IMG/VR virus record: IMGVR_UViG_3300042154_000876
Coordinates: 11,584 to 75,583 of that record
Length of the DNA: 64,000 bases
DNA from: a virus
Reading direction: 5' to 3' (one strand)
In this document: piece by piece, positions 1-64,000 of the stretch
How the letters are laid out: every line of letters begins with the position of its first letter
How positions within the stretch are numbered: position 1 is the stretch's first letter
Program-made: the position numbers and the translations under genes
The notes under the pieces: generated by a model
What the model saw: the letters and a program-made list of their open reading frames with translations, nothing else
Database searches by the model: none
Told to the model about the DNA's origin: nothing

Positions 1-1
1 A

Positions 2-3000
2 GCTGAGGCTATTATGAGCCTCTTCCCTCAGATGAGAATCCTATACGCGGTATTCAACAAAGAAAACCAAATGGAAGCTTTGGAGAAGATGCCAGATAAC
101 ACAGAGGCTAGAACCTCTGACTCTATCAGCGTTATGGCCAACGCCAACAATAAACTACGCGATAAGATGGACGCCTTATCTAAACAGGATGAACCTCACA
201 ACATGCCTGTTAACTTCTTCAGAGAAGCAGATATCGCTGATCTATTCGGTGTAAAGGATGTCACCCTATCTACAGGAAAAGATGTACCTCGCGAGCGCGT
301 AGCCGGAATCGCATCTGCTGCCTTACGAGCATGGATTCTATCCGATTCTATGAAGATTGATGCCAGTACTATTGACGCAATCTCCAGCCAGTTGAGTGAG
401 AAAGAGATGCCTCAGACAGCCGAGGACTACCGACCATTTATCCGACTTGTTCAGATGATGTGGGACGATGTTATTTCTGACCACGACCAGGATCGACGCC
501 AGCTAGTAGTCAACTTCAACCACCTATTCAAGAACTGGGCACTTACTCGCCCTGACCTGACTGAAGTAGATGGTTCTGGAAAGAGCATTCACGGTCTTAA
601 AAATGTCCCTGACTTCCTTTTCCTAGACGAAGCTCAGGATATTAACCCAGTATTCCGAAAAGTGATCGAAGACCAGTATACCCTTCACAAAAACGGTATT
701 GTTATGATTGCTGTTGGCGACAATAACCAGGCTATCTTTGGATTCCGCGGAGCAGAAGACGCTCTGAATATTGTAAAGCGAGACCTAACGCTACCTCTAA
801 CTAAGAGCTACCGAACTGGTCAGACCGTTCTAGATGCCGCTGCTAACAAGCTGCTAGCGATGCTAGGAGAGTCGTTAAGACTACAAGGTAAGGATGGTAA
901 CGGCACTAAGCTTGTTGACAATATGTCGCGAGAGAGGATCGATCTAGCCCTATCTCGAGGAACCGCCGCGATTCTAAAAGAAGCGATTGTGGTCGAGGAG
1001 ATGTTTGAGGGAGGTAGAATCGCTACCACCCTGAACTTCAAGCAAGAGCTACTAAACATGCTTAAAGCGATGACTTACCTACAGCGCGTGGACTACGTCA
1101 ACTATGCCAACGCTGAGGCACGTAAGAATGATCCAAATGCCGCGCCGATATTGCCACCTAAAAGACCTACAATACCTGGGGCATTGCTGGGCCTAAACTG
1201 GGAAACCATGTATGAGCTTCTGTCTGAAGGTAAGGGTGACCAATCTATTCAGCAGATTTGGAATGTTATCCGCGGTCACGCTAGCAAAAACAAAATTAAA
1301 ATCGGGCCAGCAATGTCTGACCTACTGAACAACATTGTTCCTAACCTTCGAGTAGTTAATCACGAGTTCCACCTTCCAGCCCAGCTAGATCCGATCGGGT
1401 CTCTCGGTGGAGGATTGGACTACGAGATTACAAAGGATAAGATTATTATCCGAGACGACCCATCCGCGGGCTTTAATGCTCGTAAGACGGCCATTAGCGG
1501 TGTCTACAATAACCGCAAGGTTCTCGAGGACTACGGGTTCTGGAACCCTAGCAAGGATCAGGCAACTGGACGATACGGTGGATTTGAGTGGGAAATCAAC
1601 CTATATGACGATGGGCGTGATCAGTTGCAGGACCTTGTCAAGGGTCTTCGCGGTGAGGACGCCATGTTCCGCATTATGACTGGTCACACCTCAAAGGGTC
1701 TGGAAGCCGATAACGTCAAGATTCTAGATGACTGGCTAGACCTAACGCCGTTCCTACCTGGTGGAGATGCTGAAAAGCAGAACGAACTGCTAGAACTGTT
1801 CCGCTCGCGTGGTCCAGACTTTGATCTTATGGAAGAGATCCGCTTGATGTATGTAGTCACTACTCGACCACGCACTGAACTTGATTTAGGTGGTTTGAAG
1901 TGGTTAAACAATCACTCACCTGAGCAACTTAAGGCTGCTGTTGATGAGATCCAAAAGCGACTAGCTATGGGATTCGGCGCAGTTGAGGAGGGCGTAGAGG
2001 TTAAGTCTCCAGAAGAGATTGAAGCCATCAAGAACCGACCAACTGGCGAAGATCTTTCTGGTCTACCTCCACGCACCGACTGGGAGGCAGAAAAAGCAGC
2101 AAAAGAGGAAAATAGTTGGAGGCTCAAGAACACTGAGGAGAGAACTAAGGAAGAGATTGGAGAAATCCCTAGGGATGGAAATCTTCCACTCAAGCCACGC
2201 TCCCGCGACAACGCTGAACTAGCCAAGTTGAAGGAAGAAAGGCGAGAGCTCGTCAGTAAGATTGCTACCGCTAAGAGTAAGGGCAAGGAGCCTAGCAAGG
2301 CCACCGAGCAAAAGTTAGCGGATGTAAATCAGAAGATTTCTGACATTGAGAATGCTGACAGTGTTGAAGAGTTTTCATCTAAAAAACGTCCAAGCTCTCC
2401 TAACTACCAGGATGAGTTTGATCGAAAGGTTGATGGTCTAAAGGCCGCTATTGCAACCGCTAAGGACATTCTAAACCTTGTGCCTGAAGACCGAACCGGA
2501 GACTTCAAGGGCTATGCTGACACCAACATCGAGGAAACTATCGCTGGACTACAAGAGGACCTAAATGCTCTGCTTGACAACCCAGACATGCTGGAGCGTG
2601 ATGACGAGGAAGACTACCGCATTGCCGAGCGTCTACTGGCTAAGCTGAATGCAGATAAGATGGCTAAACTAGACATGGGCGATCTGATGGATGCTCGTCG
2701 CATTGTGAAGAACAAGAGCGACATCACCGGAACTGATCAGAGCTTTGTCTATGGCACTACCCCACCTGTGTACCTCAACCGAGTAATGCTAGACGCACTA
2801 GAGAAGATGAAGGACCACCTGTATCGTAAGCTGAAGCACGACGAGAAGCTAGACTTCGCTCCTTATGTTTCGGACCAGGTCGAAGAGTCATCTTCTCCGG
2901 TAGAGAATATCTCTCCAGAGATGGAAAAGAAGCTCTACAACATTGTTGAAGAGGCTGCTAAGTTCTACAGCGACCGCTTGATGAACTTCAATGACCCAGG

Positions 3001-3931
3001 TGCGACCGAGGCAAAGAAGTACGTTGTATCGCGAGGATTCGGTGCTGCCAACGCCGAGACCTTTAAGATTGGATACTCTTCGAAGAACTGGGCTGACCTA
3101 TATCAGCACCTACGTCGCAAGGGATTCTCTGAAGAAGAGATCTTAGCCTCGGGACTAGTCAACAGAAGCGAAAACAACGGACGACTATTTGATGCCTTGC
3201 GCAACAGACTAGTCTTCCCCGTTAGCAACGACAAGGGCCAAGTGGTTGGTTTTGTTGGACGCTCGATTGACCCTGAAGAGCCAATCCGCTACATGAGAAC
3301 CAAGGGTACCCCGATCTTCCAGAAGTCGAGCACCTTGTTTGGTCTAGATCAGGCTAGGGATGCAATCGCTGAGTCAGGCGAGATGGTTGTTGTTGAAGGT
3401 CAGTTTGACGTTCTAGCAATGCACGCTGCCGGCATCAAGAATGCTATTGCTGCCTCGGGAACCGCATTCGGTGAGGGCCACATGGACCTATTCAACCAGA
3501 TTGTTGGTGACAAGGAAAACAAGAGCGTAGTGTTTGCTTTCGACCCAGACGAAGCCGGAATTAAAGCAGCTGGAAAAGCGTACATGATGTTGACCCAGTC
3601 CTACTTTGATGTCGCGCCTTACATTGTCTCTGATGAATCTGGACTAGACCCTTCTGACATTTACTCAAAGGATAACGAAAACGGTCTTAAGACTCTGATG
3701 GATAACAAGCGCCCAATGGCTGAAGTTCTGATCGAAAGACTTCTGTCTAGTGGTAGAGAGCTTAGCGATATCCGCGACGCTATCATTGCAATCCTGATGA
3801 ATGTCCACGACACTAACCTACAGACCCAGCTAGTTCAGCGCTTCGGCCCTCAGCTTGGTGGAGACATGGGCGAGCTGTTTGCAGAGGTTAGAATGTATGA
3901 TCCTAAGCGGAACGCTAAATACAACATCTAG
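2..3931 (+). CDS. C-terminal part of a giant multidomain protein: UvrD/SF1A-like helicase + DnaG-type primase core (5' end outside window)
   Basis: Frame open to window edge; SF1 motifs ILYAVFNK, LDEAQD, GDNNQAIFGFRGA, LTKSYR, HTSKGLE, YVVTTRPR (Walker A upstream); DnaG motifs SRG, RLVFP..GFVGR, VEGQFDV, FDPDEAG, DPSD. Confidence 0.9.
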   Translation, partial: AEAIMSLFPQMRILYAVFNKENQMEALEKMPDNTEARTSDSISVMANANNKLRDKMDALSKQDEPHNMPVNFFREADIADLFGVKDVTLSTGKDVPRERVAGIASAALRAWILSDSMKIDASTIDAISSQLSEKEMPQTAEDYRPFIRLVQMMWDDVISDHDQDRRQLVVNFNHLFKNWALTRPDLTEVDGSGKSIHGLKNVPDFLFLDEAQDINPVFRKVIEDQYTLHKNGIVMIAVGDNNQAIFGFRGAEDALNIVKRDLTLPLTKSYRTGQTVLDAAANKLLAMLGESLRLQGKDGNGTKLVDNMSRERIDLALSRGTAAILKEAIVVEEMFEGGRIATTLNFKQELLNMLKAMTYLQRVDYVNYANAEARKNDPNAAPILPPKRPTIPGALLGLNWETMYELLSEGKGDQSIQQIWNVIRGHASKNKIKIGPAMSDLLNNIVPNLRVVNHEFHLPAQLDPIGSLGGGLDYEITKDKIIIRDDPSAGFNARKTAISGVYNNRKVLEDYGFWNPSKDQATGRYGGFEWEINLYDDGRDQLQDLVKGLRGEDAMFRIMTGHTSKGLEADNVKILDDWLDLTPFLPGGDAEKQNELLELFRSRGPDFDLMEEIRLMYVVTTRPRTELDLGGLKWLNNHSPEQLKAAVDEIQKRLAMGFGAVEEGVEVKSPEEIEAIKNRPTGEDLSGLPPRTDWEAEKAAKEENSWRLKNTEERTKEEIGEIPRDGNLPLKPRSRDNAELAKLKEERRELVSKIATAKSKGKEPSKATEQKLADVNQKISDIENADSVEEFSSKKRPSSPNYQDEFDRKVDGLKAAIATAKDILNLVPEDRTGDFKGYADTNIEETIAGLQEDLNALLDNPDMLERDDEEDYRIAERLLAKLNADKMAKLDMGDLMDARRIVKNKSDITGTDQSFVYGTTPPVYLNRVMLDALEKMKDHLYRKLKHDEKLDFAPYVSDQVEESSSPVENISPEMEKKLYNIVEEAAKFYSDRLMNFNDPGATEAKKYVVSRGFGAANAETFKIGYSSKNWADLYQHLRRKGFSEEEILASGLVNRSENNGRLFDALRNRLVFPVSNDKGQVVGFVGRSIDPEEPIRYMRTKGTPIFQKSSTLFGLDQARDAIAESGEMVVVEGQFDVLAMHAAGIKNAIAASGTAFGEGHMDLFNQIVGDKENKSVVFAFDPDEAGIKAAGKAYMMLTQSYFDVAPYIVSDESGLDPSDIYSKDNENGLKTLMDNKRPMAEVLIERLLSSGRELSDIRDAIIAILMNVHDTNLQTQLVQRFGPQLGGDMGELFAEVRMYDPKRNAKYNI

Positions 3932-3945
3932 CCCCTCAGGTTTAT

Positions 3946-4023
3946 TGGTATACTTGTAAAAGACTAATCAATCGCGATAGTTACCCCGTTAATTTGACAA
4001 CTGCTAATTGACGGGGTATTATC
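3946..4023 (+). promoter_or_regulatory. SigA-type promoter(s) overlapped by an inverted repeat
   Basis: TTGACA (3994-3999)-17 bp-TATTAT (4017-4022); extended -10 TGGTATACT (3946-3954); arms TACCCCGTTAATT / AATTGACGGGGTA. Confidence 0.65.
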
Positions 4024-4051
4024 AAGGTGTTACGTTTCTATAAGGACCAGT

Positions 4052-4315
4052 ATGAAAATCTTTGTTGACACCCCCGAGGGCGGAAGCCTCGTTGAGATTG
4101 AAGTCTCCACACTAGAAGATGACAGGCTAAACACGCTTGCCGCATCTGGATCTAAAGAAGCGCGCGACGAGGTTAAAAAGCGTACCGGTATGGATCCATA
4201 TAAGCCTGTTTCTGAGCACACACCCGAAGACGTCGAATACTACATGGAGTGGTTAAAAAATAACGACTCTGAAAAATACAATAAAATTGTAGGTAGCGAT
4301 AAGGACGTTGAGTAG
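4052..4315 (+). CDS. Small acidic hypothetical protein (paralog A)
   Basis: AAGGA RBS upstream; aligns with next ORF. Confidence 0.8.
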   Translation: MKIFVDTPEGGSLVEIEVSTLEDDRLNTLAASGSKEARDEVKKRTGMDPYKPVSEHTPEDVEYYMEWLKNNDSEKYNKIVGSDKDVE

Positions 4316-4604
4316 GACTATGGAAGACAACTACGAAGAATACCAAGTAGACATGCATGTCATCACTGCTAGTGGTGGCAAGGATTTGAAGTTCCAGCTT
4401 AAGGACCTTACCGACGAGGAGCTTAATCAGCTCTATGAAGAGACTGGACTAGAAGAAGCCCGCCTCGCTTACCGCGAGCGTACCGGTGATGATCCAGCTA
4501 AAAACCTATGGATCTATGGACCAGAAGACTTTGCGTGGTTCCAGGACTGGTGTGACCGCAACCCAGAAAAGTTTGAGAAGTTGCGAGCCCAGTATGACGT
4601 TTAG
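4308..4604 (+). CDS. Small acidic hypothetical protein (paralog B); alternative ATG at 4320
   Basis: Shares LN.L..G..EAR....RTG.DP.K....PED....W...N.EK pattern with 4052-4315. Confidence 0.8.
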   Translation: MSRTMEDNYEEYQVDMHVITASGGKDLKFQLKDLTDEELNQLYEETGLEEARLAYRERTGDDPAKNLWIYGPEDFAWFQDWCDRNPEKFEKLRAQYDV

Positions 4605-7600
4605 CCCACTATTTTTCGAAGACCCAGAAGAGCCTATCGTTGCCGCTGCTCTAAAGAACGGCAAGGAGTGGGGCTACTGGGCTGACATGCAGCTACGCGA
4701 TCCAGGAGGAGAGCGCGGCGGTTGGTTCATCGAGATGGGTGGCCTTAACCTATTCAATGGTATGGGCAAGGACGGAAAAGTCCGCGCCTACAAGGGTAAG
4801 TACATCGGCCCTTCTCCGCTTGGTCAAGGCTACGGTCGATTCCTAGTTGAAGGCGGAGACGGCGTTGACCCCGGTATCTACCACGTAAACGTATCCAACA
4901 TCGACTCCGTTAAGGGAGTTCTTAGCGAAGAATATCTACGCAGCCTGGGTCGTGACGTTCCTGCTCAAAAAGAAGGTATCGTTGACCTATCCAAGACTCG
5001 CATTGACCCGATAACTGAGCAAGACCTACAAGACGCCAACATTGAGCCGGACAAGCCTAAGAACCTCAAGAAAGCTGCCAACGACCGCGGTCAATCAGCT
5101 AAAAAACTAAAGGACCTAAAAGACGGCGACATCCTCTACGACGAGGGCAACAAGCGATTTGGCGAGGTCGTTTCTACCGTAGATAAAGATGGAAACTTTA
5201 GCCCGTGGGTTAAATGGGAAGACAATCAGATTTCTCAGATTCCTAACGCTGACCCAGAAACCGAGACCGCCGTTTGGGCAGCTCCAGCTCCTGAAGTTGA
5301 TGAATCGGCAGCCCCTAAAAAGACCGTAAAGGGTAGAGACCTCAAGGTCGGAGACGTAATCCGCGCTTGGGACGAAAACCGCACTATTACGGCGATTGAG
5401 CCAGGGCGTGGGGGGGAGCGTTACTTTATTTTTGACACTCCTGATGAAGGAGAAGACGGTCCTGATGGAAAGTTTATCAACATCAATGAGGACGTCGAGC
5501 TTGGCCGAGAAGAGGCTCCAGTCGCCCCAGCCGCCCCTGTTGCTGCCGAAAAAACAAAATCTAACAAAGTTTCTGCCTCTGAAGTTAAAAAAGGTGACTC
5601 TGTTGTAATCAACGGAGAGACCTATACGGTTTCTAAAAAATCTAACAAAAAAGCTGATGGAGTGGTTATTGGCCACAAGATTGAGTTTAGGGCCGAAGAC
5701 GGCAGCACTTTTGAAGAAGAGTTCCTTTCAGACGACACTCTAGATATTCCTGCTGCAGAGACAGCAACAAAAGAAGAGAAGAAGACTCCGCGTGGGGTTC
5801 TCACTAGTTTTGTGAAAAACATGCAGCCGGGGGATGTTCTTATTGCTGGTAAAGACGATAAGCGTCAAGAGGTGCTTTTTGTATCTGCTGAACCTATACC
5901 TCCAGTAGACAATAATGATATTCGCAAACGTTATAATATTACAGTTCAACGTGCCGACGGTGGGCTTGAAACTATTGCAGTTGATGCTACGAATGGTATC
6001 CCGCAGTTGGCTGAAACTAATGCCAAAGGTAAAACTGAAAAGGTAAACCGTAAGGACCAACTTAAAGTAGTTCCATCCGCTCCTGCCACTACAACTACTA
6101 AAACCACTCGGACCACCACAAAAACTGCAGGTGACGAGGCCGGAACCACTACAACTACCACCCCGAGGGTTCGAGCACCTGAAGTAATCCCAACAACTCC
6201 GATGTCCACCAATCCAGGTGACACCGGAGAAGTTGTTAGGGGCGTCAACTACGAAATAATGCCTGACGGAAGAATCAAGTTTTCTCGCGGGCGTCTTAAA
6301 AAGGGTAGCCGGTCGTATGACTTAATTACAAAGGTTTTACCAGGCGAGATAACTAGATCTGGTAACGGAAAAGCTTTCGCATTTTTTGAAAAGCCAGAGG
6401 GTGGGGATTACGGAAACTGGTTTGTAAGATTCGAACCGATCAAAGATTCTAAAAAAGATCTGGCTAAGCAGTTTCTCGACAGCCTCCGTGCCGGCATGGC
6501 TAAGGAAAAGGTAGAGTCTTCTGAGGAGACCGGCTCATCCTTCTCTGGGGCTAAGAACACCAAGGGCAGCATCACTGATGCCGCGTCCTATGAGGTCGAC
6601 GAGAACGGTACTGTAAAGATTTCTGGCCTAACCGAAGAACAGGTTGACCTTGTTGTTCAGGCTATGTATACGGTTCAGGGAACCACACCACTTGACCGCC
6701 CTGGAAGCGTTTCAACCAAGGTTGACTCTGACAAAGATGAAGACCGCGCCGCTGTTCTAAAGGCTGTTAGTGATGCTCTTGGTGGAACTCCAGCTGCTAC
6801 AACTACCACTACCACTACTACCCCGGACTTTGACTCCTTACCCAAGACAAAAGCTGACCCGGAGGCGGCTCGTAAGGCCGGGTTTACAGTAGACAATGTA
6901 AAGCCAGTAGATATTCAAGTTGGAGACTACATTATCAGTCCAGTGGGGTACTGGACAAAGGTTGTTGGAGAGCCTAGTATAATTCCTGATCCAAGGAACC
7001 CAGGCGAGATTGCGTGGGCTATTCCTACTGAAAACTACAAGGGAGAGAGGTTTACTCAAGACGGTTTGGGAGACCTGAACCTAAGGATTGATCGAGTTCG
7101 TGGACCTAACCACGTAGATACGCCAGAAACTGCAGACGAGGCTTTTGATAAAGAGTCCGCTCCATTCCCTATGGACACCCTGAGGGATTTAAAAGAAGGC
7201 ATCTATGCCAAAGTCGACGGCATGTGGAAAAAGATTACCAAGGTCGGTAAGCCTCAGATAGATCCTAGTGTCGATACTGAATCCGTTGTAATAGAGTTTG
7301 AAGATGGGACAAAGAAAAGGGTAGACGAGCGAGACGGCCTTACTTTAGTCCGTAAGGTCCCTGAAGGTGAAGCCACGTCCACAGCGACAACCACCACTGA
7401 AGGTCTGACTACCGATCAAAGGCTGGCTAAGCTTTTATTCTTAGTAAAGGGTAGCGGTTCCGAGGACGCGGCTTGGAATGCATCCATAATGGGCGATGCT
7501 AGAAGATCTCTTGAAGCTGCTGGAATTGATGAAAATGATTTCCTAGACTATGCAGAAAAGTCCGGGGCCTCAGATCTGCGTCAACCTGATCTAGATAAGC

Positions 7601-10600
7601 TCATTGAGAAGTATAAAGCTGATAAGGGCTCTACCACAACCACAGCCACTACCACTGAAGAGTCCGACAAGCCTACCGACGAGCAGCGCAAAACTATTGA
7701 CGACCTTATCGCTCAGATTGGCGATGAAACCAACTTTACGTCTAAGATTGTCACGGCGATGTTGGATAGCCTTACTAAAGAATCTGCAGACATGGCCATC
7801 GACATGCTTAAGGCTGCGATAGCAAACACTACAGCCCCTACCACCACAACCGCTCCTGCTCAGTCGGTATTCACACCTGGCCAGATTGATAGCGTTAACC
7901 GCCGTATAAACCTACTAACTCCGGAGCAGCAGGCTAAGGTTAAAGAGGCTATGGAGTCCGCCACCCCTAAAACCGCTAAAGACATTATGTCTAAGATTAT
8001 CAACACCCTAGATAACGCTGAAATCATTAGCCGTATCCGTAAGGGAATGCCGGTTGATGACATTTTAGCCAGGCGCAAGACCGACACCGTAGGAGCTAAC
8101 CTACTATTCGATCTAGACCGCTCTCCTAAGGAGATCGCTCAGAGACTTGCCACCTACAAACCAACCGTTAACCTAGACGGTACTCCGATTGCGGACGCTC
8201 AGCAAACTACCACTACAGTTTCAGGAGATGACACTAAGTCAGTATCTTCTCTAATATCTGACGTAATAGATTCTCTTGCTAAGGATCTGCAGACTAAGTT
8301 TGGAGCCCTAAAGTATAGATACAGCTCCAAGACTCCACAGAACGCCGAGCAGGCAGAAAAAGATCACGAAATCTACCTAGAGTACTTGTCTACGGTTGTC
8401 CCTGCCGTTATGCAGGCCCTTAAAGAGCGTCTCGACAGTCAAACAGCCGCTGGCAACCCTGACGCACAGAAAAACTATGACGACGCCGTAAGTAAGCTGA
8501 AGCAAGAACTTTGGGGACAAAACAGGGGAGCTGTCTACACCAGCGAAGCCGAAAAGCTTGTAGGCAGCGATCGAACAAAAGAGATGTCTGATGAAGCCAA
8601 CAAGGCTCTTAATGATCTACTAGCTGGAGTCAAAAAACCCGAGAAGCAGGTAACTACTGAAACTACCACTAAAGACACTTTCGGAAAGATCGGCACCTCC
8701 GGTAACCTAACTGGAAACGTTGACTACTCGATTGATAAGTTCGGCCAGATCGCTCTGACCAACGCTCCTGAAGACTTTGACGCTAGAATGGCGGAGAGTA
8801 GGGGCCTCATTATTGTTACTGACAATGGTAAAAAGTCCATTGTCCTAACCAAAAACAACGATGAAAATCGAGCCGCTGCCCTTAATCTCATAAAGGAGCG
8901 TCTAGAAGGACCGGCTCCGGTCACTACAAAGGTTGAAACACAGACTGAAGTAGCTCAAGATGTGGTAACCGGTCAAGAGCGACCAGAAGGTGGCGTCTCA
9001 AAGAAGATTTCTGAGCTGAACGTCGGAGACCGTTTATACGATGAAGAGACCGAATCCATGGCCACCGTTGTCGGTGTCTATGAGGACCCAGACCGTGCTG
9101 GCCGCATCGTACTTACTATCCGATTTGACGACGGTCGAGAGGACTCTGCTTCATATAAAAAGTCGTACGTCGTTGAGGCCTATCCTTCGCCAGAAGCACC
9201 AGCCGCAACTACCACCACCGCTGAAGATGTGGTCGGTGGCGAGGATGCGGACACCTCTAAGACAGAGGCCGAAGTCGTTGAAGACTCTCAGGTTATAGTA
9301 GAGCAGGGTGAGTCTACCACCGCTGAGCCAGGTTCTACTGTTTTAGAAGAGCCAGATGCCGAGGCCGTTGAGCCTGTAGAACCTAAGCGTAAGCCTAGGG
9401 GGCCTCGTAAGCCTAGAAAAGTAAACCTCTCTGATGTATCAGATGAAGAGCGCGAAGCATTCATTCGTATTTTTGATGCCCTAGAAAACTTCAACCGAGT
9501 TGAGGAAGAATATGGCGGTAAGAAATATGATTCTAAGTGGTATATCGACGAGAAAGACCGCAAGTTCGATAACAAAGATGTAGAGGAGCTTGCTTCTCAG
9601 AATACCAAGGGTATTGGTGAAGACCTAGGTATTCAGTTGATGGACTCCACTACGGACGCCTATGAGCCAGGGGCATTCTCGAGTACTCGTCAGCCGACTC
9701 CAGGAGCATTTACCGGCCGAGTTGCGCGCATGGTTGAAGGCAAGACCAAAGCAGAGACTCGCAATATTCTTAAGGGCCTAAAGGTTTCGTGGTTTGATAC
9801 TGAAACTACAGGAATCTCTAACTTTGATGGTGACCCTACAAATAATGATGTGGTCCAGGTAGGTATTGTAAACACTCAGAATGGTGAGGTCCTAGAGCGC
9901 CTAAACATCTACATCAACCCTGGTGTAGAGGATGGGGTCCGACTAGGCAAGTGGGCCACAAACAACTTAGTCAAAGATGCAGTTGGCGAGGACGGTCAGC
10001 CTATTCTGGGACCAGACGGCAAGCCAACAACCGAACCAATCACCAACGAGTGGTTATCGGAGCAGATGTCTATTGCTGACGCTGTTCAGCAGATCATGGA
10101 CTTCATGGGTCGCGATCCGATTCTTGGCGGTCAGAACGTTCCGTTTGACCTTCAGGTTCTCCAGCGTATGTTGGATAAGGCTGGGGTTAGGGGTTACCGC
10201 ATCGGTGGAACCATTGACTCTAAGGACCTATCTGAAGAGTTCCTACCTAAGTACAACGAGTACGAAGGAACTGACGGACCTAAAAGGTTTGATAAAGAGC
10301 GTAACAAGTTTGTGCCTACCTCTAGCCTAGGCTACGTAGCCGAGTTCCTGGGATTTGGTACTACGCGTTGGCACTCAGCCGATGCCGATGCCGAAGACGC
10401 TTGGAAACTTGCTTCTGCAACTATGGACCGTGCAGCGTCCGAGGACCCAACGGGAACTAGCGATTTGATGAACCAAAGCGCCATGAGAAGTCGTTATACA
10501 GAACGTATGGCTAAGTTCCTAAAGACGATTGACCCGCGCAACCCGTCTACGGCTAAACAACACGGTGCAGTTCGTAAAGAAGGCTTTGGAGAATACCTAG

Positions 10601-13600
10601 ACGATCTAGGGCTTTCCCGTGACCACCAAAATGCACTGTTCGACCAGATTAAGCAAATGACTCGTGGTGAAGCCGCCAGGTTTATCAGCACTTTCATCGA
10701 AGCCAATCCGCTACCTAAGCCTAGCGCTAAGCCTTCCATTCAAAATAGAGTACTAGATCTGAATCAGGTCACTAAAAACATCAAGAACCTTGAAAGACTT
10801 AAGTCTCAACCGCTTCCTTCCGCTCTTAGGGATATGGGCACCGTCCCGACCGATACTGAAGAAAAAATACAACACTTTAACAGGGAATTCTCTGACTTCC
10901 TAAAGAAAAAGTACCCGGACCTAACTCTTGGTGAAATCTGGTCATCTAGAAACAGCAATATCGATGTCGAGAAAGATTTTAATTACTTCTCTGATTTATA
11001 TCAAAAAACTATGTCTCTGCCCGATAGTAAGGTTTTTGGTATTGGTAACGCCACTATAACCGCAAAAGACGGCATCCTAAGCAAGCGAGACTTGGCAATA
11101 GTGTCTAATGCCTTAGAAGTACTACAAGAGAGATTCTCTCTAGGCGAGACCCCTATTGATGTCCGCTATATGCCTCAAGAAGAATTAGACCGTCTCGCTG
11201 AAAAGAAGAATGTAACAGGGTCTGCATACATCGATGAAGACGGTGCGCACATAATTATTTCTGAGCGGACTCTTGGTGTCTATGAGAAAGACGGTAGGAG
11301 CGGTAAGACTGGGTCAGTGTCCGCTCACTTGGCTACTGTGATCCATGAGTACGGTCACCTAGTTCATGCACTACTACTAGGGTCTAATTTCACAGAAAAA
11401 GAAAAAGCAGACCTGGCTAAAGAGTTCCAACGTAGATTCAAAAAAACTAGGGTCACTGATTACGGCGAAACTAGTACTGCTGAAAAGTTTGCCGAACTGT
11501 TCTATGACATGGAATACAGCAGAATCGAAGGAACTGAACCTGCAGTTCCAGAGTTTAGCGAGTTTATGGAGTCCATTAAGGGTCGGAAGGCTGCTATTAA
11601 GCCTTCCCTGCTTAACAGGATGGGGATCAAGAAGCCTCAGGCTCGACAAATGCCCCCTGAGAACACCAAGCCAGAGTTTGATGGAGCCACCAAGCTTTCT
11701 GGTGCTAACCTAGCCGCGTTTGAGGGATCCTCAGACAGCCTGCGCGGTAGTGACCAAGAGGCTGGCTACATCCCGGACCCTAGTGATCAAAAAGCTTTTA
11801 ATGAGTTTAGACTTCAGATAAGTCTTAACCCTGGCGATCTAGTGTCTGAGGCGCAAGCGCGTATTAGATTTAAGAAGGAAATCGAGAAGGCTAAAAAAGA
11901 CGCCCGACGCTACGAAGTACTTAAAGTTGAAGGCACAAACTCCTACATCCGCTACAAGAACGGAGACGCTTCTCCAGAAGCCATCCAGCAGACGATTGAC
12001 CAGCTGCGTGACCTGGAAGACTTCAACGTTGCTGGCGGCATTTCTCAGGTTGTAACCTTAGCCAAGCGCGAAACCTTCTCTGTTGGAAGACTATTTGCCA
12101 CAACGCAGGGGACCGAAGAGGAGATCCATGGATACTCTCTTCTAGATTCGGATAAGGGTATTGGTCACATTGTTGTTGACCCTGACTTAGTCTCCGAGTC
12201 CCCTGGCTCTGTACCTGGAATCGCTGTAGGACAATACTACGCTAATGGTGGCGTTGACGCTCAGAATATGTTGAAACGCACCTTGGTGCACGAGTATGCG
12301 CACAACTGGGCTAAAGTGATTCTAGGACACCGCCAACAAGACAGCGCAAGATTTGATGAGTTTGTTCGCAGTGTAGTTCAGAGAATCCAAACTTCGGGTG
12401 GGAGAAGTGTCCACCCAATCTCGGAGATTGCCGAGGGTGGAGACGGTGAAAGCTTCGCTGAGTTCTTTACGGCCGCCTTCTTCCAGATTGTTGAAGGCCG
12501 CATGCTCCCTACTAAGGGATCTCCGCTTGATCAGTTTATTCAGTTCTTTGCTAAATATGCTGGAGCCAACGTTGAGCCAATCATTAAGAACATCAGCCCT
12601 ATCGTTCAGGTTGAAGAGTCGTCTTCTGGCGGACAACGACTAAAGTTCCCTAAGAACCATGAGGGAGCTGGGTCAGAGAATGTCTACCTAGAGTACAACC
12701 GACGCAGAGAGTTCTACCGAAATGGGCTAGATCCTTACGGACGCCCACTAAGCGATGCCCGTGCGGCAATGATTCGCGAATACAGCAGCTACATCGATAA
12801 ACTAGAGTCTGCGTACCAGTCCACCATGCGCGCTGAAGACTTCGACGTTATGACTTCAGCTATGGCGGCCCTAAAACGAGTCTATGATTCGATGTTCTTT
12901 GCCTACGCTAAGAATAACTCCAGATTCAATGTAGACACTATTGGTGAGAACATTGAAGCTAATGAACAAAGCTTCCGTAGCTGGACAGCACCTACTTCCC
13001 CTCTATTCTTACCTGAATCTGAGGGACCTTTCAAGAATGAGATAACCACCGGACGCTATACAGACGTCGACGGTATTTCCTATCCGCTTGTATACATCTC
13101 TTCGACTAAGGCAGATGGTCGCACCTATACAGCTACAGTTGCTCTTGACCCAGAGAACACCGACTTTGACCTTGCCACTGCCAATATGGACACCCTAATT
13201 GAGGCATCTGTTGGAAAGATGATAACCATATCGGACAAAGAAAAGACTAGCCAGATTCTTGACTACATCTCGGTTGACGGTGACCTACGTCACAGGGGCA
13301 TAGCCACCTCTCTTCTATCCTTCACTAGAAGCAACACAACTAAGAAGGTTTTGCACAAGGGTAAGTCTGCCCCGGATGTTTCAGCTTGGGCCCAGTCGGT
13401 AGATAGTTCTGAAAAGTCCTACGAATCCGCTCCTCGTGCGTTTGACGATGCTTCTCACGTTGCTCGACACAACCGCAACGCTATCAACCTAATCTCTGAT
13501 CGCGAGCCGCCTCAGGAGATCGACACGTCTTCAGAGACCTTAGAGGCCGAGGCGCTACACTATGCGGGGGAAAACTACGGAAACTTCTATCACCCTAACT

Positions 13601-16600
13601 TGCAGGACTACATGTCTAAGCAGGGTGGCGGACTTGGTGTCTACAACTCTACAGTTGGTTATGTCTCAGCTGAGACTCTCAGTTCGATGCGCGGCAATGA
13701 GCCTAAAGATCCGGACAGCGTGGCTCGCAAGGTTGAAGACCTACAGGACGGCGACGGATTCGACCAACCGGTAAGCGTCGTCTATAACCCTCGCACCGGT
13801 GAAGCTTATGTAGCCGACGGTAACCACCGCGTCCAGGCTTCGCTAGACGCTGGCGTTGCTTATGTACCTACAAGAGTCTTTATCATGGATGTTCCTCCTG
13901 CACAGGAGAACCCACAGATTAAGAAGTTGGAACGCGATGGCGGTCTACCTCTACCTGAGGGCGCAGATGAAGTTCACCCATACTTTGTCTTCAATAAAGA
14001 AGATCTAGTTAATGGAAAAGACCTATCTGACCCTAGCGTTGTTGAAGAAATGGCTTCTAACGTTGTTGTTTGGTCTGGTCGCGGTAAGGCTTCCGAGCGC
14101 AACCGCTCCGGAAGGTATGACCCAGACCCTAACAACATCTTTGAGCAGCTTGCCCCAGGCGAATACGTTATGGACAAGAAGACCAAAAAGATTTATCAGG
14201 TATACAGCCAAGACTTTACTACCGAAGTAGGCCAAGACGGTGTAGAAAGAGCCGTATTCACCGGGAAGATTGTTGTCCGAGAGTTTGAAGGCAACTTAGA
14301 TAACCTATCTAGAGTAAGAATCTCGACGCAGTTTGGCGATAACAATATCCGCTACGCTCAGGGTGGACAATCCTCTGCCGACGATTCATATAATGACGCT
14401 CGCTCATATATTGACGAGATTCGCGACCCAGCGGACTTTGAGAATGTTACTGACTCGTTTATAAAGCTCAGTGACCAGCCTATCCTTATCAGCGATACGA
14501 TGTACGTTGTTCAGACCGAGACCGGTATCAAGGGTCGAATCTCTAAGTTTGTCTCTCCTGGAGTAGTTAGACTTGATGTTCTAAAGGGATATAACGAGGA
14601 CGGCGAACCTCTCTATGATCAGATAGAGTCCCCGATAACCCAGCTTCTACCTATCCAGAACCAGCAGCAGGTCCCTAATGGACAGCCTGCTATGGAGCAT
14701 GCCCCTGATATGCAAATATCTAACTCTACCTGGGACTCGATCAACACCTTGTCCTCTACCCTGTTGAAGTGGGGCTACCTATCAGAAGATAAGTACAAGG
14801 CTATTCAGACCCTAGTTCACGGTAAGTTTATTACCCAAAGCGGTGCTCTGGACCTTGAGCGTTCGCTCAGAAACCACGACGTAGTTAGACGAGCAAAGAT
14901 TCGTGGCGTCGCAGTGAAGTCACCTGCCACTGGAGAACCTGTTGCACAGGCGCCTGTACAGCAAGCTGCCCCGTCTGCCCCTGCCGCGCCTTCAGTTGGC
15001 CAAGGCGAGGCCGGAGGTCGCTCATTTGAGCAGCTCCTAGAAATGAAGCGTGCTCGTAAGAAGGCAGATGCCGGGCTATCTGTAGAAGAGTTTGCATCTC
15101 CTGTCACAAAGATTAAGGTAACTAAGAACCCTCCTACCCAAAGCCAGATTCTAGAAGTAGAGCGTCTTCTTTCTGAAGACGGTGCGGTAACCCCGCAGCG
15201 TGCATTTGATATTCTATCTTCACTACCTACTCTAAATGCAGAAGCCACCGAAGCTGTACTAGAAGAGATCCGAGCAGATGTTCTCAACAAGAGGATTTCT
15301 AAGGATGAAAGCATCACTGGTCTTGTAGTTCCTAAGGGCTTTAATAGATCCAAAATCTCTGGATACCAGCCAGCCGTTGAGGAATCATCTACCGGCTTTG
15401 AGATCGATAGAGATGCGGAAGAGCCTAATGAAGACGGAGAGGTTAGCCCAGGAGCGAAGCCAGAAGAAGAAGGTCCTAAGATGTCGTTCAATGCTCAACA
15501 GAAGTCAGCTATTGACTCTGTAGTTAGCAGTGAAGGCGGCCTATTCTTTATCACTGGTGGTGCTGGTACTGGTAAGACCACTATTAAGAAGGAAATCGAC
15601 AAGCGCGAGAAGGCCAAAAATAGAAGGACTATGACCATTGCCCCTACGGGTAAGGCAGCCCTTCAGGCAGAGGGAGCTACCATCCACTCTACGTTCAAGA
15701 TTCCAGTAGGCCCTTTAACCGATTTTAGCCCGTCCGAGACTTACAACAAGAATATGGGTACTGCCAAGGGCCGTAAATCTATGGCTGCTTTGCGCACGGC
15801 AGACACCATCTTCATTGATGAAGTTTCTATGGTTCGAGCAGATCTGATGGATGCTATGGACAGGATGCTTAGGGTTGTCAAGGGAAACATGTCTGAGCCT
15901 TTTGGTGGAGCTAAGATTGTTATGCTTGGAGACTTGGCTCAGCTTCCTCCAGTAGGTATTGACTCTAGCCCTGAAAACCAGGGACCTCGCCAGCGATTCC
16001 AAGAGACTTATGCTGATGACTACTTCCTAAGTGCTAACTCATGGGCATCTTCGGCGTTTGAGGTTCACAACTTGACTGAGTCTATGCGTCAAAGCGCAGA
16101 GGATGATGCCTGGTTCGAGCAGTTCCTAAGGGAGAGGGCTCGATTCGCTGAGGTGACTCAGGAAGACATGGAGAAGCTGTGGGAGATTAGCGAAAAAAAC
16201 CGCAAGCGTGATGCTGAAGAGGGTGTCACATCCGAGCCTATCCACCTGGTGTCTACAAATGCTGCCGCAGACGAGATCAACAAGAAAAAGTTTGCTGAAC
16301 TTGAGGGTGAAGCAGTTAAATTTACTGCTACCATTGACGCTCCAGAAGGCTCTGACATTAAGCCGTTTGTTCGAAATGGCGGTCTACCTAAAGAGGAAAT
16401 GGAATACAAGATCGGTGAGCCGGTAATGTTTATCAAGAACGATGACGCACAGCAGCGCAAATCTGCTGGAGGCAACCTTCCGAACGAGTCCAGATGGGTA
16501 AACGGAAGTCAGGGCGTAATCACAAGATTTGAATATGCTGAAGGCGAAGATGGCCAGACCCCTATTGCTATCTATGTAAAGATTGGCGACAAGGAGCACC

Positions 16601-17370
16601 GAGTAGTTCCTGCCACATGGGAAGATGTAGAATACGGCGTATCTACCAAGATTGAAGAAGAGAAGAACATCGTTGAGGGACCTACTCAAGAAGTTTTGTC
16701 TACCTATACTCAGATTCCTTTGATGCCAGGATGGGCTATGACTACCCACAAGTCTCAGGGAGCCACTATGGACTCAGCTGTGGTCGACTATTCGATTAAG
16801 TACTCTGATAATGGAGATATTCTCACTCAAAATAGCCCTTTTGCTGCTGGACAGGTCTATGTAGCACTTAGCCGACTACGTAGCTCGAATGGTCTCTACT
16901 TGACTAGGAAGCTAAATAAAAATGACTTTATTAGAATCGAACGTAGCGTTACCGATTTCTTCAAGAATGTTGATGCTCAGACAGCCGCTAACCAGGTCTC
17001 CGAAAGTTCCGCTCCAAAGAAGTTTGACCCGCTAAAAGGATACATTTCTGAAGTAGATCTTGCTTCAGCCCTAGACAGCGGGGAACTCACCGGACCAGCT
17101 GGCCAGAACCTTACGGACTACCAGTCCACCGCTATCAAGAACAAACTCCGTCTGATGCGTGAAAATCCTAATAGTGCTGATCGTTATAGAGAAGAAATTG
17201 CTAAGCTAATGAACTCTTGGTTTGGTGTCGAGGAGCCTGGAGAAGAGATCCCTGCTGTAGCTGCCCCCATTGAGATCCGCATGGACAACTTCCGCGACCC
17301 GTCGGAACGTCAGGCCACAATAGACCTACTTACTAAGAGTGGTATTCCCTACACTTTGAAGTACGATTAA
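4594..17370 (+). CDS. Giant polyvalent protein (~4258 aa): SH3/KOW-like repeats, DEDDh exonuclease, two zincin peptidases, GNAT, ParB-like, Pif1/RecD helicase
   Basis: FDTETTG/QNVPFD/HSADAD; HEYGH and HEYAH each with downstream E..AE.F; LRHRGIATSLL; DGNHR; GGAGTGKT, DEVSM, GDLAQLPPV, HKSQG, YVALSR. ATG 4594 preferred because it overlaps the upstream stop. Confidence 0.9.
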   Translation: MTFSPLFFEDPEEPIVAAALKNGKEWGYWADMQLRDPGGERGGWFIEMGGLNLFNGMGKDGKVRAYKGKYIGPSPLGQGYGRFLVEGGDGVDPGIYHVNVSNIDSVKGVLSEEYLRSLGRDVPAQKEGIVDLSKTRIDPITEQDLQDANIEPDKPKNLKKAANDRGQSAKKLKDLKDGDILYDEGNKRFGEVVSTVDKDGNFSPWVKWEDNQISQIPNADPETETAVWAAPAPEVDESAAPKKTVKGRDLKVGDVIRAWDENRTITAIEPGRGGERYFIFDTPDEGEDGPDGKFININEDVELGREEAPVAPAAPVAAEKTKSNKVSASEVKKGDSVVINGETYTVSKKSNKKADGVVIGHKIEFRAEDGSTFEEEFLSDDTLDIPAAETATKEEKKTPRGVLTSFVKNMQPGDVLIAGKDDKRQEVLFVSAEPIPPVDNNDIRKRYNITVQRADGGLETIAVDATNGIPQLAETNAKGKTEKVNRKDQLKVVPSAPATTTTKTTRTTTKTAGDEAGTTTTTTPRVRAPEVIPTTPMSTNPGDTGEVVRGVNYEIMPDGRIKFSRGRLKKGSRSYDLITKVLPGEITRSGNGKAFAFFEKPEGGDYGNWFVRFEPIKDSKKDLAKQFLDSLRAGMAKEKVESSEETGSSFSGAKNTKGSITDAASYEVDENGTVKISGLTEEQVDLVVQAMYTVQGTTPLDRPGSVSTKVDSDKDEDRAAVLKAVSDALGGTPAATTTTTTTTPDFDSLPKTKADPEAARKAGFTVDNVKPVDIQVGDYIISPVGYWTKVVGEPSIIPDPRNPGEIAWAIPTENYKGERFTQDGLGDLNLRIDRVRGPNHVDTPETADEAFDKESAPFPMDTLRDLKEGIYAKVDGMWKKITKVGKPQIDPSVDTESVVIEFEDGTKKRVDERDGLTLVRKVPEGEATSTATTTTEGLTTDQRLAKLLFLVKGSGSEDAAWNASIMGDARRSLEAAGIDENDFLDYAEKSGASDLRQPDLDKLIEKYKADKGSTTTTATTTEESDKPTDEQRKTIDDLIAQIGDETNFTSKIVTAMLDSLTKESADMAIDMLKAAIANTTAPTTTTAPAQSVFTPGQIDSVNRRINLLTPEQQAKVKEAMESATPKTAKDIMSKIINTLDNAEIISRIRKGMPVDDILARRKTDTVGANLLFDLDRSPKEIAQRLATYKPTVNLDGTPIADAQQTTTTVSGDDTKSVSSLISDVIDSLAKDLQTKFGALKYRYSSKTPQNAEQAEKDHEIYLEYLSTVVPAVMQALKERLDSQTAAGNPDAQKNYDDAVSKLKQELWGQNRGAVYTSEAEKLVGSDRTKEMSDEANKALNDLLAGVKKPEKQVTTETTTKDTFGKIGTSGNLTGNVDYSIDKFGQIALTNAPEDFDARMAESRGLIIVTDNGKKSIVLTKNNDENRAAALNLIKERLEGPAPVTTKVETQTEVAQDVVTGQERPEGGVSKKISELNVGDRLYDEETESMATVVGVYEDPDRAGRIVLTIRFDDGREDSASYKKSYVVEAYPSPEAPAATTTTAEDVVGGEDADTSKTEAEVVEDSQVIVEQGESTTAEPGSTVLEEPDAEAVEPVEPKRKPRGPRKPRKVNLSDVSDEEREAFIRIFDALENFNRVEEEYGGKKYDSKWYIDEKDRKFDNKDVEELASQNTKGIGEDLGIQLMDSTTDAYEPGAFSSTRQPTPGAFTGRVARMVEGKTKAETRNILKGLKVSWFDTETTGISNFDGDPTNNDVVQVGIVNTQNGEVLERLNIYINPGVEDGVRLGKWATNNLVKDAVGEDGQPILGPDGKPTTEPITNEWLSEQMSIADAVQQIMDFMGRDPILGGQNVPFDLQVLQRMLDKAGVRGYRIGGTIDSKDLSEEFLPKYNEYEGTDGPKRFDKERNKFVPTSSLGYVAEFLGFGTTRWHSADADAEDAWKLASATMDRAASEDPTGTSDLMNQSAMRSRYTERMAKFLKTIDPRNPSTAKQHGAVRKEGFGEYLDDLGLSRDHQNALFDQIKQMTRGEAARFISTFIEANPLPKPSAKPSIQNRVLDLNQVTKNIKNLERLKSQPLPSALRDMGTVPTDTEEKIQHFNREFSDFLKKKYPDLTLGEIWSSRNSNIDVEKDFNYFSDLYQKTMSLPDSKVFGIGNATITAKDGILSKRDLAIVSNALEVLQERFSLGETPIDVRYMPQEELDRLAEKKNVTGSAYIDEDGAHIIISERTLGVYEKDGRSGKTGSVSAHLATVIHEYGHLVHALLLGSNFTEKEKADLAKEFQRRFKKTRVTDYGETSTAEKFAELFYDMEYSRIEGTEPAVPEFSEFMESIKGRKAAIKPSLLNRMGIKKPQARQMPPENTKPEFDGATKLSGANLAAFEGSSDSLRGSDQEAGYIPDPSDQKAFNEFRLQISLNPGDLVSEAQARIRFKKEIEKAKKDARRYEVLKVEGTNSYIRYKNGDASPEAIQQTIDQLRDLEDFNVAGGISQVVTLAKRETFSVGRLFATTQGTEEEIHGYSLLDSDKGIGHIVVDPDLVSESPGSVPGIAVGQYYANGGVDAQNMLKRTLVHEYAHNWAKVILGHRQQDSARFDEFVRSVVQRIQTSGGRSVHPISEIAEGGDGESFAEFFTAAFFQIVEGRMLPTKGSPLDQFIQFFAKYAGANVEPIIKNISPIVQVEESSSGGQRLKFPKNHEGAGSENVYLEYNRRREFYRNGLDPYGRPLSDARAAMIREYSSYIDKLESAYQSTMRAEDFDVMTSAMAALKRVYDSMFFAYAKNNSRFNVDTIGENIEANEQSFRSWTAPTSPLFLPESEGPFKNEITTGRYTDVDGISYPLVYISSTKADGRTYTATVALDPENTDFDLATANMDTLIEASVGKMITISDKEKTSQILDYISVDGDLRHRGIATSLLSFTRSNTTKKVLHKGKSAPDVSAWAQSVDSSEKSYESAPRAFDDASHVARHNRNAINLISDREPPQEIDTSSETLEAEALHYAGENYGNFYHPNLQDYMSKQGGGLGVYNSTVGYVSAETLSSMRGNEPKDPDSVARKVEDLQDGDGFDQPVSVVYNPRTGEAYVADGNHRVQASLDAGVAYVPTRVFIMDVPPAQENPQIKKLERDGGLPLPEGADEVHPYFVFNKEDLVNGKDLSDPSVVEEMASNVVVWSGRGKASERNRSGRYDPDPNNIFEQLAPGEYVMDKKTKKIYQVYSQDFTTEVGQDGVERAVFTGKIVVREFEGNLDNLSRVRISTQFGDNNIRYAQGGQSSADDSYNDARSYIDEIRDPADFENVTDSFIKLSDQPILISDTMYVVQTETGIKGRISKFVSPGVVRLDVLKGYNEDGEPLYDQIESPITQLLPIQNQQQVPNGQPAMEHAPDMQISNSTWDSINTLSSTLLKWGYLSEDKYKAIQTLVHGKFITQSGALDLERSLRNHDVVRRAKIRGVAVKSPATGEPVAQAPVQQAAPSAPAAPSVGQGEAGGRSFEQLLEMKRARKKADAGLSVEEFASPVTKIKVTKNPPTQSQILEVERLLSEDGAVTPQRAFDILSSLPTLNAEATEAVLEEIRADVLNKRISKDESITGLVVPKGFNRSKISGYQPAVEESSTGFEIDRDAEEPNEDGEVSPGAKPEEEGPKMSFNAQQKSAIDSVVSSEGGLFFITGGAGTGKTTIKKEIDKREKAKNRRTMTIAPTGKAALQAEGATIHSTFKIPVGPLTDFSPSETYNKNMGTAKGRKSMAALRTADTIFIDEVSMVRADLMDAMDRMLRVVKGNMSEPFGGAKIVMLGDLAQLPPVGIDSSPENQGPRQRFQETYADDYFLSANSWASSAFEVHNLTESMRQSAEDDAWFEQFLRERARFAEVTQEDMEKLWEISEKNRKRDAEEGVTSEPIHLVSTNAAADEINKKKFAELEGEAVKFTATIDAPEGSDIKPFVRNGGLPKEEMEYKIGEPVMFIKNDDAQQRKSAGGNLPNESRWVNGSQGVITRFEYAEGEDGQTPIAIYVKIGDKEHRVVPATWEDVEYGVSTKIEEEKNIVEGPTQEVLSTYTQIPLMPGWAMTTHKSQGATMDSAVVDYSIKYSDNGDILTQNSPFAAGQVYVALSRLRSSNGLYLTRKLNKNDFIRIERSVTDFFKNVDAQTAANQVSESSAPKKFDPLKGYISEVDLASALDSGELTGPAGQNLTDYQSTAIKNKLRLMRENPNSADRYREEIAKLMNSWFGVEEPGEEIPAVAAPIEIRMDNFRDPSERQATIDLLTKSGIPYTLKYD

Positions 17371-17463
17371 CAAAATAACAGCAACATCAATACTGATACA
17401 ATAGACTCACGGCTATTAAATCATATGCCTCTGTTTTTTATGCTCCGTCGGAGGAACTTATAG

Positions 17464-20400
17464 ATGAGTGATTCAGAAAAAGACCCTATGTATTTGGGAA
17501 ACTCTGGATCCCTTGCGCTCTTTGCGTTAGGTGAGAAAGCCGTAGTAATTGATACTACCCACAACTTAGTTGTAAAATCTGGCACTGTTTCTGAACTCTC
17601 CGCATCTAACGACTGGGACGAGAGTTCTTCAGAGCAAAGTGCCGTAAGCCTGGAACTAGCTAGCGCATCCTTGATTGACCTAGACATTAAAGTTGTTACA
17701 GCGGGTGGATCCAGTAGGATGTACACCATTCCTAAGGGTGCAAAAGCTGAAGCTGAAAAAGCACTTGAATGGCGAAAAGAAGAAAAGCGTGGCGGCACTC
17801 CCGTTGGTTTGAATACTGCTCGCACGCTTGCACGCGGTGGGCAGATCGGAATCGAGAAGGTTCGCCACATTGCCAAGTATTTCCCTCGTCACGAAGTTGA
17901 CAAAAAGGGTAAAGGCTGGAGACCAGGCGAGGATAACTTCCCTAGCAACGGCCGTATCGCATGGGCACTTTGGGGTGGGGACGTAGCATGGCGCTGGGCT
18001 CAGGCCATTGTTGAGCGTGAAGACAAGAAGCCTAGAACTGCTTCAGTAGCCGGGCCAGACCTAGAGTCTTTCAATAAAGCTATGAATTTGGACTATGCCT
18101 CAGCACCAGAGTTCCTAGTTCGTGTTCGTATGGATGGTTCTGGAATAGACCGACTATATAAAGTTGACCTAGACGGCTCAATCTATGTTTGGGATGACGG
18201 CTGCTGGGATGACCTGGGCAGTATTCAGGGCGATGTCTATGTATATGACAAAGCACTAGACGACCCATATGACCTAGTTGAAAAAGCTCACGTTCCTATT
18301 GACCCGGACTCAGCCATTATTGTTGCTGCGAAACAACACCAGAGCCCTGATCGCTACATCTCTGTTGCAGAGATTGACGCTGAAGAAGCCGCTCTAACTA
18401 TGTTTGCTGCAAACGAACTTGACTGGAAGTTCATTGACTACACGATGACCGCTGCTGGCGTTAATCCAACCGACAACATCTATAGCCCAGAAGAGCGCTC
18501 TCAGAATGCAACCGCTCAGAGACGCAACACAGGTGGTAGGTTTGCTCCTCAGGGTAGCAAGTCCGGCGCTTCCGCTCAGCCTAATGCTGTTGGAAGTCAG
18601 GGCGGACAGCTTGAAGACTCTCTACCTCTCACCGACTTTGACCAGCCTCTAGATGTCTCTGGAATCCTAGGTGAGCCACGCACTCCTATTGATCAACCTT
18701 ACGCTCAGCTGGACGGAACCCTGCCAGCAATGACAAAGGACGATCTACATGACGTTCTTTACAACTGGCCAGCTTGGGTCCAGGAGCAGCGTTCATCTTT
18801 TAAGCCTCTTGCTGCTGCAGGCTCTGAAGAAGAAAAACCTGAAGAAACAGAAGAGCCTGAAGACGAAGAAGTATATAACCACCCGCTGTTAAAGCGTTGG
18901 CGTTTAAACACAAAGCGTCGTAAGGATGACCAGCCTAATAGTGATTGGGCTAGTCCGATCGTGGCCGCGCCTGTCGCATCGAAATCAGAAGCAGTAAAGT
19001 CAAAGAAACTTACTCCAGAAACTTCAGATGTAAAGCCGCTATATTTTGCGGTTGTTGCAGAAGATGACCCGCGTGCTGTATTGGACCTGATCTCGATTGT
19101 ACCGGCCAGTTCTACTTCTAACTCGCCTATGGCATACAAGCGTGATAAGGGCAAGTGGGTTCGCGATGAGGCTACAATCAATGACCTAAAATCTGCCACT
19201 CCTCCTCCAGTAATCCCTCTAGACAGCAAGACTCTAAACGAAGTTCTTCTTCAGGTAGACGATGCTACTATGACTGCGTCCGGCGTCTTTAGTGTTGACC
19301 ACCTACTCATGGTTTTGTGGGGGCCTCAGCAGGAAATCATTGATACCTACGGCGATGCGTTCTTTGAGGTTGTAGACAAAAACAACGATTTTGACGCCAA
19401 TCTCAAAGCAGTTTTTTCTGTAGTAGCTGCAGGCGGTTTGGACCGTAACAGGGGGCAAGCGGAGAAGCTTCGCAAGTATTGGACCGTCGGTAAGGGTGCT
19501 GCAAAGATCCGTTGGGGGATGGGCGGCGACTGGTCTCGCTGCGTTAAGAACCTATCGAAATACATGGGCCCTCGCTCAAAGGGATACTGTGCCCTCCGCC
19601 ACAAGGAGATGAATGGTGTTTGGACTGGAGACAAACGTCACCGTCAAGTCTATGGTCGCAAGAAGGGTGGGTCACGCGGCCTATTCAGCACCGAGTACAT
19701 TAACTCTACCGCTCAGACTATTGACAATGCTCTAATTGCAGCCAAGGCCGATGATGCTCGCGAGCGTTTCGGTATTGTGGCTACCGGGCTACCTGAGAAT
19801 GGTTCTAAGTTCTACATCCCACTACTCATCCCTGAGGGTATGGAGTCCGGCGATGGTCGAAAGTTTAAGAAGGGCTCTATCACATGGAGAGATCTTCCTC
19901 TACCGCTTTTGTGGCAGATTAAAACTGCTGATGGACATGATGGCTCCGTTGTTGTTGGCCGTATTGACAGCATTGAGCGCGTGGAAGATGGTTTAGGGAA
20001 TGCCTATGGCATGTTCGACACCGGAGCGTATGGTCGAGAGGCAGAACGCCTAGTTCGTAACGGATTTATCCGTGGTATTTCAGCTGATATGGATCAGTTT
20101 GAAGCAACAGAAGAAAAAGAAGACGTAAGCCCAGAAAACTCTGAAAAAGATGATAAGCACGTAGGAAAGAAGAAGATTACTATAAATAAAGCACGCGTAA
20201 TGGCTGCTACAATAGTACCTAAGCCCGCTTTCCAAGAATGCTCTATCACACTAATAGAGGGTGGCTTACCGACTACCCAGGAGGACACTATGATTCCTGA
20301 TGGAATCTATGTAGACGACGTAGACGCTGCAGATGCCGAGGCACTAGTTGCCTGCGGTATGGTTGCCGGCGCTATCCCTGTCGTCCCACCACGCGAGTGG

Positions 20401-21966
20401 TTCGATAACCCACGACTGAAGAAAGCTACCCCGCTGACAGTTGATGACAATGGCCGTGTATATGGCCACATCGCCTCATGGGACACCAACCACATTGGTC
20501 TAGCTTATGGCACTAAACCTCCTCGTAGTCGTAGCAACTACGGTTACTTCCACACCGGTGTTTGCCGCGCCGACGATGGTTCAGATGTTCCAGTAGGTCA
20601 GCTAACTCTTGCTGGCGGACACGCTTCTCTAGAGGCTTCTGCCATGGAAGCGGTCAAGCACTACGACGACACTGGCTCTGCAATCGCAGACGTTCACGCT
20701 GGTGAAGATGCTTACGGCATCTGGGTATCTGGAGCATTACGTCCATCCGCTCAGCCTGAACAGATCCGCGCACTACGCGCATCTGCTCCTTCAGGTGACT
20801 GGCGACCAATCCGCGGTGGGCTTGAGCTTGTTGCAGTTTGTCAGGTAAACGTTCCTGGATTCCCAATCGCTCGCGCTCGTGTTGCTTCTGGTGCTGTTAT
20901 GGCTCTAGTTGCTGCAGGTGCCGCCACTCTAGCTAAACTAAAGGCTGATCCTGTTGCCGAAATGCAGGCTCGAATCAGCAAGCTGGAGCGAATCACTACT
21001 CCGAAAGAAGAACTTGAAGCCCGTGTAGCGTCTCTCAAGGCTAAGGTTGACGAAGCCAAGACCGAGTTTGGCTACATCTCTCGTGATGAGCGTATGAAGT
21101 TGGCTGAAGAAGGCAAAGCCTTAGACGACGGCTCTTACCCGATCCGTGACGTTGAAGACCTTAAAAACGCTATTCAAGCTTACGGTCGTTCGAAAGAGTC
21201 AGACCGCGCTAAAGTTCGCAAGCACATTGAAAAGCGTGCTCGTAAGCTAAACGTCCGTCACCTAGTTCCCGAAGAGTGGAAGACAGCTGCATCTGATGCT
21301 GTCACTGCAAGTGCTGAAGACCTGAAGTCTCGTCTACTTGCGGCTCAGGAGGCCCTGGGAAAAACCTTCGCGGTTGAGGACATGATTCCTGAAGAAGAAG
21401 TAGTAGACCAGATTGTTGAAGACATTGAAGACGGTGCTCCAGCAGTAAGAGGATACAAATTCACTCCAGGAAAGAATCAACCGCGTGACATAGAGGGACG
21501 CTTCCGTCAGGTTCTAGCTCGCTTGAGCCAAGACCTAGGCGACTCCGGTCTACAGGATGTAGTAGAAAAGATTAAAGAAGTAGAAAACATCACAGGTCTT
21601 GGTGACTACTCGGATGCGGCTAAGGCCGGCAGCGAGCTTCTAAACATTCTGGACCGACTAGACGAAGGCTCCCTAAACAAAGTTTCACTAGAGAATGTAC
21701 GTTCAACGGCTGCAGAGCTTGGCAAAGTAATCTCTAATCTACCGCTACCTTTTACCAACCAAGCGCAAAAGGTACGCTTCTCAGATCTTCCTCCAGCACT
21801 TAAAGACCTTATGGAAAATATGGTCGAGAGGGTGGAGAAGAAAATAGGTAAAGATGACGCAGCTGAGGCTACGGAAGAACTGAAGGGCTTTATGTCCGGA
21901 AGTGACCTCTATAGCCAATCGGACATCTCTTCGCAGATGGCTCGAATGCTACGCCTACTTACCTAA
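17464..21966 (+). CDS. Capsid maturation protease multidomain protein
   Basis: Directly upstream of capsid gene; protease-like domain GHDGS..VGRI..GISAD..ATIVPKPAF and a second domain GGHA..GIWVSG..SGDWR..VNVPGFP; extra head-associated modules. Confidence 0.8.
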   Translation: MSDSEKDPMYLGNSGSLALFALGEKAVVIDTTHNLVVKSGTVSELSASNDWDESSSEQSAVSLELASASLIDLDIKVVTAGGSSRMYTIPKGAKAEAEKALEWRKEEKRGGTPVGLNTARTLARGGQIGIEKVRHIAKYFPRHEVDKKGKGWRPGEDNFPSNGRIAWALWGGDVAWRWAQAIVEREDKKPRTASVAGPDLESFNKAMNLDYASAPEFLVRVRMDGSGIDRLYKVDLDGSIYVWDDGCWDDLGSIQGDVYVYDKALDDPYDLVEKAHVPIDPDSAIIVAAKQHQSPDRYISVAEIDAEEAALTMFAANELDWKFIDYTMTAAGVNPTDNIYSPEERSQNATAQRRNTGGRFAPQGSKSGASAQPNAVGSQGGQLEDSLPLTDFDQPLDVSGILGEPRTPIDQPYAQLDGTLPAMTKDDLHDVLYNWPAWVQEQRSSFKPLAAAGSEEEKPEETEEPEDEEVYNHPLLKRWRLNTKRRKDDQPNSDWASPIVAAPVASKSEAVKSKKLTPETSDVKPLYFAVVAEDDPRAVLDLISIVPASSTSNSPMAYKRDKGKWVRDEATINDLKSATPPPVIPLDSKTLNEVLLQVDDATMTASGVFSVDHLLMVLWGPQQEIIDTYGDAFFEVVDKNNDFDANLKAVFSVVAAGGLDRNRGQAEKLRKYWTVGKGAAKIRWGMGGDWSRCVKNLSKYMGPRSKGYCALRHKEMNGVWTGDKRHRQVYGRKKGGSRGLFSTEYINSTAQTIDNALIAAKADDARERFGIVATGLPENGSKFYIPLLIPEGMESGDGRKFKKGSITWRDLPLPLLWQIKTADGHDGSVVVGRIDSIERVEDGLGNAYGMFDTGAYGREAERLVRNGFIRGISADMDQFEATEEKEDVSPENSEKDDKHVGKKKITINKARVMAATIVPKPAFQECSITLIEGGLPTTQEDTMIPDGIYVDDVDAADAEALVACGMVAGAIPVVPPREWFDNPRLKKATPLTVDDNGRVYGHIASWDTNHIGLAYGTKPPRSRSNYGYFHTGVCRADDGSDVPVGQLTLAGGHASLEASAMEAVKHYDDTGSAIADVHAGEDAYGIWVSGALRPSAQPEQIRALRASAPSGDWRPIRGGLELVAVCQVNVPGFPIARARVASGAVMALVAAGAATLAKLKADPVAEMQARISKLERITTPKEELEARVASLKAKVDEAKTEFGYISRDERMKLAEEGKALDDGSYPIRDVEDLKNAIQAYGRSKESDRAKVRKHIEKRARKLNVRHLVPEEWKTAASDAVTASAEDLKSRLLAAQEALGKTFAVEDMIPEEEVVDQIVEDIEDGAPAVRGYKFTPGKNQPRDIEGRFRQVLARLSQDLGDSGLQDVVEKIKEVENITGLGDYSDAAKAGSELLNILDRLDEGSLNKVSLENVRSTAAELGKVISNLPLPFTNQAQKVRFSDLPPALKDLMENMVERVEKKIGKDDAAEATEELKGFMSGSDLYSQSDISSQMARMLRLLT

Positions 21967-22000
21967 AATCAACAAAACAAAAACAATGTACAATTGTTTA

Positions 22001-22097
22001 TAGGTGGAGTGCCTTCATGCGCCCGTGCATGTAGTCCCTTTACCTTGACCCAAGCGGTGGGAGAAGTACTCCCACTCAACTGTCCTTAGGAGGATCA
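22001..22097 (+). promoter_or_regulatory. Structured 5' leader and RBS of major capsid gene
   Basis: TACAAT at 21989-21994; stems 22002-09/22038-45, 22016-20/22027-31, 22057-63/22069-75; AGGAGG 22088-93. Confidence 0.5.
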
Positions 22098-24137
22098 GTG
22101 GACCAGATCAAGTCGCAGGTTGATAGCCTGTCTGAGCTGAACGACGAACAAGTCGCAGCTCTACAAGAAGCTATCGTAGGCGAGTTTGAATCGTTCGAGT
22201 CCCAGGAGACTTCTGTCGAGTCAGTTGACGCTATGACAACCCTAGCCGATATGCTGGACACCGTCAAAGGTGAAGTTCAGCGCCGCGAGGCAGCTATGCA
22301 GGAGCTCACATCTCGAGCTGCTGAAGCTGCAATGCGTGTAAAGGGCGAGGATGTCCAGGAGGATGGCATGGAGGAAGAAATTCCTGCCGAGCCAGCCGAA
22401 GACATGCCTATGGAAGAAGATGGCGAAATGCCTGAAGCTCCAGAGGTAGTTGAAGAAGCTCCTGCAGAAGAGGACGAGGAAAAGAAGAAGAAAGACATGA
22501 AGTCTTATTCCACCACCGAGTCTGCTGACGCGTCTACTACTGCGATCGAAGGTTCTGAGTTTTCGAACGAAGAAGAAATCGCTGCTGAAACTGTAGTTGA
22601 GGAAGCTGTGGCTGAAGAGCCAGCTGCTGACGAAGCTGTTGAAGAAGCAACCCCAACAGAAGCTGTAGAGCTTTCTGTTGAAACCGAAGAAACCACCGTG
22701 GTTTCGGAGGAGGTCGTTGAGACCGAAGCTGAAGTTGAGACAGAGTTCTCGGCAGAAGCAGAAACAATTGAAACCGATAACGCTCTAGTAGTAGAGCAGG
22801 AAGAGCAGGCCCCCGTGACCGCCGCAGCAGAACAGCCTTTCGAGGCCCCAGCTGACCGTCAGCCTGTACTCCAGGTTTCGGAGCCAGCTAAGGTAGCAAT
22901 TACCGCTGGTGCCGACATTCCTGGCTACACCGCTGGCAGCACCATCAATGACATGTACGAAGTAGCTTCGGCTATGGAAAAGCGTATCCACTCGCTTCGT
23001 CGTGTTAACGGTGGAGATGGAGAGCAGCACATCGTTGCTTCCCTAACCACTCAGTACCCAGAGGAGCGCACCCTCGGAACCAACCCAGAAGAGAACCAGG
23101 CTAAGATTGATGCCGTTGTAGGCCAGGAAGCACTTGTTGCTTCTGGTGGTCACGCTGCACCATTCGAGGTTAAGTACGACATCTACGGTATTGGTTCGAC
23201 TACTGTCCGCCCACTTCGCGACTCGCTTCCGAAGTTCCAGGCTGACCGTGGTGGTGTACGCTTCGTAACCCCACCTAGCTTTGCAGCTGGTACCTACGAC
23301 AACGCTGTTAGCGTATGGACCTCAGCAAACGACTCAGCTGAAACTCCTAGCCCAGCAGCTAAGAGCTCGTTGACCGTTACTGCCGCTGCCGAGCAGACCG
23401 CTCAGACTGACGCTGTAACCTTGCAGCTACAGTTCGGTAACCTAATGACCCGTGCCTACCCAGAGCTAATCTCTCGTCACAACGAGCTAGCTCTAGTTCA
23501 GCACGCTCGTGAGGCTGAAGAGTACCTAGTAAGCAAGATCAACTCAGGTTCGACTGCTGTTACAACCACCAACCTAATCGGTTTTGGTCGTGACTTCCTA
23601 GTTCAGATCCGCCGCGCTGCAGTTGCTTACCGTAGCCGTCACCGCATCGACCCAAGCACTCAGCTACAGGCTGTAATTCCTTTCTGGGTGTACGATGCTA
23701 TGGCTGCTGACCTAACCCTATCGATGCCTGGTGACGGAACCCTTTCGGTTGCTAAGTCAGAAATCGACGGTTACCTATCGCACAGCAACGTTACCATCAC
23801 CCCTGTTATGGACAACACAAACAGCACTTCGCCTTCTTCGGTCTTTGGATCGCAGTCGGCTGCAGCTCTGCTTGAGTTCCCAGACAGCTTCAAGTGGTTC
23901 CTATTCGCTGAGGGTACATTCTTGTTCCTCGACGGTGGTACTCTTGACCTAGGTATCATCCGCGACAGCACACTAGTCGGTACAAACGACTACAAGATGT
24001 TCATCGAAACCTTCGAAGGTATCGCAAAGGTAGGTATCGAGTCTCTCGCTATCACCTCGACCATCTCGATCAACGGTGTTGCTGCTGCACTACGCGACAC
24101 CACAGGCAACACTGCTGCCGCTACTATCGAGCTCTAA
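22098..24137 (+). CDS. Major capsid (hexamer-type) protein with acidic N-terminal scaffold-like region
   Basis: GTG with AGGAGG; LVASGG..APFEVKYD, RGGVRF, LDLGIIRDS..NDY motifs resembling cluster-B actinophage capsids; high-expression codon usage. Confidence 0.88.
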   Translation: MDQIKSQVDSLSELNDEQVAALQEAIVGEFESFESQETSVESVDAMTTLADMLDTVKGEVQRREAAMQELTSRAAEAAMRVKGEDVQEDGMEEEIPAEPAEDMPMEEDGEMPEAPEVVEEAPAEEDEEKKKKDMKSYSTTESADASTTAIEGSEFSNEEEIAAETVVEEAVAEEPAADEAVEEATPTEAVELSVETEETTVVSEEVVETEAEVETEFSAEAETIETDNALVVEQEEQAPVTAAAEQPFEAPADRQPVLQVSEPAKVAITAGADIPGYTAGSTINDMYEVASAMEKRIHSLRRVNGGDGEQHIVASLTTQYPEERTLGTNPEENQAKIDAVVGQEALVASGGHAAPFEVKYDIYGIGSTTVRPLRDSLPKFQADRGGVRFVTPPSFAAGTYDNAVSVWTSANDSAETPSPAAKSSLTVTAAAEQTAQTDAVTLQLQFGNLMTRAYPELISRHNELALVQHAREAEEYLVSKINSGSTAVTTTNLIGFGRDFLVQIRRAAVAYRSRHRIDPSTQLQAVIPFWVYDAMAADLTLSMPGDGTLSVAKSEIDGYLSHSNVTITPVMDNTNSTSPSSVFGSQSAAALLEFPDSFKWFLFAEGTFLFLDGGTLDLGIIRDSTLVGTNDYKMFIETFEGIAKVGIESLAITSTISINGVAAALRDTTGNTAAATIEL

Positions 24138-24161
24138 GCCTTAGTAGAAATAGCAGTATCG

Positions 24162-24192
24162 TTGAGGGGGGCCCGGAAACGGGTCCCCCAAT
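24162..24192 (+). terminator. GC-rich hairpin after capsid gene (terminator or 3' stabiliser)
   Basis: GGGGGGCCCG-GAAA-CGGGTCCCCC; no U tract. Confidence 0.55.
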
Positions 24193-24230
24193 ACGAAATC
24201 AAATAGACTTTTAAACTTTAAGGATCAGAA

Positions 24231-25316
24231 GTGGCTCTTCCAAAGAACGGTGTTATCGAAGCACCGAAGATTGTGCCTTCGGCATTTGGCCTACTCGCTG
24301 TAGTTGACACAACTACAGCTGAAGAAAATCGTTGGATCCGTGGTTTCTCTCAGGAATGGGAAACAGACCTATACGCTCTCTACAACGTAGATGACACCGA
24401 TGGTACCGAGATCCAGCTTGCTGGTGCAGGTAACGTAAACTACTACGACGAAATCAAACCTTTCTTTGTTGAGGTCCAAGAAGACCGTTCAACTTTTGCT
24501 TTTCTAGGTCTTGACCGCCTAGAGCGAATCAAGCGTCAGTGTGACGCTGCCACCCAGCGCGCTGTTGAAGAAGAGCTTTGGGATGGAGCCATTCGCATTG
24601 GCGAGTCTCACGGAAACCGCGCACTAGTTTCTTCGGGCGTGTCAGTATTGGATGGTACTGGACTTTCAGCAAAGCGTGCTTTGGCTATCCTTGAGCACGG
24701 AATTGCATCTGCTTCTCACGCAGGCGAGCAAGGCATTATCCACGCTACCCGCGACATTGTTGCACTACTTTCAAGCAACTCAAACATGCTTTTCCACGAG
24801 AAGGAAAAAGACCACCTACAGACCATGGGCGGCACTCCTGTTGTCGTAGGCTCTGGTTATACTGGAAACGGTCCTCGCATTGATGCTGCCACTGCAACCA
24901 TCTCGAGCAGCACAACACTAACCATTAACACCTCTGCTGCTCACTACCTTCTAGCTGGAGACACAGTTACGTACTCAGTTGTTGGTGCAAATATCAACCA
25001 AACCGGTACCGGCACTGTTGCCACTAAGGTCGACGCTGACACAATTACAATCACGATTTCAAGTACCACTAACCGTACTCAAGAAGCGGTTACTGGCTAC
25101 GTGCAGATGGTAGGAACCAACTCTGCAAAATGGATTTACGCTACTGGCACCGTCCGAGTATTCCTCGGTGATGTCGATATCGTAAACGACAGTCTAAGCC
25201 AAGCTTACGACGTGTCGGGTAACGCGAATGACATGCGTGTTAAAGCAATCCGCCCTGCTGCGGCTTTCTTTGACACATCCATCCACCTAGCTGTTCGGGT
25301 CGACCTAACAGCCTAA
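24231..25316 (+). CDS. Second capsid protein (pentamer/minor capsid-like) with inserted beta-barrel module
   Basis: Position after MCP; FGLL, LE..IA..GIIHA, GTPVVVGSGY, WIYATG motifs. Confidence 0.65.
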   Translation: MALPKNGVIEAPKIVPSAFGLLAVVDTTTAEENRWIRGFSQEWETDLYALYNVDDTDGTEIQLAGAGNVNYYDEIKPFFVEVQEDRSTFAFLGLDRLERIKRQCDAATQRAVEEELWDGAIRIGESHGNRALVSSGVSVLDGTGLSAKRALAILEHGIASASHAGEQGIIHATRDIVALLSSNSNMLFHEKEKDHLQTMGGTPVVVGSGYTGNGPRIDAATATISSSTTLTINTSAAHYLLAGDTVTYSVVGANINQTGTGTVATKVDADTITITISSTTNRTQEAVTGYVQMVGTNSAKWIYATGTVRVFLGDVDIVNDSLSQAYDVSGNANDMRVKAIRPAAAFFDTSIHLAVRVDLTA

Positions 25317-25334
25317 CCTAAGGAGAATAGCTTT

Positions 25335-26423
25335 ATGGCTACTCAAGAATATGCAGCCAGCATTCAGGGTGTGTCGATCCGCGTCACTCGTCTGAACGCC
25401 GACGGCTCACTAAGCACAACTGCAGGCGACAGTTACGTAACTTCCGCCTTCATGCGTGTATCTTTCACCCCAGAGTATGAAGAGGGCGACGAGATCACAG
25501 AAAAGAACGCTAACGGCGTTGTTTGTGTGACCTACAAGTCTCCAGACACTCTAAAGCGTATCACCATGGAACTTGCTATCTGTGAACCAGATGCAGAACT
25601 TAGCAACCTAATCTCGGGCGGTCTACTTCTTCGCAAGAACCTAGGCACCTACGCAAACCCAAACAACAAGTCAATCGGTTGGGCCGCTCCAGGCGTTGGC
25701 GATGACCCTGCTGGTTTCGGTGTTGCTATCGAAGCTTGGTCACACGCTATCAAGGACGGTAAGAAGAGCTCGACTCTTCCTTACTTCCACTGGGTATTCC
25801 CATACGCTAAGCTCCGCCAGTCGGGCGACCGCGTAATCGAAAACGGTATGCTTGCAACTACATTCGAAGGCTACGGCCTTGGAAACGTTGAGTTCGGTTC
25901 GGGTCCTGACGGCCGCTGGGAGTTCCCAGTTGCTTCAGAGCGTCCTTACTCTTACGCACGTACCACTTGGGCTCCAGTTGGTCTAAACGGTTTCTACACT
26001 TGGACCGATGGCTCAGCTACCGACGAGTTCGTTGTCACCAACATTGCTCTTACCAGCAACGTTGCCACCCTTACCTACACCGGTTCGGCTAACGCCATCT
26101 CCGTTGGTGACCAGATTCTGGTTTCGGGTATCGATGAGACATTCAACACCGTTGGTGCTAGCTACGTAACTGTGTCGGCTCGTACAAGCAACACCCTCAG
26201 CTACGCTAAGGTTGCTAATGCTGTTAGCTCGACTGCTGCTCCTACTGGTGCTGCAGTTACAGTTATCAACCCGATTGCTGCTGAAGCCCCTGCCTACACC
26301 GCAGTCACTGACTTCAGTGCTCAGGGCTCTGGTACGGCATACAACGTTCCTGGTAACGTCAACTTCAACGCTGACAACACCGTGGACCGTATTATCGCTT
26401 CTAACGAAGACCCAACTGCTTAA
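25335..26423 (+). CDS. Major tail (tube) protein
   Basis: IRVTRL..G, EEGDEITEKNANG..C motifs; AAGGAG RBS; synteny. Confidence 0.85.
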   Translation: MATQEYAASIQGVSIRVTRLNADGSLSTTAGDSYVTSAFMRVSFTPEYEEGDEITEKNANGVVCVTYKSPDTLKRITMELAICEPDAELSNLISGGLLLRKNLGTYANPNNKSIGWAAPGVGDDPAGFGVAIEAWSHAIKDGKKSSTLPYFHWVFPYAKLRQSGDRVIENGMLATTFEGYGLGNVEFGSGPDGRWEFPVASERPYSYARTTWAPVGLNGFYTWTDGSATDEFVVTNIALTSNVATLTYTGSANAISVGDQILVSGIDETFNTVGASYVTVSARTSNTLSYAKVANAVSSTAAPTGAAVTVINPIAAEAPAYTAVTDFSAQGSGTAYNVPGNVNFNADNTVDRIIASNEDPTA

Positions 26424-26440
26424 TAGCAGAAACTGATGAA

Positions 26441-26481
26441 GGCGGCGTGCCTTGGTGTGCGAGACATGCCAGCACGCCGCC
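26441..26481 (+). terminator. Hairpin after major tail gene
   Basis: GGCGGCGTGC..GCACGCCGCC with inner stem. Confidence 0.55.
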
Positions 26482-26507
26482 AGATTCATATCTAGGAAGA
26501 AAGACTT

Positions 26508-27620
26508 ATGGGAACTGCACTATGGATCCAGCCGAGTGAGCTGGGTAGTTATGCAAACACTGAGTTCGCTCAGGAGGCTTGCGAGACTGCGTCATTCCTA
26601 CTCTGGGCAATGTCTGGTCGTAAGTATACTGGCGAAGTCACTGTAACTGAGCGTTACGTCTGTGCTAAGCGCGCTTACCGCATGGGGCCTTCTTCCAAAA
26701 ACTACTATGGCGTTCTTATTGCCGGTGAAGTTTACAATATCCCGATTACCGACTTCCAGGAATACGCTGAGTTGGTTTCGGATGGCCTCTCTCCCGAGTC
26801 CCGCATTAGATTGCGCGGTCGTCCTGTAACTAAGATCCACACTGTACGCACCCGTGACGGCCGTATTCTTGATCCAAGCAGCTACTATCTAGTAGACCAC
26901 TCCACTCTTCAGGCTGCCGCCGGAGTTCCTTGGACTCCTTGTAACGTTGAGATCACCTACACCTACGGCTCTACTATCCCTGCTTCTGGCAAGATGGCTG
27001 CTCGTACTCTTGCTATGGAGTTTGCAAAGCTTTGGGCTGGAGACGAAGATTGTGCCCTGCCCCAGCGCGTAACATCCATTTCTCGCCAGGGCGTATCCTA
27101 CACACTTCTAGACTCCCAGGACTTCATTGACGACGTCCGCACCGGACTCTACGCAGTTGACCTTTTCCTAAAGACCGTAAACCCAGACAAGGCTCGCGCT
27201 AAGTCTCGTGTCTTCTCGCCTGACGTTCCTCGCGCTCGCCGCTACACCCCGAAGAGTTTGGCTCTAGCAGCTAACGCAAACTTTGACATAAGTGTTGTCA
27301 AAACTACGGCTGCTTCGTGGACCTCGGTTGGCAAAGTTGGGGCCGACGTTTCCATCTTCTTCGATGAGGCCGGTTGGACTCCACTTCTAACTATTAGAAA
27401 CAACTCTGGAAATAAGGCTTTAGATATTGACTCTAGCTACGTAACAACTAACGTCGCTGCAGAGTCTGTGTCTTTCAGCGTCACATACGATGACGCTTAC
27501 AAAACACTGGGAATGGTTGACCCAGGCACATGGACCCTATACGCGACAAAGACCGTTGGTGGTATTGAGACCGTATCGGAGCTTGAAACTGGTAACCTCC
27601 AGATCAAGTTGTACAACTAG
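26508..27620 (+). CDS. Head-to-tail adaptor
   Basis: LLWAMSGRKY, C.LPQRVTSISRQGVS, TGL..VD.F motifs; synteny. Confidence 0.8.
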   Translation: MGTALWIQPSELGSYANTEFAQEACETASFLLWAMSGRKYTGEVTVTERYVCAKRAYRMGPSSKNYYGVLIAGEVYNIPITDFQEYAELVSDGLSPESRIRLRGRPVTKIHTVRTRDGRILDPSSYYLVDHSTLQAAAGVPWTPCNVEITYTYGSTIPASGKMAARTLAMEFAKLWAGDEDCALPQRVTSISRQGVSYTLLDSQDFIDDVRTGLYAVDLFLKTVNPDKARAKSRVFSPDVPRARRYTPKSLALAANANFDISVVKTTAASWTSVGKVGADVSIFFDEAGWTPLLTIRNNSGNKALDIDSSYVTTNVAAESVSFSVTYDDAYKTLGMVDPGTWTLYATKTVGGIETVSELETGNLQIKLYN

Positions 27621-27636
27621 GAAAGATAGGTAAGTA

Positions 27637-27834
27637 ATGTCAGGAATTCAGACAAACTTCCGTGCAGAAGACATGCTTGGTGGTGCAAAGCAGGAGGTTG
27701 TAGCCCCTAAGAAGGTTGCTGCTCCGAAGGTTGCCCCTAAGAAGGTCGAAGCTGTAGTAGAGGCTCCTGTAGTAGAAGAGGTCGTTGTACCTGTTGCTGC
27801 TGAAGAGCCAGCTGCTGAAGAAGCCGGAGAATAA
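27637..27834 (+). CDS. Small low-complexity protein (APKKV repeats, acidic tail)
   Basis: Fills gap in operon, phage-like codon usage. Confidence 0.7.
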   Translation: MSGIQTNFRAEDMLGGAKQEVVAPKKVAAPKVAPKKVEAVVEAPVVEEVVVPVAAEEPAAEEAGE

Positions 27835-27839
27835 CCAAA

Positions 27840-28346
27840 ATGGCGATGGCAGTGGATATTAGTGACATCCATGAGGATGCTCTCAATCTGAGAGATATGA
27901 TGAACGGAATACTTGAAAAGGTATGCTCCGTTTTTCAGTCATATAATATTCCACTGCCTAATCGTCGTTACTGGACAATGGGGACCCCTGTTGTCGACTG
28001 TGATCAGGTCGTGGTCTCCCTAAACTCCCTATACCTAGGCGCTCCAGGCTCTCCAGTAAGTGAGCCTATGCGTTGTAACATGCCTAGAACCGCAACTGTT
28101 ACTATCAGTATTGCTCGCGGTGTCCCTGTTGTTGGCGTTAACGGACGTCCGCCATCAGCAGAAAAAATTGAAGAAGCTTCTTACATCTCGTCCATCGACG
28201 CCTGGGTTCTAATGATGTCCCTAAACTTATTTGACCAGTGGGACGATGGAAGCTACGGACTTGGTGTTATTGCCAACGTTGACGTACTTGAGCCCGAGGG
28301 CGGATTTCAGATTGTCAGCATGGAGCTTACGCTGGCGGTGCCATAG
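27840..28346 (+). CDS. Putative tail terminator/neck protein
   Basis: Synteny; DC.Q..V, PEGG motifs. Confidence 0.55.
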   Translation: MAMAVDISDIHEDALNLRDMMNGILEKVCSVFQSYNIPLPNRRYWTMGTPVVDCDQVVVSLNSLYLGAPGSPVSEPMRCNMPRTATVTISIARGVPVVGVNGRPPSAEKIEEASYISSIDAWVLMMSLNLFDQWDDGSYGLGVIANVDVLEPEGGFQIVSMELTLAVP

Positions 28347-28768
28347 TGGCTAAGGTGAGAATGCAGATCAATACGAGAGTATTGGATCGAGTACTAAACA
28401 ACCCTAAAGGTGAGCTGGGCGTAGAGCTATACAAAAGAGCTAAACGTATGGCTCGCCACGCAAAGAATCAAGCTCCGATTGGGAGCGGTCCAACGGCCGG
28501 AAGACTTAAAAGGTCTATCAAGGTCTATCGTCACGAACGCTACACTAAGGGCCAGACTATACGAATAGGTACATCTGTCTCGTATGCGCCTTATGTCCAC
28601 GAGGGCACTAGACCCCACTTAATCTTGCCTAAGAATCCCGCTGGTGCTTTGAAGTTCGTGCCGAAGGGCGGAACCATGGTTATTGTTACCAAACGAGTCA
28701 AACATCCTGGATCTCGTCCGAATCGCTTCCTCACGGATAATGTAAAATATATATATCTGCCTGGATAG
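28346..28768 (+). CDS. HK97 gp10-like tail completion protein
   Basis: AP..GRLKRSI, YAPYVHEGTRPH, HPG..PNRFL. Confidence 0.8.
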   Translation: MAKVRMQINTRVLDRVLNNPKGELGVELYKRAKRMARHAKNQAPIGSGPTAGRLKRSIKVYRHERYTKGQTIRIGTSVSYAPYVHEGTRPHLILPKNPAGALKFVPKGGTMVIVTKRVKHPGSRPNRFLTDNVKYIYLPG

Positions 28769-28804
28769 TCCGGGTTGATTGTCTATTAGGAAGAAAATAC
28801 AAAG

Positions 28805-29140
28805 ATGGCTAGATTCAAAGATTTCGGCTCGGGCGATAGCGCCAATGCTGAACCAATCGTATTCAAACTTTATGGTGAAGAGTTCACCTGTATCCCGTCG
28901 ATCCAGGGCAAGGTTTTGCTAGAGATCGTTTCGGACTCAGCGTCGGATGACGTTGTAAAGTCTAGTGCAGTAACTCTGCGCTTTTTCCGCAGTGTCCTTA
29001 ACCACGACAGCATGGTTCGTTTCGACGCATTGCTAGACAGCAAGGAAACTGTTGTATCTCTTGAAACACTGACTGATATCTCAGCTTGGTTGATCGAGGA
29101 GTACACAAGCCGCCCGGAAGCGCAGCCAGAGGCCTCCTAG
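28805..29140 (+). CDS. Tail assembly chaperone (G-like)
   Basis: Two ORFs before tape measure; ends EEYTSRP. Confidence 0.75.
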   Translation: MARFKDFGSGDSANAEPIVFKLYGEEFTCIPSIQGKVLLEIVSDSASDDVVKSSAVTLRFFRSVLNHDSMVRFDALLDSKETVVSLETLTDISAWLIEEYTSRPEAQPEAS

Positions 29141-29550
29141 ACTGGGGGATGCACCTCTGGCCATATGTTAATGGCAAAGGATTAGCGCATGGATTACGTC
29201 TGGCAGAGATGGATGCATCAGACATGCTAGACGTAATTCACTACTTCTTTGAGGACGACTATCGATACTCTACTAATGAAGAGTCCATCTACAAAGATGA
29301 GTTCAGAAAGAGTTTCTATAGCCGAGTATACAACTACACATACAGGTACGCCTCTGAGGAGAGAGAATCATCTCAATCCTATAGGGACTTTGATGCAGAG
29401 TTGGACAGCTCTACGGACGAGCCGGAAGAAATAATTCAACCGTTTAGTCCTAGGGAGCAAAAGGCTACTAAAGCCTTTGTTGAAGCTACCCCGATCGTCG
29501 GGGACGAGATTAAGCCTTTTGGCTCAATCTTAGATGGACCGATTGGTTAG
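29086..29550 (+). CDS. Tail assembly chaperone extension (T-like), -1 frame, probably made by frameshift
   Basis: -1 frame open from 29077, overlapping upstream ORF end; no clear RBS. Confidence 0.65.
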   Translation: MVDRGVHKPPGSAARGLLDWGMHLWPYVNGKGLAHGLRLAEMDASDMLDVIHYFFEDDYRYSTNEESIYKDEFRKSFYSRVYNYTYRYASEERESSQSYRDFDAELDSSTDEPEEIIQPFSPREQKATKAFVEATPIVGDEIKPFGSILDGPIG

Positions 29551-29566
29551 GAGGTGAGTACAAAGT

Positions 29567-32500
29567 ATGGCCGACCTTAGAAATCAACTTGCCGAAATTT
29601 ACGTAAAAGTTGTTGCTGACACGAAAGAGTCCGAAAAACGGGCTAGAGCTATAGCCAAAACTGAAAAAGAAACCGCTGAGGCGCAGCGTAAGCGCGCTGA
29701 GAGCGCTAAAAAAGTTCAAGAAGAAGTCGCCAGAAGCGGCGATAAAATATCTAAAAAGCAGCTAAAAGACATTTTAAAGCGGGCTGGTATTGAAGAAGTC
29801 TTCAATGCAGAGCAAATTAAAATGATGGAAGATATGGCTAAGCGCAAAGAAAAAGATGCGAAATTTAGCGAAAAAGTAGCCGACAGACGTAAGCGTAAGC
29901 ATGAGCTAGTCGAAGCCCATATTATGAACCTTATGACTAGGTTCAGGGACTACTCAGGTCGCCTCGATGACGAAGAACTAAAACTTAATAAGTCTCGCAA
30001 TGCCCAAAAGCTGGCCAACTACGAAAGTTTCCTAAAAAGAGCCAGTCACGAGCACAGCCGGTTTGCCACTCGTCTAGACCAGCGTGACATGACTGCCAGC
30101 ACCCTAGAAAACATGCGCCGCGGTTTTGAAAAAGGTATTCTTATAAGCAACAAGTGGCACAAAGACGAGAACACTCTGCAGCGTATGAGCAGGTCTATTG
30201 GCATCATGGGTTCTGCGCTGAATAGAACTAAGAATGACTCTGAAATGGCCGCTAGTGCATTTGCCTCTCTGCAGCGCGTTAGCTACAACTTGCAAGCGCT
30301 TTTTGGCGTCCTCGGTGGGTCTATCGGCTCGCTTGGTGGCGGTCTGCTGTCTCTAATTGGCGTAGCCGGCCAAGCTGCCTACTCTCTAATAGCAGTAGGT
30401 AGCGCGTTTGCCAGCATGGGCGCTGGTATGATTGCTGCTAGAGTTGCGCTTGGTGGTGTTGGCAAAGCGGTATCTGCAATGCTAGATCCGCAGAAAAAAC
30501 TACAAGGAGCCCTAAGAAATACCAGGCGTGAGCTTAGAAACCTGCGCTTTGATGCAGAAGAGGCGGCTCTTTCTCAGGAAGAAGCTGCTATAAACCTAGA
30601 GAAGGCTCGTGAAGAGCTTGCTCGCGTTCAGGACCTGCCGCCGGACAGCCGAGTACGTCGAGAAACTGAACTACAATTTCAACAGGCTGAACTAAACTAC
30701 CGTCGAGCAAAGGCTAGAAACAAAGAGGCCCGCGAGGACCTAAAGAAAGGTCCTGCCGGTTCTGGTACCGTTGACCCGCTGGCCGCCCTGACTAAGTCGC
30801 AAAAAGCTTTTGCTAAGTACCTAGTCACCCTTAAACCTTTAATGGATCAGCTAAAAGAGGCGGCGGCTAGCGGCTTCCTGCCTATTCTTCAGACCTCTAT
30901 TCAGACTCTAGTTGATAAAGCATTTCCTACCCTACAGTCTGGATTAAACATTCTTGGAACTGCAATGGGAAATGCTTCCAAGAGTTTTGCTGACGCTTTC
31001 ACAATGCCTAGAACTTTGGAGCAGCTAGACTCATTCTTCAAGAGCTCTAAACCAGTCATTGAGACATTTGGTCGAGCTCTTGGTAATGCCTTTAGCGGCC
31101 TACTAGGCGCTCTTAAATCTGCTCAGCCTCTTACTGATAGGTTTGTTAAGTGGGTTGACACCCTTAGCGTTCGGTTCCAAATGTGGGGAAATAGTTCGGG
31201 ACTTAAGTCGTTCCTAAATCTATCCGGTGAAGTTGCTTCAAGGCTTGGTAAGACTTTTAGTACTGTCTTTGGTGGACTAAAGAATGTTCTTGATGCAACA
31301 TTCCCTGGCGGAAACATAAACGCTGGGGCCGGAGGAGTTCTTCTATCTTGGCTTCAAAAACTTGCTGATGGCTTTAAGTCATTCACTGGAAACACTCAGT
31401 TTGCCTCTTGGCTTAAGGCTACAACTCAAAATGCTACTACAATGCTTAGTTCTATTGGAACTCTACTAAAGCCGTTATTTGATATCGCTGCTATGCCAGA
31501 AATCGGTGAGTTCTGGACCGTCCTTAAGGGTGCCGCTGAGCCTATTAAAAAGATGCTTGAGGATGGCGCTAAGGCTGGTCCAGAGTTTGCTGCAATGCTT
31601 GTTAGTATTGTAAAGATGTTTGCTCAGTTCTCGGACTCGGGTGCCCTAGAGGCCTTCTTTAATACCCTGAACCAGATTGCTACGGTAATCACGGAATACA
31701 TTCTTAAACCTTTAAAGCCAGTCTTAGATTTCTGGGGACGTATTCACGGTGCGTTACTTGCAGTTGGTTTGGCCATCATCGTTGCTAAAACTACTCTAAT
31801 GGTTATGGCCGGAATTGTTGGCAACGTGTTTGGTGCTATCGGAAAAACCTCCGCAGCTATGACCAAGTTTGCTGTAGTAACCACAACGGCTACACTAAGA
31901 TATAAAGGTCTCAGAAAAGAAGGATTAAGTGCCGGCGCAGCTGTCAAGGGCGTTAGCGATCAATTTGTGAAAACAGTAAGGCAAGCTCAGGCTACCAGGC
32001 GAGCTGCTCTACTAGTTCAAATGGCTAGAGATGCCGGTATGTCTGCTGCAAAACTCAAGCAGCTTGAAAAGCAGCTTGACCAAGTTATTATGAAGCAGGG
32101 AATCTACAGCAGGTCTGGAATGATCGGCGCTGTTCAAGGTCAAACTACTAAGGCCGGTAAGCCAACAGCACTGGCTCAGGATCCTGCACTGGCAGCAGCT
32201 GGTAAAGTGGGTGGCTCTAGATTTGCTGGAGGCCGTGCAGCAGTCGGTCTTGGCGGCGGAGCCTTAGCTCTCGGTAGCATGGCTGGCACTGGTGGTAGTG
32301 CTTTAACTACCGGGCTTGGTATGGCTTCTATGGTTGCCTCTTTCCTACCGGGACCGCTTGGTCTTATCTCCGGCGCTGTTCTTGGTATCGGTAGTGCCAT
32401 TTCTTCTGGATTTGACGCTGCAGCTCAGGCGGAAAAAGAGAAAAAAGACGCTGAAAAGCAGAAAAAAATTCAAATCGAGGCTGCGCGTGTTGATCTTCAA

Positions 32501-33559
32501 GCCGAAAATGTTAATCAGCTGAAGGGGGCCACCCAGACTCTTGTAGGCGCTGGGGCAAAGGCTACCGACGTCCAAGACATTATCAACACCGGTGTTGATA
32601 ATCTAAAGGATCAGAGAATCCAAGGCATCTCTGATTATCAGGCCACTTTTAGGGGAATCCTTGATGCCGGATTTGCGGATGTGTTTGCTGGTAACAATGA
32701 GTCCCTAAAAAAATCTCTTATTGGTGCTGTCGGTACTGTTTCCAAGAGTGGGTTATATAGCCCCGAGGAAGCTGCTCAGCTTTTGGACCCTATTTTCGAT
32801 GCAGCTGGTGGCGGTAAGGCCGGTCTTGCTGCAGTTAATAAGTACATTAAGAGTAAAAAGTTTGCTGATGTTGGTCTGTATACGTCGACTAGCGGGACAG
32901 AGGGTGAACTTCTTGCTAGGCAGGAAGCTCAGAGGAGAACAAGAGACGATTTTATTGCAAAAAATAGAGAAAAATCAAAAGAAACCTATGGCCCAGGGGT
33001 TAGTGCTCTAAAAAAGGCCATTGGCGACCTAGATACAGATATTCTAGGATTACGGGGAAATATAGAGTCTGATCAAATCCTGAAGATTCTTGGTTTTGAA
33101 GGCAAACGCAAGGAATTTAATCAAAAATTCTACTCCTCCAGTGGGTCGTTAGATAGAGAAAGACTCAGACCAGTGTTGGAAACTGCTCTATCAAAGCAAG
33201 AGACTCTGGCTTCTGGTGGGAGCACGGGTGTTCCGTTCGGACCTGGAATCGATGCCAAGGGCAACTCTATGATTAATAATCGATCATTCTTTAGAGGAAC
33301 TAACCGGACAAACTCTGGAATACCTACGCCTGGATTTACCATCCCATCCGTATCTGGAGTTACAGCAAACGCTGCACCAACTGGCCCTAAAGGTACAGCA
33401 GCTGAGCCGATAAATGTGACCGATCCAAGCCTAAAGGGCTTGGGTCCAGCTATCACTAAACTTGCCAACGCTACCCCAAATGTTATGGTTGTCAATGTGA
33501 AGAATAAGAGTGAGCTCGATGCTCTATATAGAAAACTAGGATTACCCTCCATAACATGA
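29567..33559 (+). CDS. Tape measure protein
   Basis: 1330 aa, helical Ala/Gly/Leu-rich with hydrophobic segments; AGGAGG RBS; synteny. Confidence 0.9.
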   Translation: MADLRNQLAEIYVKVVADTKESEKRARAIAKTEKETAEAQRKRAESAKKVQEEVARSGDKISKKQLKDILKRAGIEEVFNAEQIKMMEDMAKRKEKDAKFSEKVADRRKRKHELVEAHIMNLMTRFRDYSGRLDDEELKLNKSRNAQKLANYESFLKRASHEHSRFATRLDQRDMTASTLENMRRGFEKGILISNKWHKDENTLQRMSRSIGIMGSALNRTKNDSEMAASAFASLQRVSYNLQALFGVLGGSIGSLGGGLLSLIGVAGQAAYSLIAVGSAFASMGAGMIAARVALGGVGKAVSAMLDPQKKLQGALRNTRRELRNLRFDAEEAALSQEEAAINLEKAREELARVQDLPPDSRVRRETELQFQQAELNYRRAKARNKEAREDLKKGPAGSGTVDPLAALTKSQKAFAKYLVTLKPLMDQLKEAAASGFLPILQTSIQTLVDKAFPTLQSGLNILGTAMGNASKSFADAFTMPRTLEQLDSFFKSSKPVIETFGRALGNAFSGLLGALKSAQPLTDRFVKWVDTLSVRFQMWGNSSGLKSFLNLSGEVASRLGKTFSTVFGGLKNVLDATFPGGNINAGAGGVLLSWLQKLADGFKSFTGNTQFASWLKATTQNATTMLSSIGTLLKPLFDIAAMPEIGEFWTVLKGAAEPIKKMLEDGAKAGPEFAAMLVSIVKMFAQFSDSGALEAFFNTLNQIATVITEYILKPLKPVLDFWGRIHGALLAVGLAIIVAKTTLMVMAGIVGNVFGAIGKTSAAMTKFAVVTTTATLRYKGLRKEGLSAGAAVKGVSDQFVKTVRQAQATRRAALLVQMARDAGMSAAKLKQLEKQLDQVIMKQGIYSRSGMIGAVQGQTTKAGKPTALAQDPALAAAGKVGGSRFAGGRAAVGLGGGALALGSMAGTGGSALTTGLGMASMVASFLPGPLGLISGAVLGIGSAISSGFDAAAQAEKEKKDAEKQKKIQIEAARVDLQAENVNQLKGATQTLVGAGAKATDVQDIINTGVDNLKDQRIQGISDYQATFRGILDAGFADVFAGNNESLKKSLIGAVGTVSKSGLYSPEEAAQLLDPIFDAAGGGKAGLAAVNKYIKSKKFADVGLYTSTSGTEGELLARQEAQRRTRDDFIAKNREKSKETYGPGVSALKKAIGDLDTDILGLRGNIESDQILKILGFEGKRKEFNQKFYSSSGSLDRERLRPVLETALSKQETLASGGSTGVPFGPGIDAKGNSMINNRSFFRGTNRTNSGIPTPGFTIPSVSGVTANAAPTGPKGTAAEPINVTDPSLKGLGPAITKLANATPNVMVVNVKNKSELDALYRKLGLPSIT

Positions 33560-35430
33560 TAAACGACAACTTACTGCAAAACTCATCCTTTGATTACGGA
33601 ACAACCGGCTATACCGCGCTAGTTAGCGCTACGCTTGCCACCACTACCTCTGACTCATTCATCAGCGGTGCCTCTCTAGAAGTTACTAGAAGTGGTAGTG
33701 CTGGCTCAGGTGTGGTTTCCGGATTGGTTTCTATTACCGCTGGTAACACCTACACGGTCTCTGGGTATGTAAGAGTTCCTACTGGAGAGACTTCCGGCGG
33801 GTTTGTGGCAAAGATTACCTATTACGACTCTTCAAACGTGGCTACAACAAACGTAATCAGCTCTACGTCTACCATCTCGGATGCGAGTGGCTGGGTACGA
33901 CTTTCTGCCACCAAGGCCTCTGCTGCCGGAGATGCGTATGTCTCCATCTCTATCTATCAGGTTGCTTCTGGAGCTAATGGTAAAAAGTTCTTAGTTGACT
34001 CTCTCAAGATTGAGAACTCCATTGAAGCTACCCAGGTCTCTGACGGCATCCCTCAAGATGAAGAGACTAAAGCCGTACACGATGCTTTAGGTAAACTTTA
34101 TCCTGGAGATCCCGAAACTCGTCCATACATCACTGGACTCAAACTTGAGGGCGATATCAGCATAAACGGCCTAGTTCTAAACACCATTGACGAGAATAGC
34201 GTTGTGTGGATTTGTACAGACATCAAGGGTTGGTGGTCACTGCCTACTCCTGAAGTTCCAAACATCCCTCGTGGGCTCGACGATGGTGCCTACGACGTGC
34301 GAGGACGCTGGCTACCGCGCGAGATTACCCTTGAAGGTTCAATACTTCCACCTAAGCCTTCGTACGCTCCAGCGGCTCGACAGCGCCTTATGGAGGCACT
34401 TGACTTGGTCTACACTGGCGGCTGGTTGAAGGTTAACGAGGACCCTTTGATGTCTGCCTATGTTCGCATTGTGGGTCAGCCTACTGTTGAGTCTGTAAAC
34501 GCCCGCGGCCGCATCAACTTCACTGTTCAGCTCCGCGCTGGTGACCCAGTTAAATATAGCTGGAACCCTAATGCCGCTGACGGCTACGCAACTAGCAACG
34601 TCGCAATCAATACTGTTGGCGGTGCATTGTCAAACACTACTATCACAAATGCTGGAAATACAAACACGGCTCCTGTATTCTCTTTGACTGGGCCTATGAC
34701 CGCACCTGCTTATATCAAAAACGTAACAACTGGCAAAACCATAAAGATTGTCAAAAACCTTAGACCTAACACCACTGCATCAAACGTCACCACTAAGGTT
34801 CGGGTATCTGGAGTCTCTACCCTGACTACCGACGTCGCTCACAGCTTCTTGGTTGGCGACATCGTTACAGTTGCTGGCATGGGCTCTGGTGGGTCAGACC
34901 CGCACTACCAGTTGAATGGTGACAAGGAAATCACTTCTGTTACGTCTACAACTATCAGTTTTGCTGATGCTGGCGTTAATGTTCTTACTGCAGTGCTTAC
35001 CTCAAATGTGGTGACGCTAACCACTGACGCTAACCACAACTTCTCGACGGGTAGCATCTATGTTTCCAAGCTTGGCGCGCCATTCGACGGCACATATACG
35101 ATTGCCTCTGCAAGCGGTACCTCTATTACCTATGCAAAAGTTAGTGCCAATACGGCGGTTAAGTACGAAGGTCTAGTTTCTTTAGATATCTCTAGCGCTA
35201 GTGATGCTGGAACTGCAACCCTAAAGAGTGCCGACACCCTTGAGATCGACACATACAACACCACCGTTCTGTATCGCGGTCTGCCTGACTCGGCACGCTC
35301 TACTCTAGATGCTGGCGTTGACTGGATTAAACTTCAGCCTGGTGCTAATGACCTACGTCTAGAAAAAAGCAACGCCAGCGTGACTCCAGCCTCGTTCACT
35401 GTAAAATACAAGTCCGGCTGGATCGGGTAA
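33556..35430 (+). CDS. Distal tail (Dit-like) protein with N-terminal carbohydrate-binding-like domain
   Basis: NLLQNSSF CBM-like start; R.ITLEG, DP.KY, N.GN, LQPGAN motifs. Confidence 0.75.
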   Translation: MINDNLLQNSSFDYGTTGYTALVSATLATTTSDSFISGASLEVTRSGSAGSGVVSGLVSITAGNTYTVSGYVRVPTGETSGGFVAKITYYDSSNVATTNVISSTSTISDASGWVRLSATKASAAGDAYVSISIYQVASGANGKKFLVDSLKIENSIEATQVSDGIPQDEETKAVHDALGKLYPGDPETRPYITGLKLEGDISINGLVLNTIDENSVVWICTDIKGWWSLPTPEVPNIPRGLDDGAYDVRGRWLPREITLEGSILPPKPSYAPAARQRLMEALDLVYTGGWLKVNEDPLMSAYVRIVGQPTVESVNARGRINFTVQLRAGDPVKYSWNPNAADGYATSNVAINTVGGALSNTTITNAGNTNTAPVFSLTGPMTAPAYIKNVTTGKTIKIVKNLRPNTTASNVTTKVRVSGVSTLTTDVAHSFLVGDIVTVAGMGSGGSDPHYQLNGDKEITSVTSTTISFADAGVNVLTAVLTSNVVTLTTDANHNFSTGSIYVSKLGAPFDGTYTIASASGTSITYAKVSANTAVKYEGLVSLDISSASDAGTATLKSADTLEIDTYNTTVLYRGLPDSARSTLDAGVDWIKLQPGANDLRLEKSNASVTPASFTVKYKSGWIG

Positions 35431-35459
35431 AATAGTAGTAACGACGACTACGAGGTAAG

Positions 35460-38400
35460 ATGCCAGACGCACTGTATGCAAGTACCACCCCTGAGACCGC
35501 ACCGGTCTACGCTTACTATACCGTAAACATCGTTACTAATGAAGTATTGGCTCAGATTCCGTTTGAGGATGTGTCTTACGAGCGTAGAGTTAAAGAGCCA
35601 GGCGCATTTGAAGGTGCAATCTCTATCACCGGTCAGACAGAAGACCTAGACCTCTACAACAGCACCATGCCTGGTAAGGTCGCTCTCTATGTTACCCGTA
35701 ACGGCGTCTGCGTTTGGGGCGGTATTATTTGGGGCCGCACTTACGACCTAGTTGAGCGAGCTCTTTCAATCTCAGCTTTGGAGTTTAGCAGCTACCTACA
35801 GAAGCGTGTGATTTGGAAGACTTACTCTTACAAGTTTGAGTGCGAGATTTTAAAGACCACTAAGGCGGGGGACGCCAAAATCACTCTTACTAAAAACAAA
35901 ATAAAAATCCCCCTTAAGGCCGTTGACAGCAAGGGCGAAGCAACTAAGGTCTACGTCTCGTTCACTGAGTCAAATCTTGTACAATACACCGGCTACTACT
36001 CGGTCTCTCCGTCACCGGAGCCTACTCAAACGGAGTTCTACGTATCGATTCCAAAACTACCGGCGTCTGCTGGAGTCTACCAATCTGTTTCTGTGTCCGT
36101 GAAAGTAGACACCTACGACTACATTCGTGAAATGCTAAACGACGTTCTTAAGGATTTTTCTGACACTACGTTTGCGAACGAGATCATTGCTCCTGGAATC
36201 AAAGAGCCGCACATCATTACCCACCGGGGAGCCTCTGACAACGTTGTGACGATCACTACCGAAGACAGACATGGTATGGTAACTGGCCAACGAATCGACA
36301 TCTTCAACATCAATAAGACCCTGTGCGGTAAGCAGACTGTTTCTGAAGTAACCACCCCGTATCAGTTCAAGTATATTGTGCCAGTTCTAAATATCACCCA
36401 TGTTGAGCGAGCTTCCGGTGTCGCTACTGTTTACATAGACACGTCGGGAGGTCAGTACGTACCTTTTGTAGTTGATCAGGAAGTTATCATCACATCTAGT
36501 GATTCTGGGTTCAATAATAGCGGTGCCGCAGTGGCGATTACTGCGGTTACTGAGAGTTCTATATCCTATGAGAATGCTGGATCAAACGCAGCCAAGACTT
36601 CCGCCACTGGTAAAGTCACTATTGCAAATGTCACTTATGGTACTGTCGATGCTGAAAACTACAGAGTTTATTCCCGCGAGATCACCTCTACCGGAAAAAA
36701 GAATATTGAGTACGTAAAGCGCGTGGCTGGAGATACTTGGGTTTGGACTACTGCCCCTCACGGTTTTAAAAAAGCAGACAAGGTTTTAGTCACTTTTGCT
36801 GATATTAACGACTATGAAACTTTAAATAATGACAAGATTCCAGTAAGCATTCTTAGCACCACAACATACAGCTTTAAGTATCGTCAAGATAGCTACTCTA
36901 ATTCAAAGTATGACATCAAGGGTAGTGATGGCAGTAGGGTCACTATGGCCAAACCGTCTAAACACAAAGCTGTGCTTGCCACTCCTGTAAAACGTTTAAA
37001 GATAAACACCGCCGGAACGCACACGTTTGGTGTGGACGATTTGGTTCACGTACGCGGAGTTGATAGAATCGACTGGACCAGCTCGATCTATGATGGGTAC
37101 CACAAGGTTGCGGAACTGGATACATCCGAGGGCATTGCCTCAGCTGAAGTGCTAACTACAACTGACTTTAGCGTTACCTCTGACCTGGTAGTTACTCTTT
37201 GGTTAAACAGAGAGCACGGGGTGTCGGTTGGTGACCTTATTGAGGTGACTGGCTTTACATCGACGTTGGCTACTCTAAATACAAAGACTAGAGTAACTGA
37301 CGTTTATGACGTTGAAGGCGCTGCTTCCGGGGTATCTTGGGTTCAGTATAAGCTAGGCAAAAAGAGGGCTAACGTAGCTAAAACCGCTAGCACAGCTGGT
37401 AAGGTTGCCGTCTTCGGAGCAAGCTGGTTTACTTTTGAAATGCCCGAGTGGGGGGCTACTAGAGAGCCAGATGACACCATTCAGGTTACTCATGTCAAGT
37501 ATAAAAAAGCAGGCCGAGTTGTCACGCTAACAACTGCCACTAAACACAACTGCACCGTAGGCGACCGTGTCAAAGTAGATATTAAAGGCAAGCTATATGA
37601 TGGCACCCACACTATCACTGCTGCTTGGACAGATGCTGATCAAATTTCATATAGCCTACCGTCCAGCACTAAGGATCTTCCTAGCACCAATATAGGAACT
37701 AAAGCCGTCACCGGAAGCATTACTAGAGTAAAAACAAGCGTTGGCTATATTCCGACGCTATCGGTCCCAATCGATAGACTTGGTCGTGACGCTAACTTAG
37801 CCACCATATATTCTGTTGATCACGATTTTGCTACTGGCGACAACATTACCATTGAGATTGACCCGACTGAGTCTACATACAGTTCTTTTGAAAACAGCGG
37901 CAACGTTATTCCAATAACTGCTACCACAGACAATACTTATTCATATGCCAGTGTCGGCAGTGATGTCGGTGTATTTACAGTCACCGCTGCAAACGTTGTG
38001 TCTAACGTTGCCACTCTAACCACGTCTACTGCTCATGGGTATGCTGTAGGTCAAAGCGTTAACGTTTCTAAAATCAATGCCACCTACAACGGAACCCACG
38101 TCATCACTGCGGTCAGCGTTAGTCCCAGCTGGTTTAAATACGCATTAAAAACATCTAATACATCATCTGCTGGACTGTCCGGTAGGGCCTCTTCTACGGC
38201 TGGCGTCACCGCCAACCTACACTATGCCTACATTGACTACACCAATATTGGTCGTAGTCAAGCGGTTACCAATCTATCTAGTGCATCTGACGTTGTCACT
38301 ATGACCTCGGCTGATCACGGATTCGTCGTCGGTGACTACGTGATTACCTATGTTAAAGGCAAGACCTATAATGCTTTTAAAAATGGAAACCAGCCGGTTA

Positions 38401-39440
38401 GAATTAAGTCAGTCACTACAAACACTTTTACTTATGACTCTCTTGCTGGGTATTTGACAGGTACCGTATCCTCAACTGCTGTTGAAGGCTATGTTGTATT
38501 CGCTCCTCAGATTGAAAAAACTCCTGTGGCTATGACTCGCACCTACGGAGAGTTCCCTAGCAACTCTGCTATGGGAGGCTTGGAGTTCTCTACAGATGAG
38601 TACAGCTCTACCCAGTATCCAAATGACACTATTCGCGGTAGTGATTTGATTACGGTGTTTGAGCACCTAGAGCGCTACACTAGCACCAAAGATGGTTTTG
38701 ACTATAGGATTGACTGCTCGCTAGTTGAGGGGTATGGAGACAAAAAGAAGTTTAAACGCACTTTTGTTTTGATTCCTCGCATCCCAGAAATTCTGCAGGA
38801 CTACCTAGATACGCTTCCTGATAAACAACTATCTCCTGGCACCTATGCCCCGCCTTCGGCGTTTGGGGCAGACCGGATTGTGTTTGAGTACCCCGGTAAC
38901 ATTCAAAACGTCAGCTTCTCTGAGAACACAACTAACTCTGCGACTCGGGTGTTTGTTGTTGGAAATAATGATGATGTCGGTGGCTCAGCAAGTGCTCGAT
39001 ACTCTGCGTCGGCATCTACTGATCTATTGAATGATGGTTGGCCTTTGATTGATAAAGTTGAAAAAGTAGAGTGGCCAGTTAAAGGCATCAATGCCGTCAA
39101 TACTGATGATTGGGGTAACTATGATGCTGAAAAGGATTTACAACTTACTTCTGAAAGATTCTTGAACGAAACTAAGCCTCCTTCAGGTGACATTATAATT
39201 AGTGTAAATGGTTCTTTAAATCCAGAAATCGGTACGTTTAATCCGGGCGATTGGTGTTCAGTTGTCATTCGTGACAACTTTGTCCAGCAGCGTATGTACA
39301 GCACTTTGGAGCCTAGAAAAGATGTAATCGTTAGAAAGATTGATGGTATTCGCGTGGCTGTGCCAAACAGCCCTGCGTTCCCGGAAATGATTGATCTAAC
39401 CCTAATAGCTGAATGGCAGGTGGACAAGGTTGGCAAGTAG
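35460..39440 (+). CDS. Baseplate hub/minor tail protein with ~9 inserted beta-barrel modules
   Basis: VWGGIIW N-terminus, FEYPGNI and PGDW C-terminus. Confidence 0.75.
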   Translation: MPDALYASTTPETAPVYAYYTVNIVTNEVLAQIPFEDVSYERRVKEPGAFEGAISITGQTEDLDLYNSTMPGKVALYVTRNGVCVWGGIIWGRTYDLVERALSISALEFSSYLQKRVIWKTYSYKFECEILKTTKAGDAKITLTKNKIKIPLKAVDSKGEATKVYVSFTESNLVQYTGYYSVSPSPEPTQTEFYVSIPKLPASAGVYQSVSVSVKVDTYDYIREMLNDVLKDFSDTTFANEIIAPGIKEPHIITHRGASDNVVTITTEDRHGMVTGQRIDIFNINKTLCGKQTVSEVTTPYQFKYIVPVLNITHVERASGVATVYIDTSGGQYVPFVVDQEVIITSSDSGFNNSGAAVAITAVTESSISYENAGSNAAKTSATGKVTIANVTYGTVDAENYRVYSREITSTGKKNIEYVKRVAGDTWVWTTAPHGFKKADKVLVTFADINDYETLNNDKIPVSILSTTTYSFKYRQDSYSNSKYDIKGSDGSRVTMAKPSKHKAVLATPVKRLKINTAGTHTFGVDDLVHVRGVDRIDWTSSIYDGYHKVAELDTSEGIASAEVLTTTDFSVTSDLVVTLWLNREHGVSVGDLIEVTGFTSTLATLNTKTRVTDVYDVEGAASGVSWVQYKLGKKRANVAKTASTAGKVAVFGASWFTFEMPEWGATREPDDTIQVTHVKYKKAGRVVTLTTATKHNCTVGDRVKVDIKGKLYDGTHTITAAWTDADQISYSLPSSTKDLPSTNIGTKAVTGSITRVKTSVGYIPTLSVPIDRLGRDANLATIYSVDHDFATGDNITIEIDPTESTYSSFENSGNVIPITATTDNTYSYASVGSDVGVFTVTAANVVSNVATLTTSTAHGYAVGQSVNVSKINATYNGTHVITAVSVSPSWFKYALKTSNTSSAGLSGRASSTAGVTANLHYAYIDYTNIGRSQAVTNLSSASDVVTMTSADHGFVVGDYVITYVKGKTYNAFKNGNQPVRIKSVTTNTFTYDSLAGYLTGTVSSTAVEGYVVFAPQIEKTPVAMTRTYGEFPSNSAMGGLEFSTDEYSSTQYPNDTIRGSDLITVFEHLERYTSTKDGFDYRIDCSLVEGYGDKKKFKRTFVLIPRIPEILQDYLDTLPDKQLSPGTYAPPSAFGADRIVFEYPGNIQNVSFSENTTNSATRVFVVGNNDDVGGSASARYSASASTDLLNDGWPLIDKVEKVEWPVKGINAVNTDDWGNYDAEKDLQLTSERFLNETKPPSGDIIISVNGSLNPEIGTFNPGDWCSVVIRDNFVQQRMYSTLEPRKDVIVRKIDGIRVAVPNSPAFPEMIDLTLIAEWQVDKVGK

Positions 39441-42400
39441 ACGTATTGCTAGAACTAAAAGCCTATCTGGTTACCTAGGATCGATCTCCCAGGAGCTTGG
39501 CGAAGCACGCCTAAGAAACTTTAGTACGTCTATCTCGGCTGAGGCTATCGACGCCAGCACTCTGTCTGAAGAAGTTCAGATCCTAGACAAGGCAATTCAA
39601 AGCGACAACTACGCGCCGGGGGCGGATGGCTGGCGTATCGACGGATCTGGAAACGCCGAGTTTGGTAACGTCTACGTTCGCGGTGACATCAATGCACTGT
39701 CGGGAACTATTGGCTACTGGAATATCTCCAACCCGTTGGTTGATCGCACGTTTGGCACTACTACTCTGCATGGCACCTTCCTAGAAAGTTTTGATCACGG
39801 ACCTACCGATGTCGACGCTGTCAGCGGCACCTACGTCTCCCTGTTTAAGTCTTATGAAGACATCGAAACCAATTTCACTGCTGTAAAACTTGAGTCTAAC
39901 AAGGTCACTCTAACAATCTCTGGCCATACGTACAGTGTTGGCGACCCCCTTATTGTTAGTTTTGATGATGCTACATACACCGCTCTGGAGTCTTCTCAAA
40001 CATCGCTAGTTACTATTTCAGAGACAACCTATGAGACTATTAGCTATAGTGTAGGTTCTTACAATGCTAGCGGTGCAGCAGATGTTGCAACAACTGAAAC
40101 TGCTGGAACCATCAAAATTTACTATGATGACGTTGCCGGCCTCTACCTTCGTGACTACGGCAAAGCCGAGTTCGACTACGGATACTTTTCTAATAGAGGC
40201 GTCTCTTATGTGTCGTCACCAGAAGTCAACTTTATGTACAACCCAAGCTTTGAGTATATAAACTCATCTTCTGTGCGTGTAGGTAGCACGACTTCCTGGG
40301 ATCTTGCGAATCTCACAAGTTATGCCCAAACAAAAGCTATAACTAATGCCGTACAGAGCGGGACTACCGTAACTCTTACGGTTGGTTCTGGCCATGGGTT
40401 TGTTATTGGTGATCAAGTTGATGTTAATGATGTTACGACAGTTGGATACACTGCCCTAAATAATGACAATGAAGTAGTGCTGACTGGGGTGGCTACTTCT
40501 ACAATTACTTACACCTCTGGAACCAGTAGAACCCTGACCAGTGCTGCATGTAATGGAAACGTTGTTCGCACCGCGGCGGTAGATCCTGACGTATTGCTCA
40601 GTCGAGGGTCTTTTACAGCTGCATATGCTATGCAAAGTACGTACGGTATCCACCATGAGTGGACCACCACTGCCGGGGATGACTATCTAATTGGAACCAT
40701 TGACTACAGCGAGATTTTAAATAAAAAGTACACATCCTCGCTGCTTCCTATTTACTTTGGATTTGACGCGTTTATAGCCGCGGATATGAATCCAATAACT
40801 GCAACCGCTGTGACAGCGAATGCCACTTCAGGTTCGATCACTGTAACCGTAGATCAAGCACCGAGCAACGATGGAATTGCTATTGGTGACTATGTATATC
40901 TGAGTTTTGTAGGAACTAGCCCTAGTAGCGGAGAGGATTTAATAGCTACAGGGTCTTATACGCCTTCAGAGCTATCTAGAATTTATGTTGTTACTGCTGT
41001 TGATAACACGTCTCCAGGGTTTAGCCTAACTGTGTCTCAAGCTGGTGGCATCAATACTACAGAGACTTTGACGCTATCTGCTCTAAAAGACGGTGACGGC
41101 GAAGATAGGGCCTACTTTGTGTCTAAGGTTATAGCGGGAGCACTTAACCTGGAGGACATATACATAACTTTTGGTGCTGTTGATGTCCCTCTAGCCAACG
41201 TTGTAGACACTAAAACTACTGCGATATGGGCCGCAGGCGGTAATTACTACTACACTAATAATCCGTCTTCTCTAATGAATAGATTGCTGGATACCTCTTT
41301 TGGCGAGGCAAACCAGACAATTACCCCGATGTCGAATCCTTATCCTGTAGTAATCGACAGCAGCAAACTCTATACCGAGTATAAAGCCAATGATCCTGCT
41401 GGTCTGGCCGCGGAAAATACAATCAAAATTAAAATCCCTAACTGGGCCTACAAACTTACGTTTTCTAGTGTTGGTACTGGTATAGCAGTCTCTGCTACTA
41501 AAGCTACGTCCTACTCCGGAAACAACCTCTACCTTGTGTATGACAGTTTTAGTTTTAGCACCGTTAGTACTCCATTTTATGGAGACACTATAGGGGCACT
41601 TTCAAACTATGACTGGAAGACATCAGCTAGTGCTCCGTCCAGCGTGTCTGCTAGCGTACTTGGAACATACTGGATTGATCTAAATCTTGATTCAAACACA
41701 TTTAATTTAAATGGTTTGGACTACATTGGGTTCTCGTCTAAAACCTATGCTTATTCCTACAGAGCTCCAGCTAATATAAACACGTATATGGGTCTGGGAA
41801 CCGTCGCCTATGCACCTGACACTTCTGCGTTTACAGATCCAGACCTGCACTATCTAAACATTAGTTCTGCTGTTCTTCAATTTCCTGATCCAACTACGCT
41901 ATATGCAAATGGGGTCTACACAAGGACAAGAAGCTACATTGACGTAGTCTCGTCTTACGGTGCTTCTGGTGTAGAGATGTCTGCCCTATTTGAACGTTTA
42001 GATTCGTCTGAGATTGTTGTAAATACTCAAAAGTCATCAATCATTGCCTACATTGACGAAGACGATAAATCACCTCGTATTGCCCTGAATGGTCTTATGA
42101 TTGACTTAAATGGTGCTGTAACTGCAGATAACATTACTGCAAATAAGATTCGACTGACTCCTGCTGTAGACCTGAGTGCTTCTTCTACTGAACACAACTT
42201 CCAAATTGGAGAAAGCAACGGCCTCAACCTTAGAATTGATAACAATGAAATTGAGGCCCTCAATAACGGGGTTGGAGCAAACCTAAACTTAAATGGTGCT
42301 GGCAGCGGGACTGTTGTATTTGGTGGTCTACTTGACTCAAACGACACCTATGCCAACGACATCACAACCACCCGTCGAGCCATGTGGATCTCGTCCGCTG

Positions 42401-42714
42401 GAGTCATGGGTTACGCATCTTCAAGCCGCACCAAGAAGCAGGACATTGTTTCGGCAAACATTGACATAAACTCTGTTTTGTCAGTAGAACCTAAACAGTT
42501 TAGATATATCAAAGCCGTCGAGCAGTTTGGAAATGACGCCCCTATTGAGCTAGGTATGATTGCTGAAGACCTACATGATGCCGGGCTTACCCACTTTGTG
42601 GACTATGGTCCAGACGGAGACATTCAGGGTATCCACTACAGCACCTATGTAGTTGCACTACAGGCCGTAGTTAGGGACTTAGCCGCTCGTATTGCTAGAT
42701 TAGAGAACGAATAA
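39430..42714 (+). CDS. Tail fibre/receptor-binding protein with C-terminal intramolecular chaperone (S74-like)
   Basis: GWRIDGSGNAEF..VRG; SSSRTKKQDI..GMIAEDL..IHY..coiled-coil end. Confidence 0.8.
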   Translation: MASRRIARTKSLSGYLGSISQELGEARLRNFSTSISAEAIDASTLSEEVQILDKAIQSDNYAPGADGWRIDGSGNAEFGNVYVRGDINALSGTIGYWNISNPLVDRTFGTTTLHGTFLESFDHGPTDVDAVSGTYVSLFKSYEDIETNFTAVKLESNKVTLTISGHTYSVGDPLIVSFDDATYTALESSQTSLVTISETTYETISYSVGSYNASGAADVATTETAGTIKIYYDDVAGLYLRDYGKAEFDYGYFSNRGVSYVSSPEVNFMYNPSFEYINSSSVRVGSTTSWDLANLTSYAQTKAITNAVQSGTTVTLTVGSGHGFVIGDQVDVNDVTTVGYTALNNDNEVVLTGVATSTITYTSGTSRTLTSAACNGNVVRTAAVDPDVLLSRGSFTAAYAMQSTYGIHHEWTTTAGDDYLIGTIDYSEILNKKYTSSLLPIYFGFDAFIAADMNPITATAVTANATSGSITVTVDQAPSNDGIAIGDYVYLSFVGTSPSSGEDLIATGSYTPSELSRIYVVTAVDNTSPGFSLTVSQAGGINTTETLTLSALKDGDGEDRAYFVSKVIAGALNLEDIYITFGAVDVPLANVVDTKTTAIWAAGGNYYYTNNPSSLMNRLLDTSFGEANQTITPMSNPYPVVIDSSKLYTEYKANDPAGLAAENTIKIKIPNWAYKLTFSSVGTGIAVSATKATSYSGNNLYLVYDSFSFSTVSTPFYGDTIGALSNYDWKTSASAPSSVSASVLGTYWIDLNLDSNTFNLNGLDYIGFSSKTYAYSYRAPANINTYMGLGTVAYAPDTSAFTDPDLHYLNISSAVLQFPDPTTLYANGVYTRTRSYIDVVSSYGASGVEMSALFERLDSSEIVVNTQKSSIIAYIDEDDKSPRIALNGLMIDLNGAVTADNITANKIRLTPAVDLSASSTEHNFQIGESNGLNLRIDNNEIEALNNGVGANLNLNGAGSGTVVFGGLLDSNDTYANDITTTRRAMWISSAGVMGYASSSRTKKQDIVSANIDINSVLSVEPKQFRYIKAVEQFGNDAPIELGMIAEDLHDAGLTHFVDYGPDGDIQGIHYSTYVVALQAVVRDLAARIARLENE

Positions 42715-42749
42715 AAATAGACTGAAAAGATAAATTTTCAGCCTATTTT
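42714..42749. terminator. Terminator between convergent late and replication units
   Basis: AAAATAGACTGAAAA-loop-TTTTCAGCCTATTTT; mismatch becomes G-U on minus strand with U tract. Confidence 0.7.
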
Positions 42750-42759
42750 AGTGAACCGA

Positions 42760-42975
42760 CTACCTCTTGAGTTTGCAGTATGCTGTGGCTTTGTAGTCAT
42801 ACCCGTCTTCAAGATCCGCGTTAGAGATTTCTACCTCCATGTCGACATACTCCGAGATGTCTCCGATAAAGCTCTCGTCAATCTCTAGGTAGTTCATCAA
42901 AGAGTTTTTTATCTTTCTTAGAACTTCCGAGTGAGTGTCACCGAAGACTACAATGTCTAGTTTGACACGTGTCAT
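42760..42975 (-). CDS. Hypothetical protein
   Basis: Stop/start coupled in minus operon. Confidence 0.7.
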   Translation of the reverse strand: MTRVKLDIVVFGDTHSEVLRKIKNSLMNYLEIDESFIGDISEYVDMEVEISNADLEDGYDYKATAYCKLKR

Positions 42976-43397
42976 TAACGAATCCTCTTCTCTAGCTTCT
43001 CTGGGGTGTAGTGAGTTCCGTCAAGCTTAGGTTCTTTTTCGTCTGTTGATTTGAAGATGATGTCTCCGGATCGAATAGCCACCACGATACCCTTGCGGCC
43101 GTTGTGCAGGTGGCCAACTTCTGTCATATCAAAGGCATTGTGAGCAACTCGAACTACGTCGCCAACAACTATCTGACCGCGCCGGGCCGGTACCCAGACC
43201 TCGTCTTTGTTTACTTCGATTAGGGAGTGGCCTAAACCGACCTTAGATAGGATATCTAGAACGTCTTTAGATTGGGCTGGATCCATCTCAATCTCTTCCC
43301 AGGTTTTAAGCATCTTTAGTACGGCTTTTCCTGTACCGACTCGGATCTTTGCGTCTGCAAACTGCTCCTTGACCCATTCGTAGTTGATTTTACGCAT
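42975..43397 (-). CDS. Hypothetical protein with C-terminal SH3/KOW-like region
   Basis: IVVGDVVRV..NGRKGIVVAIR; coupled start/stop. Confidence 0.7.
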   Translation of the reverse strand: MRKINYEWVKEQFADAKIRVGTGKAVLKMLKTWEEIEMDPAQSKDVLDILSKVGLGHSLIEVNKDEVWVPARRGQIVVGDVVRVAHNAFDMTEVGHLHNGRKGIVVAIRSGDIIFKSTDEKEPKLDGTHYTPEKLEKRIR

Positions 43398-44419
43398 TAT
43401 TTTCCTTCCACCTGAGAGATGTTAAGTAGGCTCTCTAGGTATTTGATAGATTCTTGTTTATTTGGGGTGTTGTTTAGATATTCTGCCTTTTGTCTGGCAG
43501 ATAGTTCTGCCTTCTGTAAGTCAGTGAAGTCTTCAATGGTGTGTGCCAAGTGTGACCATGGCTCTCCTAGAACTGTTGTTTCTTTCCAGGACGTATAGAT
43601 TGGGACGCCTGCGTTCAGAGCCTGAGCATATCGGTAGCTCCACCAGCTACCATCGTTTTTATGGGTGGTTATGATTGCTCCAGCAGACTGAAGCATCTGA
43701 CCGTAAACCTGATCGTCAGTCTCCCCTTTATTCCATTTCATTGGGTCTGTCTGGTAGCGAAGAGTTTCAACTAGTTTTTTAGTATCTCTAGTGGCAAATG
43801 AGTCCACTACCCATTTATCGAATCTCTCGCCGTGGGCAGTCTCTTCAGAAATCAGGTGTGCATCCAAAGAGATTCCGCTAAATTTAGGGACGTCTACAGT
43901 TATCTTTTCTCTGGCTTGTTCATCCGTCTTCCACGGTAGGCCTGGGTAGATTGTTTGAGGCCACTCTTTTGTAGCCAAGTTATTGACAGCTGTCGCAATT
44001 CGTGCCGACAGTGCGACATTTGAGACTACCTCTTTGTATCCTTTTCTGTAGGAGTAGAACTCCTTCATCAAGGCGGTTGGTGTTTTGTCTATAGACTTCA
44101 AGCTGGCGCACATCTGGGCCATACCCGGTGCGTCAACAAAAAGCCTGAGCTTGTCTGATCCCCAGAGTAGCCCTACAATATTTAGGGCACCATAGACTCG
44201 GTTAGCCGACAAGCTAGTGATTGGGCCTATGCCCACCAATACGGAGTCGTACTGGTCAAAAAAATCTTGAGAGACGTCTAGGCTTGGGTCTGCCCAAGTT
44301 ACGTCATGTCCTGCAGTAGTTAGGGCTTTGTGCAGCGCTCCAGCGAATGCAAAGTTGCGCGTGTTAGATCTTTGTGAAGCCTGAGGGGCTGTCATGCCTG
44401 TTAAATATATCTTTGCCAT
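43397..44419 (-). CDS. Putative GT-B fold glycosyltransferase
   Basis: ALTTAGHDV N-terminal and RYAQALNAGVPI C-terminal GT-B-like motifs; ATG at 44419 after hairpin. Confidence 0.45.
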   Translation of the reverse strand: MAKIYLTGMTAPQASQRSNTRNFAFAGALHKALTTAGHDVTWADPSLDVSQDFFDQYDSVLVGIGPITSLSANRVYGALNIVGLLWGSDKLRLFVDAPGMAQMCASLKSIDKTPTALMKEFYSYRKGYKEVVSNVALSARIATAVNNLATKEWPQTIYPGLPWKTDEQAREKITVDVPKFSGISLDAHLISEETAHGERFDKWVVDSFATRDTKKLVETLRYQTDPMKWNKGETDDQVYGQMLQSAGAIITTHKNDGSWWSYRYAQALNAGVPIYTSWKETTVLGEPWSHLAHTIEDFTDLQKAELSARQKAEYLNNTPNKQESIKYLESLLNISQVEGK

Positions 44420-44437
44420 ATTTTTCTTTCTTGAGTA

Positions 44438-44465
44438 AGGGGGCACCGTTTTCACGATGCCCCCT
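44438..44465 (-). terminator. Hairpin downstream of SSB gene
   Basis: AGGGGGCATCG-loop-CGGTGCCCCCT on minus strand. Confidence 0.55.
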
Positions 44466-44484
44466 ATTTGCTTCCGGTCTGGGG

Positions 44485-45066
44485 TTAGAACGGAGCGTCA
44501 GCTGGTGCTGCAGGAGCCGGAGCCGGAGCCGGGGCTGGAGCCGGAGCAGCAGCTACTGGAGCTGGAGCTGGGGCTGGAGCCGGGGCTGGAGCCGGAGCTG
44601 CGGCAGCCGGAGCTGGCATCTCATATGGCGTTGCTGGTGTTACAGGGGTAGCACCGGTACCGCTGTAGTAGCGGCTGATCTTGTTCTTCTTTGCTCCCTG
44701 GTAGAGCTCAGAAGCGATCTGTGCGCGGAACGTGCGGCCCGCTAGGCTTGCTTCGATCTGCGCGTTTGATGGGTTGTTGTTTGTGAAGAACTCACGAGGG
44801 ATACCCAGTGCACTCATCTTTGAGAAGAAAATACCTAGGGCATTCTTGTTCTCAGGGGAGATGGTGATGTTGTCCCAGATGAAGCGGTTGGCGTACGGGC
44901 CGCTAACGACCTGTGCCTTGAGCTTAAACATGGTTTTACCCGTGCTTGTGGTACCTGCTGGTGCTTCTACAACCTTTAGGTCGTAGTCACCGTCTGGTAG
45001 TGGTTCGAAATTGCCGGTGGCCTCGCCGGCATCTTTTACTAAATCGGCCCAGTTAAGAGAACTCAT
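44485..45066 (-). CDS. DUF669-like single-stranded DNA-binding protein
   Basis: FEPLPDGDY..GKTM..GPY..R.IWDN; C-terminal PF; follows Sak4. Confidence 0.8.
   Translation of the reverse strand: MSSLNWADLVKDAGEATGNFEPLPDGDYDLKVVEAPAGTTSTGKTMFKLKAQVVSGPYANRFIWDNITISPENKNALGIFFSKMSALGIPREFFTNNNPSNAQIEASLAGRTFRAQIASELYQGAKKNKISRYYSGTGATPVTPATPYEMPAPAAAAPAPAPAPAPAPAPVAAAPAPAPAPAPAPAAPADAPF
44488..44620 (-). repeat. Pro-Ala hexanucleotide repeat in SSB tail
   Basis: GGAGCC/GGAGCT/GGGGCT units encoding (PA)n. Confidence 0.9.
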
Positions 45067-45099
45067 AGCTGTTTTTTATTTTTCCTATTCTAGAGGGGG

Positions 45100-45873
45100 T
45101 TATGCCGAAGCCTGGGTAGACTTCTTTTTGGTTTCGGTCTTTTCACCGAAGATGATGTCAAGCATGCGCTCTACACCAAGGTTTTCCTGCTCAACAATCG
45201 CACCTAGGCGACCCTGAACACGCTCTCCTGCTTCTACCTTGTCGGTACGCTCCACATACATACGACGTGCTCGGTAAGGCAGTTGAGTTGGATCTGGGTT
45301 TGGAATAGTCTCGTTAGAGATGTATCCAAGTACATCGTAGAAGTACGGGGCCTGGACCGCAAGCTGACCCTGTAGGTAGGGGTGCATGAGGTCATCCTGA
45401 CCGCGCTTGGCCATAGCGGTGAGCACAACTGCCTCGAGAGGCTGGGTTGGGTGCATCGTTAGGTCGCGTAGGTCGCGTAGAAGCGCGCCCATGTGGCGAA
45501 GTAGCTCGCCCCACTGCTGCATCTTCATCTGCTCGGTGCCTGCAATGTTGTCCATACACTTAACCTGAAGCTCCGAGATGGAGTCAATGATTAGTGACTT
45601 GAACTGGTGCTTGCCGCTCTGAAGCCACTGGAATGCCTTCAAAACAACATCGTAGTCGCGAACTTGCACAACTACTGTGTCCCATGTGCCGTCAGCCACT
45701 GGTGGCTCTTCGCGCATTGGGTCCCAATACCGAACGTTGATTGGGAGGAAGCGGTGGCCGCCTTCCACGTCTAGCATTAGTCGGGGATATGGAGCTGTGA
45801 CAGCAAAAGTTGATTTACCAACCTTTGACTCGCCATAGACCATAAGGGTTAGAGAACGCTGTACATCTGACAT
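45100..45873 (-). CDS. Sak4-like AAA ATPase (ssDNA annealing)
   Basis: YGESKVGKST, LDVEGG, IIDSISE; between nuclease and SSB. Confidence 0.85.
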   Translation of the reverse strand: MSDVQRSLTLMVYGESKVGKSTFAVTAPYPRLMLDVEGGHRFLPINVRYWDPMREEPPVADGTWDTVVVQVRDYDVVLKAFQWLQSGKHQFKSLIIDSISELQVKCMDNIAGTEQMKMQQWGELLRHMGALLRDLRDLTMHPTQPLEAVVLTAMAKRGQDDLMHPYLQGQLAVQAPYFYDVLGYISNETIPNPDPTQLPYRARRMYVERTDKVEAGERVQGRLGAIVEQENLGVERMLDIIFGEKTETKKKSTQASA

Positions 45874-45875
45874 GC

Positions 45876-46841
45876 TTACTCTGTTCCTTTCTTCTCTTCG
45901 TCTTTACCGTAGTAACCGTATGGGTCGGATACCACATACAGCTGCTCAATAGCCGCCTCAGCCGCGCTACCGTCGTCAATCATCGGACAGATAGTATAGA
46001 ACTGACACTTCCATTTGCAGTCTTTGTTTGGGCTTGGGTAAGCCACAAAGTTTGGGTCTGAACCTACGTCAAGAGCTTTCTTGACGTTCATCAGATCACT
46101 AATCGTACCATGAATACGCTGCCAAAACGAGCGCATTGTGAAAATATTGTGACGAACTTCGATTTGTTCGTAGAACGGTGGACGTGCGTTAGCTGTACGC
46201 TTTACCTTTTTTAGCATGGTAAAGATGCCGCCCTCGGAGCGTTCGCCGGGTTCCTTGTTCTGTGCAGACTCTAGGAGCATGTAGGTAAGGATCTGCTCGT
46301 TCATCTGAGCCTGGTTGGCAAAGTCCGAGAACGAGCCACCCACAGTCTTGAAGTCGCGGAACATGCGTACGCCATCGTTCTTGCGGCGGACACGCATGTC
46401 TAGCTTACCCTGAAGAATAACTTCTCCATCGAAGAGTGGCATCTGGATAATCTCTTCGTTAGAGATCTTCTCTAGGTTAGAGTCAATACCTTCTTCGTCC
46501 ATCCACTCGAGGTAGCCTTCAAGCATGATGCGACCTAGCTCTGCCTCAGACTCTAGGTCCGTGGTGTCGCGGTAGTCAGCGACTAGCTTAGCCATGTCTT
46601 CGGCTACAAGTGTAGCGTGAGCCTCTAGCAAACCGATTTCGCCATCAGACGAGTAGTAACGGTCTAGAGCCTCGTGGATGCGGGAACCAAGAGCTAGGGC
46701 TCCAGTAAACTGAGTCTGCTTTGGCTGTAGACGTCGGTAGTAGTTGAGCCACCACTTACGTCGGCAATCCTTAAACACCTGGATTTCCGAGTTGGAGAGT
46801 GTGTAAGGTGTTTTTACTTCTGGTGTCGTTTCGTCGTTCAT
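45876..46841 (-). CDS. Cas4/RecB-like PD-(D/E)XK exonuclease
   Basis: S.SEI..F..CRRKW, GSRIH, GKLD, DFKT, Q..TY, C..C.F..IC. Confidence 0.85.
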   Translation of the reverse strand: MNDETTPEVKTPYTLSNSEIQVFKDCRRKWWLNYYRRLQPKQTQFTGALALGSRIHEALDRYYSSDGEIGLLEAHATLVAEDMAKLVADYRDTTDLESEAELGRIMLEGYLEWMDEEGIDSNLEKISNEEIIQMPLFDGEVILQGKLDMRVRRKNDGVRMFRDFKTVGGSFSDFANQAQMNEQILTYMLLESAQNKEPGERSEGGIFTMLKKVKRTANARPPFYEQIEVRHNIFTMRSFWQRIHGTISDLMNVKKALDVGSDPNFVAYPSPNKDCKWKCQFYTICPMIDDGSAAEAAIEQLYVVSDPYGYYGKDEEKKGTE

Positions 46842-46843
46842 AT

Positions 46844-48655
46844 TTAGAGCTTACCAGCCTTATCGTCTTTTAGCAACTCTAACAGTTTATCTTTGTCTTT
46901 GACAATCTGCTCGAAGTTGTCTGCCTTTGTTTCCAGTACCTGAAGAACACGTTCTTCAATGGTACCTTCGGTCACGTAGTCCATGATAATCACAGAGTCG
47001 TGGATCTCAGAACCGATTCGGTGAATACGGTCTAGAGCTTGTTTGTGGTCAACTAGCGACCACGGGCGCTGAAGCATCACTAGGCGACGTCCGGCGGTAA
47101 GGGTCACACCTACACCACCAGCCTGCACCGTGAACAGGATCCACTTGGTCTTGCCAGACTGGAAGTCGTCAATGGCCTTCTGACGCTGGTCCTCATTCTG
47201 GGCACCAGTGATTAGGCCGTGAGCAATTCCCTCCTTGGTCAAACGTGCGCTAAGAAGTTCGATTAGCTGACGGGACACAGCGGCTACCGCTACTGAGTCG
47301 TCTCCAAAGTCGCCGCTCTTAATATCATCCATTAGAGCATCTACTTTACACGATGGCTCTGCTAATAGCACAACCTCTTCTCCAGTAGTTTCGTCTACAG
47401 TGATTTCTGCAAAAGAGCTAGCAAACTGGTGTAGACGAGTTGTCTGAGTTAGAACGCTTGGTGCCACCACTGCCCCACCGCCACCTTCAAGCTCTGCAAT
47501 CATGTTGTCGCGCATGTCCTTGTAAGCTTTTGCCTGCTTTGCTGACATCTCGACGTCGCGACGTTCAAACATCATCTCAGGTAGCCAAGGAAGTACGCGT
47601 GACTTAAGCATGCGGCGCATGCGTGGGTTTACAGTTGCGTGGAACTCTGCTTCCATATGCGGCTTTAGTCCTAGAACCATCATGCCACCGAAAGCGTTGA
47701 GCATCGTGTTTACCATGCGGTCAATCCACTTAGTCTTGCTAGGCCACTCTTCTGGCGAAAGCCAGTGCAGGATTGCCCACATATCAAGCACGTCATTTGC
47801 AATAGGGGTACCGGTCAATGCAAAGCGAATGTCTGCGTCTCCGGTGGCGGCCCATAGAGCGCGGCTCTGCTTAGACTTAGGGTCCTTTGAGCGGTGCATC
47901 TCGTCAGCAATGACGGCCTTAAAGTCAATATTGTTAAGTTCTCGCGGGTGTACCTCGCAGCGGGTCTCGGTTACGCGGTCGTCTAATCCACCGCAGGCTG
48001 AGCAGCGTGCTAGTGCAATAGAGCCATAAGGCGATAGTCGAGAGTGTGAGCGTAGAGATTCCCAGTTTATTGCGTAAACATCGGCTTCTTCTTCAAACTG
48101 CTTACGACGCTGAGTAGCGGTTCCCTTGATAACCTGGACGCGTACGCCTGGCCACCACTTCTCAAACTCGCGCTTCCAGTTCTTTTTCAAAGTGTTAGGG
48201 CAAACGACTAGTGCTGGAAATGGTTCTCCGCCATCGTCCTGAATTTTTTTAAGGGCGCGGATAGCCTGGGCAGTCTTGCCAAGACCGGGCTCATCGGCTA
48301 GTAGAGCGCGGCGTGCGGTTGCTAGGTACTTAACTCCAGCGCGTTGGTGAGGGAATAGGTCTTCATCGCCTTCTCCGTCTGGAAGAATCTCTAGGTCGCG
48401 AAGAGCGTTGCTTGGGTCTACTCGGTTGGTGCGTTCTGCGCTGGCCCATGCGGTAAGGGCATCGCCTAGAACTAGGTCTTCTTTAAACGTTGAGCGTAAA
48501 GCTAGACAGGATGTCCACGACGCTGGGACCTTCCAAAGTTGGGATTTTCCGTCATAAGACGAGCCAGGTAGGCTTTTGCACAGTTCTTTGTAACGCCAGT
48601 CAGCGTTAATAAAGATGTATTTGCCGGTTTCGTCCAGCTCTACTCCTACTGCCAT
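46844..48655 (-). CDS. SNF2-family helicase
   Basis: ADEPGLGKT, DEMH, LTGTP, GVGVTL, QALDRIHRIG. Confidence 0.9.
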   Translation of the reverse strand: MAVGVELDETGKYIFINADWRYKELCKSLPGSSYDGKSQLWKVPASWTSCLALRSTFKEDLVLGDALTAWASAERTNRVDPSNALRDLEILPDGEGDEDLFPHQRAGVKYLATARRALLADEPGLGKTAQAIRALKKIQDDGGEPFPALVVCPNTLKKNWKREFEKWWPGVRVQVIKGTATQRRKQFEEEADVYAINWESLRSHSRLSPYGSIALARCSACGGLDDRVTETRCEVHPRELNNIDFKAVIADEMHRSKDPKSKQSRALWAATGDADIRFALTGTPIANDVLDMWAILHWLSPEEWPSKTKWIDRMVNTMLNAFGGMMVLGLKPHMEAEFHATVNPRMRRMLKSRVLPWLPEMMFERRDVEMSAKQAKAYKDMRDNMIAELEGGGGAVVAPSVLTQTTRLHQFASSFAEITVDETTGEEVVLLAEPSCKVDALMDDIKSGDFGDDSVAVAAVSRQLIELLSARLTKEGIAHGLITGAQNEDQRQKAIDDFQSGKTKWILFTVQAGGVGVTLTAGRRLVMLQRPWSLVDHKQALDRIHRIGSEIHDSVIIMDYVTEGTIEERVLQVLETKADNFEQIVKDKDKLLELLKDDKAGKL

Positions 48656-48733
48656 GTTGTTGTTCCTTTCGTCTCTAAATAGATACTATCACATTTTAGG
48701 AAATATTATTAGCAAAAAGCTATAGTATCTCGA

Positions 48734-49198
48734 CTATTTTAAAAGTTTTAGTGGTTTCCAGCCACTTTTGACCAATCTTAGCAGGCCATGTCGGATGCTG
48801 TCAAGTGCGTGCCCCTCGCCTCCGCGATGCCAGTAATCAAGGATTCTAATCTTTTCATTAGTGAACATTGCTTTTGCGTCGGCTGGAGATTGGAAAAAGA
48901 TTTCTTCGGGAGATCGTCCATTGTCCATAATAATCTGCTTTAGGATTCCAATCTGCTCCAGCGAATACGGAGCCTGCGAGTTGCGAACGGTCTGAGCGTT
49001 GATGGTGAATCGCTCGCACACAACTTCAAGCTTTACCCCGTGCGACTGGGAGAATCTGAAAGCGTCTCGAATAGGCTGAGCGTACTCGTGCTGCTGATAC
49101 TCTCCGGACCAAAGCATCGTTGGGTCCTCTTTACCGTCCCACGTGAAGTAGCACATGCCGGTGGCTTTTCCTGGGTCTACTGCTAAAATGTGTCGCAT
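48734..49198 (-). CDS. RuvC-like Holliday junction resolvase
   Basis: LAVDPGKATG, VVCE, HALDSIRH. Confidence 0.75.
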   Translation of the reverse strand: MRHILAVDPGKATGMCYFTWDGKEDPTMLWSGEYQQHEYAQPIRDAFRFSQSHGVKLEVVCERFTINAQTVRNSQAPYSLEQIGILKQIIMDNGRSPEEIFFQSPADAKAMFTNEKIRILDYWHRGGEGHALDSIRHGLLRLVKSGWKPLKLLK

Positions 49199-51015
49199 TA
49201 GTACTTTGCTCCCCAGTTCTCTAGAGGTCCGTCAACATCAGCGGTAAGAGGCACTGACCAGCCATCGCGGGTGGTCATACACTCGCGTACGATCTGTTGG
49301 ATCTCGGCCGCATCTTCGCGAGGTGCGTTTAGTACGATTTCGTCGTGTACGGGCACAATAAGTAGTTCAGTTAGATCTGCCTTGTCTAGTTTGATTAGGT
49401 TTGACTTAAACACTTCTGCAGCACCTCCTTGGATTAGGTAGTTAACCAGAGTATACACTCGGTCTTCGTCACAAGGTAAGCGACGTCCAGTCCAAGTATT
49501 TACGTAGCCCTGACCTTCTGCGCGTAGTCGGCGCATACCCACGTCTTCGACCTGCTTCTGGAACAGGGTCATGCCTGGGAATCGTAGGTCGAATGCGTCT
49601 GACACTGCCTGCATCTGATCCTTGGCTACACCAGCAGTAACGGCTTGCTTTTCTACACCTGCTCCATAGAGACGACCGTAGACCACGCCCTTGATAAGTC
49701 CACGACGCTTGTCTGACTTCTGCATTGTTGGGTCTTGATAGATCTCGCGGCCGATCTCGGTGAACGGGTCAGAGCCAGTAGCGTCAGCTAAGTTAAATAG
49801 GCTGATTAGGTTTGGATCCTTAGATAGCGATGCGAACATACGGAACTCAACCTGGTCAAGGTCCGAGGTGATGATTACGTGGTCGTCATCTTTAGGCAAG
49901 AACGCGCGGCGCACTGTGTCGTCTCCCTTTGGAAGAGTCTGTAGGGCTGGGTTCTGGATGGACATGCGACCGGTGCGGGCACCCATTGTCTTTACAGATG
50001 GGTGTACAAAACCATTTACATTGTCATTAATGAAGTTCTTGAAATATGTGTTGGCTAGTTTGTCAGCTTTTCTCTGTTTGAGCACAACGTCAGCCAGCTG
50101 CTTGATTTCTGCGTTACCCTCTTGTAGGAAGATTTTTAGCTGGTCGGCAGAGGCAGACTTCTGCCCTGATGGGGTGAACTCTGTGATTTCAGCCCCGAGG
50201 CTCTCAAAGATCTTGACTAGCTGGATATTACTGGTTATGGACATGCCGTAATGCGACTTGCCCCACTCCTTTACCTGTTCAGTGTAGTTCACCAGCTCGT
50301 CGTACTTCTTCTGAGAGTAGTCTAGATCTAGCCTAGCGCCGTTGATCTCCATACGGGTAACAATCTTTCGGGTAGCCATCTCTAGCTCGTACGCCTGAGA
50401 ATAAGGCTGACCCGGACCGCACTTCTCCCAGAACTGCTCAAATAGACGCATAGTTAGGACAGTGTCGAGGGCACCATAGGCCCAGTAAGGTTCAAAGTTA
50501 ATAGGCACAGTTCCCCAGGTCCAGCCGTTTTTAGCTAGTTCCTGGTCTAGTACTGATTGGAGCTGGGCAGCCTGTGCATCAACATACCGTGCGGTGAGAC
50601 GTTTTAGCGCGCCTGACCCCAGTGGATCGATAAGCTGAGCCATAATCATGGTGTCGTGCGCCCGGTGCCAAGGCATGTCCCAGCGGGATTGCACATCAAA
50701 CCAGCGGGCCTCGAAGGCAATATTGTGACAGACAATCAATCCATCAAACTTGCTCATGGCTTCGTAGAAAACCCCGTTCCACTCGTCCCAGGGGATGGAC
50801 CAACCGGTCTGTCCGTCACCTACCTGAACTAAGCGTAGACGTCCATGCCAAGGAGATAGGGCGTCGCCGCGTGGGTGCCCTGGAAGTTCGCCTGTTTCAG
50901 TGTCGATTGCAATTGCGTTGTATGGTCGACGCTCGCCTAGCCAGCTAATAAACTCTTCAGCGGTTTTGACGCTATTAACTAGATTTAGTTTTACGTCAGA
51001 TAAGCCGGATGCCAT
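49198..51015 (-). CDS. polA: Family A DNA polymerase with 3'-5' exonuclease domain
   Basis: IDTET, YGALD, TGRMS..P.LQ, DLDQVEFR, KGVVYGRLYG, IQG.AAE, VHDEIV. Confidence 0.93.
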   Translation of the reverse strand: MASGLSDVKLNLVNSVKTAEEFISWLGERRPYNAIAIDTETGELPGHPRGDALSPWHGRLRLVQVGDGQTGWSIPWDEWNGVFYEAMSKFDGLIVCHNIAFEARWFDVQSRWDMPWHRAHDTMIMAQLIDPLGSGALKRLTARYVDAQAAQLQSVLDQELAKNGWTWGTVPINFEPYWAYGALDTVLTMRLFEQFWEKCGPGQPYSQAYELEMATRKIVTRMEINGARLDLDYSQKKYDELVNYTEQVKEWGKSHYGMSITSNIQLVKIFESLGAEITEFTPSGQKSASADQLKIFLQEGNAEIKQLADVVLKQRKADKLANTYFKNFINDNVNGFVHPSVKTMGARTGRMSIQNPALQTLPKGDDTVRRAFLPKDDDHVIITSDLDQVEFRMFASLSKDPNLISLFNLADATGSDPFTEIGREIYQDPTMQKSDKRRGLIKGVVYGRLYGAGVEKQAVTAGVAKDQMQAVSDAFDLRFPGMTLFQKQVEDVGMRRLRAEGQGYVNTWTGRRLPCDEDRVYTLVNYLIQGGAAEVFKSNLIKLDKADLTELLIVPVHDEIVLNAPREDAAEIQQIVRECMTTRDGWSVPLTADVDGPLENWGAKY

Positions 51016-51079
51016 ATCTAATCCTTTTGTCGTTTGTCTTTGTAATGGTAACACAACTAGTGTGCTAAAGCAATGCTAT

Positions 51080-51343
51080 TTAGAAGTTGTCTTCGTCGTC
51101 GTCAAAATCCATGTTCTCTACGAAATCTTTATTTTCTCGGCTATTTGTTATGTATGGAGACAGCATACCGCCAGCCACTGACATACCTACAATGTGTAGG
51201 GCTTGTTTTTCGGTGAAGCCGGCCCACAGAAGCGAGAGAAACATCTCGTGTAGGTCTGTTGCAGCCATCTCGAGGTTAGTTACTATTGGAAAATTAGCAG
51301 GAGGTATGTTATCTGGTAGAGGGGTTTCTTCATTCATAAGCAC
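51080..51343 (-). CDS. Hypothetical protein
   Basis: LHEMF.SL..AGFTEKQAL; operon context. Confidence 0.7.
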   Translation of the reverse strand: MLMNEETPLPDNIPPANFPIVTNLEMAATDLHEMFLSLLWAGFTEKQALHIVGMSVAGGMLSPYITNSRENKDFVENMDFDDDEDNF

Positions 51344-51355
51344 ACCTTATCATGG

Positions 51356-51826
51356 TTAGGGGATAACTTCAACTCTGTAGATTGAGTCTATTGACTTATC
51401 TTTGTCTGCAGCTGCTTCTAGTAGTCGCTGGGCGACATTGGTAAGGTAGCGTGCGCCACCGTCATCAAACTTGTATAGGGCATCCAAAACTGCTTCCGGT
51501 TCATCCGAGACCTGTGCCCAGTAGCGGTGCTTTTCTGGGAAGATCAGATCTGCTTCTTCGGTTGGGCCGCACTCCTCACAGGGGATGGCGTCGTTCCTTA
51601 GCGAGGAGTAGTGTGCTTCGCTAAGTCCGTATCGCTTCACAAGTGAGCATGCGGCTCCATGAAATACCGTAGAGACTCCAATCCTAGAAAGGATGTATGA
51701 GCCGCTCTCGGTTTTGTAAAGTTCAAACTCAATCCATCTGGTTGAGCCCCTGCGCCACGAAGTAGACTTGCCTAGAAGAGTGCCGTTGAACTGTAAAGTT
51801 CTGGCACCATCTTTAACTTCGTACAT
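51356..51826 (-). CDS. Hypothetical protein (possible H/C metal site)
   Basis: H..C and CEEC motifs; operon context. Confidence 0.75.
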   Translation of the reverse strand: MYEVKDGARTLQFNGTLLGKSTSWRRGSTRWIEFELYKTESGSYILSRIGVSTVFHGAACSLVKRYGLSEAHYSSLRNDAIPCEECGPTEEADLIFPEKHRYWAQVSDEPEAVLDALYKFDDGGARYLTNVAQRLLEAAADKDKSIDSIYRVEVIP

Positions 51827-51828
51827 GA

Positions 51829-51996
51829 CTACTTCTTTTCTTTTTTAGCTTCTTCAAGTTGCTTTTCTAGCTCAGCCACCTTATTGCGCTCCACCATGAG
51901 CAGTGCTTCAAGTTCCGCATTTAGTCCCATGGACTTGCTTAGTTGATCGCGGGTGACTGCTAGAACGTTGTTGAAAAGTTCAGTGTTGTCTGACAT
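51829..51996 (-). CDS. 55-aa coiled-coil protein absent from ORF track
   Basis: MSDNTELFNNVLAVTRDQLSKSMGLNAELEALLMVERNKVAELEKQLEEAKKEKK; AGGAA RBS; stop 2 nt before next ATG. Confidence 0.75.
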   Translation of the reverse strand: MSDNTELFNNVLAVTRDQLSKSMGLNAELEALLMVERNKVAELEKQLEEAKKEKK

Positions 51997-52143
51997 TGTG
52001 TATTCCTATTCGTAGTACGTATACAGTAATTTTACTACGAAAATCCATCCCCTATAATCTCCTATGTTTTAATTTTGTGGCTTGGTTTTATTGTAATTAT
52101 GGGCAGAAAAACTTGTAAAATAGAGGTATATCAGGAGCGTGAA

Positions 52144-52485
52144 TTGAAGGATTCTAGAGTAGGCGAGGGCCTATGGGTAGAATGGTCTGGAGAAGGGTTT
52201 GTCCCCTTCAGACCTTCTTCAATTATGTTCTACACTTTTGAGCATGTAGACGTTGAGATTGATGTTGTGAAACGCGCTCTAGCGTCTTCGCTGCAGAGAG
52301 ATGGTATAGCTATATCTCTTGGTGAGGGCTACCGGCTGGCAGATGCTGGGTTGATTACTCATGGTTTTGGTGGATATATTGACGGTGAGATCTTTCTCAC
52401 GGTCTGTAATGAGTTTGGAGAAACTGATTCTGGTGATGTTGTTGATGAAATACTAGAAATTACGTGGGTAGAGCTTAATGGTTGA
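52144..52485 (+). CDS. Hypothetical protein upstream of whiB
   Basis: TAAAAT at 52116 and AGGAG at 52133 favour TTG 52144 over 52075. Confidence 0.6.
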   Translation: MKDSRVGEGLWVEWSGEGFVPFRPSSIMFYTFEHVDVEIDVVKRALASSLQRDGIAISLGEGYRLADAGLITHGFGGYIDGEIFLTVCNEFGETDSGDVVDEILEITWVELNG

Positions 52486-53020
52486 ATGGGTTCCTAGCAA
52501 GGACATGGATTGGCAGTCTGATGCAGAGTGCGCTAAAAATAAAAATATGGAAAAGGTAGAATTTTTCTTTTCCGAAGATCCTAAGGAAAAAGCAGTTGCT
52601 CGGAGTATCTGCGCCCTCTGCCCCGTTCGTAAAGATTGCATCAAGTGGGCTCTAGAGAATAGCCAGATCTGGGGGATATGGGGAGGCAAAGACGAGCACG
52701 AGATTCGTCGTACTTTATCTGTAAATGCAGACGGAGCTGAGATTCGCAGGGACCGCTACCCTCAGTGTCTTTTTTGCGGTGCTACAGCTAAAAAGCTTGA
52801 GCCAGTGATTGCTGAGAACCCGGACGGTGGTCGTTGGACTACAGTTAGACTTGTCAGTTGTACTGACTGCGGATTTACTTGGAGAAGTCGCACTAGTGCT
52901 AATGCTGTAAATGCTTATAAATCTATGATTGCGGAAAAGAAACTTCGTAAAGAGTTAGAAGCTATTGCTGCAGCAGAGGCTGCTGAGCTAGAAGAAGACT
53001 TGGATGGTAGACTTTTTTAG
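52478..53020 (+). CDS. whiB: WhiB-family transcription factor with C-terminal zinc ribbon
   Basis: W...A.C, C..CPV...C, GIWGG; then CLFC..CTDC. Confidence 0.9.
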   Translation: MVEWVPSKDMDWQSDAECAKNKNMEKVEFFFSEDPKEKAVARSICALCPVRKDCIKWALENSQIWGIWGGKDEHEIRRTLSVNADGAEIRRDRYPQCLFCGATAKKLEPVIAENPDGGRWTTVRLVSCTDCGFTWRSRTSANAVNAYKSMIAEKKLRKELEAIAAAEAAELEEDLDGRLF

Positions 53021-53445
53021 TCTAGATCCTTCATACGTTTCTTAATGTCGGTACTACTTATGCCTTTTGTGTACGGCACGTAGATGAGTCCAATCCCGCG
53101 CTCGTCAAGCCAGTCTTGAGTAAACCCCATTTGCTTGTAGTAGTCTCTACGTGCCCAGTCGGACCCAATAATAATGTAGTCTGGCTTTACCATATCAATC
53201 GAAATAGTTGAGTCCTCCCCGCCAAAGTTTGGGATCACGCGGTCTACCCATTTACAGGCCATTAGAATCTCTTCGCGTTCGTTGTAGGTCAGAACTGGGT
53301 ATTTTCCCTTGTAGTTGTAGATAAACTCGTCTGTGTTTAGGGCTACCACAACCTTGCCAAAGTCTGCAGCTCGTTCTAAGAGTCGATAGTGCCCTGGGTG
53401 CGGGAGATCGAATGTGCCTCCTGTGTAAACAACTGGAGTATTCAT
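53017..53445 (-). CDS. TagD-like cytidylyltransferase
   Basis: GTFDLPHPGH, GSDW, GISST. Confidence 0.88.
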   Translation of the reverse strand: MNTPVVYTGGTFDLPHPGHYRLLERAADFGKVVVALNTDEFIYNYKGKYPVLTYNEREEILMACKWVDRVIPNFGGEDSTISIDMVKPDYIIIGSDWARRDYYKQMGFTQDWLDERGIGLIYVPYTKGISSTDIKKRMKDLD

Positions 53446-54269
53446 TAGTAATCTAGATCCTCGATGTTCTTCAAGTTGGCGTATATTTTTTCAATCGGGT
53501 ACTCTGTGCGGAAGTGGTAGTTGGCTTTGTCTTCGATTGCTTCGTATATTACTTTTAGTGGTGCAGAGTCTTTTCCTAGATATTCTAGATATTCTGCAAA
53601 TCTGTCTTTAATGTTTTTGCAGTCACTGGCTGCAGTTTCTAAGGCGTACGAGGTGCTGATTTCTGTTCTCATAAAAAAGTCCCATTTGCGGTATACCTTT
53701 TTATTGTTGTAGATTGCCCAGGCACCGCAAACCTTGTCTAGGCAGTGGCCGGTTACCATCTTTGAAAAGTCCATGTAGTCGTTCGCTAGAAGCCAGCGGT
53801 AGTATTCCAGAATATCTAATGCAGCTTCTCGATTCATCGCAACATAGATACCGTTAATGAATGACATTAACCCCATGTTCTCGTGGCTTTTGGACATTTG
53901 AATTAGCGAGAACATCCCCTCGCTGGCGTCATTTACCATACGTGGTGACATCACCCAGATGTCTTCGTCTGCTGTCATCTGGTCTTCTAGAAGTCTGACA
54001 AACTCGGCGTGCTGGTCACTGTAGGCATCTCCAGCATTGAAAATAAAGATGCCGTGATCGGTCTTAGCAAAATCTTCTAGTGAGTTGTAGAAGTGTCCGT
54101 AATACCAAACTTTCTCTGCCGGAACCCAGTTAGTTCGTTTTTGAGGAACTGGGTTTAGGTCCCAGATTAGGAACTCGATCCCGGCTTTAGTTAGCTGGTC
54201 ATCGATACGGATCCCATTCTTCAGGACCTGGTCCCAGATCGGGATATACATTTTGCTAGTTTTTTTCAT
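53445..54269 (-). CDS. Hypothetical protein, possibly GT-A-like glycosyltransferase
   Basis: Coupled to cytidylyltransferase; weak FNAGDA motif. Confidence 0.4.
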   Translation of the reverse strand: MKKTSKMYIPIWDQVLKNGIRIDDQLTKAGIEFLIWDLNPVPQKRTNWVPAEKVWYYGHFYNSLEDFAKTDHGIFIFNAGDAYSDQHAEFVRLLEDQMTADEDIWVMSPRMVNDASEGMFSLIQMSKSHENMGLMSFINGIYVAMNREAALDILEYYRWLLANDYMDFSKMVTGHCLDKVCGAWAIYNNKKVYRKWDFFMRTEISTSYALETAASDCKNIKDRFAEYLEYLGKDSAPLKVIYEAIEDKANYHFRTEYPIEKIYANLKNIEDLDY

Positions 54270-54270
54270 A

Positions 54271-55470
54271 CTATTTTACTGGCAGTACGCTAATAAACTC
54301 TCTTGGGTCGAAGTCTCTGCCTAGTACCATAGTCAGTAGACCCGGCTTAGACTCGAGACCTGCACGGTCACGGAACCACTCTGAGCCAGGATCCGTTGTA
54401 GGGCACTGACACCATAGACGGTCACCGATATCCATTGTGCGGAAGTTGTGGAAGTGTCCGGACACCCAGACGTCTGCGTTACCGAGTGCGGTCTGACCGG
54501 CAGCCTGGCCCGATAGATACTTCAGTACATTGTTCTGGTTCGCCTGGTGGCCGTGGAATAGCCCGAGGTGTGTGCCTTCAATGTCTACAACTAGAGTCTG
54601 GTGACCAGAGGCTGGGAACCTGAACTCTACGTGCTGTAGCGCAGGGTTCTCTGCGCAGGCGTCTTGCACTGCTGCAGCAATTTCGACGTTCCAGCCATCA
54701 GCGGGATCGGCAGCAACCTGACGTGTTACTTCGTCGTGGTTCCCGTTAATGACCGGAACAACCATACGCTCTGCTAGTGGAGCGAAAGCTTTAATCTGAG
54801 CCATAAGAAGTCGACGTGCAACACGGACCTGCTCAGTGAGGCCTAGGTCTGATGCGGCTAGACCTTGTAGACGTCCATTCTGTGACACGTTACCTTCAAC
54901 GTGGTCTCCTGGAAGTGCTAGGGTGATCGACCCTAGATTTAGACCCATCTTTTGGTAGTCTTTAAATTTTTGTACTGATGCGTCAGTCAGGGCTAGGATG
55001 CGGTCAATCGATTGCTGAGTGCCTTGTCCACCTGCCTTCTTACCGATCTGCTGATCAGCTGGGGCGGCTAGGAATGATCCAGTACCGTTGGCTACTTTAA
55101 TGCCACGCTCTGGACGCCACTTCTTGATTTCGTCAATTAGTTTCTCGGCGTCTAGTCGGTCCGCGTATGCGACTCGGTTTGGCACTACGTTTACTCGCAG
55201 CGACTCCAGGTACTCGCCGTCGTACTTCTGCCACTTACCGCGGCGGATTGAAGTGACATTCCAGTCGTCAGGGTTGAGGTCAAAGTCCTCAAGAATCTGA
55301 CGAGCGTCTTGAGGCTCGCCGGCTGGGCGAGGCTGAGAAACGATAAAACCTCCAGAGATGTCGTCGACGTCCATCTTTGAACGCCAGTTCTCTGGGGTAT
55401 TAAGTGCTTTGAAATCTGATCCAGATTTGCCTGGATTGGCTAAATCTTCTAGTTTATCTGATAAACCCAT
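54271..55470 (-). CDS. Calcineurin-like metallophosphoesterase
   Basis: DQQIGK, GDHVEG, GNHDE, HGH, GHFH. Confidence 0.85.
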   Translation of the reverse strand: MGLSDKLEDLANPGKSGSDFKALNTPENWRSKMDVDDISGGFIVSQPRPAGEPQDARQILEDFDLNPDDWNVTSIRRGKWQKYDGEYLESLRVNVVPNRVAYADRLDAEKLIDEIKKWRPERGIKVANGTGSFLAAPADQQIGKKAGGQGTQQSIDRILALTDASVQKFKDYQKMGLNLGSITLALPGDHVEGNVSQNGRLQGLAASDLGLTEQVRVARRLLMAQIKAFAPLAERMVVPVINGNHDEVTRQVAADPADGWNVEIAAAVQDACAENPALQHVEFRFPASGHQTLVVDIEGTHLGLFHGHQANQNNVLKYLSGQAAGQTALGNADVWVSGHFHNFRTMDIGDRLWCQCPTTDPGSEWFRDRAGLESKPGLLTMVLGRDFDPREFISVLPVK

Positions 55471-55736
55471 TACATAACCTTTCGGGCGCAGCTGCAGTCT
55501 CCGCGACGGTGGCGGTCTACTGCGCTATTTGAGATGTCGTGACCCTCTTCTCGGAGGACTTTTGCCAACATAGAGTTCGGTACTCGTTTAGGGTCACCCA
55601 TCGAGACCGCTAGAATTGCTGCTAGCTGTTCTTTATCTTTTGGATTAAGTATGTCGGTAGACAGCAATATGCCAACTTTACATAGCGATACTTTTGCCAT
55701 TTGAGTAGCTTTTTGAAGCTTGTCGGACAGTGACAT
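55470..55736 (-). CDS. Small HTH-like, Cys/His-containing protein
   Basis: CKVG..HRRGDCSC; GAAGGAG RBS. Confidence 0.65.
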   Translation of the reverse strand: MSLSDKLQKATQMAKVSLCKVGILLSTDILNPKDKEQLAAILAVSMGDPKRVPNSMLAKVLREEGHDISNSAVDRHRRGDCSCARKVM

Positions 55737-55807
55737 GTTGTAACTCCTTCATTCGTCATTTGTGTCTTTAAATCATCTTAGCGTATAAAACGCCATTTTG
55801 CTAAGAA

Positions 55808-56140
55808 TTAACTAGCTTTTTTTGCTCTAGTTTTTCTAGCTGGTTGTATTGTACTAGTTTGAGCTGGGATTAAGAAGTTTTTTATGATTTCTAATTCAGT
55901 GCTTGTTTTGATTGCATGCTCTTCAATTGTATTGACTCTGTCGGCTAGAGAGCTACCGCCGTTTTCCCAGAGTTGGTGCTCTACCCGGTCTAGTCGTTCA
56001 GAAATGGTTCTACCTTTTGCATCCAATCCAATAGATTTGCTAATAGTCTGTGCTATTCTGTAGATTGCAACAATGCCACCGACGATAACGCCGATGGCGG
56101 TGACTACAGCTGATACTGTAAAGATGAGCTCAAGTGGCAT
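55808..56140 (-). CDS. Single-pass membrane protein (DUF2746-like)
   Basis: N-terminal TM helix; NGGSSLADRV. Confidence 0.65.
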   Translation of the reverse strand: MPLELIFTVSAVVTAIGVIVGGIVAIYRIAQTISKSIGLDAKGRTISERLDRVEHQLWENGGSSLADRVNTIEEHAIKTSTELEIIKNFLIPAQTSTIQPARKTRAKKAS

Positions 56141-56316
56141 GATAGGGAATCCAATGGGGTTTTCACGGGCTATGTATAATTGTACAACAGCCTGTACTTA
56201 GTGATTAGCCCTAGGCGTGCTACACTTCAAGACACTCAGATGCTGTATTCAATTTTGATTTTTAGCGCCTAGGGTGTATTATCGTCTTTGATAACACTAC
56301 AGAAAGGTTTATACGT

Positions 56317-58941
56317 ATGTCATCTCCCAAAACGACGCACGCTGAACGACTAGCAAAAGGGTCTGTTTGGTACGCCAAGCAGGGATGGAAGATTCTCCCT
56401 TGCTTCGGTATTACAGATGGAGGTCGCTGTACCTGTAATGGTCAGCACGCTGAGCCAAAGGACATTGGTAAGCACCCCCAGATTGGCGATTGGAATAACC
56501 GCGCTACGGATGAGATAGAAATCGTAGAGTCTTGGTGGGATCGCAATCCTGAAAACAACATTGGTGTTTACTGCCAGGGTTCTGGATTTATCGTTGTCGA
56601 CATTGACCCGCGCTCTGGCGGTATCGAGTCGTTTGAGAAGTTTGAAGAGCTACTTGGGATAACTCTTCCAAAGACTGTAGAAGCGCTGACTGGTTTGTAT
56701 AGCTATCAGGGTTCTCAAAACCGTGGACGTCACCTGTACTTCAGGGTCGAAGACGGCGACCAGTTTATGGGAAACCTAAAGTCTTATGGTTTGAACGGTA
56801 TCGACATTAAGTACAACGGCTACGTTATGGTGTCGCCGTCTCGTCACGGGTCTGGTGTTACATATGACTGGGCACCTGGACAATCTCCATGGGAAATGCG
56901 TATGGCTGAGGCCCCCGAAGAACTTTTAAATGCAATCCGTAAGCGTAGCAGCCGTGGCCGTGGTGGGACAAGCCTTGGTCAAGGTGACTGGAGCTGGCTC
57001 GGGGATCTGAACTCTGGCGACGAGCGCGTTGATATTAACAAGTTTCTTGAAGAAGGTATTGAAGAAGGCTCTCGTGCTGTAGACATCTACAAGCTAGCAT
57101 GTGCAATTGCGAACAAGATGGGCGTGGACTCTGAGGCTGGAAAGCTTGCAGTAGAGACTCTTATGATTCGCTTCAACCACGAGAAGGTTCGTCCACCGCT
57201 AGAGCTTGAGGGCCAGGGTGGCCTACTGATGCACGTTCGACGTGCTATTGATTTTGTTGCTAATAACCCAGTTGGCGATTTGATTTGGCCGGGTGCTCAG
57301 GATTGGGCTAAGCGTAACCAAGAGGAGACCAGATCTACCCCATCTAATCCAGCCCCTAAGGTTAAAGATTCCGAAGGCAACGAACGCCACTCCGAAGTTG
57401 TGTACGGCACTATTGGCGCGGCTATGGCCGACGCCGCCCACAGCGGTGTTTCAATTGCCGATGCGTTCAGCAGTGGTAACGTTGACGTTCCCAAGGACCC
57501 AGACGCTATCTCTGAGCATGAGGGTGGCTCGCCTGGTAGGCGTTCGCTCTCTGATATCGGTAACGGTCGTCGAATCGTAGACTCGTTTGGGTCCTCAATT
57601 CGATACACTCCAGGTATCGGTTGGTTTATCTGGGACGGCAGCTACTGGCGTCCAGATGCCGAGGACCTCGGTATGCGTGAGGTTGCTAAGCGTGTTCCAA
57701 CTATTATTGCCACTGAGGTTGCCAAATACGACGACCAAGATAAAAAGAATGAAGTCTTGAAGTGGGCTAATCAGGCTAAGTCAAACTCACGCCTGAACTC
57801 TGCAATCGAAAGCGCAAACTCCGACCCTCGTGTTGTGGTCCCTGTAGAAGAATGGGACGGCGACGAGTATCTTCTTGGTGTGGCCAATGGTGTTATTAAC
57901 CTACGCACCGGTGAGCTTTTGCGTGGACGTCCAGACTTGCATATCACGAAGCGCACCCCTGTTGCCTATACCCCTGGAATGCGTAATGTCCGCTGGGAGC
58001 AGTTCCTAGACTTTGCTACCGGTGCTGACAAAGAGCTTCAGGATTGGATTCAGCGCGCTGTTGGCTACACACTCACCGGTCTAAATAATCAGGACCTTAT
58101 GTTCTTGGTCTACGGTCCTCCGGGCTCTGGTAAGAACACATTTGTTGAAGCAATCGTTAAGGCTCTCGGAACTCAGCAGTATTCGTGGCCGCTGGATTCA
58201 AGCATCCTTGCTGACAATGGTGGAGCTACCAGCAGCACCGACCTATATCACTGGGCCGAACTTCGTGGTAAGCGTATGGTTTGGGTTGACGAGTTGCCAG
58301 AGTCTGAGCGCATCAAGGAAAACTCTATTAAGAAGTTGACTGGTTCATCTGAAATCTCGGCGCGTTCGCCTGGCGAGAAGCCGTTTACATTCAAGGCCCA
58401 GGCTAAGCTGTGGGTTACCACTAACCACCGCCCTATGATCACTGATGATGCTATGTGGCGTCGTATTCGTCCGATTCCATGGAGCAAGGTTCCTGAATCT
58501 TCCGATCCAGACCTGAAGGCATACTTGTTTGACCCTGAAGGTGGTCTGCCAGCCGTGCTTGCTTGGGCCGTTGAGGGCGCGATCAAGTATCTAGGTTCTT
58601 CTGCCCGTGATCCTCTAGGTTGGTGTACTGCCGTAGCTGAAGCTGCTGACATGTACCGCAAGAACGAAGACCGTCTTGGTATGTTCTTGAACGAAGAAAT
58701 GAAGCAGGTTGAGGGTGCGACTACTCGAGTTAAAGAAGTCTATGCGGTGTATCGAGTTTGGTCTGATGAACGTGGTGAGCGTCCTATGACTCAGATTGCA
58801 TTCCACCGTAAGCTATCTGACCGAGGTCTAACCATTATGGGTCAGGGCTCTCGCGCTGAGCTGAAAGAGTATGTGATGGCTCCTCGTGCTGTTGAGTCGA
58901 ATGGTATCGACTGGAACTTGGCTAGCAGACTCGCTAACTAA
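56317..58941 (+). CDS. Prim-Pol (AEP) fused to D5/P4-type SF3 helicase
   Basis: GKHP, NIG..VVDID, GRHLYF; D.GN.RR, NGVINLRTG, GPPGSGKNT, TNHRP..DDAMWRR. Confidence 0.92.
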   Translation: MSSPKTTHAERLAKGSVWYAKQGWKILPCFGITDGGRCTCNGQHAEPKDIGKHPQIGDWNNRATDEIEIVESWWDRNPENNIGVYCQGSGFIVVDIDPRSGGIESFEKFEELLGITLPKTVEALTGLYSYQGSQNRGRHLYFRVEDGDQFMGNLKSYGLNGIDIKYNGYVMVSPSRHGSGVTYDWAPGQSPWEMRMAEAPEELLNAIRKRSSRGRGGTSLGQGDWSWLGDLNSGDERVDINKFLEEGIEEGSRAVDIYKLACAIANKMGVDSEAGKLAVETLMIRFNHEKVRPPLELEGQGGLLMHVRRAIDFVANNPVGDLIWPGAQDWAKRNQEETRSTPSNPAPKVKDSEGNERHSEVVYGTIGAAMADAAHSGVSIADAFSSGNVDVPKDPDAISEHEGGSPGRRSLSDIGNGRRIVDSFGSSIRYTPGIGWFIWDGSYWRPDAEDLGMREVAKRVPTIIATEVAKYDDQDKKNEVLKWANQAKSNSRLNSAIESANSDPRVVVPVEEWDGDEYLLGVANGVINLRTGELLRGRPDLHITKRTPVAYTPGMRNVRWEQFLDFATGADKELQDWIQRAVGYTLTGLNNQDLMFLVYGPPGSGKNTFVEAIVKALGTQQYSWPLDSSILADNGGATSSTDLYHWAELRGKRMVWVDELPESERIKENSIKKLTGSSEISARSPGEKPFTFKAQAKLWVTTNHRPMITDDAMWRRIRPIPWSKVPESSDPDLKAYLFDPEGGLPAVLAWAVEGAIKYLGSSARDPLGWCTAVAEAADMYRKNEDRLGMFLNEEMKQVEGATTRVKEVYAVYRVWSDERGERPMTQIAFHRKLSDRGLTIMGQGSRAELKEYVMAPRAVESNGIDWNLASRLAN

Positions 58942-58987
58942 AAAAGTAAATATTTAACACTTTCTATCGATTGTGCGATAGAATGTG

Positions 58988-59052
58988 ATTGTGCTCCTTG
59001 GGAGAGAGGCACAATGGGGCCGGGTAGTCTCCCTTCCCGGCCCCTTCTTTTT
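58988..59052 (+). ncRNA. Candidate small two-hairpin RNA with complementary loops ending in an intrinsic terminator
   Basis: TAGAAT -10 at 58979; stems 58988-94/59009-15 and 59016-24/59036-44; loops GGGAGA and TCTCCC; TTCTTTTT tail. Confidence 0.55.
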
Positions 59053-59065
59053 AGTTAGGATTTTT

Positions 59066-59857
59066 ATGCATATACGCATTGCAACACCTATGTACGGTGG
59101 GAACTGTAAAGGCATCTACATGGACAGCGTTATCAACCTTACCTTTGAGCTTGCTCGAAAAGGTTATCAGATATCATTCTCTAAAATCTACAATGAGAGT
59201 CTTATCACAAGGGCCAGAAATAATCTGGTCAAGGAGTTTTTAGACAGTGACGCTGACTACCTCTTCTTTATCGATGCCGATGAGGGCTTTAATGTTGCAG
59301 ATGTCGTGGCAATGATTGAAATTGAGGCCGATGTTATTGGTGGGATTTATCCTATGAAAAACATTAACTGGGACGGTGTCCGTGCCGCTGCGCTGGCTGG
59401 GAAAGAAAACCTAGCTGACTACTCTGGTATTTTTGCAATGAATCTTCTTCCTGGAACATCTACCATTAAACTGAATGAGCCGGTTGAGGTTACAGAAGTT
59501 GCTACCGGTCTAATGTTGATTAAGCGAAGTGTGTTTGAAGAGATGGAGCCGCTCTGTCCTAAGTATGCTTTGAATGGTTCCAACGGTCAGTTTGACTTTG
59601 ATCGGATGGTTACCGAGTTCTTTGCTACCAGTATTACAGAGGATGGGATTTTGCTATCCGAGGACTACCACTTCTGCCGTAAATGGCGCGAGATGGGCGG
59701 TAAAGTTTATGCCGCTCCGTGGGTAAATGTGGTCCACGCCGGTGACTATCAGTTCAGTGGTCGGTTTGCTCAAGATGTCCAGCTTAGACATGAGATGTCT
59801 ACTAAAGTAAAAGATTCCGAACAGTTGTCGGATACCACTGACGACCATTCTGAGTAG
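59066..59857 (+). CDS. GT-A-like glycosyltransferase
   Basis: IATPMYGG, ESLITRARN, FFIDAD, TGLMLIKR, SEDY.FC; ATG 59066 after AGGA. Confidence 0.75.
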   Translation: MHIRIATPMYGGNCKGIYMDSVINLTFELARKGYQISFSKIYNESLITRARNNLVKEFLDSDADYLFFIDADEGFNVADVVAMIEIEADVIGGIYPMKNINWDGVRAAALAGKENLADYSGIFAMNLLPGTSTIKLNEPVEVTEVATGLMLIKRSVFEEMEPLCPKYALNGSNGQFDFDRMVTEFFATSITEDGILLSEDYHFCRKWREMGGKVYAAPWVNVVHAGDYQFSGRFAQDVQLRHEMSTKVKDSEQLSDTTDDHSE

Positions 59858-60455
59858 GCACTTGATCTCGGTTTAGTCCGTCTGCAATCTTGCGGTATGA
59901 GGCCCCGGAAGATCGTTCAGCAGTAACGCGCTGTTTGATCTCTTCTGGGGTCTTATTCTTTGGTCCCATGTCAACCCCCCAGACTACCCCGCGTGCACGT
60001 CGGTCTTTGTGTACGTCCTTCTGACGCTCGGCAATGATCCCACGTTCCATCTCAGCTAGGGCTGACATGATTGTGACTACGAAGCGACCTTGGTAACTAG
60101 AAGTGTCTAGGTTTAGATCTAGCATCACAAGACGCCAACCGTTCTTGTTGGCTCGGTCTACAACGCTAAGGAAGTCTTGTGTTGAGCGAGCTAGACGATC
60201 AATGCGGGTAACAAATAGTGCTTTAGCTTCTCCGGCATCTAATCTTTTTAGTGCGTCTGTAAGTGCTGGACGTCCGCTAATATTTTTTCCAGAGCGGCCT
60301 TCTTCTCGGACAAGTTCAATGTTTGTGTAGCCAGCCATCTCGGCTGCCTGCTGCAGTTGACGTTCTTGGACGTCAAGGGATACGCCGTCGTTTACCTGTA
60401 GTTGGGTAGATACGCGTGCGTAAAGTATTGCTAAGTCTGTAGGTTCTATGTCCAC
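59802..60455 (-). CDS. Serine recombinase (resolvase-type catalytic domain + short recombinase DNA-binding domain)
   Basis: YARVST, SG..RPAL, DRLARS, AEMER; IA..LN...PT..G..W. Confidence 0.9.
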   Translation of the reverse strand: MDIEPTDLAILYARVSTQLQVNDGVSLDVQERQLQQAAEMAGYTNIELVREEGRSGKNISGRPALTDALKRLDAGEAKALFVTRIDRLARSTQDFLSVVDRANKNGWRLVMLDLNLDTSSYQGRFVVTIMSALAEMERGIIAERQKDVHKDRRARGVVWGVDMGPKNKTPEEIKQRVTAERSSGASYRKIADGLNRDQVPTQNGRQWYPTTVRNLLL

Positions 60456-60462
60456 GTATTAA

Positions 60463-61005
60463 TTATAGGTCAGTAAGAATAGTTGTTACTGTTTGATAGA
60501 GATCCTCTACGGGCCCATAGTTCATAATGCGGTGATCAAACTTGTAGTCGTCTAGGTCGTGCTCAGAGGTGTGGTCGTTGGCAGCTTTTACCCCTGGGCG
60601 CTCTACTCTCCAAACCTCTCCGCCGACTGCTTGAACCGAGTTGGCCTCGTTTTGATATCTAACGTCAGACAATACGAAGTTAGACCCTTCGGTTACCTGC
60701 TTCAATGCCTGCTCCACCCAAAAGTTTTCGCCAAACATCTCTCGGCCAACCTCCGTGCCCATACGTTGCATGAGCCCTCGGTAGGTGGGGAAGTATGTCT
60801 TCATATCGTCCCAGCCAAATAGATTTACGGCCTGTCTAAAACCATAAACTAATCCAGTCATATCCGTAATCTCTGGGTTTAGTTTGTAGAGTGCTTCGCG
60901 CATCGGAGCAGCAAATGATAGTTTGATAAATCCGTGATGCTCGACTAGATAATCAGCAATAGTGTCTTTGCCTGAGCGCGCGTATCCGCTTAGTCCAATA
61001 ATCAC
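60463..61005 (-). CDS. Deoxynucleoside monophosphate kinase
   Basis: IIGLSGYARSGKDT, MQRMGTEVGR, DVRY.NE, H.SE. Confidence 0.88.
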   Translation of the reverse strand: MIIGLSGYARSGKDTIADYLVEHHGFIKLSFAAPMREALYKLNPEITDMTGLVYGFRQAVNLFGWDDMKTYFPTYRGLMQRMGTEVGREMFGENFWVEQALKQVTEGSNFVLSDVRYQNEANSVQAVGGEVWRVERPGVKAANDHTSEHDLDDYKFDHRIMNYGPVEDLYQTVTTILTDL

Positions 61006-61007
61006 CT

Positions 61008-61271
61008 TTAGACCTCTTCGGAGGTTTCTGCAATTCTGATTCTCTCAGTTAGGATGCCTGAGTCATAGCCGTCCTCATATCCTCGAACGTAGGCTTCCAT
61101 CTCTTCAATCGTCGCTTCCCTGACTTTGAAATCAGTTCCATAGAGGTCTTTGATTGCCTCTGTTTCTGACTTAGCTGCGACGTACGAGTACTCGTCAAAG
61201 AACTGCCCTGGGATTATGTCGGTCGATTGCTTCCAGTCAACGCGGTAAAGTTTTTGATTATTAGTTGTCAT
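61008..61271 (-). CDS. Hypothetical protein
   Basis: GYEDGY motif; AGGAA RBS. Confidence 0.65.
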   Translation of the reverse strand: MTTNNQKLYRVDWKQSTDIIPGQFFDEYSYVAAKSETEAIKDLYGTDFKVREATIEEMEAYVRGYEDGYDSGILTERIRIAETSEEV

Positions 61272-61334
61272 TATGTTCCTATCACTTTGAATAAGTCTAC
61301 ACTAAGGCCTAGCAAAAGTGCTAGAATTGGTCTA

Positions 61335-62354
61335 ATGACGAACAACAATCTTGTGCAAAAATCTGTAGCCAGTGGCGGGCAACTTAGTCCTCTTGTTATT
61401 TCTCAGGGGTTGACCGCTGGGACTGGACTTATGAATCCTTCGGTCTTTGTTACCGACGAGGATGAAATCTACGTAAACCTGCGTCACGTTAACTACACTC
61501 TCTATCATTCTGAAAATGACCAGCGATTCCCTAGTCGATGGGGTCCACTTGCTTACCTGCATCCGGAAGCGGATCAGAACCTACGTACTACTAACTACAT
61601 CTGTAAGTTAGATGAGAATCTCTCAATGGCCGACTTCGGTCTCATTGACACTTCTAAACTTGACGTTCCGCCTCTCTGGGAGTTTGCTGGGGAAGAAGAC
61701 TGCCGCCTAGTTAAGTGGGAAGGCAGATGGTACGCAATCGGAGTTCGGCGCGATACAACTACTAATGGCCAGGGTCGCATGGAACTGAGCGAGATTGAGA
61801 TCGACGAAGATGCTTGGACAGTTAAAGAAGTGTCCCGTCTACGCATTCCTGCCCCTGGAGAAGACAACTCGTACTGCGAGAAAAACTGGATGCCGATTCT
61901 TGATAAGCCTTTCCACTTTGTAAAGTGGACGTCACCGACTGAAGTTGTGCGTACTTGGCCAGAAGAGCCGGCCGGTTGTGCCCAGGTTGCTCTAGTTGAA
62001 TCTTTTGCTCCAGAAAAAGACCAGCGTGGCGGTTCTCATGTGGTTAGGTGGGGGGATTACTACATTGCTTTCACGCATGAAGTGGACCTAGAAAGAAACT
62101 ACCTAAACCAAAAGGATGGCATCTACAGGCATAGGTTGGTTGTCTGGGATCAAGACTTTAAGCTGATTGGCATGTCTCAGATGCCGCTTGTCTTTCTTGG
62201 GGGAGATATTGAGTTTGTTGCTGGCGCTGCAATCTATAAAGGCGACTTGCTTGTTAGTTTTGGATTTCAAGACAATGCCGCTTTTGTCCTAAGAATGCCA
62301 TCTAGTGTGGTTGATGACTTAGTTAGCGAGGCCTTAGAGTATGAATCCAAATAA
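61335..62354 (+). CDS. Beta-propeller glycoside hydrolase/phosphorylase-like protein
   Basis: NPSV, GEEDCRL, EKNWMP, RGGS, IEF.AG, SFG.QD; ATG 7 nt after TGCTAGAAT (leaderless). Confidence 0.65.
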   Translation: MTNNNLVQKSVASGGQLSPLVISQGLTAGTGLMNPSVFVTDEDEIYVNLRHVNYTLYHSENDQRFPSRWGPLAYLHPEADQNLRTTNYICKLDENLSMADFGLIDTSKLDVPPLWEFAGEEDCRLVKWEGRWYAIGVRRDTTTNGQGRMELSEIEIDEDAWTVKEVSRLRIPAPGEDNSYCEKNWMPILDKPFHFVKWTSPTEVVRTWPEEPAGCAQVALVESFAPEKDQRGGSHVVRWGDYYIAFTHEVDLERNYLNQKDGIYRHRLVVWDQDFKLIGMSQMPLVFLGGDIEFVAGAAIYKGDLLVSFGFQDNAAFVLRMPSSVVDDLVSEALEYESK

Positions 62355-62913
62355 AAGAATCGAATTTCTAACGGTAGAGCTATCTAAAGACTCCTACAAT
62401 CCTGAAAAAAATCTTGCTTTGGCAGTGGAGTATGAAAAGCTCGGTCAAACTGCATCTGCTGTCAGTTTCTATCTGCGTGCGGCTGAGTACGGATACAAGA
62501 CTCACATGGACTTGACGTATGCGGCTCTTGTCAAAGTCGCATCTTGTATTGATAGGCAGACGGGTCGTGGGCTTACCGTTAGCAATAGCCTACTTCAGGC
62601 CGTGGAGTATCTACCTACTCGTCCGGAAGCTTACTGGGCATTATCTGTTTTTTATGAACTTGCTGGTCAATGGCAGGAGAGCTACACGTTTGCTAGCCTT
62701 TCGCTAACGCACAACAGACAGGTGTTTGAATTGCCTGTGAGTGTCGGCTATTACGACTGGTATTCGGCAACATTCCAAAAAGCGGTTGCCGCGTGGTGGA
62801 TTGGCCGTAAGTCAGAAAGCTTGGCTGCACTTAGAAAACTTGCTGCCGACAAGGATTGCCCGGAGATTTATAGAAAAGCCTCTAAAGATAATTTAGATAG
62901 ACTAGACGTCTAG
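62341..62913 (+). CDS. TPR-like protein
   Basis: LA.EY..GQ.ASA..FYLRAAE, P.RPEAY; overlaps upstream stop. Confidence 0.7.
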   Translation: MNPNKRIEFLTVELSKDSYNPEKNLALAVEYEKLGQTASAVSFYLRAAEYGYKTHMDLTYAALVKVASCIDRQTGRGLTVSNSLLQAVEYLPTRPEAYWALSVFYELAGQWQESYTFASLSLTHNRQVFELPVSVGYYDWYSATFQKAVAAWWIGRKSESLAALRKLAADKDCPEIYRKASKDNLDRLDV

Positions 62914-62922
62914 TTAGTTTAC

Positions 62923-63999
62923 CTAATCCAGCATCTCCCAGATGGTAAAGCTAAAAGTATCTCCAGTTGAGATTGTTGCACCAGAGGATGCCGCACTAAT
63001 AGTAATATTTCCGCTAACATCTACAAAGCCACCAATTAGTGGACCAGAACCGTTTGTGAGAACCATTCCGCTTGCGGCGGTTGAGCCATACCAACCGCTT
63101 GAGAAAAATGCAATCTGTGAGTTAGTAATGTTACCTGTGGCAGGTACTGTAATGTTTGCACCAGTACGGCTAACTGTAATGATTCCATTAACCATGCCGT
63201 TTAAGCGACGGACACTGAAGCTAGTGAGCGACCAGCCAGTTGATGCGGTAAGAGGAACACCTGCAGAAGATGTAGTTATCCAACCTGAGTCATTTGCATA
63301 AATGTTGCTGGTAAAAGTTTTAGTTCCGGCAAACGTTTGTGCAGCTGTAGTCACGATTCCAGACGCTGTATTTGATGCCGAAGGAATTGCTGCTACTGAG
63401 ATAGTGGCTGATGTGCCAGTAATATTAGCAGTAGGACCAGACCCCGCTCCGGAAGTCCACGCCCAAGTGGTTGGAAAGGTGTTAGTGTCAGTATCTACCC
63501 ATGGGACGTTGACAACTGCTTGACCTGTTGCGTTTAACTGTATTCCGTATGTTCTTGATGCAGTGGAAGTGACTGCACTGGCTGCAACAGACTGTGTTGT
63601 ATCGGAAAATAGCTCAATTCCTCCTAGTGTTGTGGAGGTTGCTGTCGGAAGTGAATACGTTGCTCCAGTTGTCCCTTGTGCACCAGTAGTACCCTGAATT
63701 CCCGTACCCGTAATACCCTGAGTACCTGTAGAGCCCGTAACACCCTGAGACCCCGTCGCACCCGTGGTTCCCTGAATACCTGTAGAACCTGTAATACCTT
63801 GAGTTCCGGTGGCCCCTGTGGTGCCCTGCGCGCCGGTTGCTCCCGTGGTTCCTTGGGCACCAGTGGTTCCCGTGGTTCCCTGTATGCCTGTGGCACCTTG
63901 AATACCTGTAGAGCCAGTCGTTCCTTGCGCACCTACTGAACCTTGAATACCAGTAGCACCTGTTGAGCCCTGAATACCGGTCGAACCAGTAATACCTTG
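62923..63999 (-). CDS. Collagen-like fibre protein, C-terminal part (start beyond window)
   Basis: Frame open to window end; G-X-T/G-X-Q triplets, then [19 protein letters not shown] and fibre-tip-like domain. Confidence 0.85.
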
Positions 64000-64000
64000 T
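63662..64000 (-). repeat. Collagen-like (G-X-T/Q)n repeat
   Basis: [20 protein letters not shown]..., no Pro, one GT-G interruption. Confidence 0.9.

Follow-up and report, generated by a model that had tools for sequence, protein, structure and literature searches.

Lineage-specific linker peptides in two giant modular phage proteins suggest polyprotein processing by a phage-encoded endopeptidase

Two giant proteins, A and B, are encoded between the portal and the capsid-protease genes of an uncultured phage, and one short peptide recurs between their modules. What reads this peptide, and what becomes of the chains that carry it? Comparison with related phages suggests that the peptide is probably a protease site, and points to a metallopeptidase domain of B itself, rather than the prohead protease, as the candidate enzyme.

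Two giant proteins in the head module

The genes are ordered portal, Dps-like fusion, A, B, protease (protein C) and capsid (Table 1). The window, i.e. the whole 64,000-nucleotide stretch analysed, holds only the C-terminal part of A; the full-length protein has 3163 aa (contig 6023-15511) and starts 5.5 kb upstream of the window. The open reading frame of B encodes 4294 aa from GTG 4486 and 4258 aa from ATG 4594, and the N-termini of its homologues make the ATG the probable true start. B is composed of an N-terminal address-like module, a 1428-aa poly-Thr-rich region, a DEDDh exonuclease, two zincins, GNAT-like and ParB-like (DGNHR) blocks, a beta-rich module, a 98-aa helical module, Pif1, and a 121-aa tail. 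Together, A and B include two DEDDh exonucleases and several modules with no assigned function. The giant of a relative, G001, has an ArdC domain, and in related lineages the same modules are encoded by separate genes.

Table 1 Features of the locus. Coordinates here and in the text are window positions unless marked contig; residue numbers of B are counted from GTG 4486
Feature	Residues and context	Coordinates	Strand	Basis
Giant A, C-terminal part	1309 aa	2..3931	+	ORF, Pfam, Cys count
A, UvrD-type helicase		about 227-1882	+	Pfam
A, VEEFSS	aa 2642, after UvrD module	2363..2380	+	motif search
A, spacer module	172 aa, between UvrD and DnaG			
A, VEESSS	aa 2814, 39 aa upstream of DnaG_N domain	2879..2896	+	motif search, Pfam
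A, DnaG primase/Toprim		about 2996-3664	+	Pfam
Giant B		4594..17370	+	ORF, Pfam
B, VDESAA	aa 271, end of conserved N-terminal module	5296..5313	+	motif search
B, VEELAS	aa 1699, before DEDDh exonuclease	9580..9597	+	motif search, Pfam
B, zincin 1	aa 2200-2364, HEYGH at aa 2287	11083..11577	+	AF2 model, motif
B, zincin 2	aa 2399-2692, HEYAH at aa 2602	11680..12561	+	AF2 model, motif
B, VEESSS	aa 2709, disordered tail directly after zincin 2, pLDDT <30	12610..12627	+	AlphaFold2
B, VEEMAS	aa 3186, after ParB-like block, pLDDT <50	14041..14058	+	AlphaFold2
B, VEEFAS	aa 3533, pLDDT <50	15082..15099	+	AlphaFold2
B, VEESST	aa 3631, before Pif1, pLDDT <50	15376..15393	+	AlphaFold2
B, VSESSA (degenerate)	aa 4171, after Pif1, pLDDT <50	16996..17013	+	AlphaFold2
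Protein C	1500 aa	17464..21966	+	
Major capsid protein	679 aa, acidic N-terminal region of about 260 aa	22098..24137	+	

Among 1.84 billion representatives searched, 17 clusters of proteins of 847-6004 aa carry the N-terminal module of B, in every case at the N-terminus, and a weak copy of it is present in the N-terminal region of A. Both giants avoid cysteine: A has none over its full length and B none downstream of 4594. With B counted from GTG 4486, the pair has one cysteine in 7457 aa compared with 0.73% in the remainder of the contig, and homologous giants have 0-4 each. The near-absence of cysteine fits proteins that are threaded out of the virion. The gene position beside portal, protease and capsid, the shared N-terminal module and the cysteine avoidance together suggest that the giants are packaged and ejected, an idea to which we give slightly better than even odds.

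The linker peptide in this phage and its relatives

The strict motif, VEE.[SA][ST], occurs seven times compared with 0.05 expected (maximum two in 5000 shuffles). The relaxed motif, V[ED]E.[SA][STA], has 11 matches in A and B compared with 0.17 expected, and none in the contig's 50 remaining genes (17,054 aa) or in any other open reading frame of at least 30 aa in six frames. De novo, VEE..S is the top enriched word in the giants, poly-Thr tracts aside. Three further sites (VEESAA, VEEMAS, and VEESSS) precede the window, in the 5' part of A. The sequences flanking the copies are unrelated to each other, and the codons vary between copies, indicating that selection acts on the peptide. All five sites modelled by AlphaFold2 are positioned in linkers with pLDDT <50 between confident domains, while just 15-20% of the modelled residues have pLDDT that low. 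The fragment of B from aa 274 to 1701 has poly-Thr linkers instead of the motif, indicating that some joints are unmarked.

These results confirm most of what a preliminary description of the locus had observed. It had listed eight hexapeptides (those of Table 1 except VDESAA), and each is present where it was placed: after UvrD, before DnaG, before DEDDh, after the second HExxH, after the ParB-like block, and around Pif1. Its reading of conservation at the peptide level is borne out by the codons, and two of the checks it had called for, enrichment over shuffled sequence and location at structure-predicted domain boundaries, gave the figures above. Another was the conservation of the motif in homologues. 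Here the positions are kept in relatives, but the motif itself is replaced lineage by lineage.

Giants homologous to A and B in about ten related phage lineages contain short motifs at matching linker positions: PSQNRE, GPSPKEE, EQEMA, Q[LF]M[AS]F, SEER, P[IV]VDR, KPxPDA, NIxPDAEG, and DEM[AS]D. The sites occupy the same alignment columns in homologues that are 38-50% identical. At the shared columns, each lineage uses a single private motif, swapped at all sites together. For example, the column of VEESSS in A (2879) contains GPSQNRE, GPSPKEE, or GPSPKEEG in other lineages, and that of VDESAA in B contains VEEMAA, EQEMAG, QLMAF, PSQSRE, or GPSPKEE. The column of VSESSA contains VSESA, IMESSV, or SEERSV in homologues. 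Motif-bearing giants have 12-22 copies per genome, one at each module joint, termini-adjacent joints included.

Each lineage motif is present in 6-20 copies compared with 0.02-1 expected (PSQNRE 16, PSPK[EQ] 20, QEM[AS] 7, [QM][LF]M.[FY] 9, SEE[RM] 7, KP.PDA 8, NI.PD 7, and DEM.D 7), figures that are somewhat inflated, since outside this lineage the motifs were chosen with the data in view. No copy occurs in portal, C, capsid, or neighbouring proteins. A degenerate DNA pattern for PSQNRE has 11 matches in the complete 137.5-kb genome of G001, all within the two giants, with none on the reverse strand and none for a control pattern. The PSQNRE and PSPKEE sites of relatives use both serine (TCN/AGY) and both arginine (CGN/AGR) codon families. 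A different peptide in each lineage at the same joints is what protease cutting sites would be expected to show, and we consider it probable that the linker motif is such a site.

Candidate recognisers of the linker peptide

Models of both HExxH domains of B match zincin peptidases only, the best matches being lethal factor and Pro-Pro endopeptidases. Zincin 2 has a GESFAEFF segment downstream of HEYAH, and its residues H2602, E2603, H2606, E2655, and E2659 are invariant. Its Foldseek match is PPEP-3 (probability 0.99, TM 0.54), and VIA returns the catalytic domain of lethal factor (Z 9.1), PPEP-3 (Z 8.9), and PPEP-2 (Z 8.2). Zincin 1, with a glutamate-containing ...AEKFAE... segment downstream of HEYGH, matches the N-domain of lethal factor (Z 8.5), Spartan, IrrE/PprI, and minigluzincins; it is a candidate processing peptidase or a candidate degenerate paralogue. 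The zincin assignment is based on fold and motif, and Z values of 8-9 are middling. All Pfam matches to the two domains are below threshold, the ATLF match (E 0.046) being seen in a relative only. The VEESSS tail is not docked in the zincin cleft of the AlphaFold2 model.

Between G001 (PSQNRE) and G002 (PSPKEE), which have different motifs, few parts of B have diverged as much as the segments with HExxH (23-49% identity). For G001 and G004, which have a common motif, the identity of these segments is 75-93%. The rapid divergence could equally reflect cassette replacement. Close paralogues in the lethal factor/PPEP family are known to differ in hexapeptide specificity (PMC10413326). Giants without HExxH (Big4 gp73/74, the DSL-LC01 giant, and the L012 giant) have no discrete motif, and P0013, P0014, and P0018 have two HExxH each without a sharp motif in a crude word count, so that the association of zincin and motif comes from a small sample with exceptions. 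None of the cultured members has a motif of this kind, Big4 and DSL-LC01 both being without one. If the motif is a cleavage site, we judge a zincin reasonably likely to be the cutting enzyme, with zincin 2 as the best candidate.

The prohead protease of C is the main alternative: the linkers would be cut inside the procapsid, as by T4 gp21 or the phiKZ and SPN3US proteases. C has a conserved N-terminal half, followed by the protease (about aa 786-1200) and then by a coiled C-terminal region, and its gene directly follows those of the giants. Prohead proteases process head-internal and ejection proteins at motifs ending in glutamate, AXE in SPN3US (PMC10052503), and several of the motifs here contain glutamate (VEE, PSQNRE, PSPKEE, and EQEM), although acidic residues are missing from others (Q[LF]M[AS]F, KAIF), and KPxPDA is proline-based. 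Between G001 and G002, where the motifs differ at half the positions, C is 85%, its protease region 85-94%, and the capsid protein 88% identical, while A is 71% identical. Neither C nor the capsid protein has any of the giants' motifs; a VSELSA in C is not kept in its homologues. The capsid propeptide and junction (…PVTA[AT]AEQPFEAPADRQPV.[QE]V[ST]E…AITAGADIPGY) are unchanged in all lineages. The EFS/ELS tripeptides of the capsid N-terminus are likewise kept in lineages whose giants use quite different motifs, which speaks against the earlier idea that they belong to the same signal. Known prohead specificities are, moreover, stable over far larger divergence, AXE-type across phiKZ-like phages (PMC10052503). 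We therefore regard the prohead protease as an unlikely cutter of the linkers, and a zincin of B as the more likely recogniser. A contribution of the prohead protease to cutting in this lineage is possible, given the similarity of V-[E/S]-E to the conserved capsid junction QVSEPA. The polyprotein reading given in the preliminary description is thus partly supported: comparative evidence strongly favours a recognition peptide at module boundaries, but the enzyme is probably another than the prohead protease.

Less likely still, the motif may be an uncut short linear motif that is bound or modified by a phage or host partner, for example in scaffold or portal docking, chaperone binding, or phosphorylation or glycosylation of the linkers. 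A disordered-linker location is typical of short linear motifs, some variants look kinase-type (S-P-x-K in GPSPKEE), and the poly-Thr linkers of B suggest modified or extended spacers. Against this stand the number and placement of the copies, one at every joint up to the termini. Chemically unrelated motifs also interchange while portal, C, and capsid stay 85-88% identical, making a conserved structural partner unlikely, and the occurrence of the same modules as separate genes indicates that they work as separate proteins.

Cutting by a host protease, with lineage motifs that mirror different hosts, is very improbable. The hosts of uncultured lineages could differ, but genomes as close as G001 and G002 carry different motifs, the six- to seven-residue words are found in no other phage protein, and peptidase-like domains are encoded in the giants themselves. 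A functionless by-product of acidic-linker composition, or of duplication or gene conversion of linker DNA, can practically be dismissed: acidic, low-complexity stretches at the capsid N-terminus contain VEE too, but the motif is in more than 60-fold excess over shuffled sequence, with differing codons and unrelated flanks, and its positions are kept at 38-50% identity while it is replaced lineage-wide.

We thus favour, at odds a little above even for the reading as a whole, polyproteins that are cut in their linkers by a phage endopeptidase, packaged, and ejected. A and B would be chains of independently folding modules joined by disordered linkers, most of which bear the recognition peptide V-[E/D/S]-E-x-[S/A]-[S/T/A]. 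An endopeptidase encoded by the phage and specific for this sequence, putatively the HExxH zincin 2 embedded in B, would bind the peptide and cut at or beside it, freeing about 14 products of 98-1428 aa. Each lineage would have its own motif at the same joints because enzyme and sites change together. The giants would be loaded into the procapsid, exit via the tail together with the DNA and serve as a set of early DNA-processing enzymes. Cutting would have turned an undeliverable 3000-4000-aa chain into threadable pieces.

Comparison with known systems

We found no published description of such linkers and no published equivalent in tailed dsDNA phages. The closest precedent is the phage polyvalent proteins of Iyer, Burroughs, Anand, de Souza and Aravind (2017), who predicted processing by zincin MPTase domains and proposed delivery with the DNA (PMC5512222). 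These likewise combine many unrelated enzymatic domains on one chain encoded beside head genes, and share with A and B helicases, primase, nucleases, ParB, GNAT, and zincin MPTase (PMC5512222). Cleavage sites are not defined in that paper, and the word 'linker' is absent from it (PMC5512222), whereas the giants here have a discrete junction peptide that is kept in position and replaced lineage by lineage. They are also far larger (3163-6850 aa, compared with proteins of 2-15 domains; PMC5512222) and, unlike polyvalent proteins, form a conserved pair, have no detectable MuF domain, and are cysteine-free.

Prohead-protease systems resemble the proposed one in that proteins encoded in or near the head module are cut at short recurring motifs, before the head matures or while it does so, and leave the virion at ejection. 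T4 gp21 cuts at L/I-x-E, and phiKZ gp175 and SPN3US gp245 cut at A/S/G-x-E (PMC10052503, PMC5694885). There, one three-residue motif, recognised by the prohead protease, is common to capsid, scaffold, and cargo and is stable across distant relatives; here, a five- to seven-residue motif occurs in neither the capsid nor the protease protein and differs even between close relatives, whose prohead proteases are still 85-94% identical.

Family M34 (anthrax lethal factor and PPEP-1/2/3) provides the best structural matches of zincin 2, and its lethal factor N-domain that of zincin 1. Its members are zincins with HExxH plus glutamate and recognise an extended linear motif some six residues long, and PPEP-1 substrates have many repeated sites (PMC10413326). 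Significant sequence similarity to the B zincins was not found, and M34 enzymes are secreted by bacteria and cut host or cell-surface proteins, whereas the B zincins are predicted domains of a viral polyprotein.

The P1 Dar system (DdrB, DarB) and the N4 vRNAP are likewise very large phage proteins that are head-packaged and injected, with MPTase and ParB-type domains in such proteins (PMC5512222). DdrB is proteolytically processed and packaged; P1 shows a single processing event, for which no repeated motif is known, and N4 vRNAP is packaged uncut (PMC5512222). Unlike the giants here, neither has a multi-site code.

Eukaryotic viral polyproteins, such as those with picornavirus 3C and potyvirus NIa sites, ASFV pp220/pp62 cut by pS273R, and the substrates of the adenovirus protease, differ in the viruses concerned, in the fold of the protease, and in what they serve (replication and core proteins). 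In these, a virus-encoded protease frees many proteins at short consensus sites, and protease and sites co-evolve.

Linker motifs in two giant proteins of the head module

Two giant proteins, A and B, are encoded in a head-gene setting, with the portal gene upstream and the genes for a head protease (in protein C) and capsid directly downstream. The giants are multi-domain chains that between them carry several unrelated domains, among them two RNase_T, UvrD, DnaG/Toprim, and PIF1 (Pfam), an exonuclease (PHROG), and two zincin folds; GNAT-like and DGNHR motifs are invariant in the alignments. Most inter-site fragments of the giants match no family in Pfam or PHROGs, and the same two collections return no MuF domain in A, B, or the neighbouring 691-aa protein. 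The latter contains 13 Cys (12–15 in homologues), in sharp contrast to the adjoining giants. The A–B gap measures 430–800 nt in all related loci. The second small ORF in this gap runs over the GTG codon initially taken as the start of B, so that the true start is more likely ATG 4594, where its homologues begin. Through protein C, the nearest named relatives (44–52% identity) are Actinomycetia phage DSL-LC01 and Microbacterium phages Big4, Zooman, and Pumpernickel. The N-terminal half of C has PHROG matches only to families of unknown function.

Features of the giant-protein locus; positions are those of the window (bases 11584-75583 of the 75.6-kb phage contig) unless marked contig
Feature	Position	Description
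Portal	contig 2144-3931	PHROG E 7e-102
Dps-like, Cys-rich fusion protein, 691 aa	L003:3945-6017 (contig)	Upstream of window, directly after portal; combines a Dps/ferritin-like DNA-binding domain (PHROG 3636, E 2e-19) with CGNC-type Cys-rich modules
Giant A, 3163 aa	contig 6023-15511	Window 2-3931 holds the C-terminal 1309 aa
Two small acidic ORFs, 87 and 98 aa	4052-4315 and 4308-4604	Fill the 555-nt gap between A and B
Giant B	4486/4594-17370	4294/4258 aa, by GTG or ATG start
Motifs of the preliminary description	2363, 2879, 9580, 12610, 14041, 15082, 15376, 16996	VEEFSS, VEESSS, VEELAS, VEESSS, VEEMAS, VEEFAS, VEESST, VSESSA
Additional motif in B	5296	VDESAA
B aa 274-1701	5305-9588	Longest motif-free stretch, 1428 aa; poly-Thr tracts instead
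Zincin 1 of B	11083-11577	HEYGH, aa 2287
Zincin 2 of B	11680-12561	HEYAH, aa 2602
Protein C, 1500 aa	17464-21966	After B; head maturation protease
C aa 1-650	17464-19400	Conserved, 57-58% identity to distant lineages
Major capsid protein	22098-24137	After C; followed by major tail and adaptor genes
Capsid protein aa 1-270	22098-22900	Acidic N-terminal extension of ~260 aa

The preliminary description proposed that the giants are polyproteins cut at a recurring VEE-x-[SA]-[ST] linker, and all eight copies that it listed are present where it placed them. Besides VDESAA in B, three further copies lie in A upstream of the window. The strict pattern VEE.[SA][ST] occurs 7 times against 0.05 expected from shuffles, and V[ED]E.[SA][STA] 11 times against 0.17, which rules out chance or composition as the source. 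An unbiased word count, with low-complexity words set aside, ranks VEE..S first in the giants; the motif is absent from the other 50 genes (17,054 aa) and from other ORFs of at least 30 aa in all six frames. The copies differ in codon usage, as had been claimed. A DNA-level signal, an internal ribosome-binding site, or a start codon is rejected as an explanation, as the codons vary even between Ser and Arg families and no start codon lies at a fixed distance. Domain matches bear out the described placement of the sites, which follow UvrD, the second HExxH domain, and the DGNHR block, precede DnaG and the DEDDh exonuclease, and flank Pif1. The EFS/ELS tripeptides of the capsid protein, offered as related sites, did not hold up, and VSELSA in C was likewise discarded.

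No family was found for the motif-free stretch of B, where TTTT occurs 14 times against 0.1 expected; its poly-Thr tracts may represent a second, uncut or modified type of spacer.

Lineage-specific words at homologous joints

A protein search with B retrieved giants of 4100–5300 aa at 29–46% identity, and a scan of viral contigs found the same gene order at 24 loci; longer stretches were compared for five genomes, three of them complete (132–138 kb). The conservation anticipated for homologous phages is seen in the closest clade (38–50% identity), in which the sites, in the form V-E-E-x-[SA]-x, share their alignment columns; in these columns one member has drifted to VE[QD]M and another has SEER. 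In de novo word counts, the giants of every lineage have a recurrent word particular to that lineage. Expected numbers are 0.02–1 copies per word; the words were picked after viewing the data, which inflates the enrichment to some extent, although it exceeds expectation by very wide margins.

Recurrent words in the giants of related phage genomes and loci
Genome or locus	Word	Copies
G001, G004, P0019	(G/N)PSQNRE	16 in G001
G002	(T)GPSPKEE	20
G003	GPSPK[EQ]E	13
L025	EQEM[AS]	7
L006	[PQ][LF]M.[FY]	9
P0006	SEER	7
L027, L005, P0009	P[IV]VD[RK]	6 in L027
L017	KP[AT]PDA[DE]	8
L007	NI.PDAEG	7
P0016	DEM[AS]D	7

The words replace one another at homologous joints. The end of the N-terminal module of B carries VDESAA, VEEMAA, EQEMAG, QLMAF, PSQSRE, or GPSPKEE, depending on the lineage, and the joint before the last module of A carries VEESSS, GPSQNRE, or GPSPKEE. 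Both Ser and both Arg codon families are used at the PSQNRE and PSPKEE sites, indicating selection on the peptide. In the complete genome G001, a degenerate DNA pattern for PSQNRE has 11 matches, all in the two giants, with none on the other strand and none for the control. One word shared by many sites of a genome and another at the same sites in its sister genome is the pattern that would be expected of a single trans-acting recogniser that changes its specificity.

The B homologues of G001 (loci L036/L037), G002 (L038/L039), and G004 (L041) reach 5983, 6850, and 6256 aa, respectively, and their extra modules are each flanked by the motif of the lineage. The last module of A in G001 and G002 bears an ArdC-type HELTHSTG…RLDR zincin signature and takes the place held by DnaG primase in this phage. 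In the loci L017, L014, and L007, equivalent modules and cargo are distributed over several genes of 1000–1600 aa, indicating that the giant chains are assemblies of separable units; C is also split there, into two genes that match C aa 10–449 and 493–1500. These loci keep motifs of their own (KPxPDA, NIxPDAEG), including copies close to protein ends (~13 aa from an N-terminus, 3 aa from a C-terminus). Among cultured relatives, neither such a motif nor HExxH is present in gp73/74 of Microbacterium phage Big4 or in the giant of Actinomycetia phage DSL-LC01.

In AlphaFold2 models, all five modelled sites fall in low-confidence stretches between domains, in agreement with the expectation that the sites mark domain boundaries. 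In the model of B 2200–2730, a disordered connector joins two folded domains, a disordered tail follows, and VEESSS at aa 2709 lies inside the tail (pLDDT below 30). In the model of B 3150–4294, the sites at aa 3186, 3533, 3631, and 4171 are all at pLDDT below 50, in stretches (model residues 1–64, 375–398, 481–516, and 1017–1030) that part a beta-rich module, a small helical module, Pif1, and the C-terminal module, all confidently predicted. Only 15–20% of the modelled residues score so low; therefore, the placement of all five sites there is unlikely by chance. Conservation troughs around the sites are uninformative. Taken comparatively, the reading of the linkers as cut sites of a polyprotein is well supported and, in our judgment, likely to be correct.

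Candidate proteases for the linkers

Two kinds of peptidase encoded at the locus are candidates to read the linkers. Each HExxH domain of B has a downstream Glu-containing helix, and nine homologues all keep H2602, E2603, H2606, E2655, and E2659. Models of both domains match zincin peptidases only. Zincin 2 matches the catalytic domain of anthrax lethal factor (Z 9.1, 212 aligned, rmsd 5.0), PPEP-3 (Z 8.9, 185/215 aligned, rmsd 4.2; Foldseek probability 0.99, TM 0.54), and PPEP-2 (Z 8.2). These Z values are middling, and aminopeptidases follow closely. Zincin 1 matches the N-domain of lethal factor (Z 8.5), Spartan, IrrE/PprI, and minigluzincins. The profiles of the two zincins cross-match, in alignment-derived HMMs that were contaminated by insert columns of full-length rows. 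All sequence-level Pfam matches of the B zincins are below threshold; ATLF is not matched by the zincins of the window, and solely the G001 homologue gives E 0.046, at 13.9 bits where the cut-off is 27.4. The motif recognised by PPEPs is six residues long, and their paralogues differ in specificity (PMC10413326).

Between G001 and G002, few parts of B have diverged as far as the segments with HExxH (23–49% identity, compared with 75–93% between G001 and G004), and giants that lack HExxH (Big4, DSL-LC01, and locus L012) have no discrete word. This association of zincin and motif comes from few genomes and is imperfect, and segment replacement could mimic co-evolution. The AlphaFold2 model does not dock the VEESSS tail in the zincin cleft; the tail is simply disordered.

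Alternatively, the prohead protease in C could read the linkers. C matches a head maturation protease PHROG (E 3e-57, aa 967–1168) as well as related PHROGs, its homologues are annotated as capsid maturation protease, and the Pfam S78 match is weak (E 0.005); by these matches, C contains a caudovirus prohead serine protease of MEROPS family S78. However, between G001 and G002, which use different motifs, identity is 85% for C and 88% for the capsid protein, against 71% for A and 63% for B. Within C, the protease region has 85–94% identity between these genomes and has not diverged further than in the pair G001–G004, whose motif is the same. In addition, no lineage has its word in its own C or capsid protein, nor in the portal or neighbouring proteins, in this genome and eight relatives, and the N-terminal region of the capsid protein does not differ between lineages, nor does its junction with the mature domain. 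For known prohead proteases, a single three-residue motif is retained even among distant relatives (AXE in SPN3US; PMC10052503). For a prohead substrate, the motif should be common to capsid, scaffold, or protease and cargo, and should be stable while the protease is conserved; the giants share no such motif with C, the capsid protein, or the portal, and the PSQNRE and PSPKEE genomes differ in motif. Cleavage of the linkers by the prohead protease is thus less likely, and the embedded zincin is probably the reader, as far as genome comparison and models can tell. Accordingly, the earlier proposal that the giants are cut polyproteins is well supported on comparative grounds, and the prohead protease, which it named as a precedent, is probably not the enzyme, given that C and the capsid protein lack the motif and are conserved across motif classes.

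The ends and junction of the capsid extension are conserved in all lineages (…PVTA[AT]AEQPFEAPADRQPV.[QE]V[ST]E…). The extension is probably a propeptide with a prohead-protease site, which would constitute a second processing code that is constant across lineages.

Possible packaging, implications, and known systems

The giants lie between the portal and protease genes in every relative. The first ~237 residues of B are its best-conserved block, and among 1.84 billion representative proteins it is confined to 17 clusters of 847–6004-aa proteins, always at the N-terminus; A contains a weak copy (blastp E 2e-4). A has no Cys in 3163 aa, and the sole Cys of the B ORF is upstream of the probable start, so that the giants have 0–1 Cys in about 7450 aa, compared with 0.73% in the rest of the contig. 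All homologous giants examined (2000–6850 aa) have 0–4 Cys each. This avoidance could reflect selection against disulfides in proteins that are carried in a particle outside the cell and have to be threaded along a narrow channel. It is plausible from these features that the giants are packaged and ejected.

Tentatively, we propose that an uncultured tailed-phage family may make the early-enzyme kit that it injects in the form of one or two polyproteins, 3000–6850 aa long, with a private protease–site pair in each lineage and the hexapeptide specificity of the embedded zincin repeatedly re-set together with all 12–22 sites. If so, dsDNA phages would use an RNA-virus-like polyprotein strategy and provide a natural library of mutually orthogonal sequence-specific proteases, a potential source of protease–site pairs for biotechnology in the manner of TEV protease. 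If the linkers are cut, this would be a true polyprotein strategy in tailed dsDNA phages on a new scale (~14 products here, >20 in relatives), and it would explain the delivery of 3000–6850-aa proteins via the tail channel. The motif would then be a sequence-readable divider of thousands of unannotated phage residues into functional units. The difference in motif between lineages implies that a protease has repeatedly co-evolved with many sites together, a tractable natural case of specificity change. Ejected phage proteins could be predicted simply from near-total Cys avoidance.

No publication that describes lineage-specific junction peptides in phage giant proteins turned up in literature searches. 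The giants, known here from sequence, can be likened to the processed internal or ejection proteins of T4, phiKZ, and SPN3US, but depart from prohead substrates in both the distribution and the stability of their motif. The zincins of B resemble M34 peptidases (lethal factor/PPEP) in fold only, with no significant family-model match. As multi-domain chains, with zincin-like MPTase domains in B, the giants qualify as polyvalent proteins (PMC5512222). Iyer et al. 2017 predicted that zincin MPTase domains process polyvalent proteins (PMC5512222), which the zincin reading here fits. Unlike the polyvalent proteins described there, the giants have a defined junction code, occur as a pair, and are set apart by their size and Cys avoidance.

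Follow-up and report, generated by a model that had tools for sequence, protein, structure and literature searches.

The first minutes of a phage infection are decided by virion-delivered enzymes, the known ones being RNA polymerases (N4, phiKZ, and crAss-like phages), ADP-ribosyltransferases (T4 Alt), and anti-restriction proteins (P1 Dar). Polyvalent proteins were surveyed by Iyer, Burroughs, Anand, de Souza, and Aravind in 2017 (PMC5512222), with P1 DarB/DdrB and the N4 virion RNA polymerase as phage examples. In that survey, polyvalent DnaG/Toprim primases were found only in T4SS-like transfer elements and "never" in phages, and ArdC-N was mainly conjugative. The TraC1 and Sog primases travel with DNA, and TraC1 includes an MPTase and a C-terminal Toprim primase (PMC5512222). 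Ejection proteins are among the substrates of the prohead proteases of phages T4, phiKZ, 201phi2-1, and SPN3US, which cleave x-X-E sites behind the Glu (PMC5694885).

The DNA studied here (a stretch of 64,000 nt, hereafter the window) belongs to a freshwater siphovirus related to actinophages. The ORF at its start is the C-terminal 1309 aa, i.e., the last 41%, of a 3163-aa ORF. The upstream sequence, which the original prediction had proposed to recover, is contained in the 11583 bases that precede the window in the record: the frame continues past the window edge, and the whole gene (6023..15514 of locus L002) starts 5561 nt ahead of it. The frame is likewise continuous in independent metagenomic homologs of 2960-3576 aa. 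From the N to the C terminus, this giant includes seven pieces: a conserved N-module (417 aa), two pieces without assigned function (~800 aa together), a DEDDh 3'-5' exonuclease of the DnaQ/PolC type, a UvrD-like helicase, a helical piece (172 aa), and a DnaG core (347 aa). Thus, what had been read as a two-domain helicase-primase fusion is instead the end of a seven-piece protein, in which the helical piece and two predicted cut sites lie between the two domains. The coordinates are reported in Table 1.

Table 1. Features of the locus, in window positions.
Feature	Position	Strand	Remarks
C-terminal part of giant ORF	2..3931	+	frame traced to L002 6023..15514
UvrD-like SF1A helicase piece, aa 1788-2644	2..2371	+	begins 199 nt before the window
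Helicase motif LDEAQD	623-640		
Helicase motif VGDNNQAIFGFRGA	713-754		
Helicase motif TGHTSKGLE	1679-1705		
Helicase motif VVTTRPR	1853-1873		
VEEFSS, predicted protease site	2363..2380	+	end of helicase piece
172-aa helical piece, role unknown	2372..2887	+	between helicase and primase pieces
VEESSS, predicted protease site	2879..2896	+	3 residues ahead of primase piece
DnaG RNA-polymerase domain (RPD), 347 aa	2888..3931	+	N-subdomain, TOPRIM, helical subdomain; no zinc ribbon or DnaB-binding domain
IRYMRT, counterpart of DnaG PKYLN(S/T)	3284..3301	+	aligns with KYVNT/KYLNS
VEGQFD, TOPRIM EGxxD catalytic motif	3392..3409	+	E, G, D invariant (30-sequence alignment)
FDPDEAG, TOPRIM DxD metal-binding motif	3539..3559	+	D222, D224 invariant (30-sequence alignment)
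LDPSD, third acidic motif DPxD	3644..3658	+	D257, P258 invariant (30-sequence alignment)
Second giant ORF, at most 4294 aa, 1 Cys	4486..17370	+	DEDD exonuclease, C-terminal PIF1/Dda-like helicase
Prohead protease/scaffold-type protein, 1500 aa	17464..21966	+	phrog_859, phrog_18402, phrog_29860; weak Peptidase_S78
Major capsid protein	22098..24137	+	phrog_777, E 7e-82
Phage's own replicative PrimPol-D5 primase-helicase	56317..58941	+	Pfam Prim-Pol 1.8e-30, D5_N 6.5e-29

The primase piece carries a full DnaG catalytic core. In the in-window ORF, Pfam matched DNAG_N (E 8.6e-34, aa 999-1119, nt ~2996-3358) and Toprim_2/4 (E 1e-13, to nt ~3655), and the full ORF matched PF08275 (E 3e-33). Among solved structures, the closest in sequence is the RPD of Mycobacterium tuberculosis DnaG (5w33, E 5.5e-44), whose catalytic acids align with VEGQFD, FDPDEAG, and LDPSD. 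A 30-sequence alignment, in which phage-family members share 33-96% identity with the window piece, shows no variation at E173, D177, D222, D224, D257, and the basic R128 and K149; the catalytic E/D residues are the same throughout the phage family and cellular DnaG, and the catalytic motifs are also kept in the homologs P0006, P0011, P0012, and P0022 (41-57% identical). The AF2 model of the 347-aa piece (pLDDT 91) is a complete RPD and nothing besides. Foldseek gave TM values of 0.79/0.88 to the M. tuberculosis DnaG RPD (0.79-0.90 including that of S. aureus DnaG) and of 0.35-0.42, a weak match, to the T7 and T4 primases. The original prediction of a DnaG N-subdomain and TOPRIM with all catalytic acids is therefore borne out by Pfam and alignment, as is the replacement of PKYLNS by IRYMRT; in the phage family, the equivalent motif reads [IAS][RK]Y[MVA]xx.

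Both accessory domains of a cellular DnaG are missing. The CHC2 zinc ribbon (zf-CHC2, PF01807) had no Pfam match in the window ORF or in all 3163 aa, and with no Cys in the whole protein such a finger cannot form at any position; the aligned cellular relatives do have one, reading CPFH...CFGCG. The predicted lack of a zinc finger thus held, but in itself it is not the oddity it had been taken for, being usual for transfer-associated Toprim primases, TraC1 and Sog among them (PMC5512222). The C-terminal DnaB-binding domain is absent as well: the protein stops with the helical subdomain of the RPD, and the matching cellular DnaG proteins (570-660 aa) run ~180 aa further and carry PF08278. The core scored 197 bits against cellular Microbacteriaceae DnaG and at most 99 bits against actinobacterial relaxase-primase fusions; this kinship is nearest by score only, and we claim no donor. 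The separate Prim-Pol/D5 gene was found as foreseen, and the DnaG core is thus the second primase of this phage. When separated from the zinc domain, cores of DnaG and of the T7 primase are poor at priming and no longer specific for their template; to be active, a bare core would then need a partner.

The helicase piece also agrees with the original assignment. Indeed, it presents the features of the UvrD/Rep SF1A group (Walker A, DEAQD, motif III, motif VI, and UvrD-helicase/UvrD_C), although its Walker A, AGVGKTT, sits 14-34 nt ahead of the window start and so outside the window. Pfam matched UvrD-helicase (E 3.5e-10, in-window ORF), AAA_19, and UvrD_C, and PHROGs matched phrog_1967, DNA helicase (E 3.5e-44). 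The piece is divergent, the best PDB chain being merely FBH1 (E 8e-9).

With exonuclease, helicase, and DnaG core assigned, ~1600 aa of the giant are without assignment. Pfam gave nothing significant in the N-terminal 1290 aa (a DNA_Packaging_2 match at aa 1280-1309 was sub-threshold, E 0.034), PHROGs reached into this part solely with the exonuclease, whose match opens at aa 1235, and BLAST self-comparison showed no internal repeats. For the N-module (aa 1-417; AF2 pLDDT 64, moderate), Foldseek found no match at E <= 0.001 in PDB or BFVD, the ESM Atlas gave no usable one, and neither a MuF nor a capsid-targeting fold could be assigned to it. Among homologs, identity is 55-58% in the primase piece (41% in P0012), 30-44% in the helicase, and 28-43% in the unassigned middle part.

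The gene lies in the head module, in the order portal, ferritin-like gene, 3163-aa giant, second giant, prohead protease/scaffold, and capsid. The ferritin-like gene is followed by the giant in 13/13 IMG/VR loci, and the portal is also present in 12 of them (L016 starts too late). The phage encodes portal, capsid, tape measure, and Dit proteins, its capsid protein is 67% identical to that of Actinomycetia phage DSL-LC01, and the sequencing runs containing the sequence are lake-water metagenomes, with no RNA run listed. A giant gene also occupies this position in the cultured relatives Mimi and DSL-LC01, where it shares only the helicase (Mimi gp77) or only the N-module (DSL-LC01). The original prediction had allowed that the architecture might prove common in databases; we found it in none of 50,697 deposited phage records, and a plasmid collection yielded just ordinary dnaG genes and MobF relaxase-primase fusions. 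The two giants share a weak similarity over 74 aa (34%, pairwise E 0.003) and exonuclease domains. As for composition, the 4294-aa neighbor has one Cys, the homologs counted (P0007, P0009, P0014, P0022, P0051, and P0095) are Cys-free like the giant, and the replication proteins contain 0.65-1.3% Cys.

The cargo varies between relatives. ArdC-N and MPTase-PolyVal domains occur in P0006, P0012, P0022, P0095 (the giant of locus L008), and L013, inserted as a cassette at the junction of the 172-aa piece and the primase. Both are hallmark domains of polyvalent proteins and characteristic of proteins that enter a cell along with DNA; Pfam found neither domain in the window protein. Helicase and primase are ~370 aa apart here, helical piece included, and ~620 aa apart in P0006. 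Primase and ArdC cassettes have been gained and lost independently among related giants, L013 having no primase.

The borders between pieces are marked by a short motif. VEE(S/M/F)(S/A)(S/A) occurs in six copies at domain borders of the 3163-aa giant, against 0.006 expected, and in seven copies in the second giant; among window ORFs of at least 150 aa, the sole other copy is in the protease protein. In homologs, the corresponding borders bear a variant of the motif, 5-7 times per protein and with a consensus particular to each lineage, and at the primase border VEEMAT, QEMAT, SEERST, or KMAA stands in the same place in every homolog. The border positions and the lineage-specific consensus suggest that these motifs are protease sites. 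The portal, the ferritin-like protein, and the capsid protein have no copy, so the cutting enzyme may not be the prohead protease.

Taken together, we propose that the giant is a cleavable polyvalent polyprotein whose pieces, including the bare primase, are packaged, delivered with the DNA, and prime on entry, a reading to which we give a probability of roughly 55%. The N-module would load the precursor into the prohead, and a phage protease would cut it after Glu, as the proteases of T4, phiKZ, and SPN3US do with head and ejection proteins. The pieces would then exit the capsid together with the DNA. In the cell, helicase and exonuclease could bare single strands where the incoming genome ends or is nicked, and there the core would lay short RNA primers, with little or no sequence preference, before phage gene expression; PrimPol-D5 would afterwards take over ordinary replication. 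We infer packaging, cleavage, and priming alike from the sequence. The early priming after injection that had originally been suggested fits the head-module position, the absence of Cys, the motifs, and the ArdC-N/MPTase-PolyVal domains of orthologs. Against this reading speak the N-module, which matched no known capsid-targeting fold, the absence of ArdC-N and MPTase from the window protein, and the lack of an evident reason for a dsDNA phage to prime its genome as it enters; PMC5512222 accounts by this last argument for the absence of such primases in phages. More tentatively, the two DEDDh exonucleases, the helicases of both polarities, the DnaG core, and, in relatives, the ssDNA-binding ArdC could form a capsid-borne DNA-entry kit that exposes, protects, and primes single strands of the entering genome in a conjugation-like manner, ahead of all phage gene expression. 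Virion-borne priming would then exist in phages, and the incoming genome would pass through, or arrive with, single-stranded stretches.

The giant could also stay uncut, with the SF1 helicase and the primase physically coupled and the motif merely a linker signature. Every homolog keeps all domains in one frame, the earlier fusion idea agrees, and cleavage is predicted only; nevertheless, we consider this unlikely, as the motifs are far above chance and drift together per lineage, the behavior expected of sites cut by a co-evolving protease, the stretch from helicase to C terminus gains and loses the primase and ArdC cassettes (L013 and P0006), and the distance between the two domains includes a separate helical piece. 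Exonuclease, helicase, and primase are ordinary DNA-metabolism activities, and a late-expressed repair or replication polyprotein might act, unpackaged, in the producing cell, e.g., on concatemers before packaging. This seems improbable for a gene that every locus places between portal and protease without exception, free of Cys as the structural proteins are, in contrast to this phage's replication proteins, with orthologs bearing ArdC-N/MPTase-PolyVal, in a phage that already encodes a full replication module elsewhere.

The delivery itself may be accepted and the role disputed: the core could synthesize short RNAs or RNA-DNA hybrids to protect DNA ends and single strands or to interfere with a host defense, rather than prime replication, in line with the anti-defense oligonucleotide synthesizer of the original prediction. 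An intact catalytic site stripped of its zinc (specificity) and replisome-docking modules would suit such a role, as would the coupling of the core with the anti-restriction ArdC module in relatives and the largely counter-defense nature of polyvalent proteins (PMC5512222). No sequence feature tells this role from priming, and TraC1 and Sog, the nearest analogues studied by experiment, serve to prime synthesis of the complementary strand (PMC5512222), so we regard it as an improbable alternative too. An inactive relic or decoy, the latter already raised in the original prediction, would account for the change from PKYLNS to IRYMRT and the loss of both the zinc and DnaB-binding domains. It is very hard to reconcile with EGxxD, DxD, DPxD, R128, and K149 being invariant in the 30-sequence alignment, with all catalytic acids conserved across the family, with a piece that is among the best conserved of the giant, and with a model that is a complete RPD.

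Our literature searches found no virion-packaged DnaG primase in phages. If the packaged-primase reading is true, the activities carried by virion enzymes would come to include DNA priming and end-processing, through a capsid-borne primase accompanied by a helicase and exonucleases. The divide between phage-type and conjugative-type polyvalent proteins, explained in PMC5512222 by dsDNA versus ssDNA entry, would be blurred. In addition, the family offers a natural, conserved DnaG core minus both accessory domains, well suited to testing cleanly how far such a core functions on its own, and its lineage-specific motifs could define a protease-substrate code for the loading and release of cargo enzymes.

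Compared with bacterial DnaG, the core has the full RNA-polymerase fold, all catalytic acids, and 30-40% identity to the actinobacterial proteins, but it lacks the CHC2 and DnaB-binding domains, carries IRYMRT, and is embedded in a 3163-aa precursor. As in T7 gp4 and Twinkle, primase and helicase share one reading frame; those proteins, however, join an N-terminal zinc-finger primase to a C-terminal SF4 hexameric helicase, whereas here an SF1A helicase lies upstream of the primase, and Pfam found no DnaB-family helicase match in the giant. The ejection and inner-body proteins of phiKZ, 201phi2-1, and SPN3US and the internal proteins of T4 are head-internal, cut after Glu, and released into the cell (PMC5694885). 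They are separate, mostly small products with virion RNA polymerase cargo, whereas here a DNA-processing set resides in two giant precursors, whose processing is predicted only.

The giant resembles polyvalent proteins in being a multi-enzyme polypeptide among virion genes, with modular cargo that varies between close relatives, ArdC-N and MPTase-PolyVal in orthologs, and predicted delivery with the DNA. It differs from phage polyvalent proteins in showing no MuF, DarA, ART, or other phage-type hallmark, its N-module matching no known family, and from all those surveyed in placing a Toprim primase (and, in orthologs, ArdC-N) in a portal-adjacent phage gene. A Toprim primase in a phage polyvalent-type protein departs from the "never" of Iyer et al. 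2017. Like RP4 TraC1 and the Sog proteins of R64 and ColIb-P9, it has a Toprim/DnaG-type primase without zinc ribbon or DnaB-binding domain, and the primase of the orthologs P0006, P0012, and P0095 comes after an ArdC-N + MPTase pair, TraC1 likewise combining an MPTase with its C-terminal Toprim primase. The window protein is without that pair, and the vehicle is a tailed dsDNA phage instead of an ssDNA-moving T4SS; if it primes on entry as proposed, it would do in a phage what those primases do when a conjugative plasmid sends them into its recipient.

The window opens within a gene: it corresponds to bases 11584-75583 of a 75.6-kb virus record, estimated by CheckV to be about half complete. 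Once the 11.6 kb upstream had been recovered, as the original prediction had advised, the frame seen at window positions 2..3931 was found to start at a GTG codon (position 6023 of L002, the record with its upstream bases) and to run for 3163 codons. Independent metagenomic homologs of 2960-3576 aa keep the same unbroken frame; thus, the giant ORF is not an assembly artefact. The Pfam and PHROGs searches on the whole 3163-aa protein returned four recognisable parts (see the table) and no family in the first 1290 residues. The helicase and the primase predicted to share an ORF do lie in one frame, but the window holds just the last 41% of the giant, and the Walker A motif of the helicase (AGVGKTT) falls 14-34 nt ahead of the window start.

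The N-terminal module (N-module) is the best-conserved part of the giant, with 61-96% identity among homologs. It contains an invariant QRRDDEGQFAEMGGG stretch and, after it, a beta-rich domain; comparisons by fold and by family gave no match for it. The module is common to the giant of phage DSL-LC01 (35% identity), the remainder of which is unrelated. Further on, a 710-aa helical region without family match shows 28-43% conservation among distant homologs; by eye it contains recurring helical units of ~60 aa, of the type ...H-V-x-x-E-M-x-x-x-x-D-E-M..., and no repeats were detected by BLAST self-comparison.

Features of the giant, its neighbouring genes and the cleavage products predicted from the border motif
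Feature	Position	Assignment or remark
Portal	First in gene order, ahead of the ferritin-like gene	phrog_776
Ferritin-like fusion protein, 690 aa	L002 3948-6020, between portal and giant	Ferritin/Dps-like domain (Pfam, E 2.5e-13) + DUF5824
Giant, 3163 aa	After the ferritin-like gene	Followed by two small ORFs
DEDDh exonuclease, RNase_T/DnaQ-type	Giant aa 1297-1483	Pfam/PHROGs, E 1e-14
UvrD-helicase + UvrD_C	Giant aa 1838-2481	Pfam/PHROGs
DNAG_N	Giant aa 2853-2973	Pfam, E 3e-33
Toprim	Giant aa 2981-3072	Pfam
Border motif [VI]EE[SMF][SA][SA]	Giant aa 415, 540, 1250, 1785, 2642, 2814	
Predicted product, N-module	Giant aa 1-417 (L002 6023-7273)	
Predicted product	Giant aa 418-542	
Predicted product, helical region	Giant aa 543-1252 (L002 7649-9778)	
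Predicted product, exonuclease	Giant aa 1253-1787	
Predicted product, helicase	Giant aa 1788-2644	
Predicted product	Giant aa 2645-2816	
Predicted product, primase core	Giant aa 2817-3163	
Second giant, up to 4294 aa	Window 4486-17370	DEDD exonuclease (aa ~1744-2044) + C-terminal PIF1/Dda-like helicase
Protease/scaffold-type protein, 1500 aa	Window 17464-21966, after the second giant	
Major capsid protein, major tail protein, head-tail adaptor	Next after the protease/scaffold-type protein	
1330-aa ORF in tape-measure position	Further downstream	No family match
Dit	Further downstream, with the 1330-aa ORF	
ORF with collagen triple-helix repeats	Window 62923-63999, - strand, continuing past the window	Pfam, E 3.5e-16

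The primase piece is more strongly conserved among homologs than the helicase or the unrecognised parts, and among solved structures it comes closest in sequence to the RNA-polymerase domain (RPD) of M. tuberculosis DnaG (5w33, E 5.5e-44). The segment downstream of the last VEESSS was modelled from family members aligned with cellular DnaGs (pLDDT 91, pTM 0.88); the model matched the RPDs of M. tuberculosis, S. aureus, B. subtilis and E. coli with TM values of 0.72-0.90, spanning these domains and nothing beyond. In a 30-sequence alignment, the Glu and Asp of EGxxD, the DxD pair and the Asp of DPxD are invariant, while the counterpart of PKYLN(S/T) is IRYMRT in the giant, as originally read, and [IAS][RK]Y[MVA]xx in the family as a whole. 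The cellular DnaGs of the same alignment present a CPFH...CFGCG finger immediately upstream of the point at which the phage piece starts. The suspected lack of a zinc-binding domain extends to the full protein: no zinc ribbon was found by Pfam, and the 3163 residues include no cysteine. The C-terminal DnaB-binding domain is missing as well, and the cellular matches (570-660 aa), which carry PF08278, align only through their residues ~100-440. Since both the zinc ribbon and the DnaB-binding domain are missing, the piece amounts to a bare catalytic core. Among named cellular DnaGs, those of Microbacteriaceae come nearest (35% identity, 197 bits), and actinobacterial MobF relaxase-primase fusions reach 99 bits or less. 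For replication, the phage encodes a module of its own, with PrimPol-D5, a family A polymerase, a SNF2 helicase and a PD-(D/E)XK nuclease; therefore, the DnaG core is a second primase, additional to PrimPol-D5 as first proposed.

The gene order places the giant within the head module. The capsid protein shares 67% identity with its counterpart in Actinomycetia phage DSL-LC01 (lake-water metagenomic) and ~50-56% with those of ~190-kb Microbacterium and Arthrobacter phages, and in these relatives too a giant gene lies between portal and protease. Overlap with the giant studied here is confined to the N-terminal module in DSL-LC01 and to the UvrD part in Mimi gp77. The ferritin-like protein has its ferritin/Dps-like domain at the N-terminus and contains 13 cysteines, versus its cysteine-free neighbours (the second giant has 1 Cys); its gene holds the same position in 13/13 related IMG/VR loci, with 65-86% identity. 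The 1500-aa protein matches protease- and scaffold-type PHROGs at aa ~790-1200, its ~780 N-terminal residues being without assignment.

The border motif occurs six times in the giant, against 0.006 copies expected from composition-preserving shuffles. Its sites lie in the gaps between recognisable domains: 45 residues ahead of the exonuclease, ~40 ahead of the helicase, one past the helicase, and the last 3 residues ahead of the start of the primase piece. A slightly wider form has 7 copies in the second giant, 1 in the protease protein (at aa 42) and none in any other window ORF reaching at least 150 aa; the portal, the ferritin-like protein and the capsid protein likewise lack a more relaxed version. 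When eight homologs are aligned, the sites fall at the same borders, with a consensus differing by lineage: VEEMA(S/T) in P0006, P0008 and P0010, xQEMA(S/T) in P0011 and SEE(R/M) in P0012 (5-7 copies each versus <0.12 expected), and KMAA in P0095, with only 2 copies by the pattern used versus 0.15 expected. Many sites drifting together in one protein would be the pattern expected if a co-evolving protease used them as its substrates. In T4, phiKZ, 201phi2-1 and SPN3US, the prohead proteases cut after Glu at x-X-E, and also process ejection proteins (PMC5694885).

In IMG/VR, 13 loci were retrieved with the 417-aa N-module as query, and in each of them the ferritin-like gene precedes a giant that has this module. 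The portal is also present in 12 of them, and the other (L016) begins inside the ferritin-like gene. The mid part, exonuclease and helicase are seen as far as each locus extends, and the primase is found in four (L005, L006, L008 and L010). The stretch is present in many lake-water metagenome runs. The helicase and primase parts are joined nowhere in 50,697 deposited phage records; among 1.84 billion representatives, the architecture appears in few clusters only (P0003, P0006, P0009, P0011, P0022 and P0095), after which come a few proteins with tandem primases and, next, DnaGs of the ordinary zinc-finger type. Because few clusters share it and no deposited phage does, the architecture is rare and restricted to one uncultured freshwater phage group, inside which it is conserved.

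Six contigs from different samples (L005, L008, L010, L013, L015 and the window's record; 20-76 kb) stop at a like point, with 4.3-6.0 kb left ahead of the giant gene and ~1-2 kb ahead of the portal gene, and no terminase gene appears between contig end and portal. This shared end could reflect a physical end of the genome, a repeat or a hypervariable spot.

The composition of the giant varies among relatives. In P0006, P0012, P0022 and P0095 (the giant of locus L008, downstream of a portal), the stretch between helical piece and primase holds two further domains, the ssDNA-binding ArdC-N and the zincin MPTase-PolyVal. At L013, the giant terminates in ArdC-N/MPTase and lacks a primase; in the window's clade and in P0011, the primase is present and ArdC/MPTase absent. 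As the primase and ArdC/MPTase occur apart, these cassettes have been gained and lost independently.

Head-module synteny, the absence of cysteines, border motifs and cassette turnover are the basis of our proposal. The original interpretation (early priming, a decoy or an anti-defence oligonucleotide synthesiser) is supported in part, early priming being the role that fits. The giant would be loaded into the prohead through its highly conserved N-module, the precursor would be cut after Glu, and the pieces would leave the capsid along with the DNA. On the incoming genome, the helicase and exonuclease could expose single strands, which, on the model of TraC1/Sog, the bare core would prime with no preference for particular sequences.

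Against this explanation, the border motif is missing from the capsid and portal proteins, so that the cutting enzyme may be another than the prohead protease, the N-module is without any fold match, and priming at entry serves no obvious purpose for a dsDNA phage. In addition, the primase cores of DnaG and T7 prime poorly and unspecifically when they lack the zinc domain. An uncut giant, working as a helicase-primase machine, is an unlikely alternative; the two domains share one frame, and motif sites lie between them. We consider slightly less probable a late polyprotein that is never packaged, encoded though it is among head genes, and give equally little weight to the primase core as a counter-defence RNA synthesiser. 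A dead primase domain is the least likely and highly improbable, because the catalytic residues are invariant.

In its independent gain and loss of cassettes, the giant family behaves like the 'polyvalent proteins', multi-enzyme proteins of phages and conjugative elements that are delivered with DNA (Iyer et al. 2017, PMC5512222). Toprim primases were described there as never occurring in those of phages, which was put down to conjugative ssDNA transfer versus phage dsDNA injection (PMC5512222); no such case was reported in a later jumbo-phage survey by the same group, and our literature searches found no phage-borne case of such a primase. On sequence grounds, the giant is probably a phage-borne polyvalent polyprotein with a cargo including a DnaG core and, in relatives, ArdC. 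Such a combination had earlier been described for conjugative elements only.

Follow-up and report, generated by a model that had tools for sequence, protein, structure and literature searches.

The virion RNA polymerase of coliphage N4 is a giant enzyme (3500 aa) with a lethal-factor-like zincin, is encoded with the late genes, is packaged in a few copies and is ejected with the DNA. In T4 IPI-III and the phiKZ inner body, a short recurring cleavage motif is combined with a capsid-targeting N-terminal element and ejection with the DNA; cleavage of these internal head proteins falls after the Glu of x-x-E sites and is the work of the prohead proteases, gp21 in T4 and gp175 in phiKZ. Phage P1 carries in its head the large multi-enzyme proteins DarB and DdrB (helicase, methylase, ParB, zincin), and DdrB is processed ahead of packaging (PMC5512222). 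A class of polyvalent proteins was described in 2017 (Iyer, Burroughs, Anand, de Souza, Aravind 2017, J Bacteriol; PMC5512222): many unrelated enzyme domains are joined in one polypeptide, among them ParB-superfamily and GNAT domains and one or more zincins that are only distantly lethal-factor-like; the genes lie among virion genes, and self-processing and delivery with the DNA were proposed. Two precedents, the processing of P1 DdrB and the packaging of the N4 virion RNA polymerase, are reviewed in that survey, which holds primase cargo to be confined to conjugative elements.

Encoded in the window analysed here, a 64,000-nucleotide stretch of IMG/VR virus record IMGVR_UViG_3300042154_000876, is a protein of 4258 aa, giant 2 (P0001), that bears comparison with each of these systems (Table 1). 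Giant 2 is real and conserved, a polyvalent polyprotein from a lake siphophage of actinobacteria that is uncultured. As originally predicted, it is read from one open frame (4486/4594–17370, the length being counted from the ATG at 4594, a start that overlaps the end of small ORF 4320–4604 at its stop codon), along which GC content is even. Its full-length homologues comprise 12 independent metagenome proteins from different samples (4127–5336 aa, 29–49% identity). These proteins and several IMG/VR loci have the architecture of giant 2 and its place ahead of the prohead protease and capsid genes, and the homologue in L001 is 79% identical, with neighbours identical in kind. Misassembly, which the original prediction had named among the things that would refute it, is refuted by these 12 homologues and the conserved synteny; with the even composition, they leave an artefact of assembly or gene calling that fused separate genes, for which we found no support, a very small probability.

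Table 1 Features of the locus in window coordinates.
Feature	Position	Strand	Basis or remark
Giant 1, 3' part	14–3931	+	joint motifs at 2363–2380 and 2879–2896
Sigma-70-like promoter match TTGACA-17-TATTAT	3994–4022	+	best in 20 kb
Two small paralogous ORFs	4052–4604 (4052–4315 and 4320–4604)	+	second overlaps giant 2 start
Giant 2, polyvalent polyprotein	4594–17370	+	open frame, homologues
N-proximal SH3/Tudor/KOW-like β-barrel, RDxxGxFxEMGG motif (aa ~14–125)	4633–4968	+	hmmsearch, AF2, VIA
First small KOW/EF-P-domain-I-like barrel (aa 165–232)	5086–5289	+	VIA Z 6.8 to EF-P domain I
Joint motif 1, VDESAA (aa 235–240)	5296–5313	+	
Variable zone (aa 241–1662): β modules, Y-x-I modules, helical segments, poly-Thr linkers	5314–9579	+	low homologue occupancy/identity
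Joint motif 2, VEELAS (aa 1663–1668)	9580–9597	+	
DEDDh 3'-5' exonuclease (aa ~1700–1950)	9691–10443	+	PF00929, phrog_192
Zincin 1	11131–11598	+	HEYGH (aa 2251) at 11344–11358, then EKFAE
Zincin 2	12061–12573	+	HEYAH (aa 2566) at 12289–12303, then ESFAE
Joint motif 3, VEESSS (aa 2673–2678)	12610–12627	+	
GNAT-like domain (aa ~2780–2940)	12931–13413	+	three-helix bundle ahead of domain
ParB/sulfiredoxin-fold domain, DGNHR motif (aa 3075)	13648–13914	+	AlphaFold2 model, Foldseek, VIA
Joint motif 4, VEEMAS (aa 3150–3155)	14041–14058	+	
Conserved β-rich domain (aa 3165–3365)	14086–14688	+	high conservation
Joint motif 5, VEEFAS (aa 3497–3502)	15082–15099	+	
Joint motif 6, VEESST (aa 3595–3600)	15376–15393	+	
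Pif1/Dda-type SF1B helicase (aa 3625–4132)	15466–16989	+	PF05970, phrog_325
Variant joint, VSESSA (aa 4135–4140)	16996–17013	+	relatives' own motif at aligned position
Conserved C-terminal domain	17017–17367	+	conservation
1500-aa prohead-protease-containing polyprotein	17464–21966	+	phrog_18402, phrog_859; own recurring h-[TV]-A-[AS]-G motif
Major capsid protein	22098–24137	+	phrog_777 7e-82

The assignment to the polyvalent class stands: giant 2 unites disparate activities in one chain, has zincins of the HExxH plus downstream Glu type and lies among virion genes, and other proteins with its N-terminal domain carry ArdC-N and MPTase-PolyVal, domains that are hallmarks of the class. The further claim, that such a combination had not been described, holds for the exact architecture, of which the cultured-phage collection and literature searched contain no record, and fails for the class, known since 2017 (PMC5512222), of which giant 2 is a variant. 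It differs from the members described there in that no Pfam model of that study matches it (MPTase-PolyVal PF18818 and the LPD models give no match at E<=1 in giant 2 and 8 homologues, and none in the phage's own genome), in having a new β-barrel as anchor in place of MuF or a portal fusion, and in having Pif1 and the DEDDh exonuclease as core parts. DnaG/Toprim primase and ArdC-N occur in the giant 2 family, whereas the survey assigns them to conjugative-element versions only and "never" to phages (PMC5512222); a term search of the survey gave no description of lineage-specific joint motifs of the kind visible in this family. With P1 DarB/DdrB, the sequence match is limited to generic helicase similarity; host clade and head-targeting system differ, and giant 2 is twice the size, with about eight units. 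The N4 polymerase is an uncut transcription enzyme, whereas giant 2 has DNA helicase and nuclease functions and apparent cut sites.

Conservation among the homologues is high over aa 1–240 and 1680–4258 and low between, which supports the predicted two-zone architecture. Leading the C-terminal zone is the DEDDh exonuclease (PF00929, 35.4 bits, cut-off 24; phrog_192, 8e-18), with D1735, E1737, D1852, H1927 and D1932 invariant among homologues. Below it are the two zincins, which are paralogous (hhalign 99%, E 3e-18) and share a conserved HExxH followed by a conserved E-x-FAE. A PDB profile search with zincin 1 hits the catalytic core of anthrax lethal factor (2l0r, E 3.5e-4); in zincin 2, H2566, E2567, H2570 and E2623 are invariant. 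The Pif1 helicase (PF05970, 4e-31, 108.8 bits, cut-off 25.9; phrog_325, 8e-75) has invariant GxGKT (Walker A) and DExS (Walker B) motifs. Exonuclease, zincins and helicase had all been recognised from the sequence, at these places.

Two further predictions differ in strength. The ParB-like domain is upheld by its fold: the top Foldseek matches of the AlphaFold2 model of this segment are sulfiredoxin and ParB (prob 1.0, E 0.01, TM 0.56–0.66 on target), and VIA aligns 84/89 residues with 6ky4 (Z 6.1, rmsd 2.6). D3075, G3076, N3077 and H3078 are invariant, the Arg of DGNHR being His in one clade; the Pfam ParB_N model has no match in giant 2 or its homologues. For the GNAT-like domain, middling VIA scores to five GNATs (2wpw, Hat1 and PAT included; Z 5.8–6.2, in the range of chance folds), an RHRGIATSLL motif of the R-x-x-G-x-A type with invariant R2899, and a weak Acetyltransf_13 match in 3 homologues (E 0.021) weakly suggest a GNAT assignment; PF00583 and the Pfam GNAT models give no match. 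Of the three helical T..Q...LT modules, proposed to be repeats, the pattern is visible by eye and no homology is detectable, all mutual profile–profile similarities being below 50%. An ESM Atlas search with the β-rich domain (aa 3165–3365) returned no match.

Upstream of giant 2 is a newly recognised partner, giant 1 (P0015), with the same N-proximal barrel; the complete gene encodes 3163 aa and starts 5.56 kb ahead of the window. Giant 1 contains a DEDDh exonuclease, a UvrD helicase and a DnaG/Toprim primase. This partner, the shared N-proximal domain and the recurring inter-domain motif described below are absent from the original prediction. The barrel profile finds giant 1 by hmmsearch (i-E 6e-10 to 8e-50); the AF2 model of the domain (m0f6ef8be584a) has a pLDDT of 74, and VIA relates it to small barrels (Z 5.7). 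Among 1.84 billion proteins, 559 clusters are matched, mostly of 900–6000 aa, and hypothetical proteins from Microbacterium phages in culture are among them; other proteins with this domain carry ArdC-N, MPTase-PolyVal (a PF18818 match), Zeta toxin, UvrD or DnaG. The barrel is a candidate head-targeting tag.

Two proteins with this domain are from named phages, gp82 of the cultured Microbacterium phage Pumpernickel (2235 aa, i-E 2.5e-38) and a protein of lake phage DSL-LC01 (3289 aa, i-E 5e-34), both at the same site after the portal. Compared with giant 2, they have no recognisable enzyme domains, HExxH or recurring joint motif; both lack an annotation, and PMC10611076 does not discuss them. 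The capsid protein of the phage studied here is 67% identical to that of DSL-LC01.

Recurring in the two giants, always between domains, is the motif [VIL][ED]E-x-[SA][SAT], with 12 copies where shuffling gives 0.53 (at most 4 in any of 500 shuffles) and zero in the 15,508 aa of the phage's other proteins; this and the other joint-motif regular expressions were composed after data inspection. An unbiased 3-mer screen returns VEE here, QNR in L004 and SEE in P0007. At the same aligned joints, relatives have motifs of their own, namely [QML][LF]M[AKQ][FY] (8 against 0.09 expected), PSQNRE (10 against 0.004), SEE[RMK] (8 against 0.28) and [VI]D[RK][MRK], and within one phage both giants use that phage's motif. 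Joint 1 is an insertion hot spot, where relatives have a primase, an ADP-ribosyltransferase or a ~750-aa cassette, and joints are located in the low-confidence ends of both structure models. Judged from these sequence patterns, giant 2 reads as a polyprotein in place of one huge enzyme.

The recurring peptides could instead be docking or linker elements, for example binding a shared partner, in an intact 470-kDa machine like the N4 virion RNA polymerase, which is packaged unprocessed despite its zincin (PMC5512222). We regard this as distinctly unlikely, as the motifs are confined to inter-domain linkers, vary in sequence by lineage while keeping their position, and recur in both of a phage's giants, a combination that appears typical of protease/site co-evolution in viral polyproteins.

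Cutting of packaged giants inside the head could also be the work of the prohead serine protease, with the zincins acting as effectors against host proteins. Several lineages have Glu-ending motifs (VEE, SEE, QNRE) that resemble the T4/phiKZ x-x-E sites, and a P-h-h-A conserved at the start of the giants' shared domain is similar to the motif that recurs in the protease protein itself, h-[TV]-A-[AS]-G (11 copies against 0.9 expected). That motif is also the one found in capsid, portal and Dps fusion; the VEE type is absent from all four proteins. T4 and phiKZ head proteins, by comparison, are cut by the prohead protease at a motif shared with capsid and scaffold, whereas capsid and protease of the giants' phage use another motif than the giants. 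Other lineages have Glu-free motifs (MFMxF, VDRM), and giants without HExxH have no recurring joint motif, the link between zincin and motif comprising about ten lineages. With this evidence, prohead protease cutting of the giants is unlikely. The differing motif of the protease and capsid proteins bears on which enzyme cuts the giants, and we count it against our own preferred explanation also.

That explanation, to which we give slightly better than even chances, is that giant 2 is a polyvalent polyprotein variant with a tag domain and putative cut sites; it is probably loaded into the capsid, and its own zincins probably process it. The shared barrel would target both giants to the head during assembly, the recurring motifs would be cleavage sites, and cutting would most likely be by the giant 2 zincins, in cis and in trans. 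Roughly eight fragments would result: the tag, the variable zone, exonuclease with zincins, GNAT–ParB, the β domain, the helical module, Pif1 and the C-terminal domain. These may exit the capsid together with the DNA and, right as infection begins, work on the incoming genome or on the DNA and defences of the host. Fragments of 100–1400 aa would need to unfold for tail passage, which is counted against capsid delivery; counted against head loading are the missing matches to MuF or portal-fusion domains (Phage_Mu_F, E<=1, either giant or homologues) and to Pfam large-polyvalent-protein domains.

The gene order is portal, Dps fusion, giant 1, two small ORFs (without a match in a Pfam search), giant 2, protease and capsid, so that both giants lie between portal and prohead protease, and giant 2 directly before the protease and capsid genes, as had been noted; the order giant, ~1500-aa protease, capsid is kept in L001, L002, L003 and L033. 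Such a site could be a historical accident, the giants being cytoplasmic replication or repair polyproteins, cut or whole, that are never packaged. Their domain set resembles replication machinery, DnaG primase is fused into the same protein in relatives, a MuF or portal-fusion domain is absent, and the near-consensus promoter just 5' of giant 2, which we count against the preferred explanation, would suit separate, possibly early, expression. Nevertheless, a complete replication module (PolA, SNF2-type helicase, Sak4, nucleases, primase-polymerase) is already present elsewhere in the phage, on the other strand, and the portal–protease site is kept even where giants have only the N-domain in common. 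Furthermore, delivered conflict proteins, and not replisomes, are where cargo such as zincin, GNAT, ParB, ADP-ribosyltransferase, Zeta toxin and ArdC-N is typically met (PMC5512222). A purely cytoplasmic role is, on balance, somewhat unlikely.

A bolder form of the capsid-loading reading, which we offer tentatively and rate below an even chance, is a tag-and-cut code: the barrel would address the giants to the prohead, the zincins would cut co-evolving lineage-specific joints, and the exonucleases, UvrD, Pif1 and DnaG would be injected with the genome. If so, the barrel of the 559 protein clusters would be a previously unnamed head-address domain for giant cargo, and the phage head would carry a DNA-replication and repair kit, primase included.

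Between the tag and the enzyme domains, the Thr-rich linkers and small modules predicted for the N-terminal ~1650 aa are present, the modules being of β structure, with small SH3/KOW-like barrels among them. The β modules number about six, the first barrel among them, and are partly paralogous (hhalign 76–94%: A~E 76%, B~C 94%, C~D 85%). In the variable zone, whole modules are gained or lost even relative to the 79%-identical L001.

The window corresponds to bases 11584–75583 of an IMG/VR contig of 75.6 kb. The giant protein studied here (giant 2) is encoded in one open frame spanning positions 4486–17370 of the window, and comprises 4258 residues when started at the ATG at 4594. This ATG overlaps the stop codon of the second of two small upstream ORFs (ATGACGTTTAG), an arrangement as in translationally coupled genes. 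GC content is even over the whole frame, and residues 1650–4258, searched against 5.8 billion proteins, recovered 12 giants of 4127–5336 aa from separate samples (29–49% identity over 73–100% of the query), which together rule out misassembly joining separate genes. Gene contexts of relatives were read from IMG/VR loci. A relative in locus L001 is 79% identical; those in L002, L003 and L033 are ~30% identical and, as in the window, precede a protease protein (~1500 aa) and a capsid protein (~680 aa); L004 encodes a more distant relative. In L006 and L007 the N-terminal part is encoded as a separate gene. Only helicases were matched in a cultured-phage collection queried with the DNA and residues 1500–4258, and only generic exonucleases in a metagenome contig scan.

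Features of the phage, of its giant proteins and of the joints in their relatives
Feature	Location	Size or count	Description
Dps/ferritin fusion	L018 (phage's own contig):3948–6020, before the window	690 aa	PF00210 (2.5e-13) and DUF5824; directly after portal
Giant 1	tail end is the window's first ORF	3163 aa	DEDDh exonuclease, UvrD helicase, DnaG/Toprim primase
Small ORFs	window 4052–4604 (after a near-consensus promoter at 3994–4022)	87 and 94 aa	paralogous, acidic, no family match
DEDDh exonuclease	giant 2 aa ~1700–2008		PF00929, phrog_192
Pif1/Dda-type helicase	giant 2 aa 3625–4132		PF05970 (4e-31), phrog_325 (8e-75)
Joint motif [VIL][ED]E-x-[SA][SAT]	giant 2 aa 235, 1663, 2673, 3150, 3497, 3595	6 per giant, 12 in both together vs 0.53 in shuffles (maximum 4 in 500)	variant at aa 4135
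Joint motif [QML][LF]M[AKQ][FY]	L002, L003, P0008	8 vs 0.09 expected
Joint motif PSQNRE	L004:1–21726, both giants	10 vs 0.004 expected
Joint motif SEE[RMK]	P0007	8 vs 0.28 expected
Joint motif [VI]D[RK][MRK]	P0009–P0014		at same aligned joints
First-joint insertion	P0014		DnaG zinc finger and primase
First-joint insertion	P0008		ADP-ribosyltransferase (PF03496)
First-joint insertion	P0004, P0012	~750 aa	cassette
Protease protein	window 17464–21966	1500 aa
Capsid	window 22098–24137
Tail protein	window 35460–39440	1326 aa	matches ubiquitin-E1 FCCH domain (PF16190, 3.4e-10)
Replication module	window 43397–58941, mostly minus strand		PolA, SNF2-type helicase, Sak4-like annealing protein, two exonucleases, 874-aa primase-polymerase/helicase

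Conservation along giant 2 is high over residues 1–240 and 1680–4258 and low between, and the two zones described in the original prediction are therefore real; close relatives differ in the variable zone by entire modules. The small N-terminal modules are β-barrels, partly paralogous (hhalign 76–94%), that model as EF-P-domain-I/KOW/SH3-like barrels. Three repeated helical T..Q modules, also proposed earlier, have no measurable mutual similarity by hhalign. Single-sequence searches detect two domains only, the DEDDh exonuclease and the Pif1/Dda-type helicase, both as predicted.

Two zincins had likewise been predicted, and both were recovered. A profile of residues 2040–3165 matches the anthrax lethal factor catalytic core (PDB 2l0r, E 3.5e-4) across HEYGH...EKFAE, the regions around the two HExxH motifs are paralogous to each other (hhalign 99%, E 3e-18), and every homologue retains the His, Glu, His and downstream Glu. 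Iyer et al. report the same distant relationship to lethal factor for zincins of polyvalent proteins (PMC5512222); the Pfam zincin model built from the proteins of that study does not match those of giant 2. In the distant metagenome homologues P0009–P0014, the C-terminal ~300 aa hold a third HEYGH zincin, placed after the helicase and absent from giant 2.

A direct search of the phage genome with the Pfam models ParB_N, Acetyltransf_1 and MPTase-PolyVal gave no match. An AlphaFold2 model of residues 2680–3165, built from 13 sequences, has a mean pLDDT of 65, rising to 82–90 over the ParB-like part, and Foldseek placed sulfiredoxins and ParB proteins on top (probability 1.0, E 0.01). The ParB-like part aligns with sulfiredoxin 6ky4 (VIA-align Z 6.1, r.m.s.d. 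2.6, 84/89 residues) and its DGNH(R) loop is invariant; owing to these matches and this loop, the predicted ParB-like domain is soundly assigned to the modelled ParB/Srx fold, at fold level. For the GNAT domain, also predicted, several GNATs align with residues 2773–2935 of the model at Z 5.8–6.2; with Acetyltransf_1 unmatched, this assignment is probable only. ESM Atlas gave no usable match for residues 3155–3375, a stretch that includes a conserved β-rich domain (residues 3165–3365). The region ahead of zincin 1 (residues 2040–2180) and the C-terminal domain are likewise conserved.

Near the N-terminus of giant 2 is a domain shared with giant 1, the 3163-aa protein encoded upstream. The resemblance, hinted at by BLAST (giant 2 residues 13–113, giant 1 residues 170–271), is confirmed by profiles, with i-E of 6e-10 to 8e-50 in giant 1 and 1e-17 to 1.5e-49 in the giants encoded upstream in L002 and L004. 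Marked by an RDxxGxFxEMGG motif, the domain is modelled as a small SH3/Tudor/KOW-like barrel; it has no Pfam match and no usable ESM Atlas match, and a PDB profile search returned only noise. Among 1.84 billion representatives, a profile search found it in 559 clusters (381 at E<=1e-10), most of the proteins being 900–6000 aa long and placing the domain either N-terminally or around residue 160–320. It heads gp82 of the cultured Microbacterium phage Pumpernickel (2235 aa, two genes past the portal) and occurs in the lake phage DSL-LC01 in a 3289-aa protein and a 466-aa protein adjoining the portal, all three annotated as hypothetical. Fifteen diverse carriers contain UvrD helicases (8), exonucleases (5), ArdC-N (3), MPTase-PolyVal (3), DnaG primases (2), Zeta toxins (2), Pif1 (1) and NUDIX (1), a content that ties the whole group to polyvalent proteins. 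With this domain as a query, candidate head-cargo proteins can be sought across hundreds of uncultured phages; cultured Microbacterium phages, which carry it too, lend themselves readily to virion proteomics.

Separating the domains of the giants are copies of a short recurring peptide, [VIL][ED]E-x-[SA][SAT], which is absent from the phage's other proteins (15,508 residues) and from the portal and Dps fusion. All copies in giant 2 lie between recognised domains and in the low-confidence ends of two structure models; those in giant 1 precede the exonuclease, UvrD helicase and primase. Decisive, on the sequence evidence, is the alignment across lineages, in which the same joints carry different recurring peptides. 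As the joints are kept in position and the motif is lineage-specific, the pattern looks like one of co-evolving protease sites. In an unbiased 3-mer screen, VEE, QNR and SEE were the most over-represented words other than simple repeats. The first joint, aligned to residue 235 of giant 2, is an insertion hot spot in relatives. Stand-alone short forms of the GNAT–ParB fragment were only pieces ended by contig ends, with no single-fragment genes found, and split genes therefore do not confirm the joints.

The phage's protease and capsid proteins lack the VEE motif, and are instead enriched in h-[TVLAI]-A-[ASGCT]-[GAP] (11 vs 0.9 expected and 4 vs 0.6 expected, respectively); L002, as well as Pumpernickel gp84 and gp85, conserves a motif of the h-[TV]-A-[AS]-G type. 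The head proteins resemble a second set of processed polyproteins that uses a code of its own. In L002, [QML][LF]M[AKQ][FY] is present in both giants and absent from the protease and capsid. Giants with zincins show a recurring motif, including those of L004, though their zincins belong to other families; no comparable motif was found in the giants without HExxH (L008, L010, L005, DSL-LC01 and Pumpernickel gp82). These observations, from a small sample, favour cutting of the joints by the built-in zincins, which would act on giant 1 in trans. Among the HExxH motifs of the L004 giants, which are of other zincin types, one resembles the ArdC-type HELxHxTG. Giant 2 has a single copy of the protease-type motif, a conserved PIVAAA just before the N-proximal domain, which hints weakly at recognition by the prohead protease as well.

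The giants are probably packaged in the head and cut at the joint motifs. That they instead form a cytoplasmic polyprotein is a live alternative, since the strongest sigma-70-like match within 20 kb (11/12; TTGACA-17-TATTAT) falls in the gap that precedes the small ORFs and giant 2, and would fit separate expression. If the giants are injected cargo, a siphophage would deliver helicases, nucleases and a primase along with its DNA, changing the view of the first minutes of infection and of defence evasion in abundant freshwater actinobacteria. The N-proximal domain, as a putative tag, and the putative cut sites could also serve to load foreign proteins into capsids.

To our knowledge, processing of polyvalent proteins has seldom been linked to recognisable sites. 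Iyer et al. defined the class in 2017 and predicted that its members are self-processed and injected (PMC5512222). The giant family fits the logic of this class, but has no match to that study's Pfam models. It differs further in having a new candidate anchor domain rather than MuF or portal fusions, in showing explicit joint motifs, a feature that a term search of that paper did not return, and in carrying DnaG primase and ArdC-N, which the paper confines to conjugative elements ('never by phages'; PMC5512222). With joint motifs conserved in position and switched by lineage, the self-processing prediction becomes directly testable.

The gene order is a small-terminase-like gene, portal (phrog_776), Dps/ferritin–DUF5824 fusion, giant 1, the two small paralogous ORFs, giant 2, protease protein, capsid and tail genes, with the replication module separate from the giants. 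The capsid protein shares 67% identity with its DSL-LC01 counterpart and ~55% with the capsid proteins of cultured Microbacterium phages, a likeness that fits an actinobacterial host (PMC10611076). In DSL-LC01, a DUF5824 protein occupies the same position as the Dps/ferritin fusion.

Follow-up and report, generated by a model that had tools for sequence, protein, structure and literature searches.

The data support the view that P0001, a protein of 1500 residues encoded in a 75.6-kb contig from a phage related to actinophages, is a head polyprotein built of modules, with a conserved assemblin-like motif at the borders between them. We analyzed 64,000 nucleotides of this contig (hereafter the window). 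The protein is made up of cargo-like modules, two protease domains (A and B) and a scaffold-like C-terminal part, with about seven cargo-like modules located upstream of domains A and B (Table 1). The recurring motif, with the consensus A-L-[V/T]-A-[A/S]-[G/A], is probably the cutting code of the maturation protease; the cleavage itself, the bond that is cut and the domain that does the cutting are what we infer from the sequence. Taken as a whole, the explanation that P0001 is a head polyprotein and that the motif is the recognition site of its own prohead protease seems likely to us.

Table 1. Features of the polyprotein gene and of the neighbouring head genes, in window coordinates. Fractions give the relatives that carry the motif; SD, Shine-Dalgarno.
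Feature	Residues	Coordinates	Strand	Observations
Head polyprotein P0001	1-1500	17464..21966	+	ORF, SD sequence upstream
VTAGG	78-82	17695..17709	+	motif at most 15 columns away in 16/39 relatives; insertion hot spot aa 73
MTAAG	328-332	18445..18459	+	22/39; 28/39 summed over adjacent columns; insertion hot spots aa 320-332
LAAAG	449-453	18808..18822	+	weakly conserved, 4/39; insertion hot spot aa 449
IVAAP	499-503	18958..18972	+	11/39; insertion hot spots aa 487, 504
MTASG	603-607	19270..19284	+	22/39; insertion hot spot aa 602
VVAAG	653-657	19420..19434	+	27/39; 30/39 over adjacent columns
IVATG	771-775	19774..19788	+	directly upstream of domain A; disordered in model; insertion hot spots aa 770, 773
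Protease domain A	780-935	19801..20268	+	canonical HK97/S78 type
Internal SD (AGGAGG) and in-frame ATG	M943	20280..20292	+	ATG at 20290
Double site LVACG-MVAG	961-969	20344..20370	+	between domains A and B; 35/39
Protease domain B	975-1137	20386..20874	+	divergent prohead-protease fold
LVAAG	1148-1152	20905..20919	+	ALVAAG directly past domain B; 39/39 full-length relatives; disordered in model
C-terminal part	1151-1500	20914..21963	+	probably helical, scaffold-like
VTASA	1280	21301-21315	+	within C-terminal part; 18/39
Capsid protein prodomain	1-348	22098..23141	+	helical conserved N-terminus, variable acidic stretch, then motif sites
Prodomain sites VTAAA, ITAGA, IVAS, LVA|SGG		22815, 22899, 23031, 23133	+	
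Predicted mature capsid core (331 aa)	349-679	23142..24137	+	NCBIfam MCP_Sipho, PHROG 777
Giant protein N-terminus with VTAT and IVAAA	23, 51	4552..4650	+	putative propeptide border

The gene order is portal, a 690-residue protein, two giant genes, the polyprotein gene and the capsid protein; P0001 is thus encoded where an S78 peptidase gene is expected, after the portal gene and before that of the major capsid protein. Separate PHROG families match residues 88-191, 663-728 and 786-1212, the last of these regions giving head maturation protease and related matches, and several unrelated domains are combined with an assemblin-like peptidase in this one head-module protein. The core formed by domains A and B is common to 4311 cluster representatives (50% identity). 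In phage GodonK, the modules of the polyprotein are separate genes. The MuF domain (PF04233, Phage_Mu_F), which was found in Pam4 gp13 and Ali17 gp13, gave no match in P0001 or in pieces of it.

The pattern [VILM][VTA]A[AGSTC] occurs 15 times in P0001 against 2.4 expected (about 6-fold), a count that none of 1000 shuffles reached. Capsid residues 1-350 contain 4 matches against 1.0 expected, and the 22 other ORFs of the window, which served as a control, were not enriched (16 matches, 19.5 expected). All of 150 homologs were enriched (1358 matches observed, 358 expected). The order of the residues matters, as h-[VT]-A-small gave 809 matches in these homologs compared to a median of about 165 for permutations of the same composition. 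Positions that had been left out of the motif selection were also biased, with Ala in 43% of cases at P4 and Gly in 44% at P2'. A five-residue motif was counted across 80 IMG/VR relatives, which are close kin and not independent samples: it was observed 436 times in the polyprotein (17 expected), 244 times in the capsid protein (17.4 expected) and not once in the giant-protein pieces (3.7 expected), while the major tail protein, the tape measure and three neighbouring gene products had 0.6-1.25 times the expectation. The four-residue core was not depleted in the giant proteins of the relatives (22 observed, 23 expected). At the level of sequence, the motif is thus family-wide, order-specific and positionally conserved.

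Large insertions in 39 full-length relatives fall within about 5 residues of 7 of the 10 polyprotein sites (78, 328, 449, 499, 603, 771 and 1280), which places these seven at module borders. Conservation is strong at residues 328, 603, 653, 961 and 1148, moderate at 78, 499, 771 and 1280, and weak at 449. An initial annotation of the window had described the motif as separating modules and as recurring in the capsid protein and at the start of the giant protein. All 15 of its motif coordinates (ten in the 1500-residue ORF and four in that of the capsid protein, plus IVAAA at 4636) were exact, and the insertion pattern agrees with the separation of modules. An equivalent of LVACG-MVAG precedes domain B in Mycobacterium phage Saguaro, Microbacterium phages ClearAsMud and A3Wally, Pseudanabaena phage Pam4 and Gordonia phages Ali17 and GodonK, and ALVAAG past domain B is present in every distant relative aligned. 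The ALVACGMVAG stretch is helical rather than disordered in the structure prediction, ALVAAG could be invariant for structural reasons, and one conserved motif copy (VTAAA at residue 427) sits inside the conserved capsid core, so that a motif match alone does not imply a cut. These observations would suit a motif that is not cut but acts as a linker or docking element, for example as a strand binding the capsid interior, the portal or a protease domain, with the protein staying whole or being cut elsewhere. We regard this as quite unlikely, because the motif is tied to a protease of the assemblin fold and resembles the site of assemblin itself, because the sites flanking domains A and B lie in low-confidence, disordered stretches of the model, and because its placement 10-60 residues into head proteins that are unrelated to each other, and directly ahead of a capsid core of HK97 size, is in keeping with the removal of propeptides.

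Scanned alone, domain A matched Pfam PF04586 (Peptidase S78) with 22.2 bits (E 1.8e-4) at a curated cut-off of 21 bits; this match is marginal, since the whole protein scored only 17.4 bits. The predicted model of domain A aligned (VIA-align) to T4 gp21 with Z 10.1 (127 aa, 4.2 A) and to the VZV protease with Z 9.9, and its conserved residues include H825 (19936-19938) and S873-A-D875 (20080-20088). Domain B had no Pfam or NCBIfam match. Its AF2 model (pLDDT 85, pTM 0.80) aligned to T4 gp21 with Z 7.1 (120 aa, 3.2 A) and to the VZV protease with Z 6.4, and Foldseek matched it to phage prohead proteases in BFVD (E 2e-4 to 1e-2, probability about 1). In domain B, H1010, H1053, H1066 and D1076 are invariant and H1002 and S1110-G-D1112 (20791-20799) nearly so, with H1053 or H1066 as the candidate catalytic His. 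The order of secondary-structure elements agrees with the S78 type. A profile-profile alignment of the two domains was not significant (E 0.15), neither matched Peptidase_S21 (herpesvirus assemblin) at E up to 1, and a PDB sequence search yielded no match and no solved structure of a relative. The two protease-like regions that had been proposed from the sequence (about 19810-20250 and 20380-20870) correspond to these confidently predicted beta-rich domains, and the outcome that only one of them would have the fold did not materialize: both predicted models have the assemblin/gp21 fold, each with a conserved His and Ser.

A query with domain A found matches in Pam4, ClearAsMud and Saguaro, but none in Ali17 or GodonK, where the motif is still present around domain B and in the capsid protein. 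Domain B is the likely cognate protease, since phages with B and no detectable domain A employ this motif as well; domain A, in which the putative catalytic residues are conserved, is probably also active. The initial annotation had assigned two motif classes to two specificities. In such a scheme both domains would be active, one cutting h-T-A in the cargo linkers and the other h-V-A around the proteases and in the capsid protein, which would be in line with the conserved His and S-x-D of both domains, with the predominance of V at P2 beside domain B (23-37 of 39 relatives) and the leaning of the N-terminal sites towards T, and with the restriction of domain A to the full-length product if an internal start is used. 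We consider this scheme unlikely: it is unsupported because the relatives have V or T interchangeably at a given site, P2 varying between V, T, A and I at each of the orthologous positions; moreover, capsid prodomains mix V and T forms, and the phages Ali17 and GodonK, with domain B only, have LTA as well as LVA. A single degenerate specificity fits the sequence data. Of the self-processing polyprotein that had been proposed, the modular head protein with the motif at its borders was upheld and the pair of specificities was not.

The protease that cuts might also be sought outside the polyprotein. Host proteases process phage head proteins in other systems, as does PrsP in staphylococcal phage 80alpha, and the giant protein contains putative HExxH zincin domains. 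Cutting by either of these instead of domain A or B is highly improbable in our judgement, given that the motif accompanies domain B across Mycobacterium, Gordonia, Microbacterium and cyanobacterium Pseudanabaena hosts and is also present in ClearAsMud and Saguaro, small phages that have no giant proteins. In addition, signal peptidase I needs a small residue at -3, unlike the Leu at P3 of the motif.

In the capsid protein, EALVASGGH is retained by 46 of 70 close relatives, most of the others having a variant of it, and in most close relatives it is followed by 317-324 residues up to the C-terminus. Six distant relatives have an equivalent last site, and the distance from this site to the C-terminus is 306-349 residues in all relatives examined, both close and distant. 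LVA|SGG is thus the last conserved site ahead of a predicted HK97-sized capsid core of about 320-330 residues in all of them, and the earlier prediction that the mature capsid protein begins near this putative cut agrees with this position. VTAT and IVAAA are the sole motif matches in the 4294-residue giant protein. Likewise, the portal, MuF, giant and small head proteins of A3Wally, Ali17, Pam4, Saguaro, ClearAsMud and GodonK have one motif 9-60 residues from their start.

At the position of M943, 76 of 78 relatives have a start codon (GTG in 49, ATG in 24 and TTG in 3) and 74 have an SD sequence; GTG makes up just 8.8% of the Val codons in these genes. Many homologs start at this position. 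A nested product comprising domain B and the scaffold-like tail is therefore probably made from 20290. For the region past domain B, profile matches were limited to helical-repeat and coiled-coil chains, and in DSL-LC01 the equivalent of the last approximately 170 residues is a gene of its own.

In the processing scheme that we propose, the cut would most likely fall after the Ala of the motif, which is also where herpes assemblin cuts its sites (V/L-x-A|S). Inside the prohead, the protease would free itself at the sites flanking domains A and B, after which the polyprotein would be cut into about ten pieces. The 348-residue capsid prodomain would be removed by several cuts, the final one at LVA|SGG, and short N-terminal leaders would be trimmed off the portal and the giant packaged proteins. 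All this would involve one degenerate specificity with domain B as the likely enzyme, which the internal start would also supply together with the scaffold-like tail.

Should the motif prove to be the cutting code, sequence alone would give the N-termini of mature capsid proteins and the packaged head proteome for hundreds of actinophages in culture and for thousands of their metagenomic relatives. It would also provide a phage counterpart to three features of assemblin, namely site preference, protease-scaffold fusion and nested expression. According to a recent structural survey of the capsid proteins of actinophages (10.1101/2022.09.09.507160), the site at which the delta domain is cleaved "is not possible to predict". 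A wider reading, which we put forward tentatively and hold to be rather doubtful, is that in this siphovirus lineage (mostly uncultured, 4311 cluster representatives at 50% identity, actinobacterial and cyanobacterial hosts) domain B shares both its fold and an h-x-A|S/A specificity with herpes assemblin, that the code sets the ends of capsid, portal and ejected proteins, and that domain A and the nested product divide the work. Were this true, it would suggest that the specificity predates the split between phage and herpesvirus proteases, and a six-residue code would define mature capsid ends as well as the propeptides of the portal and of ejected proteins, two giant proteins with helicase, primase and nuclease domains among them, and would show how the polyprotein is dismantled. 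The tandem pair of protease-fold domains with intact putative catalytic residues raises the question why there are two.

Head proteins of the polyvalent or MuF type with a fused assemblin-like peptidase were known before; in the literature and libraries searched, we found no description of tandem protease folds or of the motif code. The closest relatives are actinobacteriophage proteins designated 'capsid maturation protease' or 'capsid maturation protease and MuF-like fusion protein' (for example Saguaro gp12, ClearAsMud gp27, Pam4 gp13), for whose genes the searched literature gave a functional label only. They have a homologous A and B core (32-42% identity over residues 773-1137 of P0001), the same place between portal and capsid genes and the same motif before and after domain B. 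P0001 differs in being much longer, with about seven extra modules upstream and about 350 residues downstream, and in having no detected MuF domain. Polyvalent proteins are multidomain and head-associated, and their assemblin-like peptidase is predicted to process them during assembly (Iyer et al. 2017, PMC5512222). P0001 shares with them this combination of a multidomain head protein and such a peptidase; their peptidase is at the extreme C-terminus, whereas about 350 residues follow it in P0001, and the sections consulted describe neither a cleavage motif nor a tandem pair. T4 gp21, the best structural match to the P0001 domains, phiKZ gp175 and SPN3US gp245 are prohead proteases with many head proteins as substrates, which they cut at a short consensus, trimming capsid, portal and internal or ejected proteins by removal of N-terminal propeptides (PMC5694885, PMC10052503, PMC9958956). 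The proposed P0001 protease would similarly be one enzyme of this fold acting on the same classes of proteins. However, those proteases cut after Glu (L/I-x-E, A-x-E), whereas P1 of the P0001 motif would be Ala, and in P0001, whose processing we infer from sequence, the protease is inside the polyprotein. Herpesvirus assemblin (pUL26/UL80a, S21) differs in that it is a single domain, has two sites compared to at least ten, and lacks an S21 sequence match to P0001, the predicted nested product of which, unlike that of the herpesviruses, includes a protease domain. Nonetheless, its fold is like that predicted for both P0001 domains, and the motif L-[VT]-A-[AS] resembles its cleavage site (V/L/I)-x-A|S (Welch et al. 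1991, as cited in PMC5512222). In both systems the protease is fused upstream of a scaffold-like region with a site directly past the protease (the release or R site of assemblin), and the in-frame nested start of UL26/UL26.5 has a candidate counterpart in P0001, which gives the two an analogous arrangement of a protease-scaffold fusion with an in-frame nested gene.

The four-residue core [VILM][VTA]A[AGSTC], a putative cleavage site, occurs 15 times in the 1500-aa head polyprotein compared to 2.4 occurrences expected from shuffles, and 0 of 1000 shuffles reached 15. All fifteen motif coordinates reported in the initial annotation proved to be exact. Residues 1-350 of the capsid protein hold 4 copies (1.0 expected), and 22 other ORFs of the window together hold 16 (19.5 expected). 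The 4294-aa giant protein carries the motif at residues 23 and 51-52 only, and N-terminal copies are present at aa 107 and 134 of the 3163-aa giant protein. Possibly, both giant proteins are packaged in the virion and trimmed at their N-terminal motif copies. Residues 780-1215 of the polyprotein, used as the query of a full HMMER search, matched 4311 cluster representatives, many of which are 1300-2350 aa long, and the motif was enriched in 150 of 150 homologs among the matches listed (1358 observed versus 358 expected). The consensus is A(43%)-L(55%)-[V 59% / T 41%]-A-[A 51% / S 28% / G 14%]-[G 44% / A 26%], the flanking positions, which lie outside the motif selection, also being biased. When the motif classes were taken in all 24 possible orders, the order given here produced 809 hits in the 150 homologs versus a median of ~165, and the three next orderings were that same longer motif read in shifted, overlapping registers. 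The enrichment is therefore not an effect of composition.

Features of the head module and its surroundings, with positions in the window
Feature	Position	Remarks
Portal		first gene of head module; PHROG 776
690-aa protein		after portal, before giant genes
Giant protein, 3163 aa	1-3931	partly outside window; UvrD helicase and DnaG/Toprim primase domains
Giant protein, 4294 aa	4486-17370	RNase T-like exonuclease and PIF1/Dda-like helicase domains
Polyprotein, 1500 aa	17464-21966	after 4294-aa giant, before capsid gene
QRRNTGGRF	18517-18543	in polyprotein
In-gene SD sequence AGGAGG	20280-20285	in polyprotein gene
In-frame ATG	20290	M943 of polyprotein
QPRDIEGRF	21478-21504	in polyprotein
Major capsid protein, 679 aa	22098-24137	followed by tail genes
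VTAAA of capsid protein	23376-23390	aa 427
168-aa ORF	27840
140-aa protein	28346-28768	downstream of head-tail genes

Alignment of 39 full-length relatives showed positional conservation that differed between sites. An ALVAAG downstream of domain B is present in 39/39 sequences, and the LVAC plus h-V-A-G/S between domains A and B in 35/39. Of the 39, 22-27 retain the sites at aa 328, 603 and 653 (21-30 with adjacent alignment columns summed), 9-18 retain those at aa 78, 499, 771 and 1280, and only 4 retain the LAAAG at aa 449. Seven of the ten polyprotein sites lie within ~5 residues of points where relatives have large insertions, so that module borders are marked by the motif. A five-residue form, [VILM][VT]A[AGSC][GA], was counted in 80 related IMG/VR contigs, which are closely related to one another (protease identity 65-97%) and hence not independent samples; it was found 436 times in the polyprotein (17 expected) and 244 times in the capsid protein (17.4 expected). 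Five of six other classified neighbours, including the major tail protein and the tape measure, were at 0.6-1.25 times expectation, and the 168-aa ORF had no copy (1.8 expected). The small 140-aa protein had 5 copies in 61 relatives (0.8 expected), and plus-strand ORFs left unclassified in the related loci had 40 (10.6 expected). In the giant-protein pieces the five-residue form was absent (0 versus 3.7 expected), but the four-residue core was present as expected (22 versus 23), and depletion in giant proteins was rejected as a general property. The same motif layout recurs in six distant relatives, namely the Microbacterium phage A3Wally, ClearAsMud, the mycobacteriophage Saguaro (named as a cluster B1 phage, PMC9584339), the cyanophage Pam4, and the Gordonia phages Ali17 and GodonK.

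The window comprises bases 11584-75583 of a viral contig of 75,583 bases. Among named phages, the closest to it are DSL-LC01, an Actinomycetia phage assembled from a metagenome, and ~190-kb Microbacterium phages including Pumpernickel and A3Wally, all of which have the head-module gene order of the window. A locus search with the N-terminus of the giant protein as a single sequence returned one close relative only. The DSL-LC01 homolog of the polyprotein is split into three genes, and the border between its first and second 'capsid maturation protease' CDSs (L001:16700-16800, on the DSL-LC01 locus) lies inside a conserved block. That border was rejected as a module border; it looks more like a frameshift, either real or introduced in assembly, than like a boundary between genes. 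In GodonK (L090:1303-9890, on the GodonK locus), modules that are fused in the polyprotein are separate genes, each opening with a 12-22 aa leader with the motif at its end; gp71 corresponds to the modules at aa 528-599 and 662-734, and gp73 to domain B. Among other protease-bearing head proteins, Pam4 gp13 combines NUDIX and MuF domains as enzyme-like cargo, and Ali17 gp16 has a 2'-5' RNA ligase / 2H-phosphoesterase-like region below the Pfam cut-off. The polyprotein has two copies of the element Q-x-R-[DN]-x-x-G-R-F, the QRRNTGGRF copy ~20 aa downstream of a cleavage-like site, and the separate last gene of DSL-LC01 begins with AVIAAP followed by QPRDAKGQF; the element may serve to tag N-terminal regions of mature products.

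In the relatives, a single motif lies 9-60 residues from the start of portals, MuF proteins, giant proteins and small head proteins, as exemplified by A3Wally gp85 (1913 aa, sole copy at residue 9) and by GodonK gp67, gp70, gp71 and gp73, where it is at residues 12-22. These positions match the pattern of propeptide removal in T4, phiKZ and SPN3US (PMC5694885, PMC10052503). The capsid protein is conserved at residues 1-85, variable and acidic at 85-233, and conserved again from ~234. Its last N-terminal site reads EALVASGGH in most close relatives, and from there to the C-terminus 317-324 residues remain in close relatives and 306-349 in distant ones. Since HK97-fold shell proteins are of this size, the mature end at LVA|SGG proposed in the initial annotation is the best-supported prediction, although still a prediction. 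A conserved VTAAA sits within the predicted mature core, where it would either be shielded by folding or be cut. A structural survey of actinophage capsid proteins called the delta-domain cleavage site unpredictable (10.1101/2022.09.09.507160), and N-terminal sequencing has been published for the capsid proteins of the cluster J phages Omega and LittleE (PMC3706429). Their termini are not applicable here, because Omega gp15 and gp14 have no detectable relation to the present capsid protein or protease. PDB sequence searches with the polyprotein, the capsid protein and an A+B profile found no relative.

The proposal of two assemblin folds was borne out in AlphaFold models built from alignments of homologs. 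Domain B alone was predicted with pLDDT 85 and pTM 0.80; the A+B model (pLDDT 85.6) is confident within each domain, the relative orientation of the two being undefined because its pTM is 0.52. VIA-align Z-scores for domains A and B were 10.1 and 7.1 with T4 gp21, 9.9 and 6.4 with the VZV protease, 7.5 and 4.8 with the HCMV protease, and 6.2 and 3.6 with the KSHV protease. Domain A matched the Pfam S78 family profile with 22.2 bits (cut-off 21), and domain B had no match in Pfam or NCBIfam. Foldseek matched domain B almost exclusively to herpes proteases in the PDB (E ~0.1) and, its own family aside, to prohead proteases and COG3740 proteins among predicted viral structures (E 2e-4 to 1e-2, probability ~1). 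At the level of a lead, the ESM Atlas gave for domain B the prohead-protease families S77/S80 and Mu-like_Pro (scores ~0.93, few shared features). The top Foldseek matches of the A+B model in the PDB, tandem MCE-domain proteins, were spurious (rmsd ~25 A) and were discarded. Conserved residues are H825 and S873-A-D875 in domain A, and H1002, H1010, H1053, H1066, D1076 and S1110-G-D1112 in domain B, H1053 and H1066 both being candidate catalytic histidines. Domains A and B have the same predicted order of elements: His, beta-hairpin, helix and Ser-x-Asp strand. A low-stringency A/B profile alignment pairs these elements, which is only suggestive as hhalign of domain A versus domain B was not significant (E 0.15).

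To see which of the two domains the motif accompanies, relatives were searched for domain A. Whole-genome scans with Pfam S78 gave no match in Ali17 or GodonK, which is uninformative because Saguaro, which has domain A, was missed too. With domain A itself as the query and with positive controls, matches were obtained in Pam4, ClearAsMud and Saguaro, and neither Ali17 nor GodonK gave a match anywhere in the genome. These two phages nonetheless have a motif-flanked domain B, motif-rich downstream regions and motif-bearing capsid prodomains. Because they keep domain B and the motif without a detectable domain A, domain B is more likely the cognate protease. The suggestion that two motif classes reflect two specificities is unsupported, as orthologous sites differ at P2, where V, T, A and I all occur.

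An in-gene SD sequence precedes the in-frame ATG at M943. Of 78 relatives, 76 have a start codon at the equivalent place (GTG in 49, ATG in 24, TTG in 3) and 74 a strong SD sequence. Where the start residue is Val, the codon is always GTG, and since GTG makes up only 8.8% of the Val codons in these genes, the constraint is on nucleotides. Many metagenomic homologs, moreover, start exactly at the equivalent of M943. On these grounds, a nested product of a short leader, domain B and a scaffold-like tail is likely.

Altogether, the motif noted in the initial annotation is real and family-wide, and self-processing is the most likely reading of the polyprotein, with one specificity instead of two. 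We infer cleavage from these patterns, and consider it fairly probable that the head polyprotein processes itself and that the motif is a general prohead-protease cleavage code resembling that of assemblin. The core enzyme would be domain B, and a nested B-scaffold product would be made. This kind of system is already known. In Microbacterium phages, fusions of MuF with the protease have been noted, as have giant virion proteins that are probably processed (PMC7302621), and Iyer et al. described assemblin-like peptidases fused to polyvalent proteins (PMC5512222). No description of the motif or of the tandem protease architecture was found in the full-text literature searched, which excludes most subscription journals. 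What is new here is the putative cleavage code, together with the two domains in tandem and the probable nested start, all of which are testable in cultured relatives. Herpes UL26/UL26.5 and lambda C/Nu3 are known nested-product systems, and the arrangement found here is reminiscent of both.
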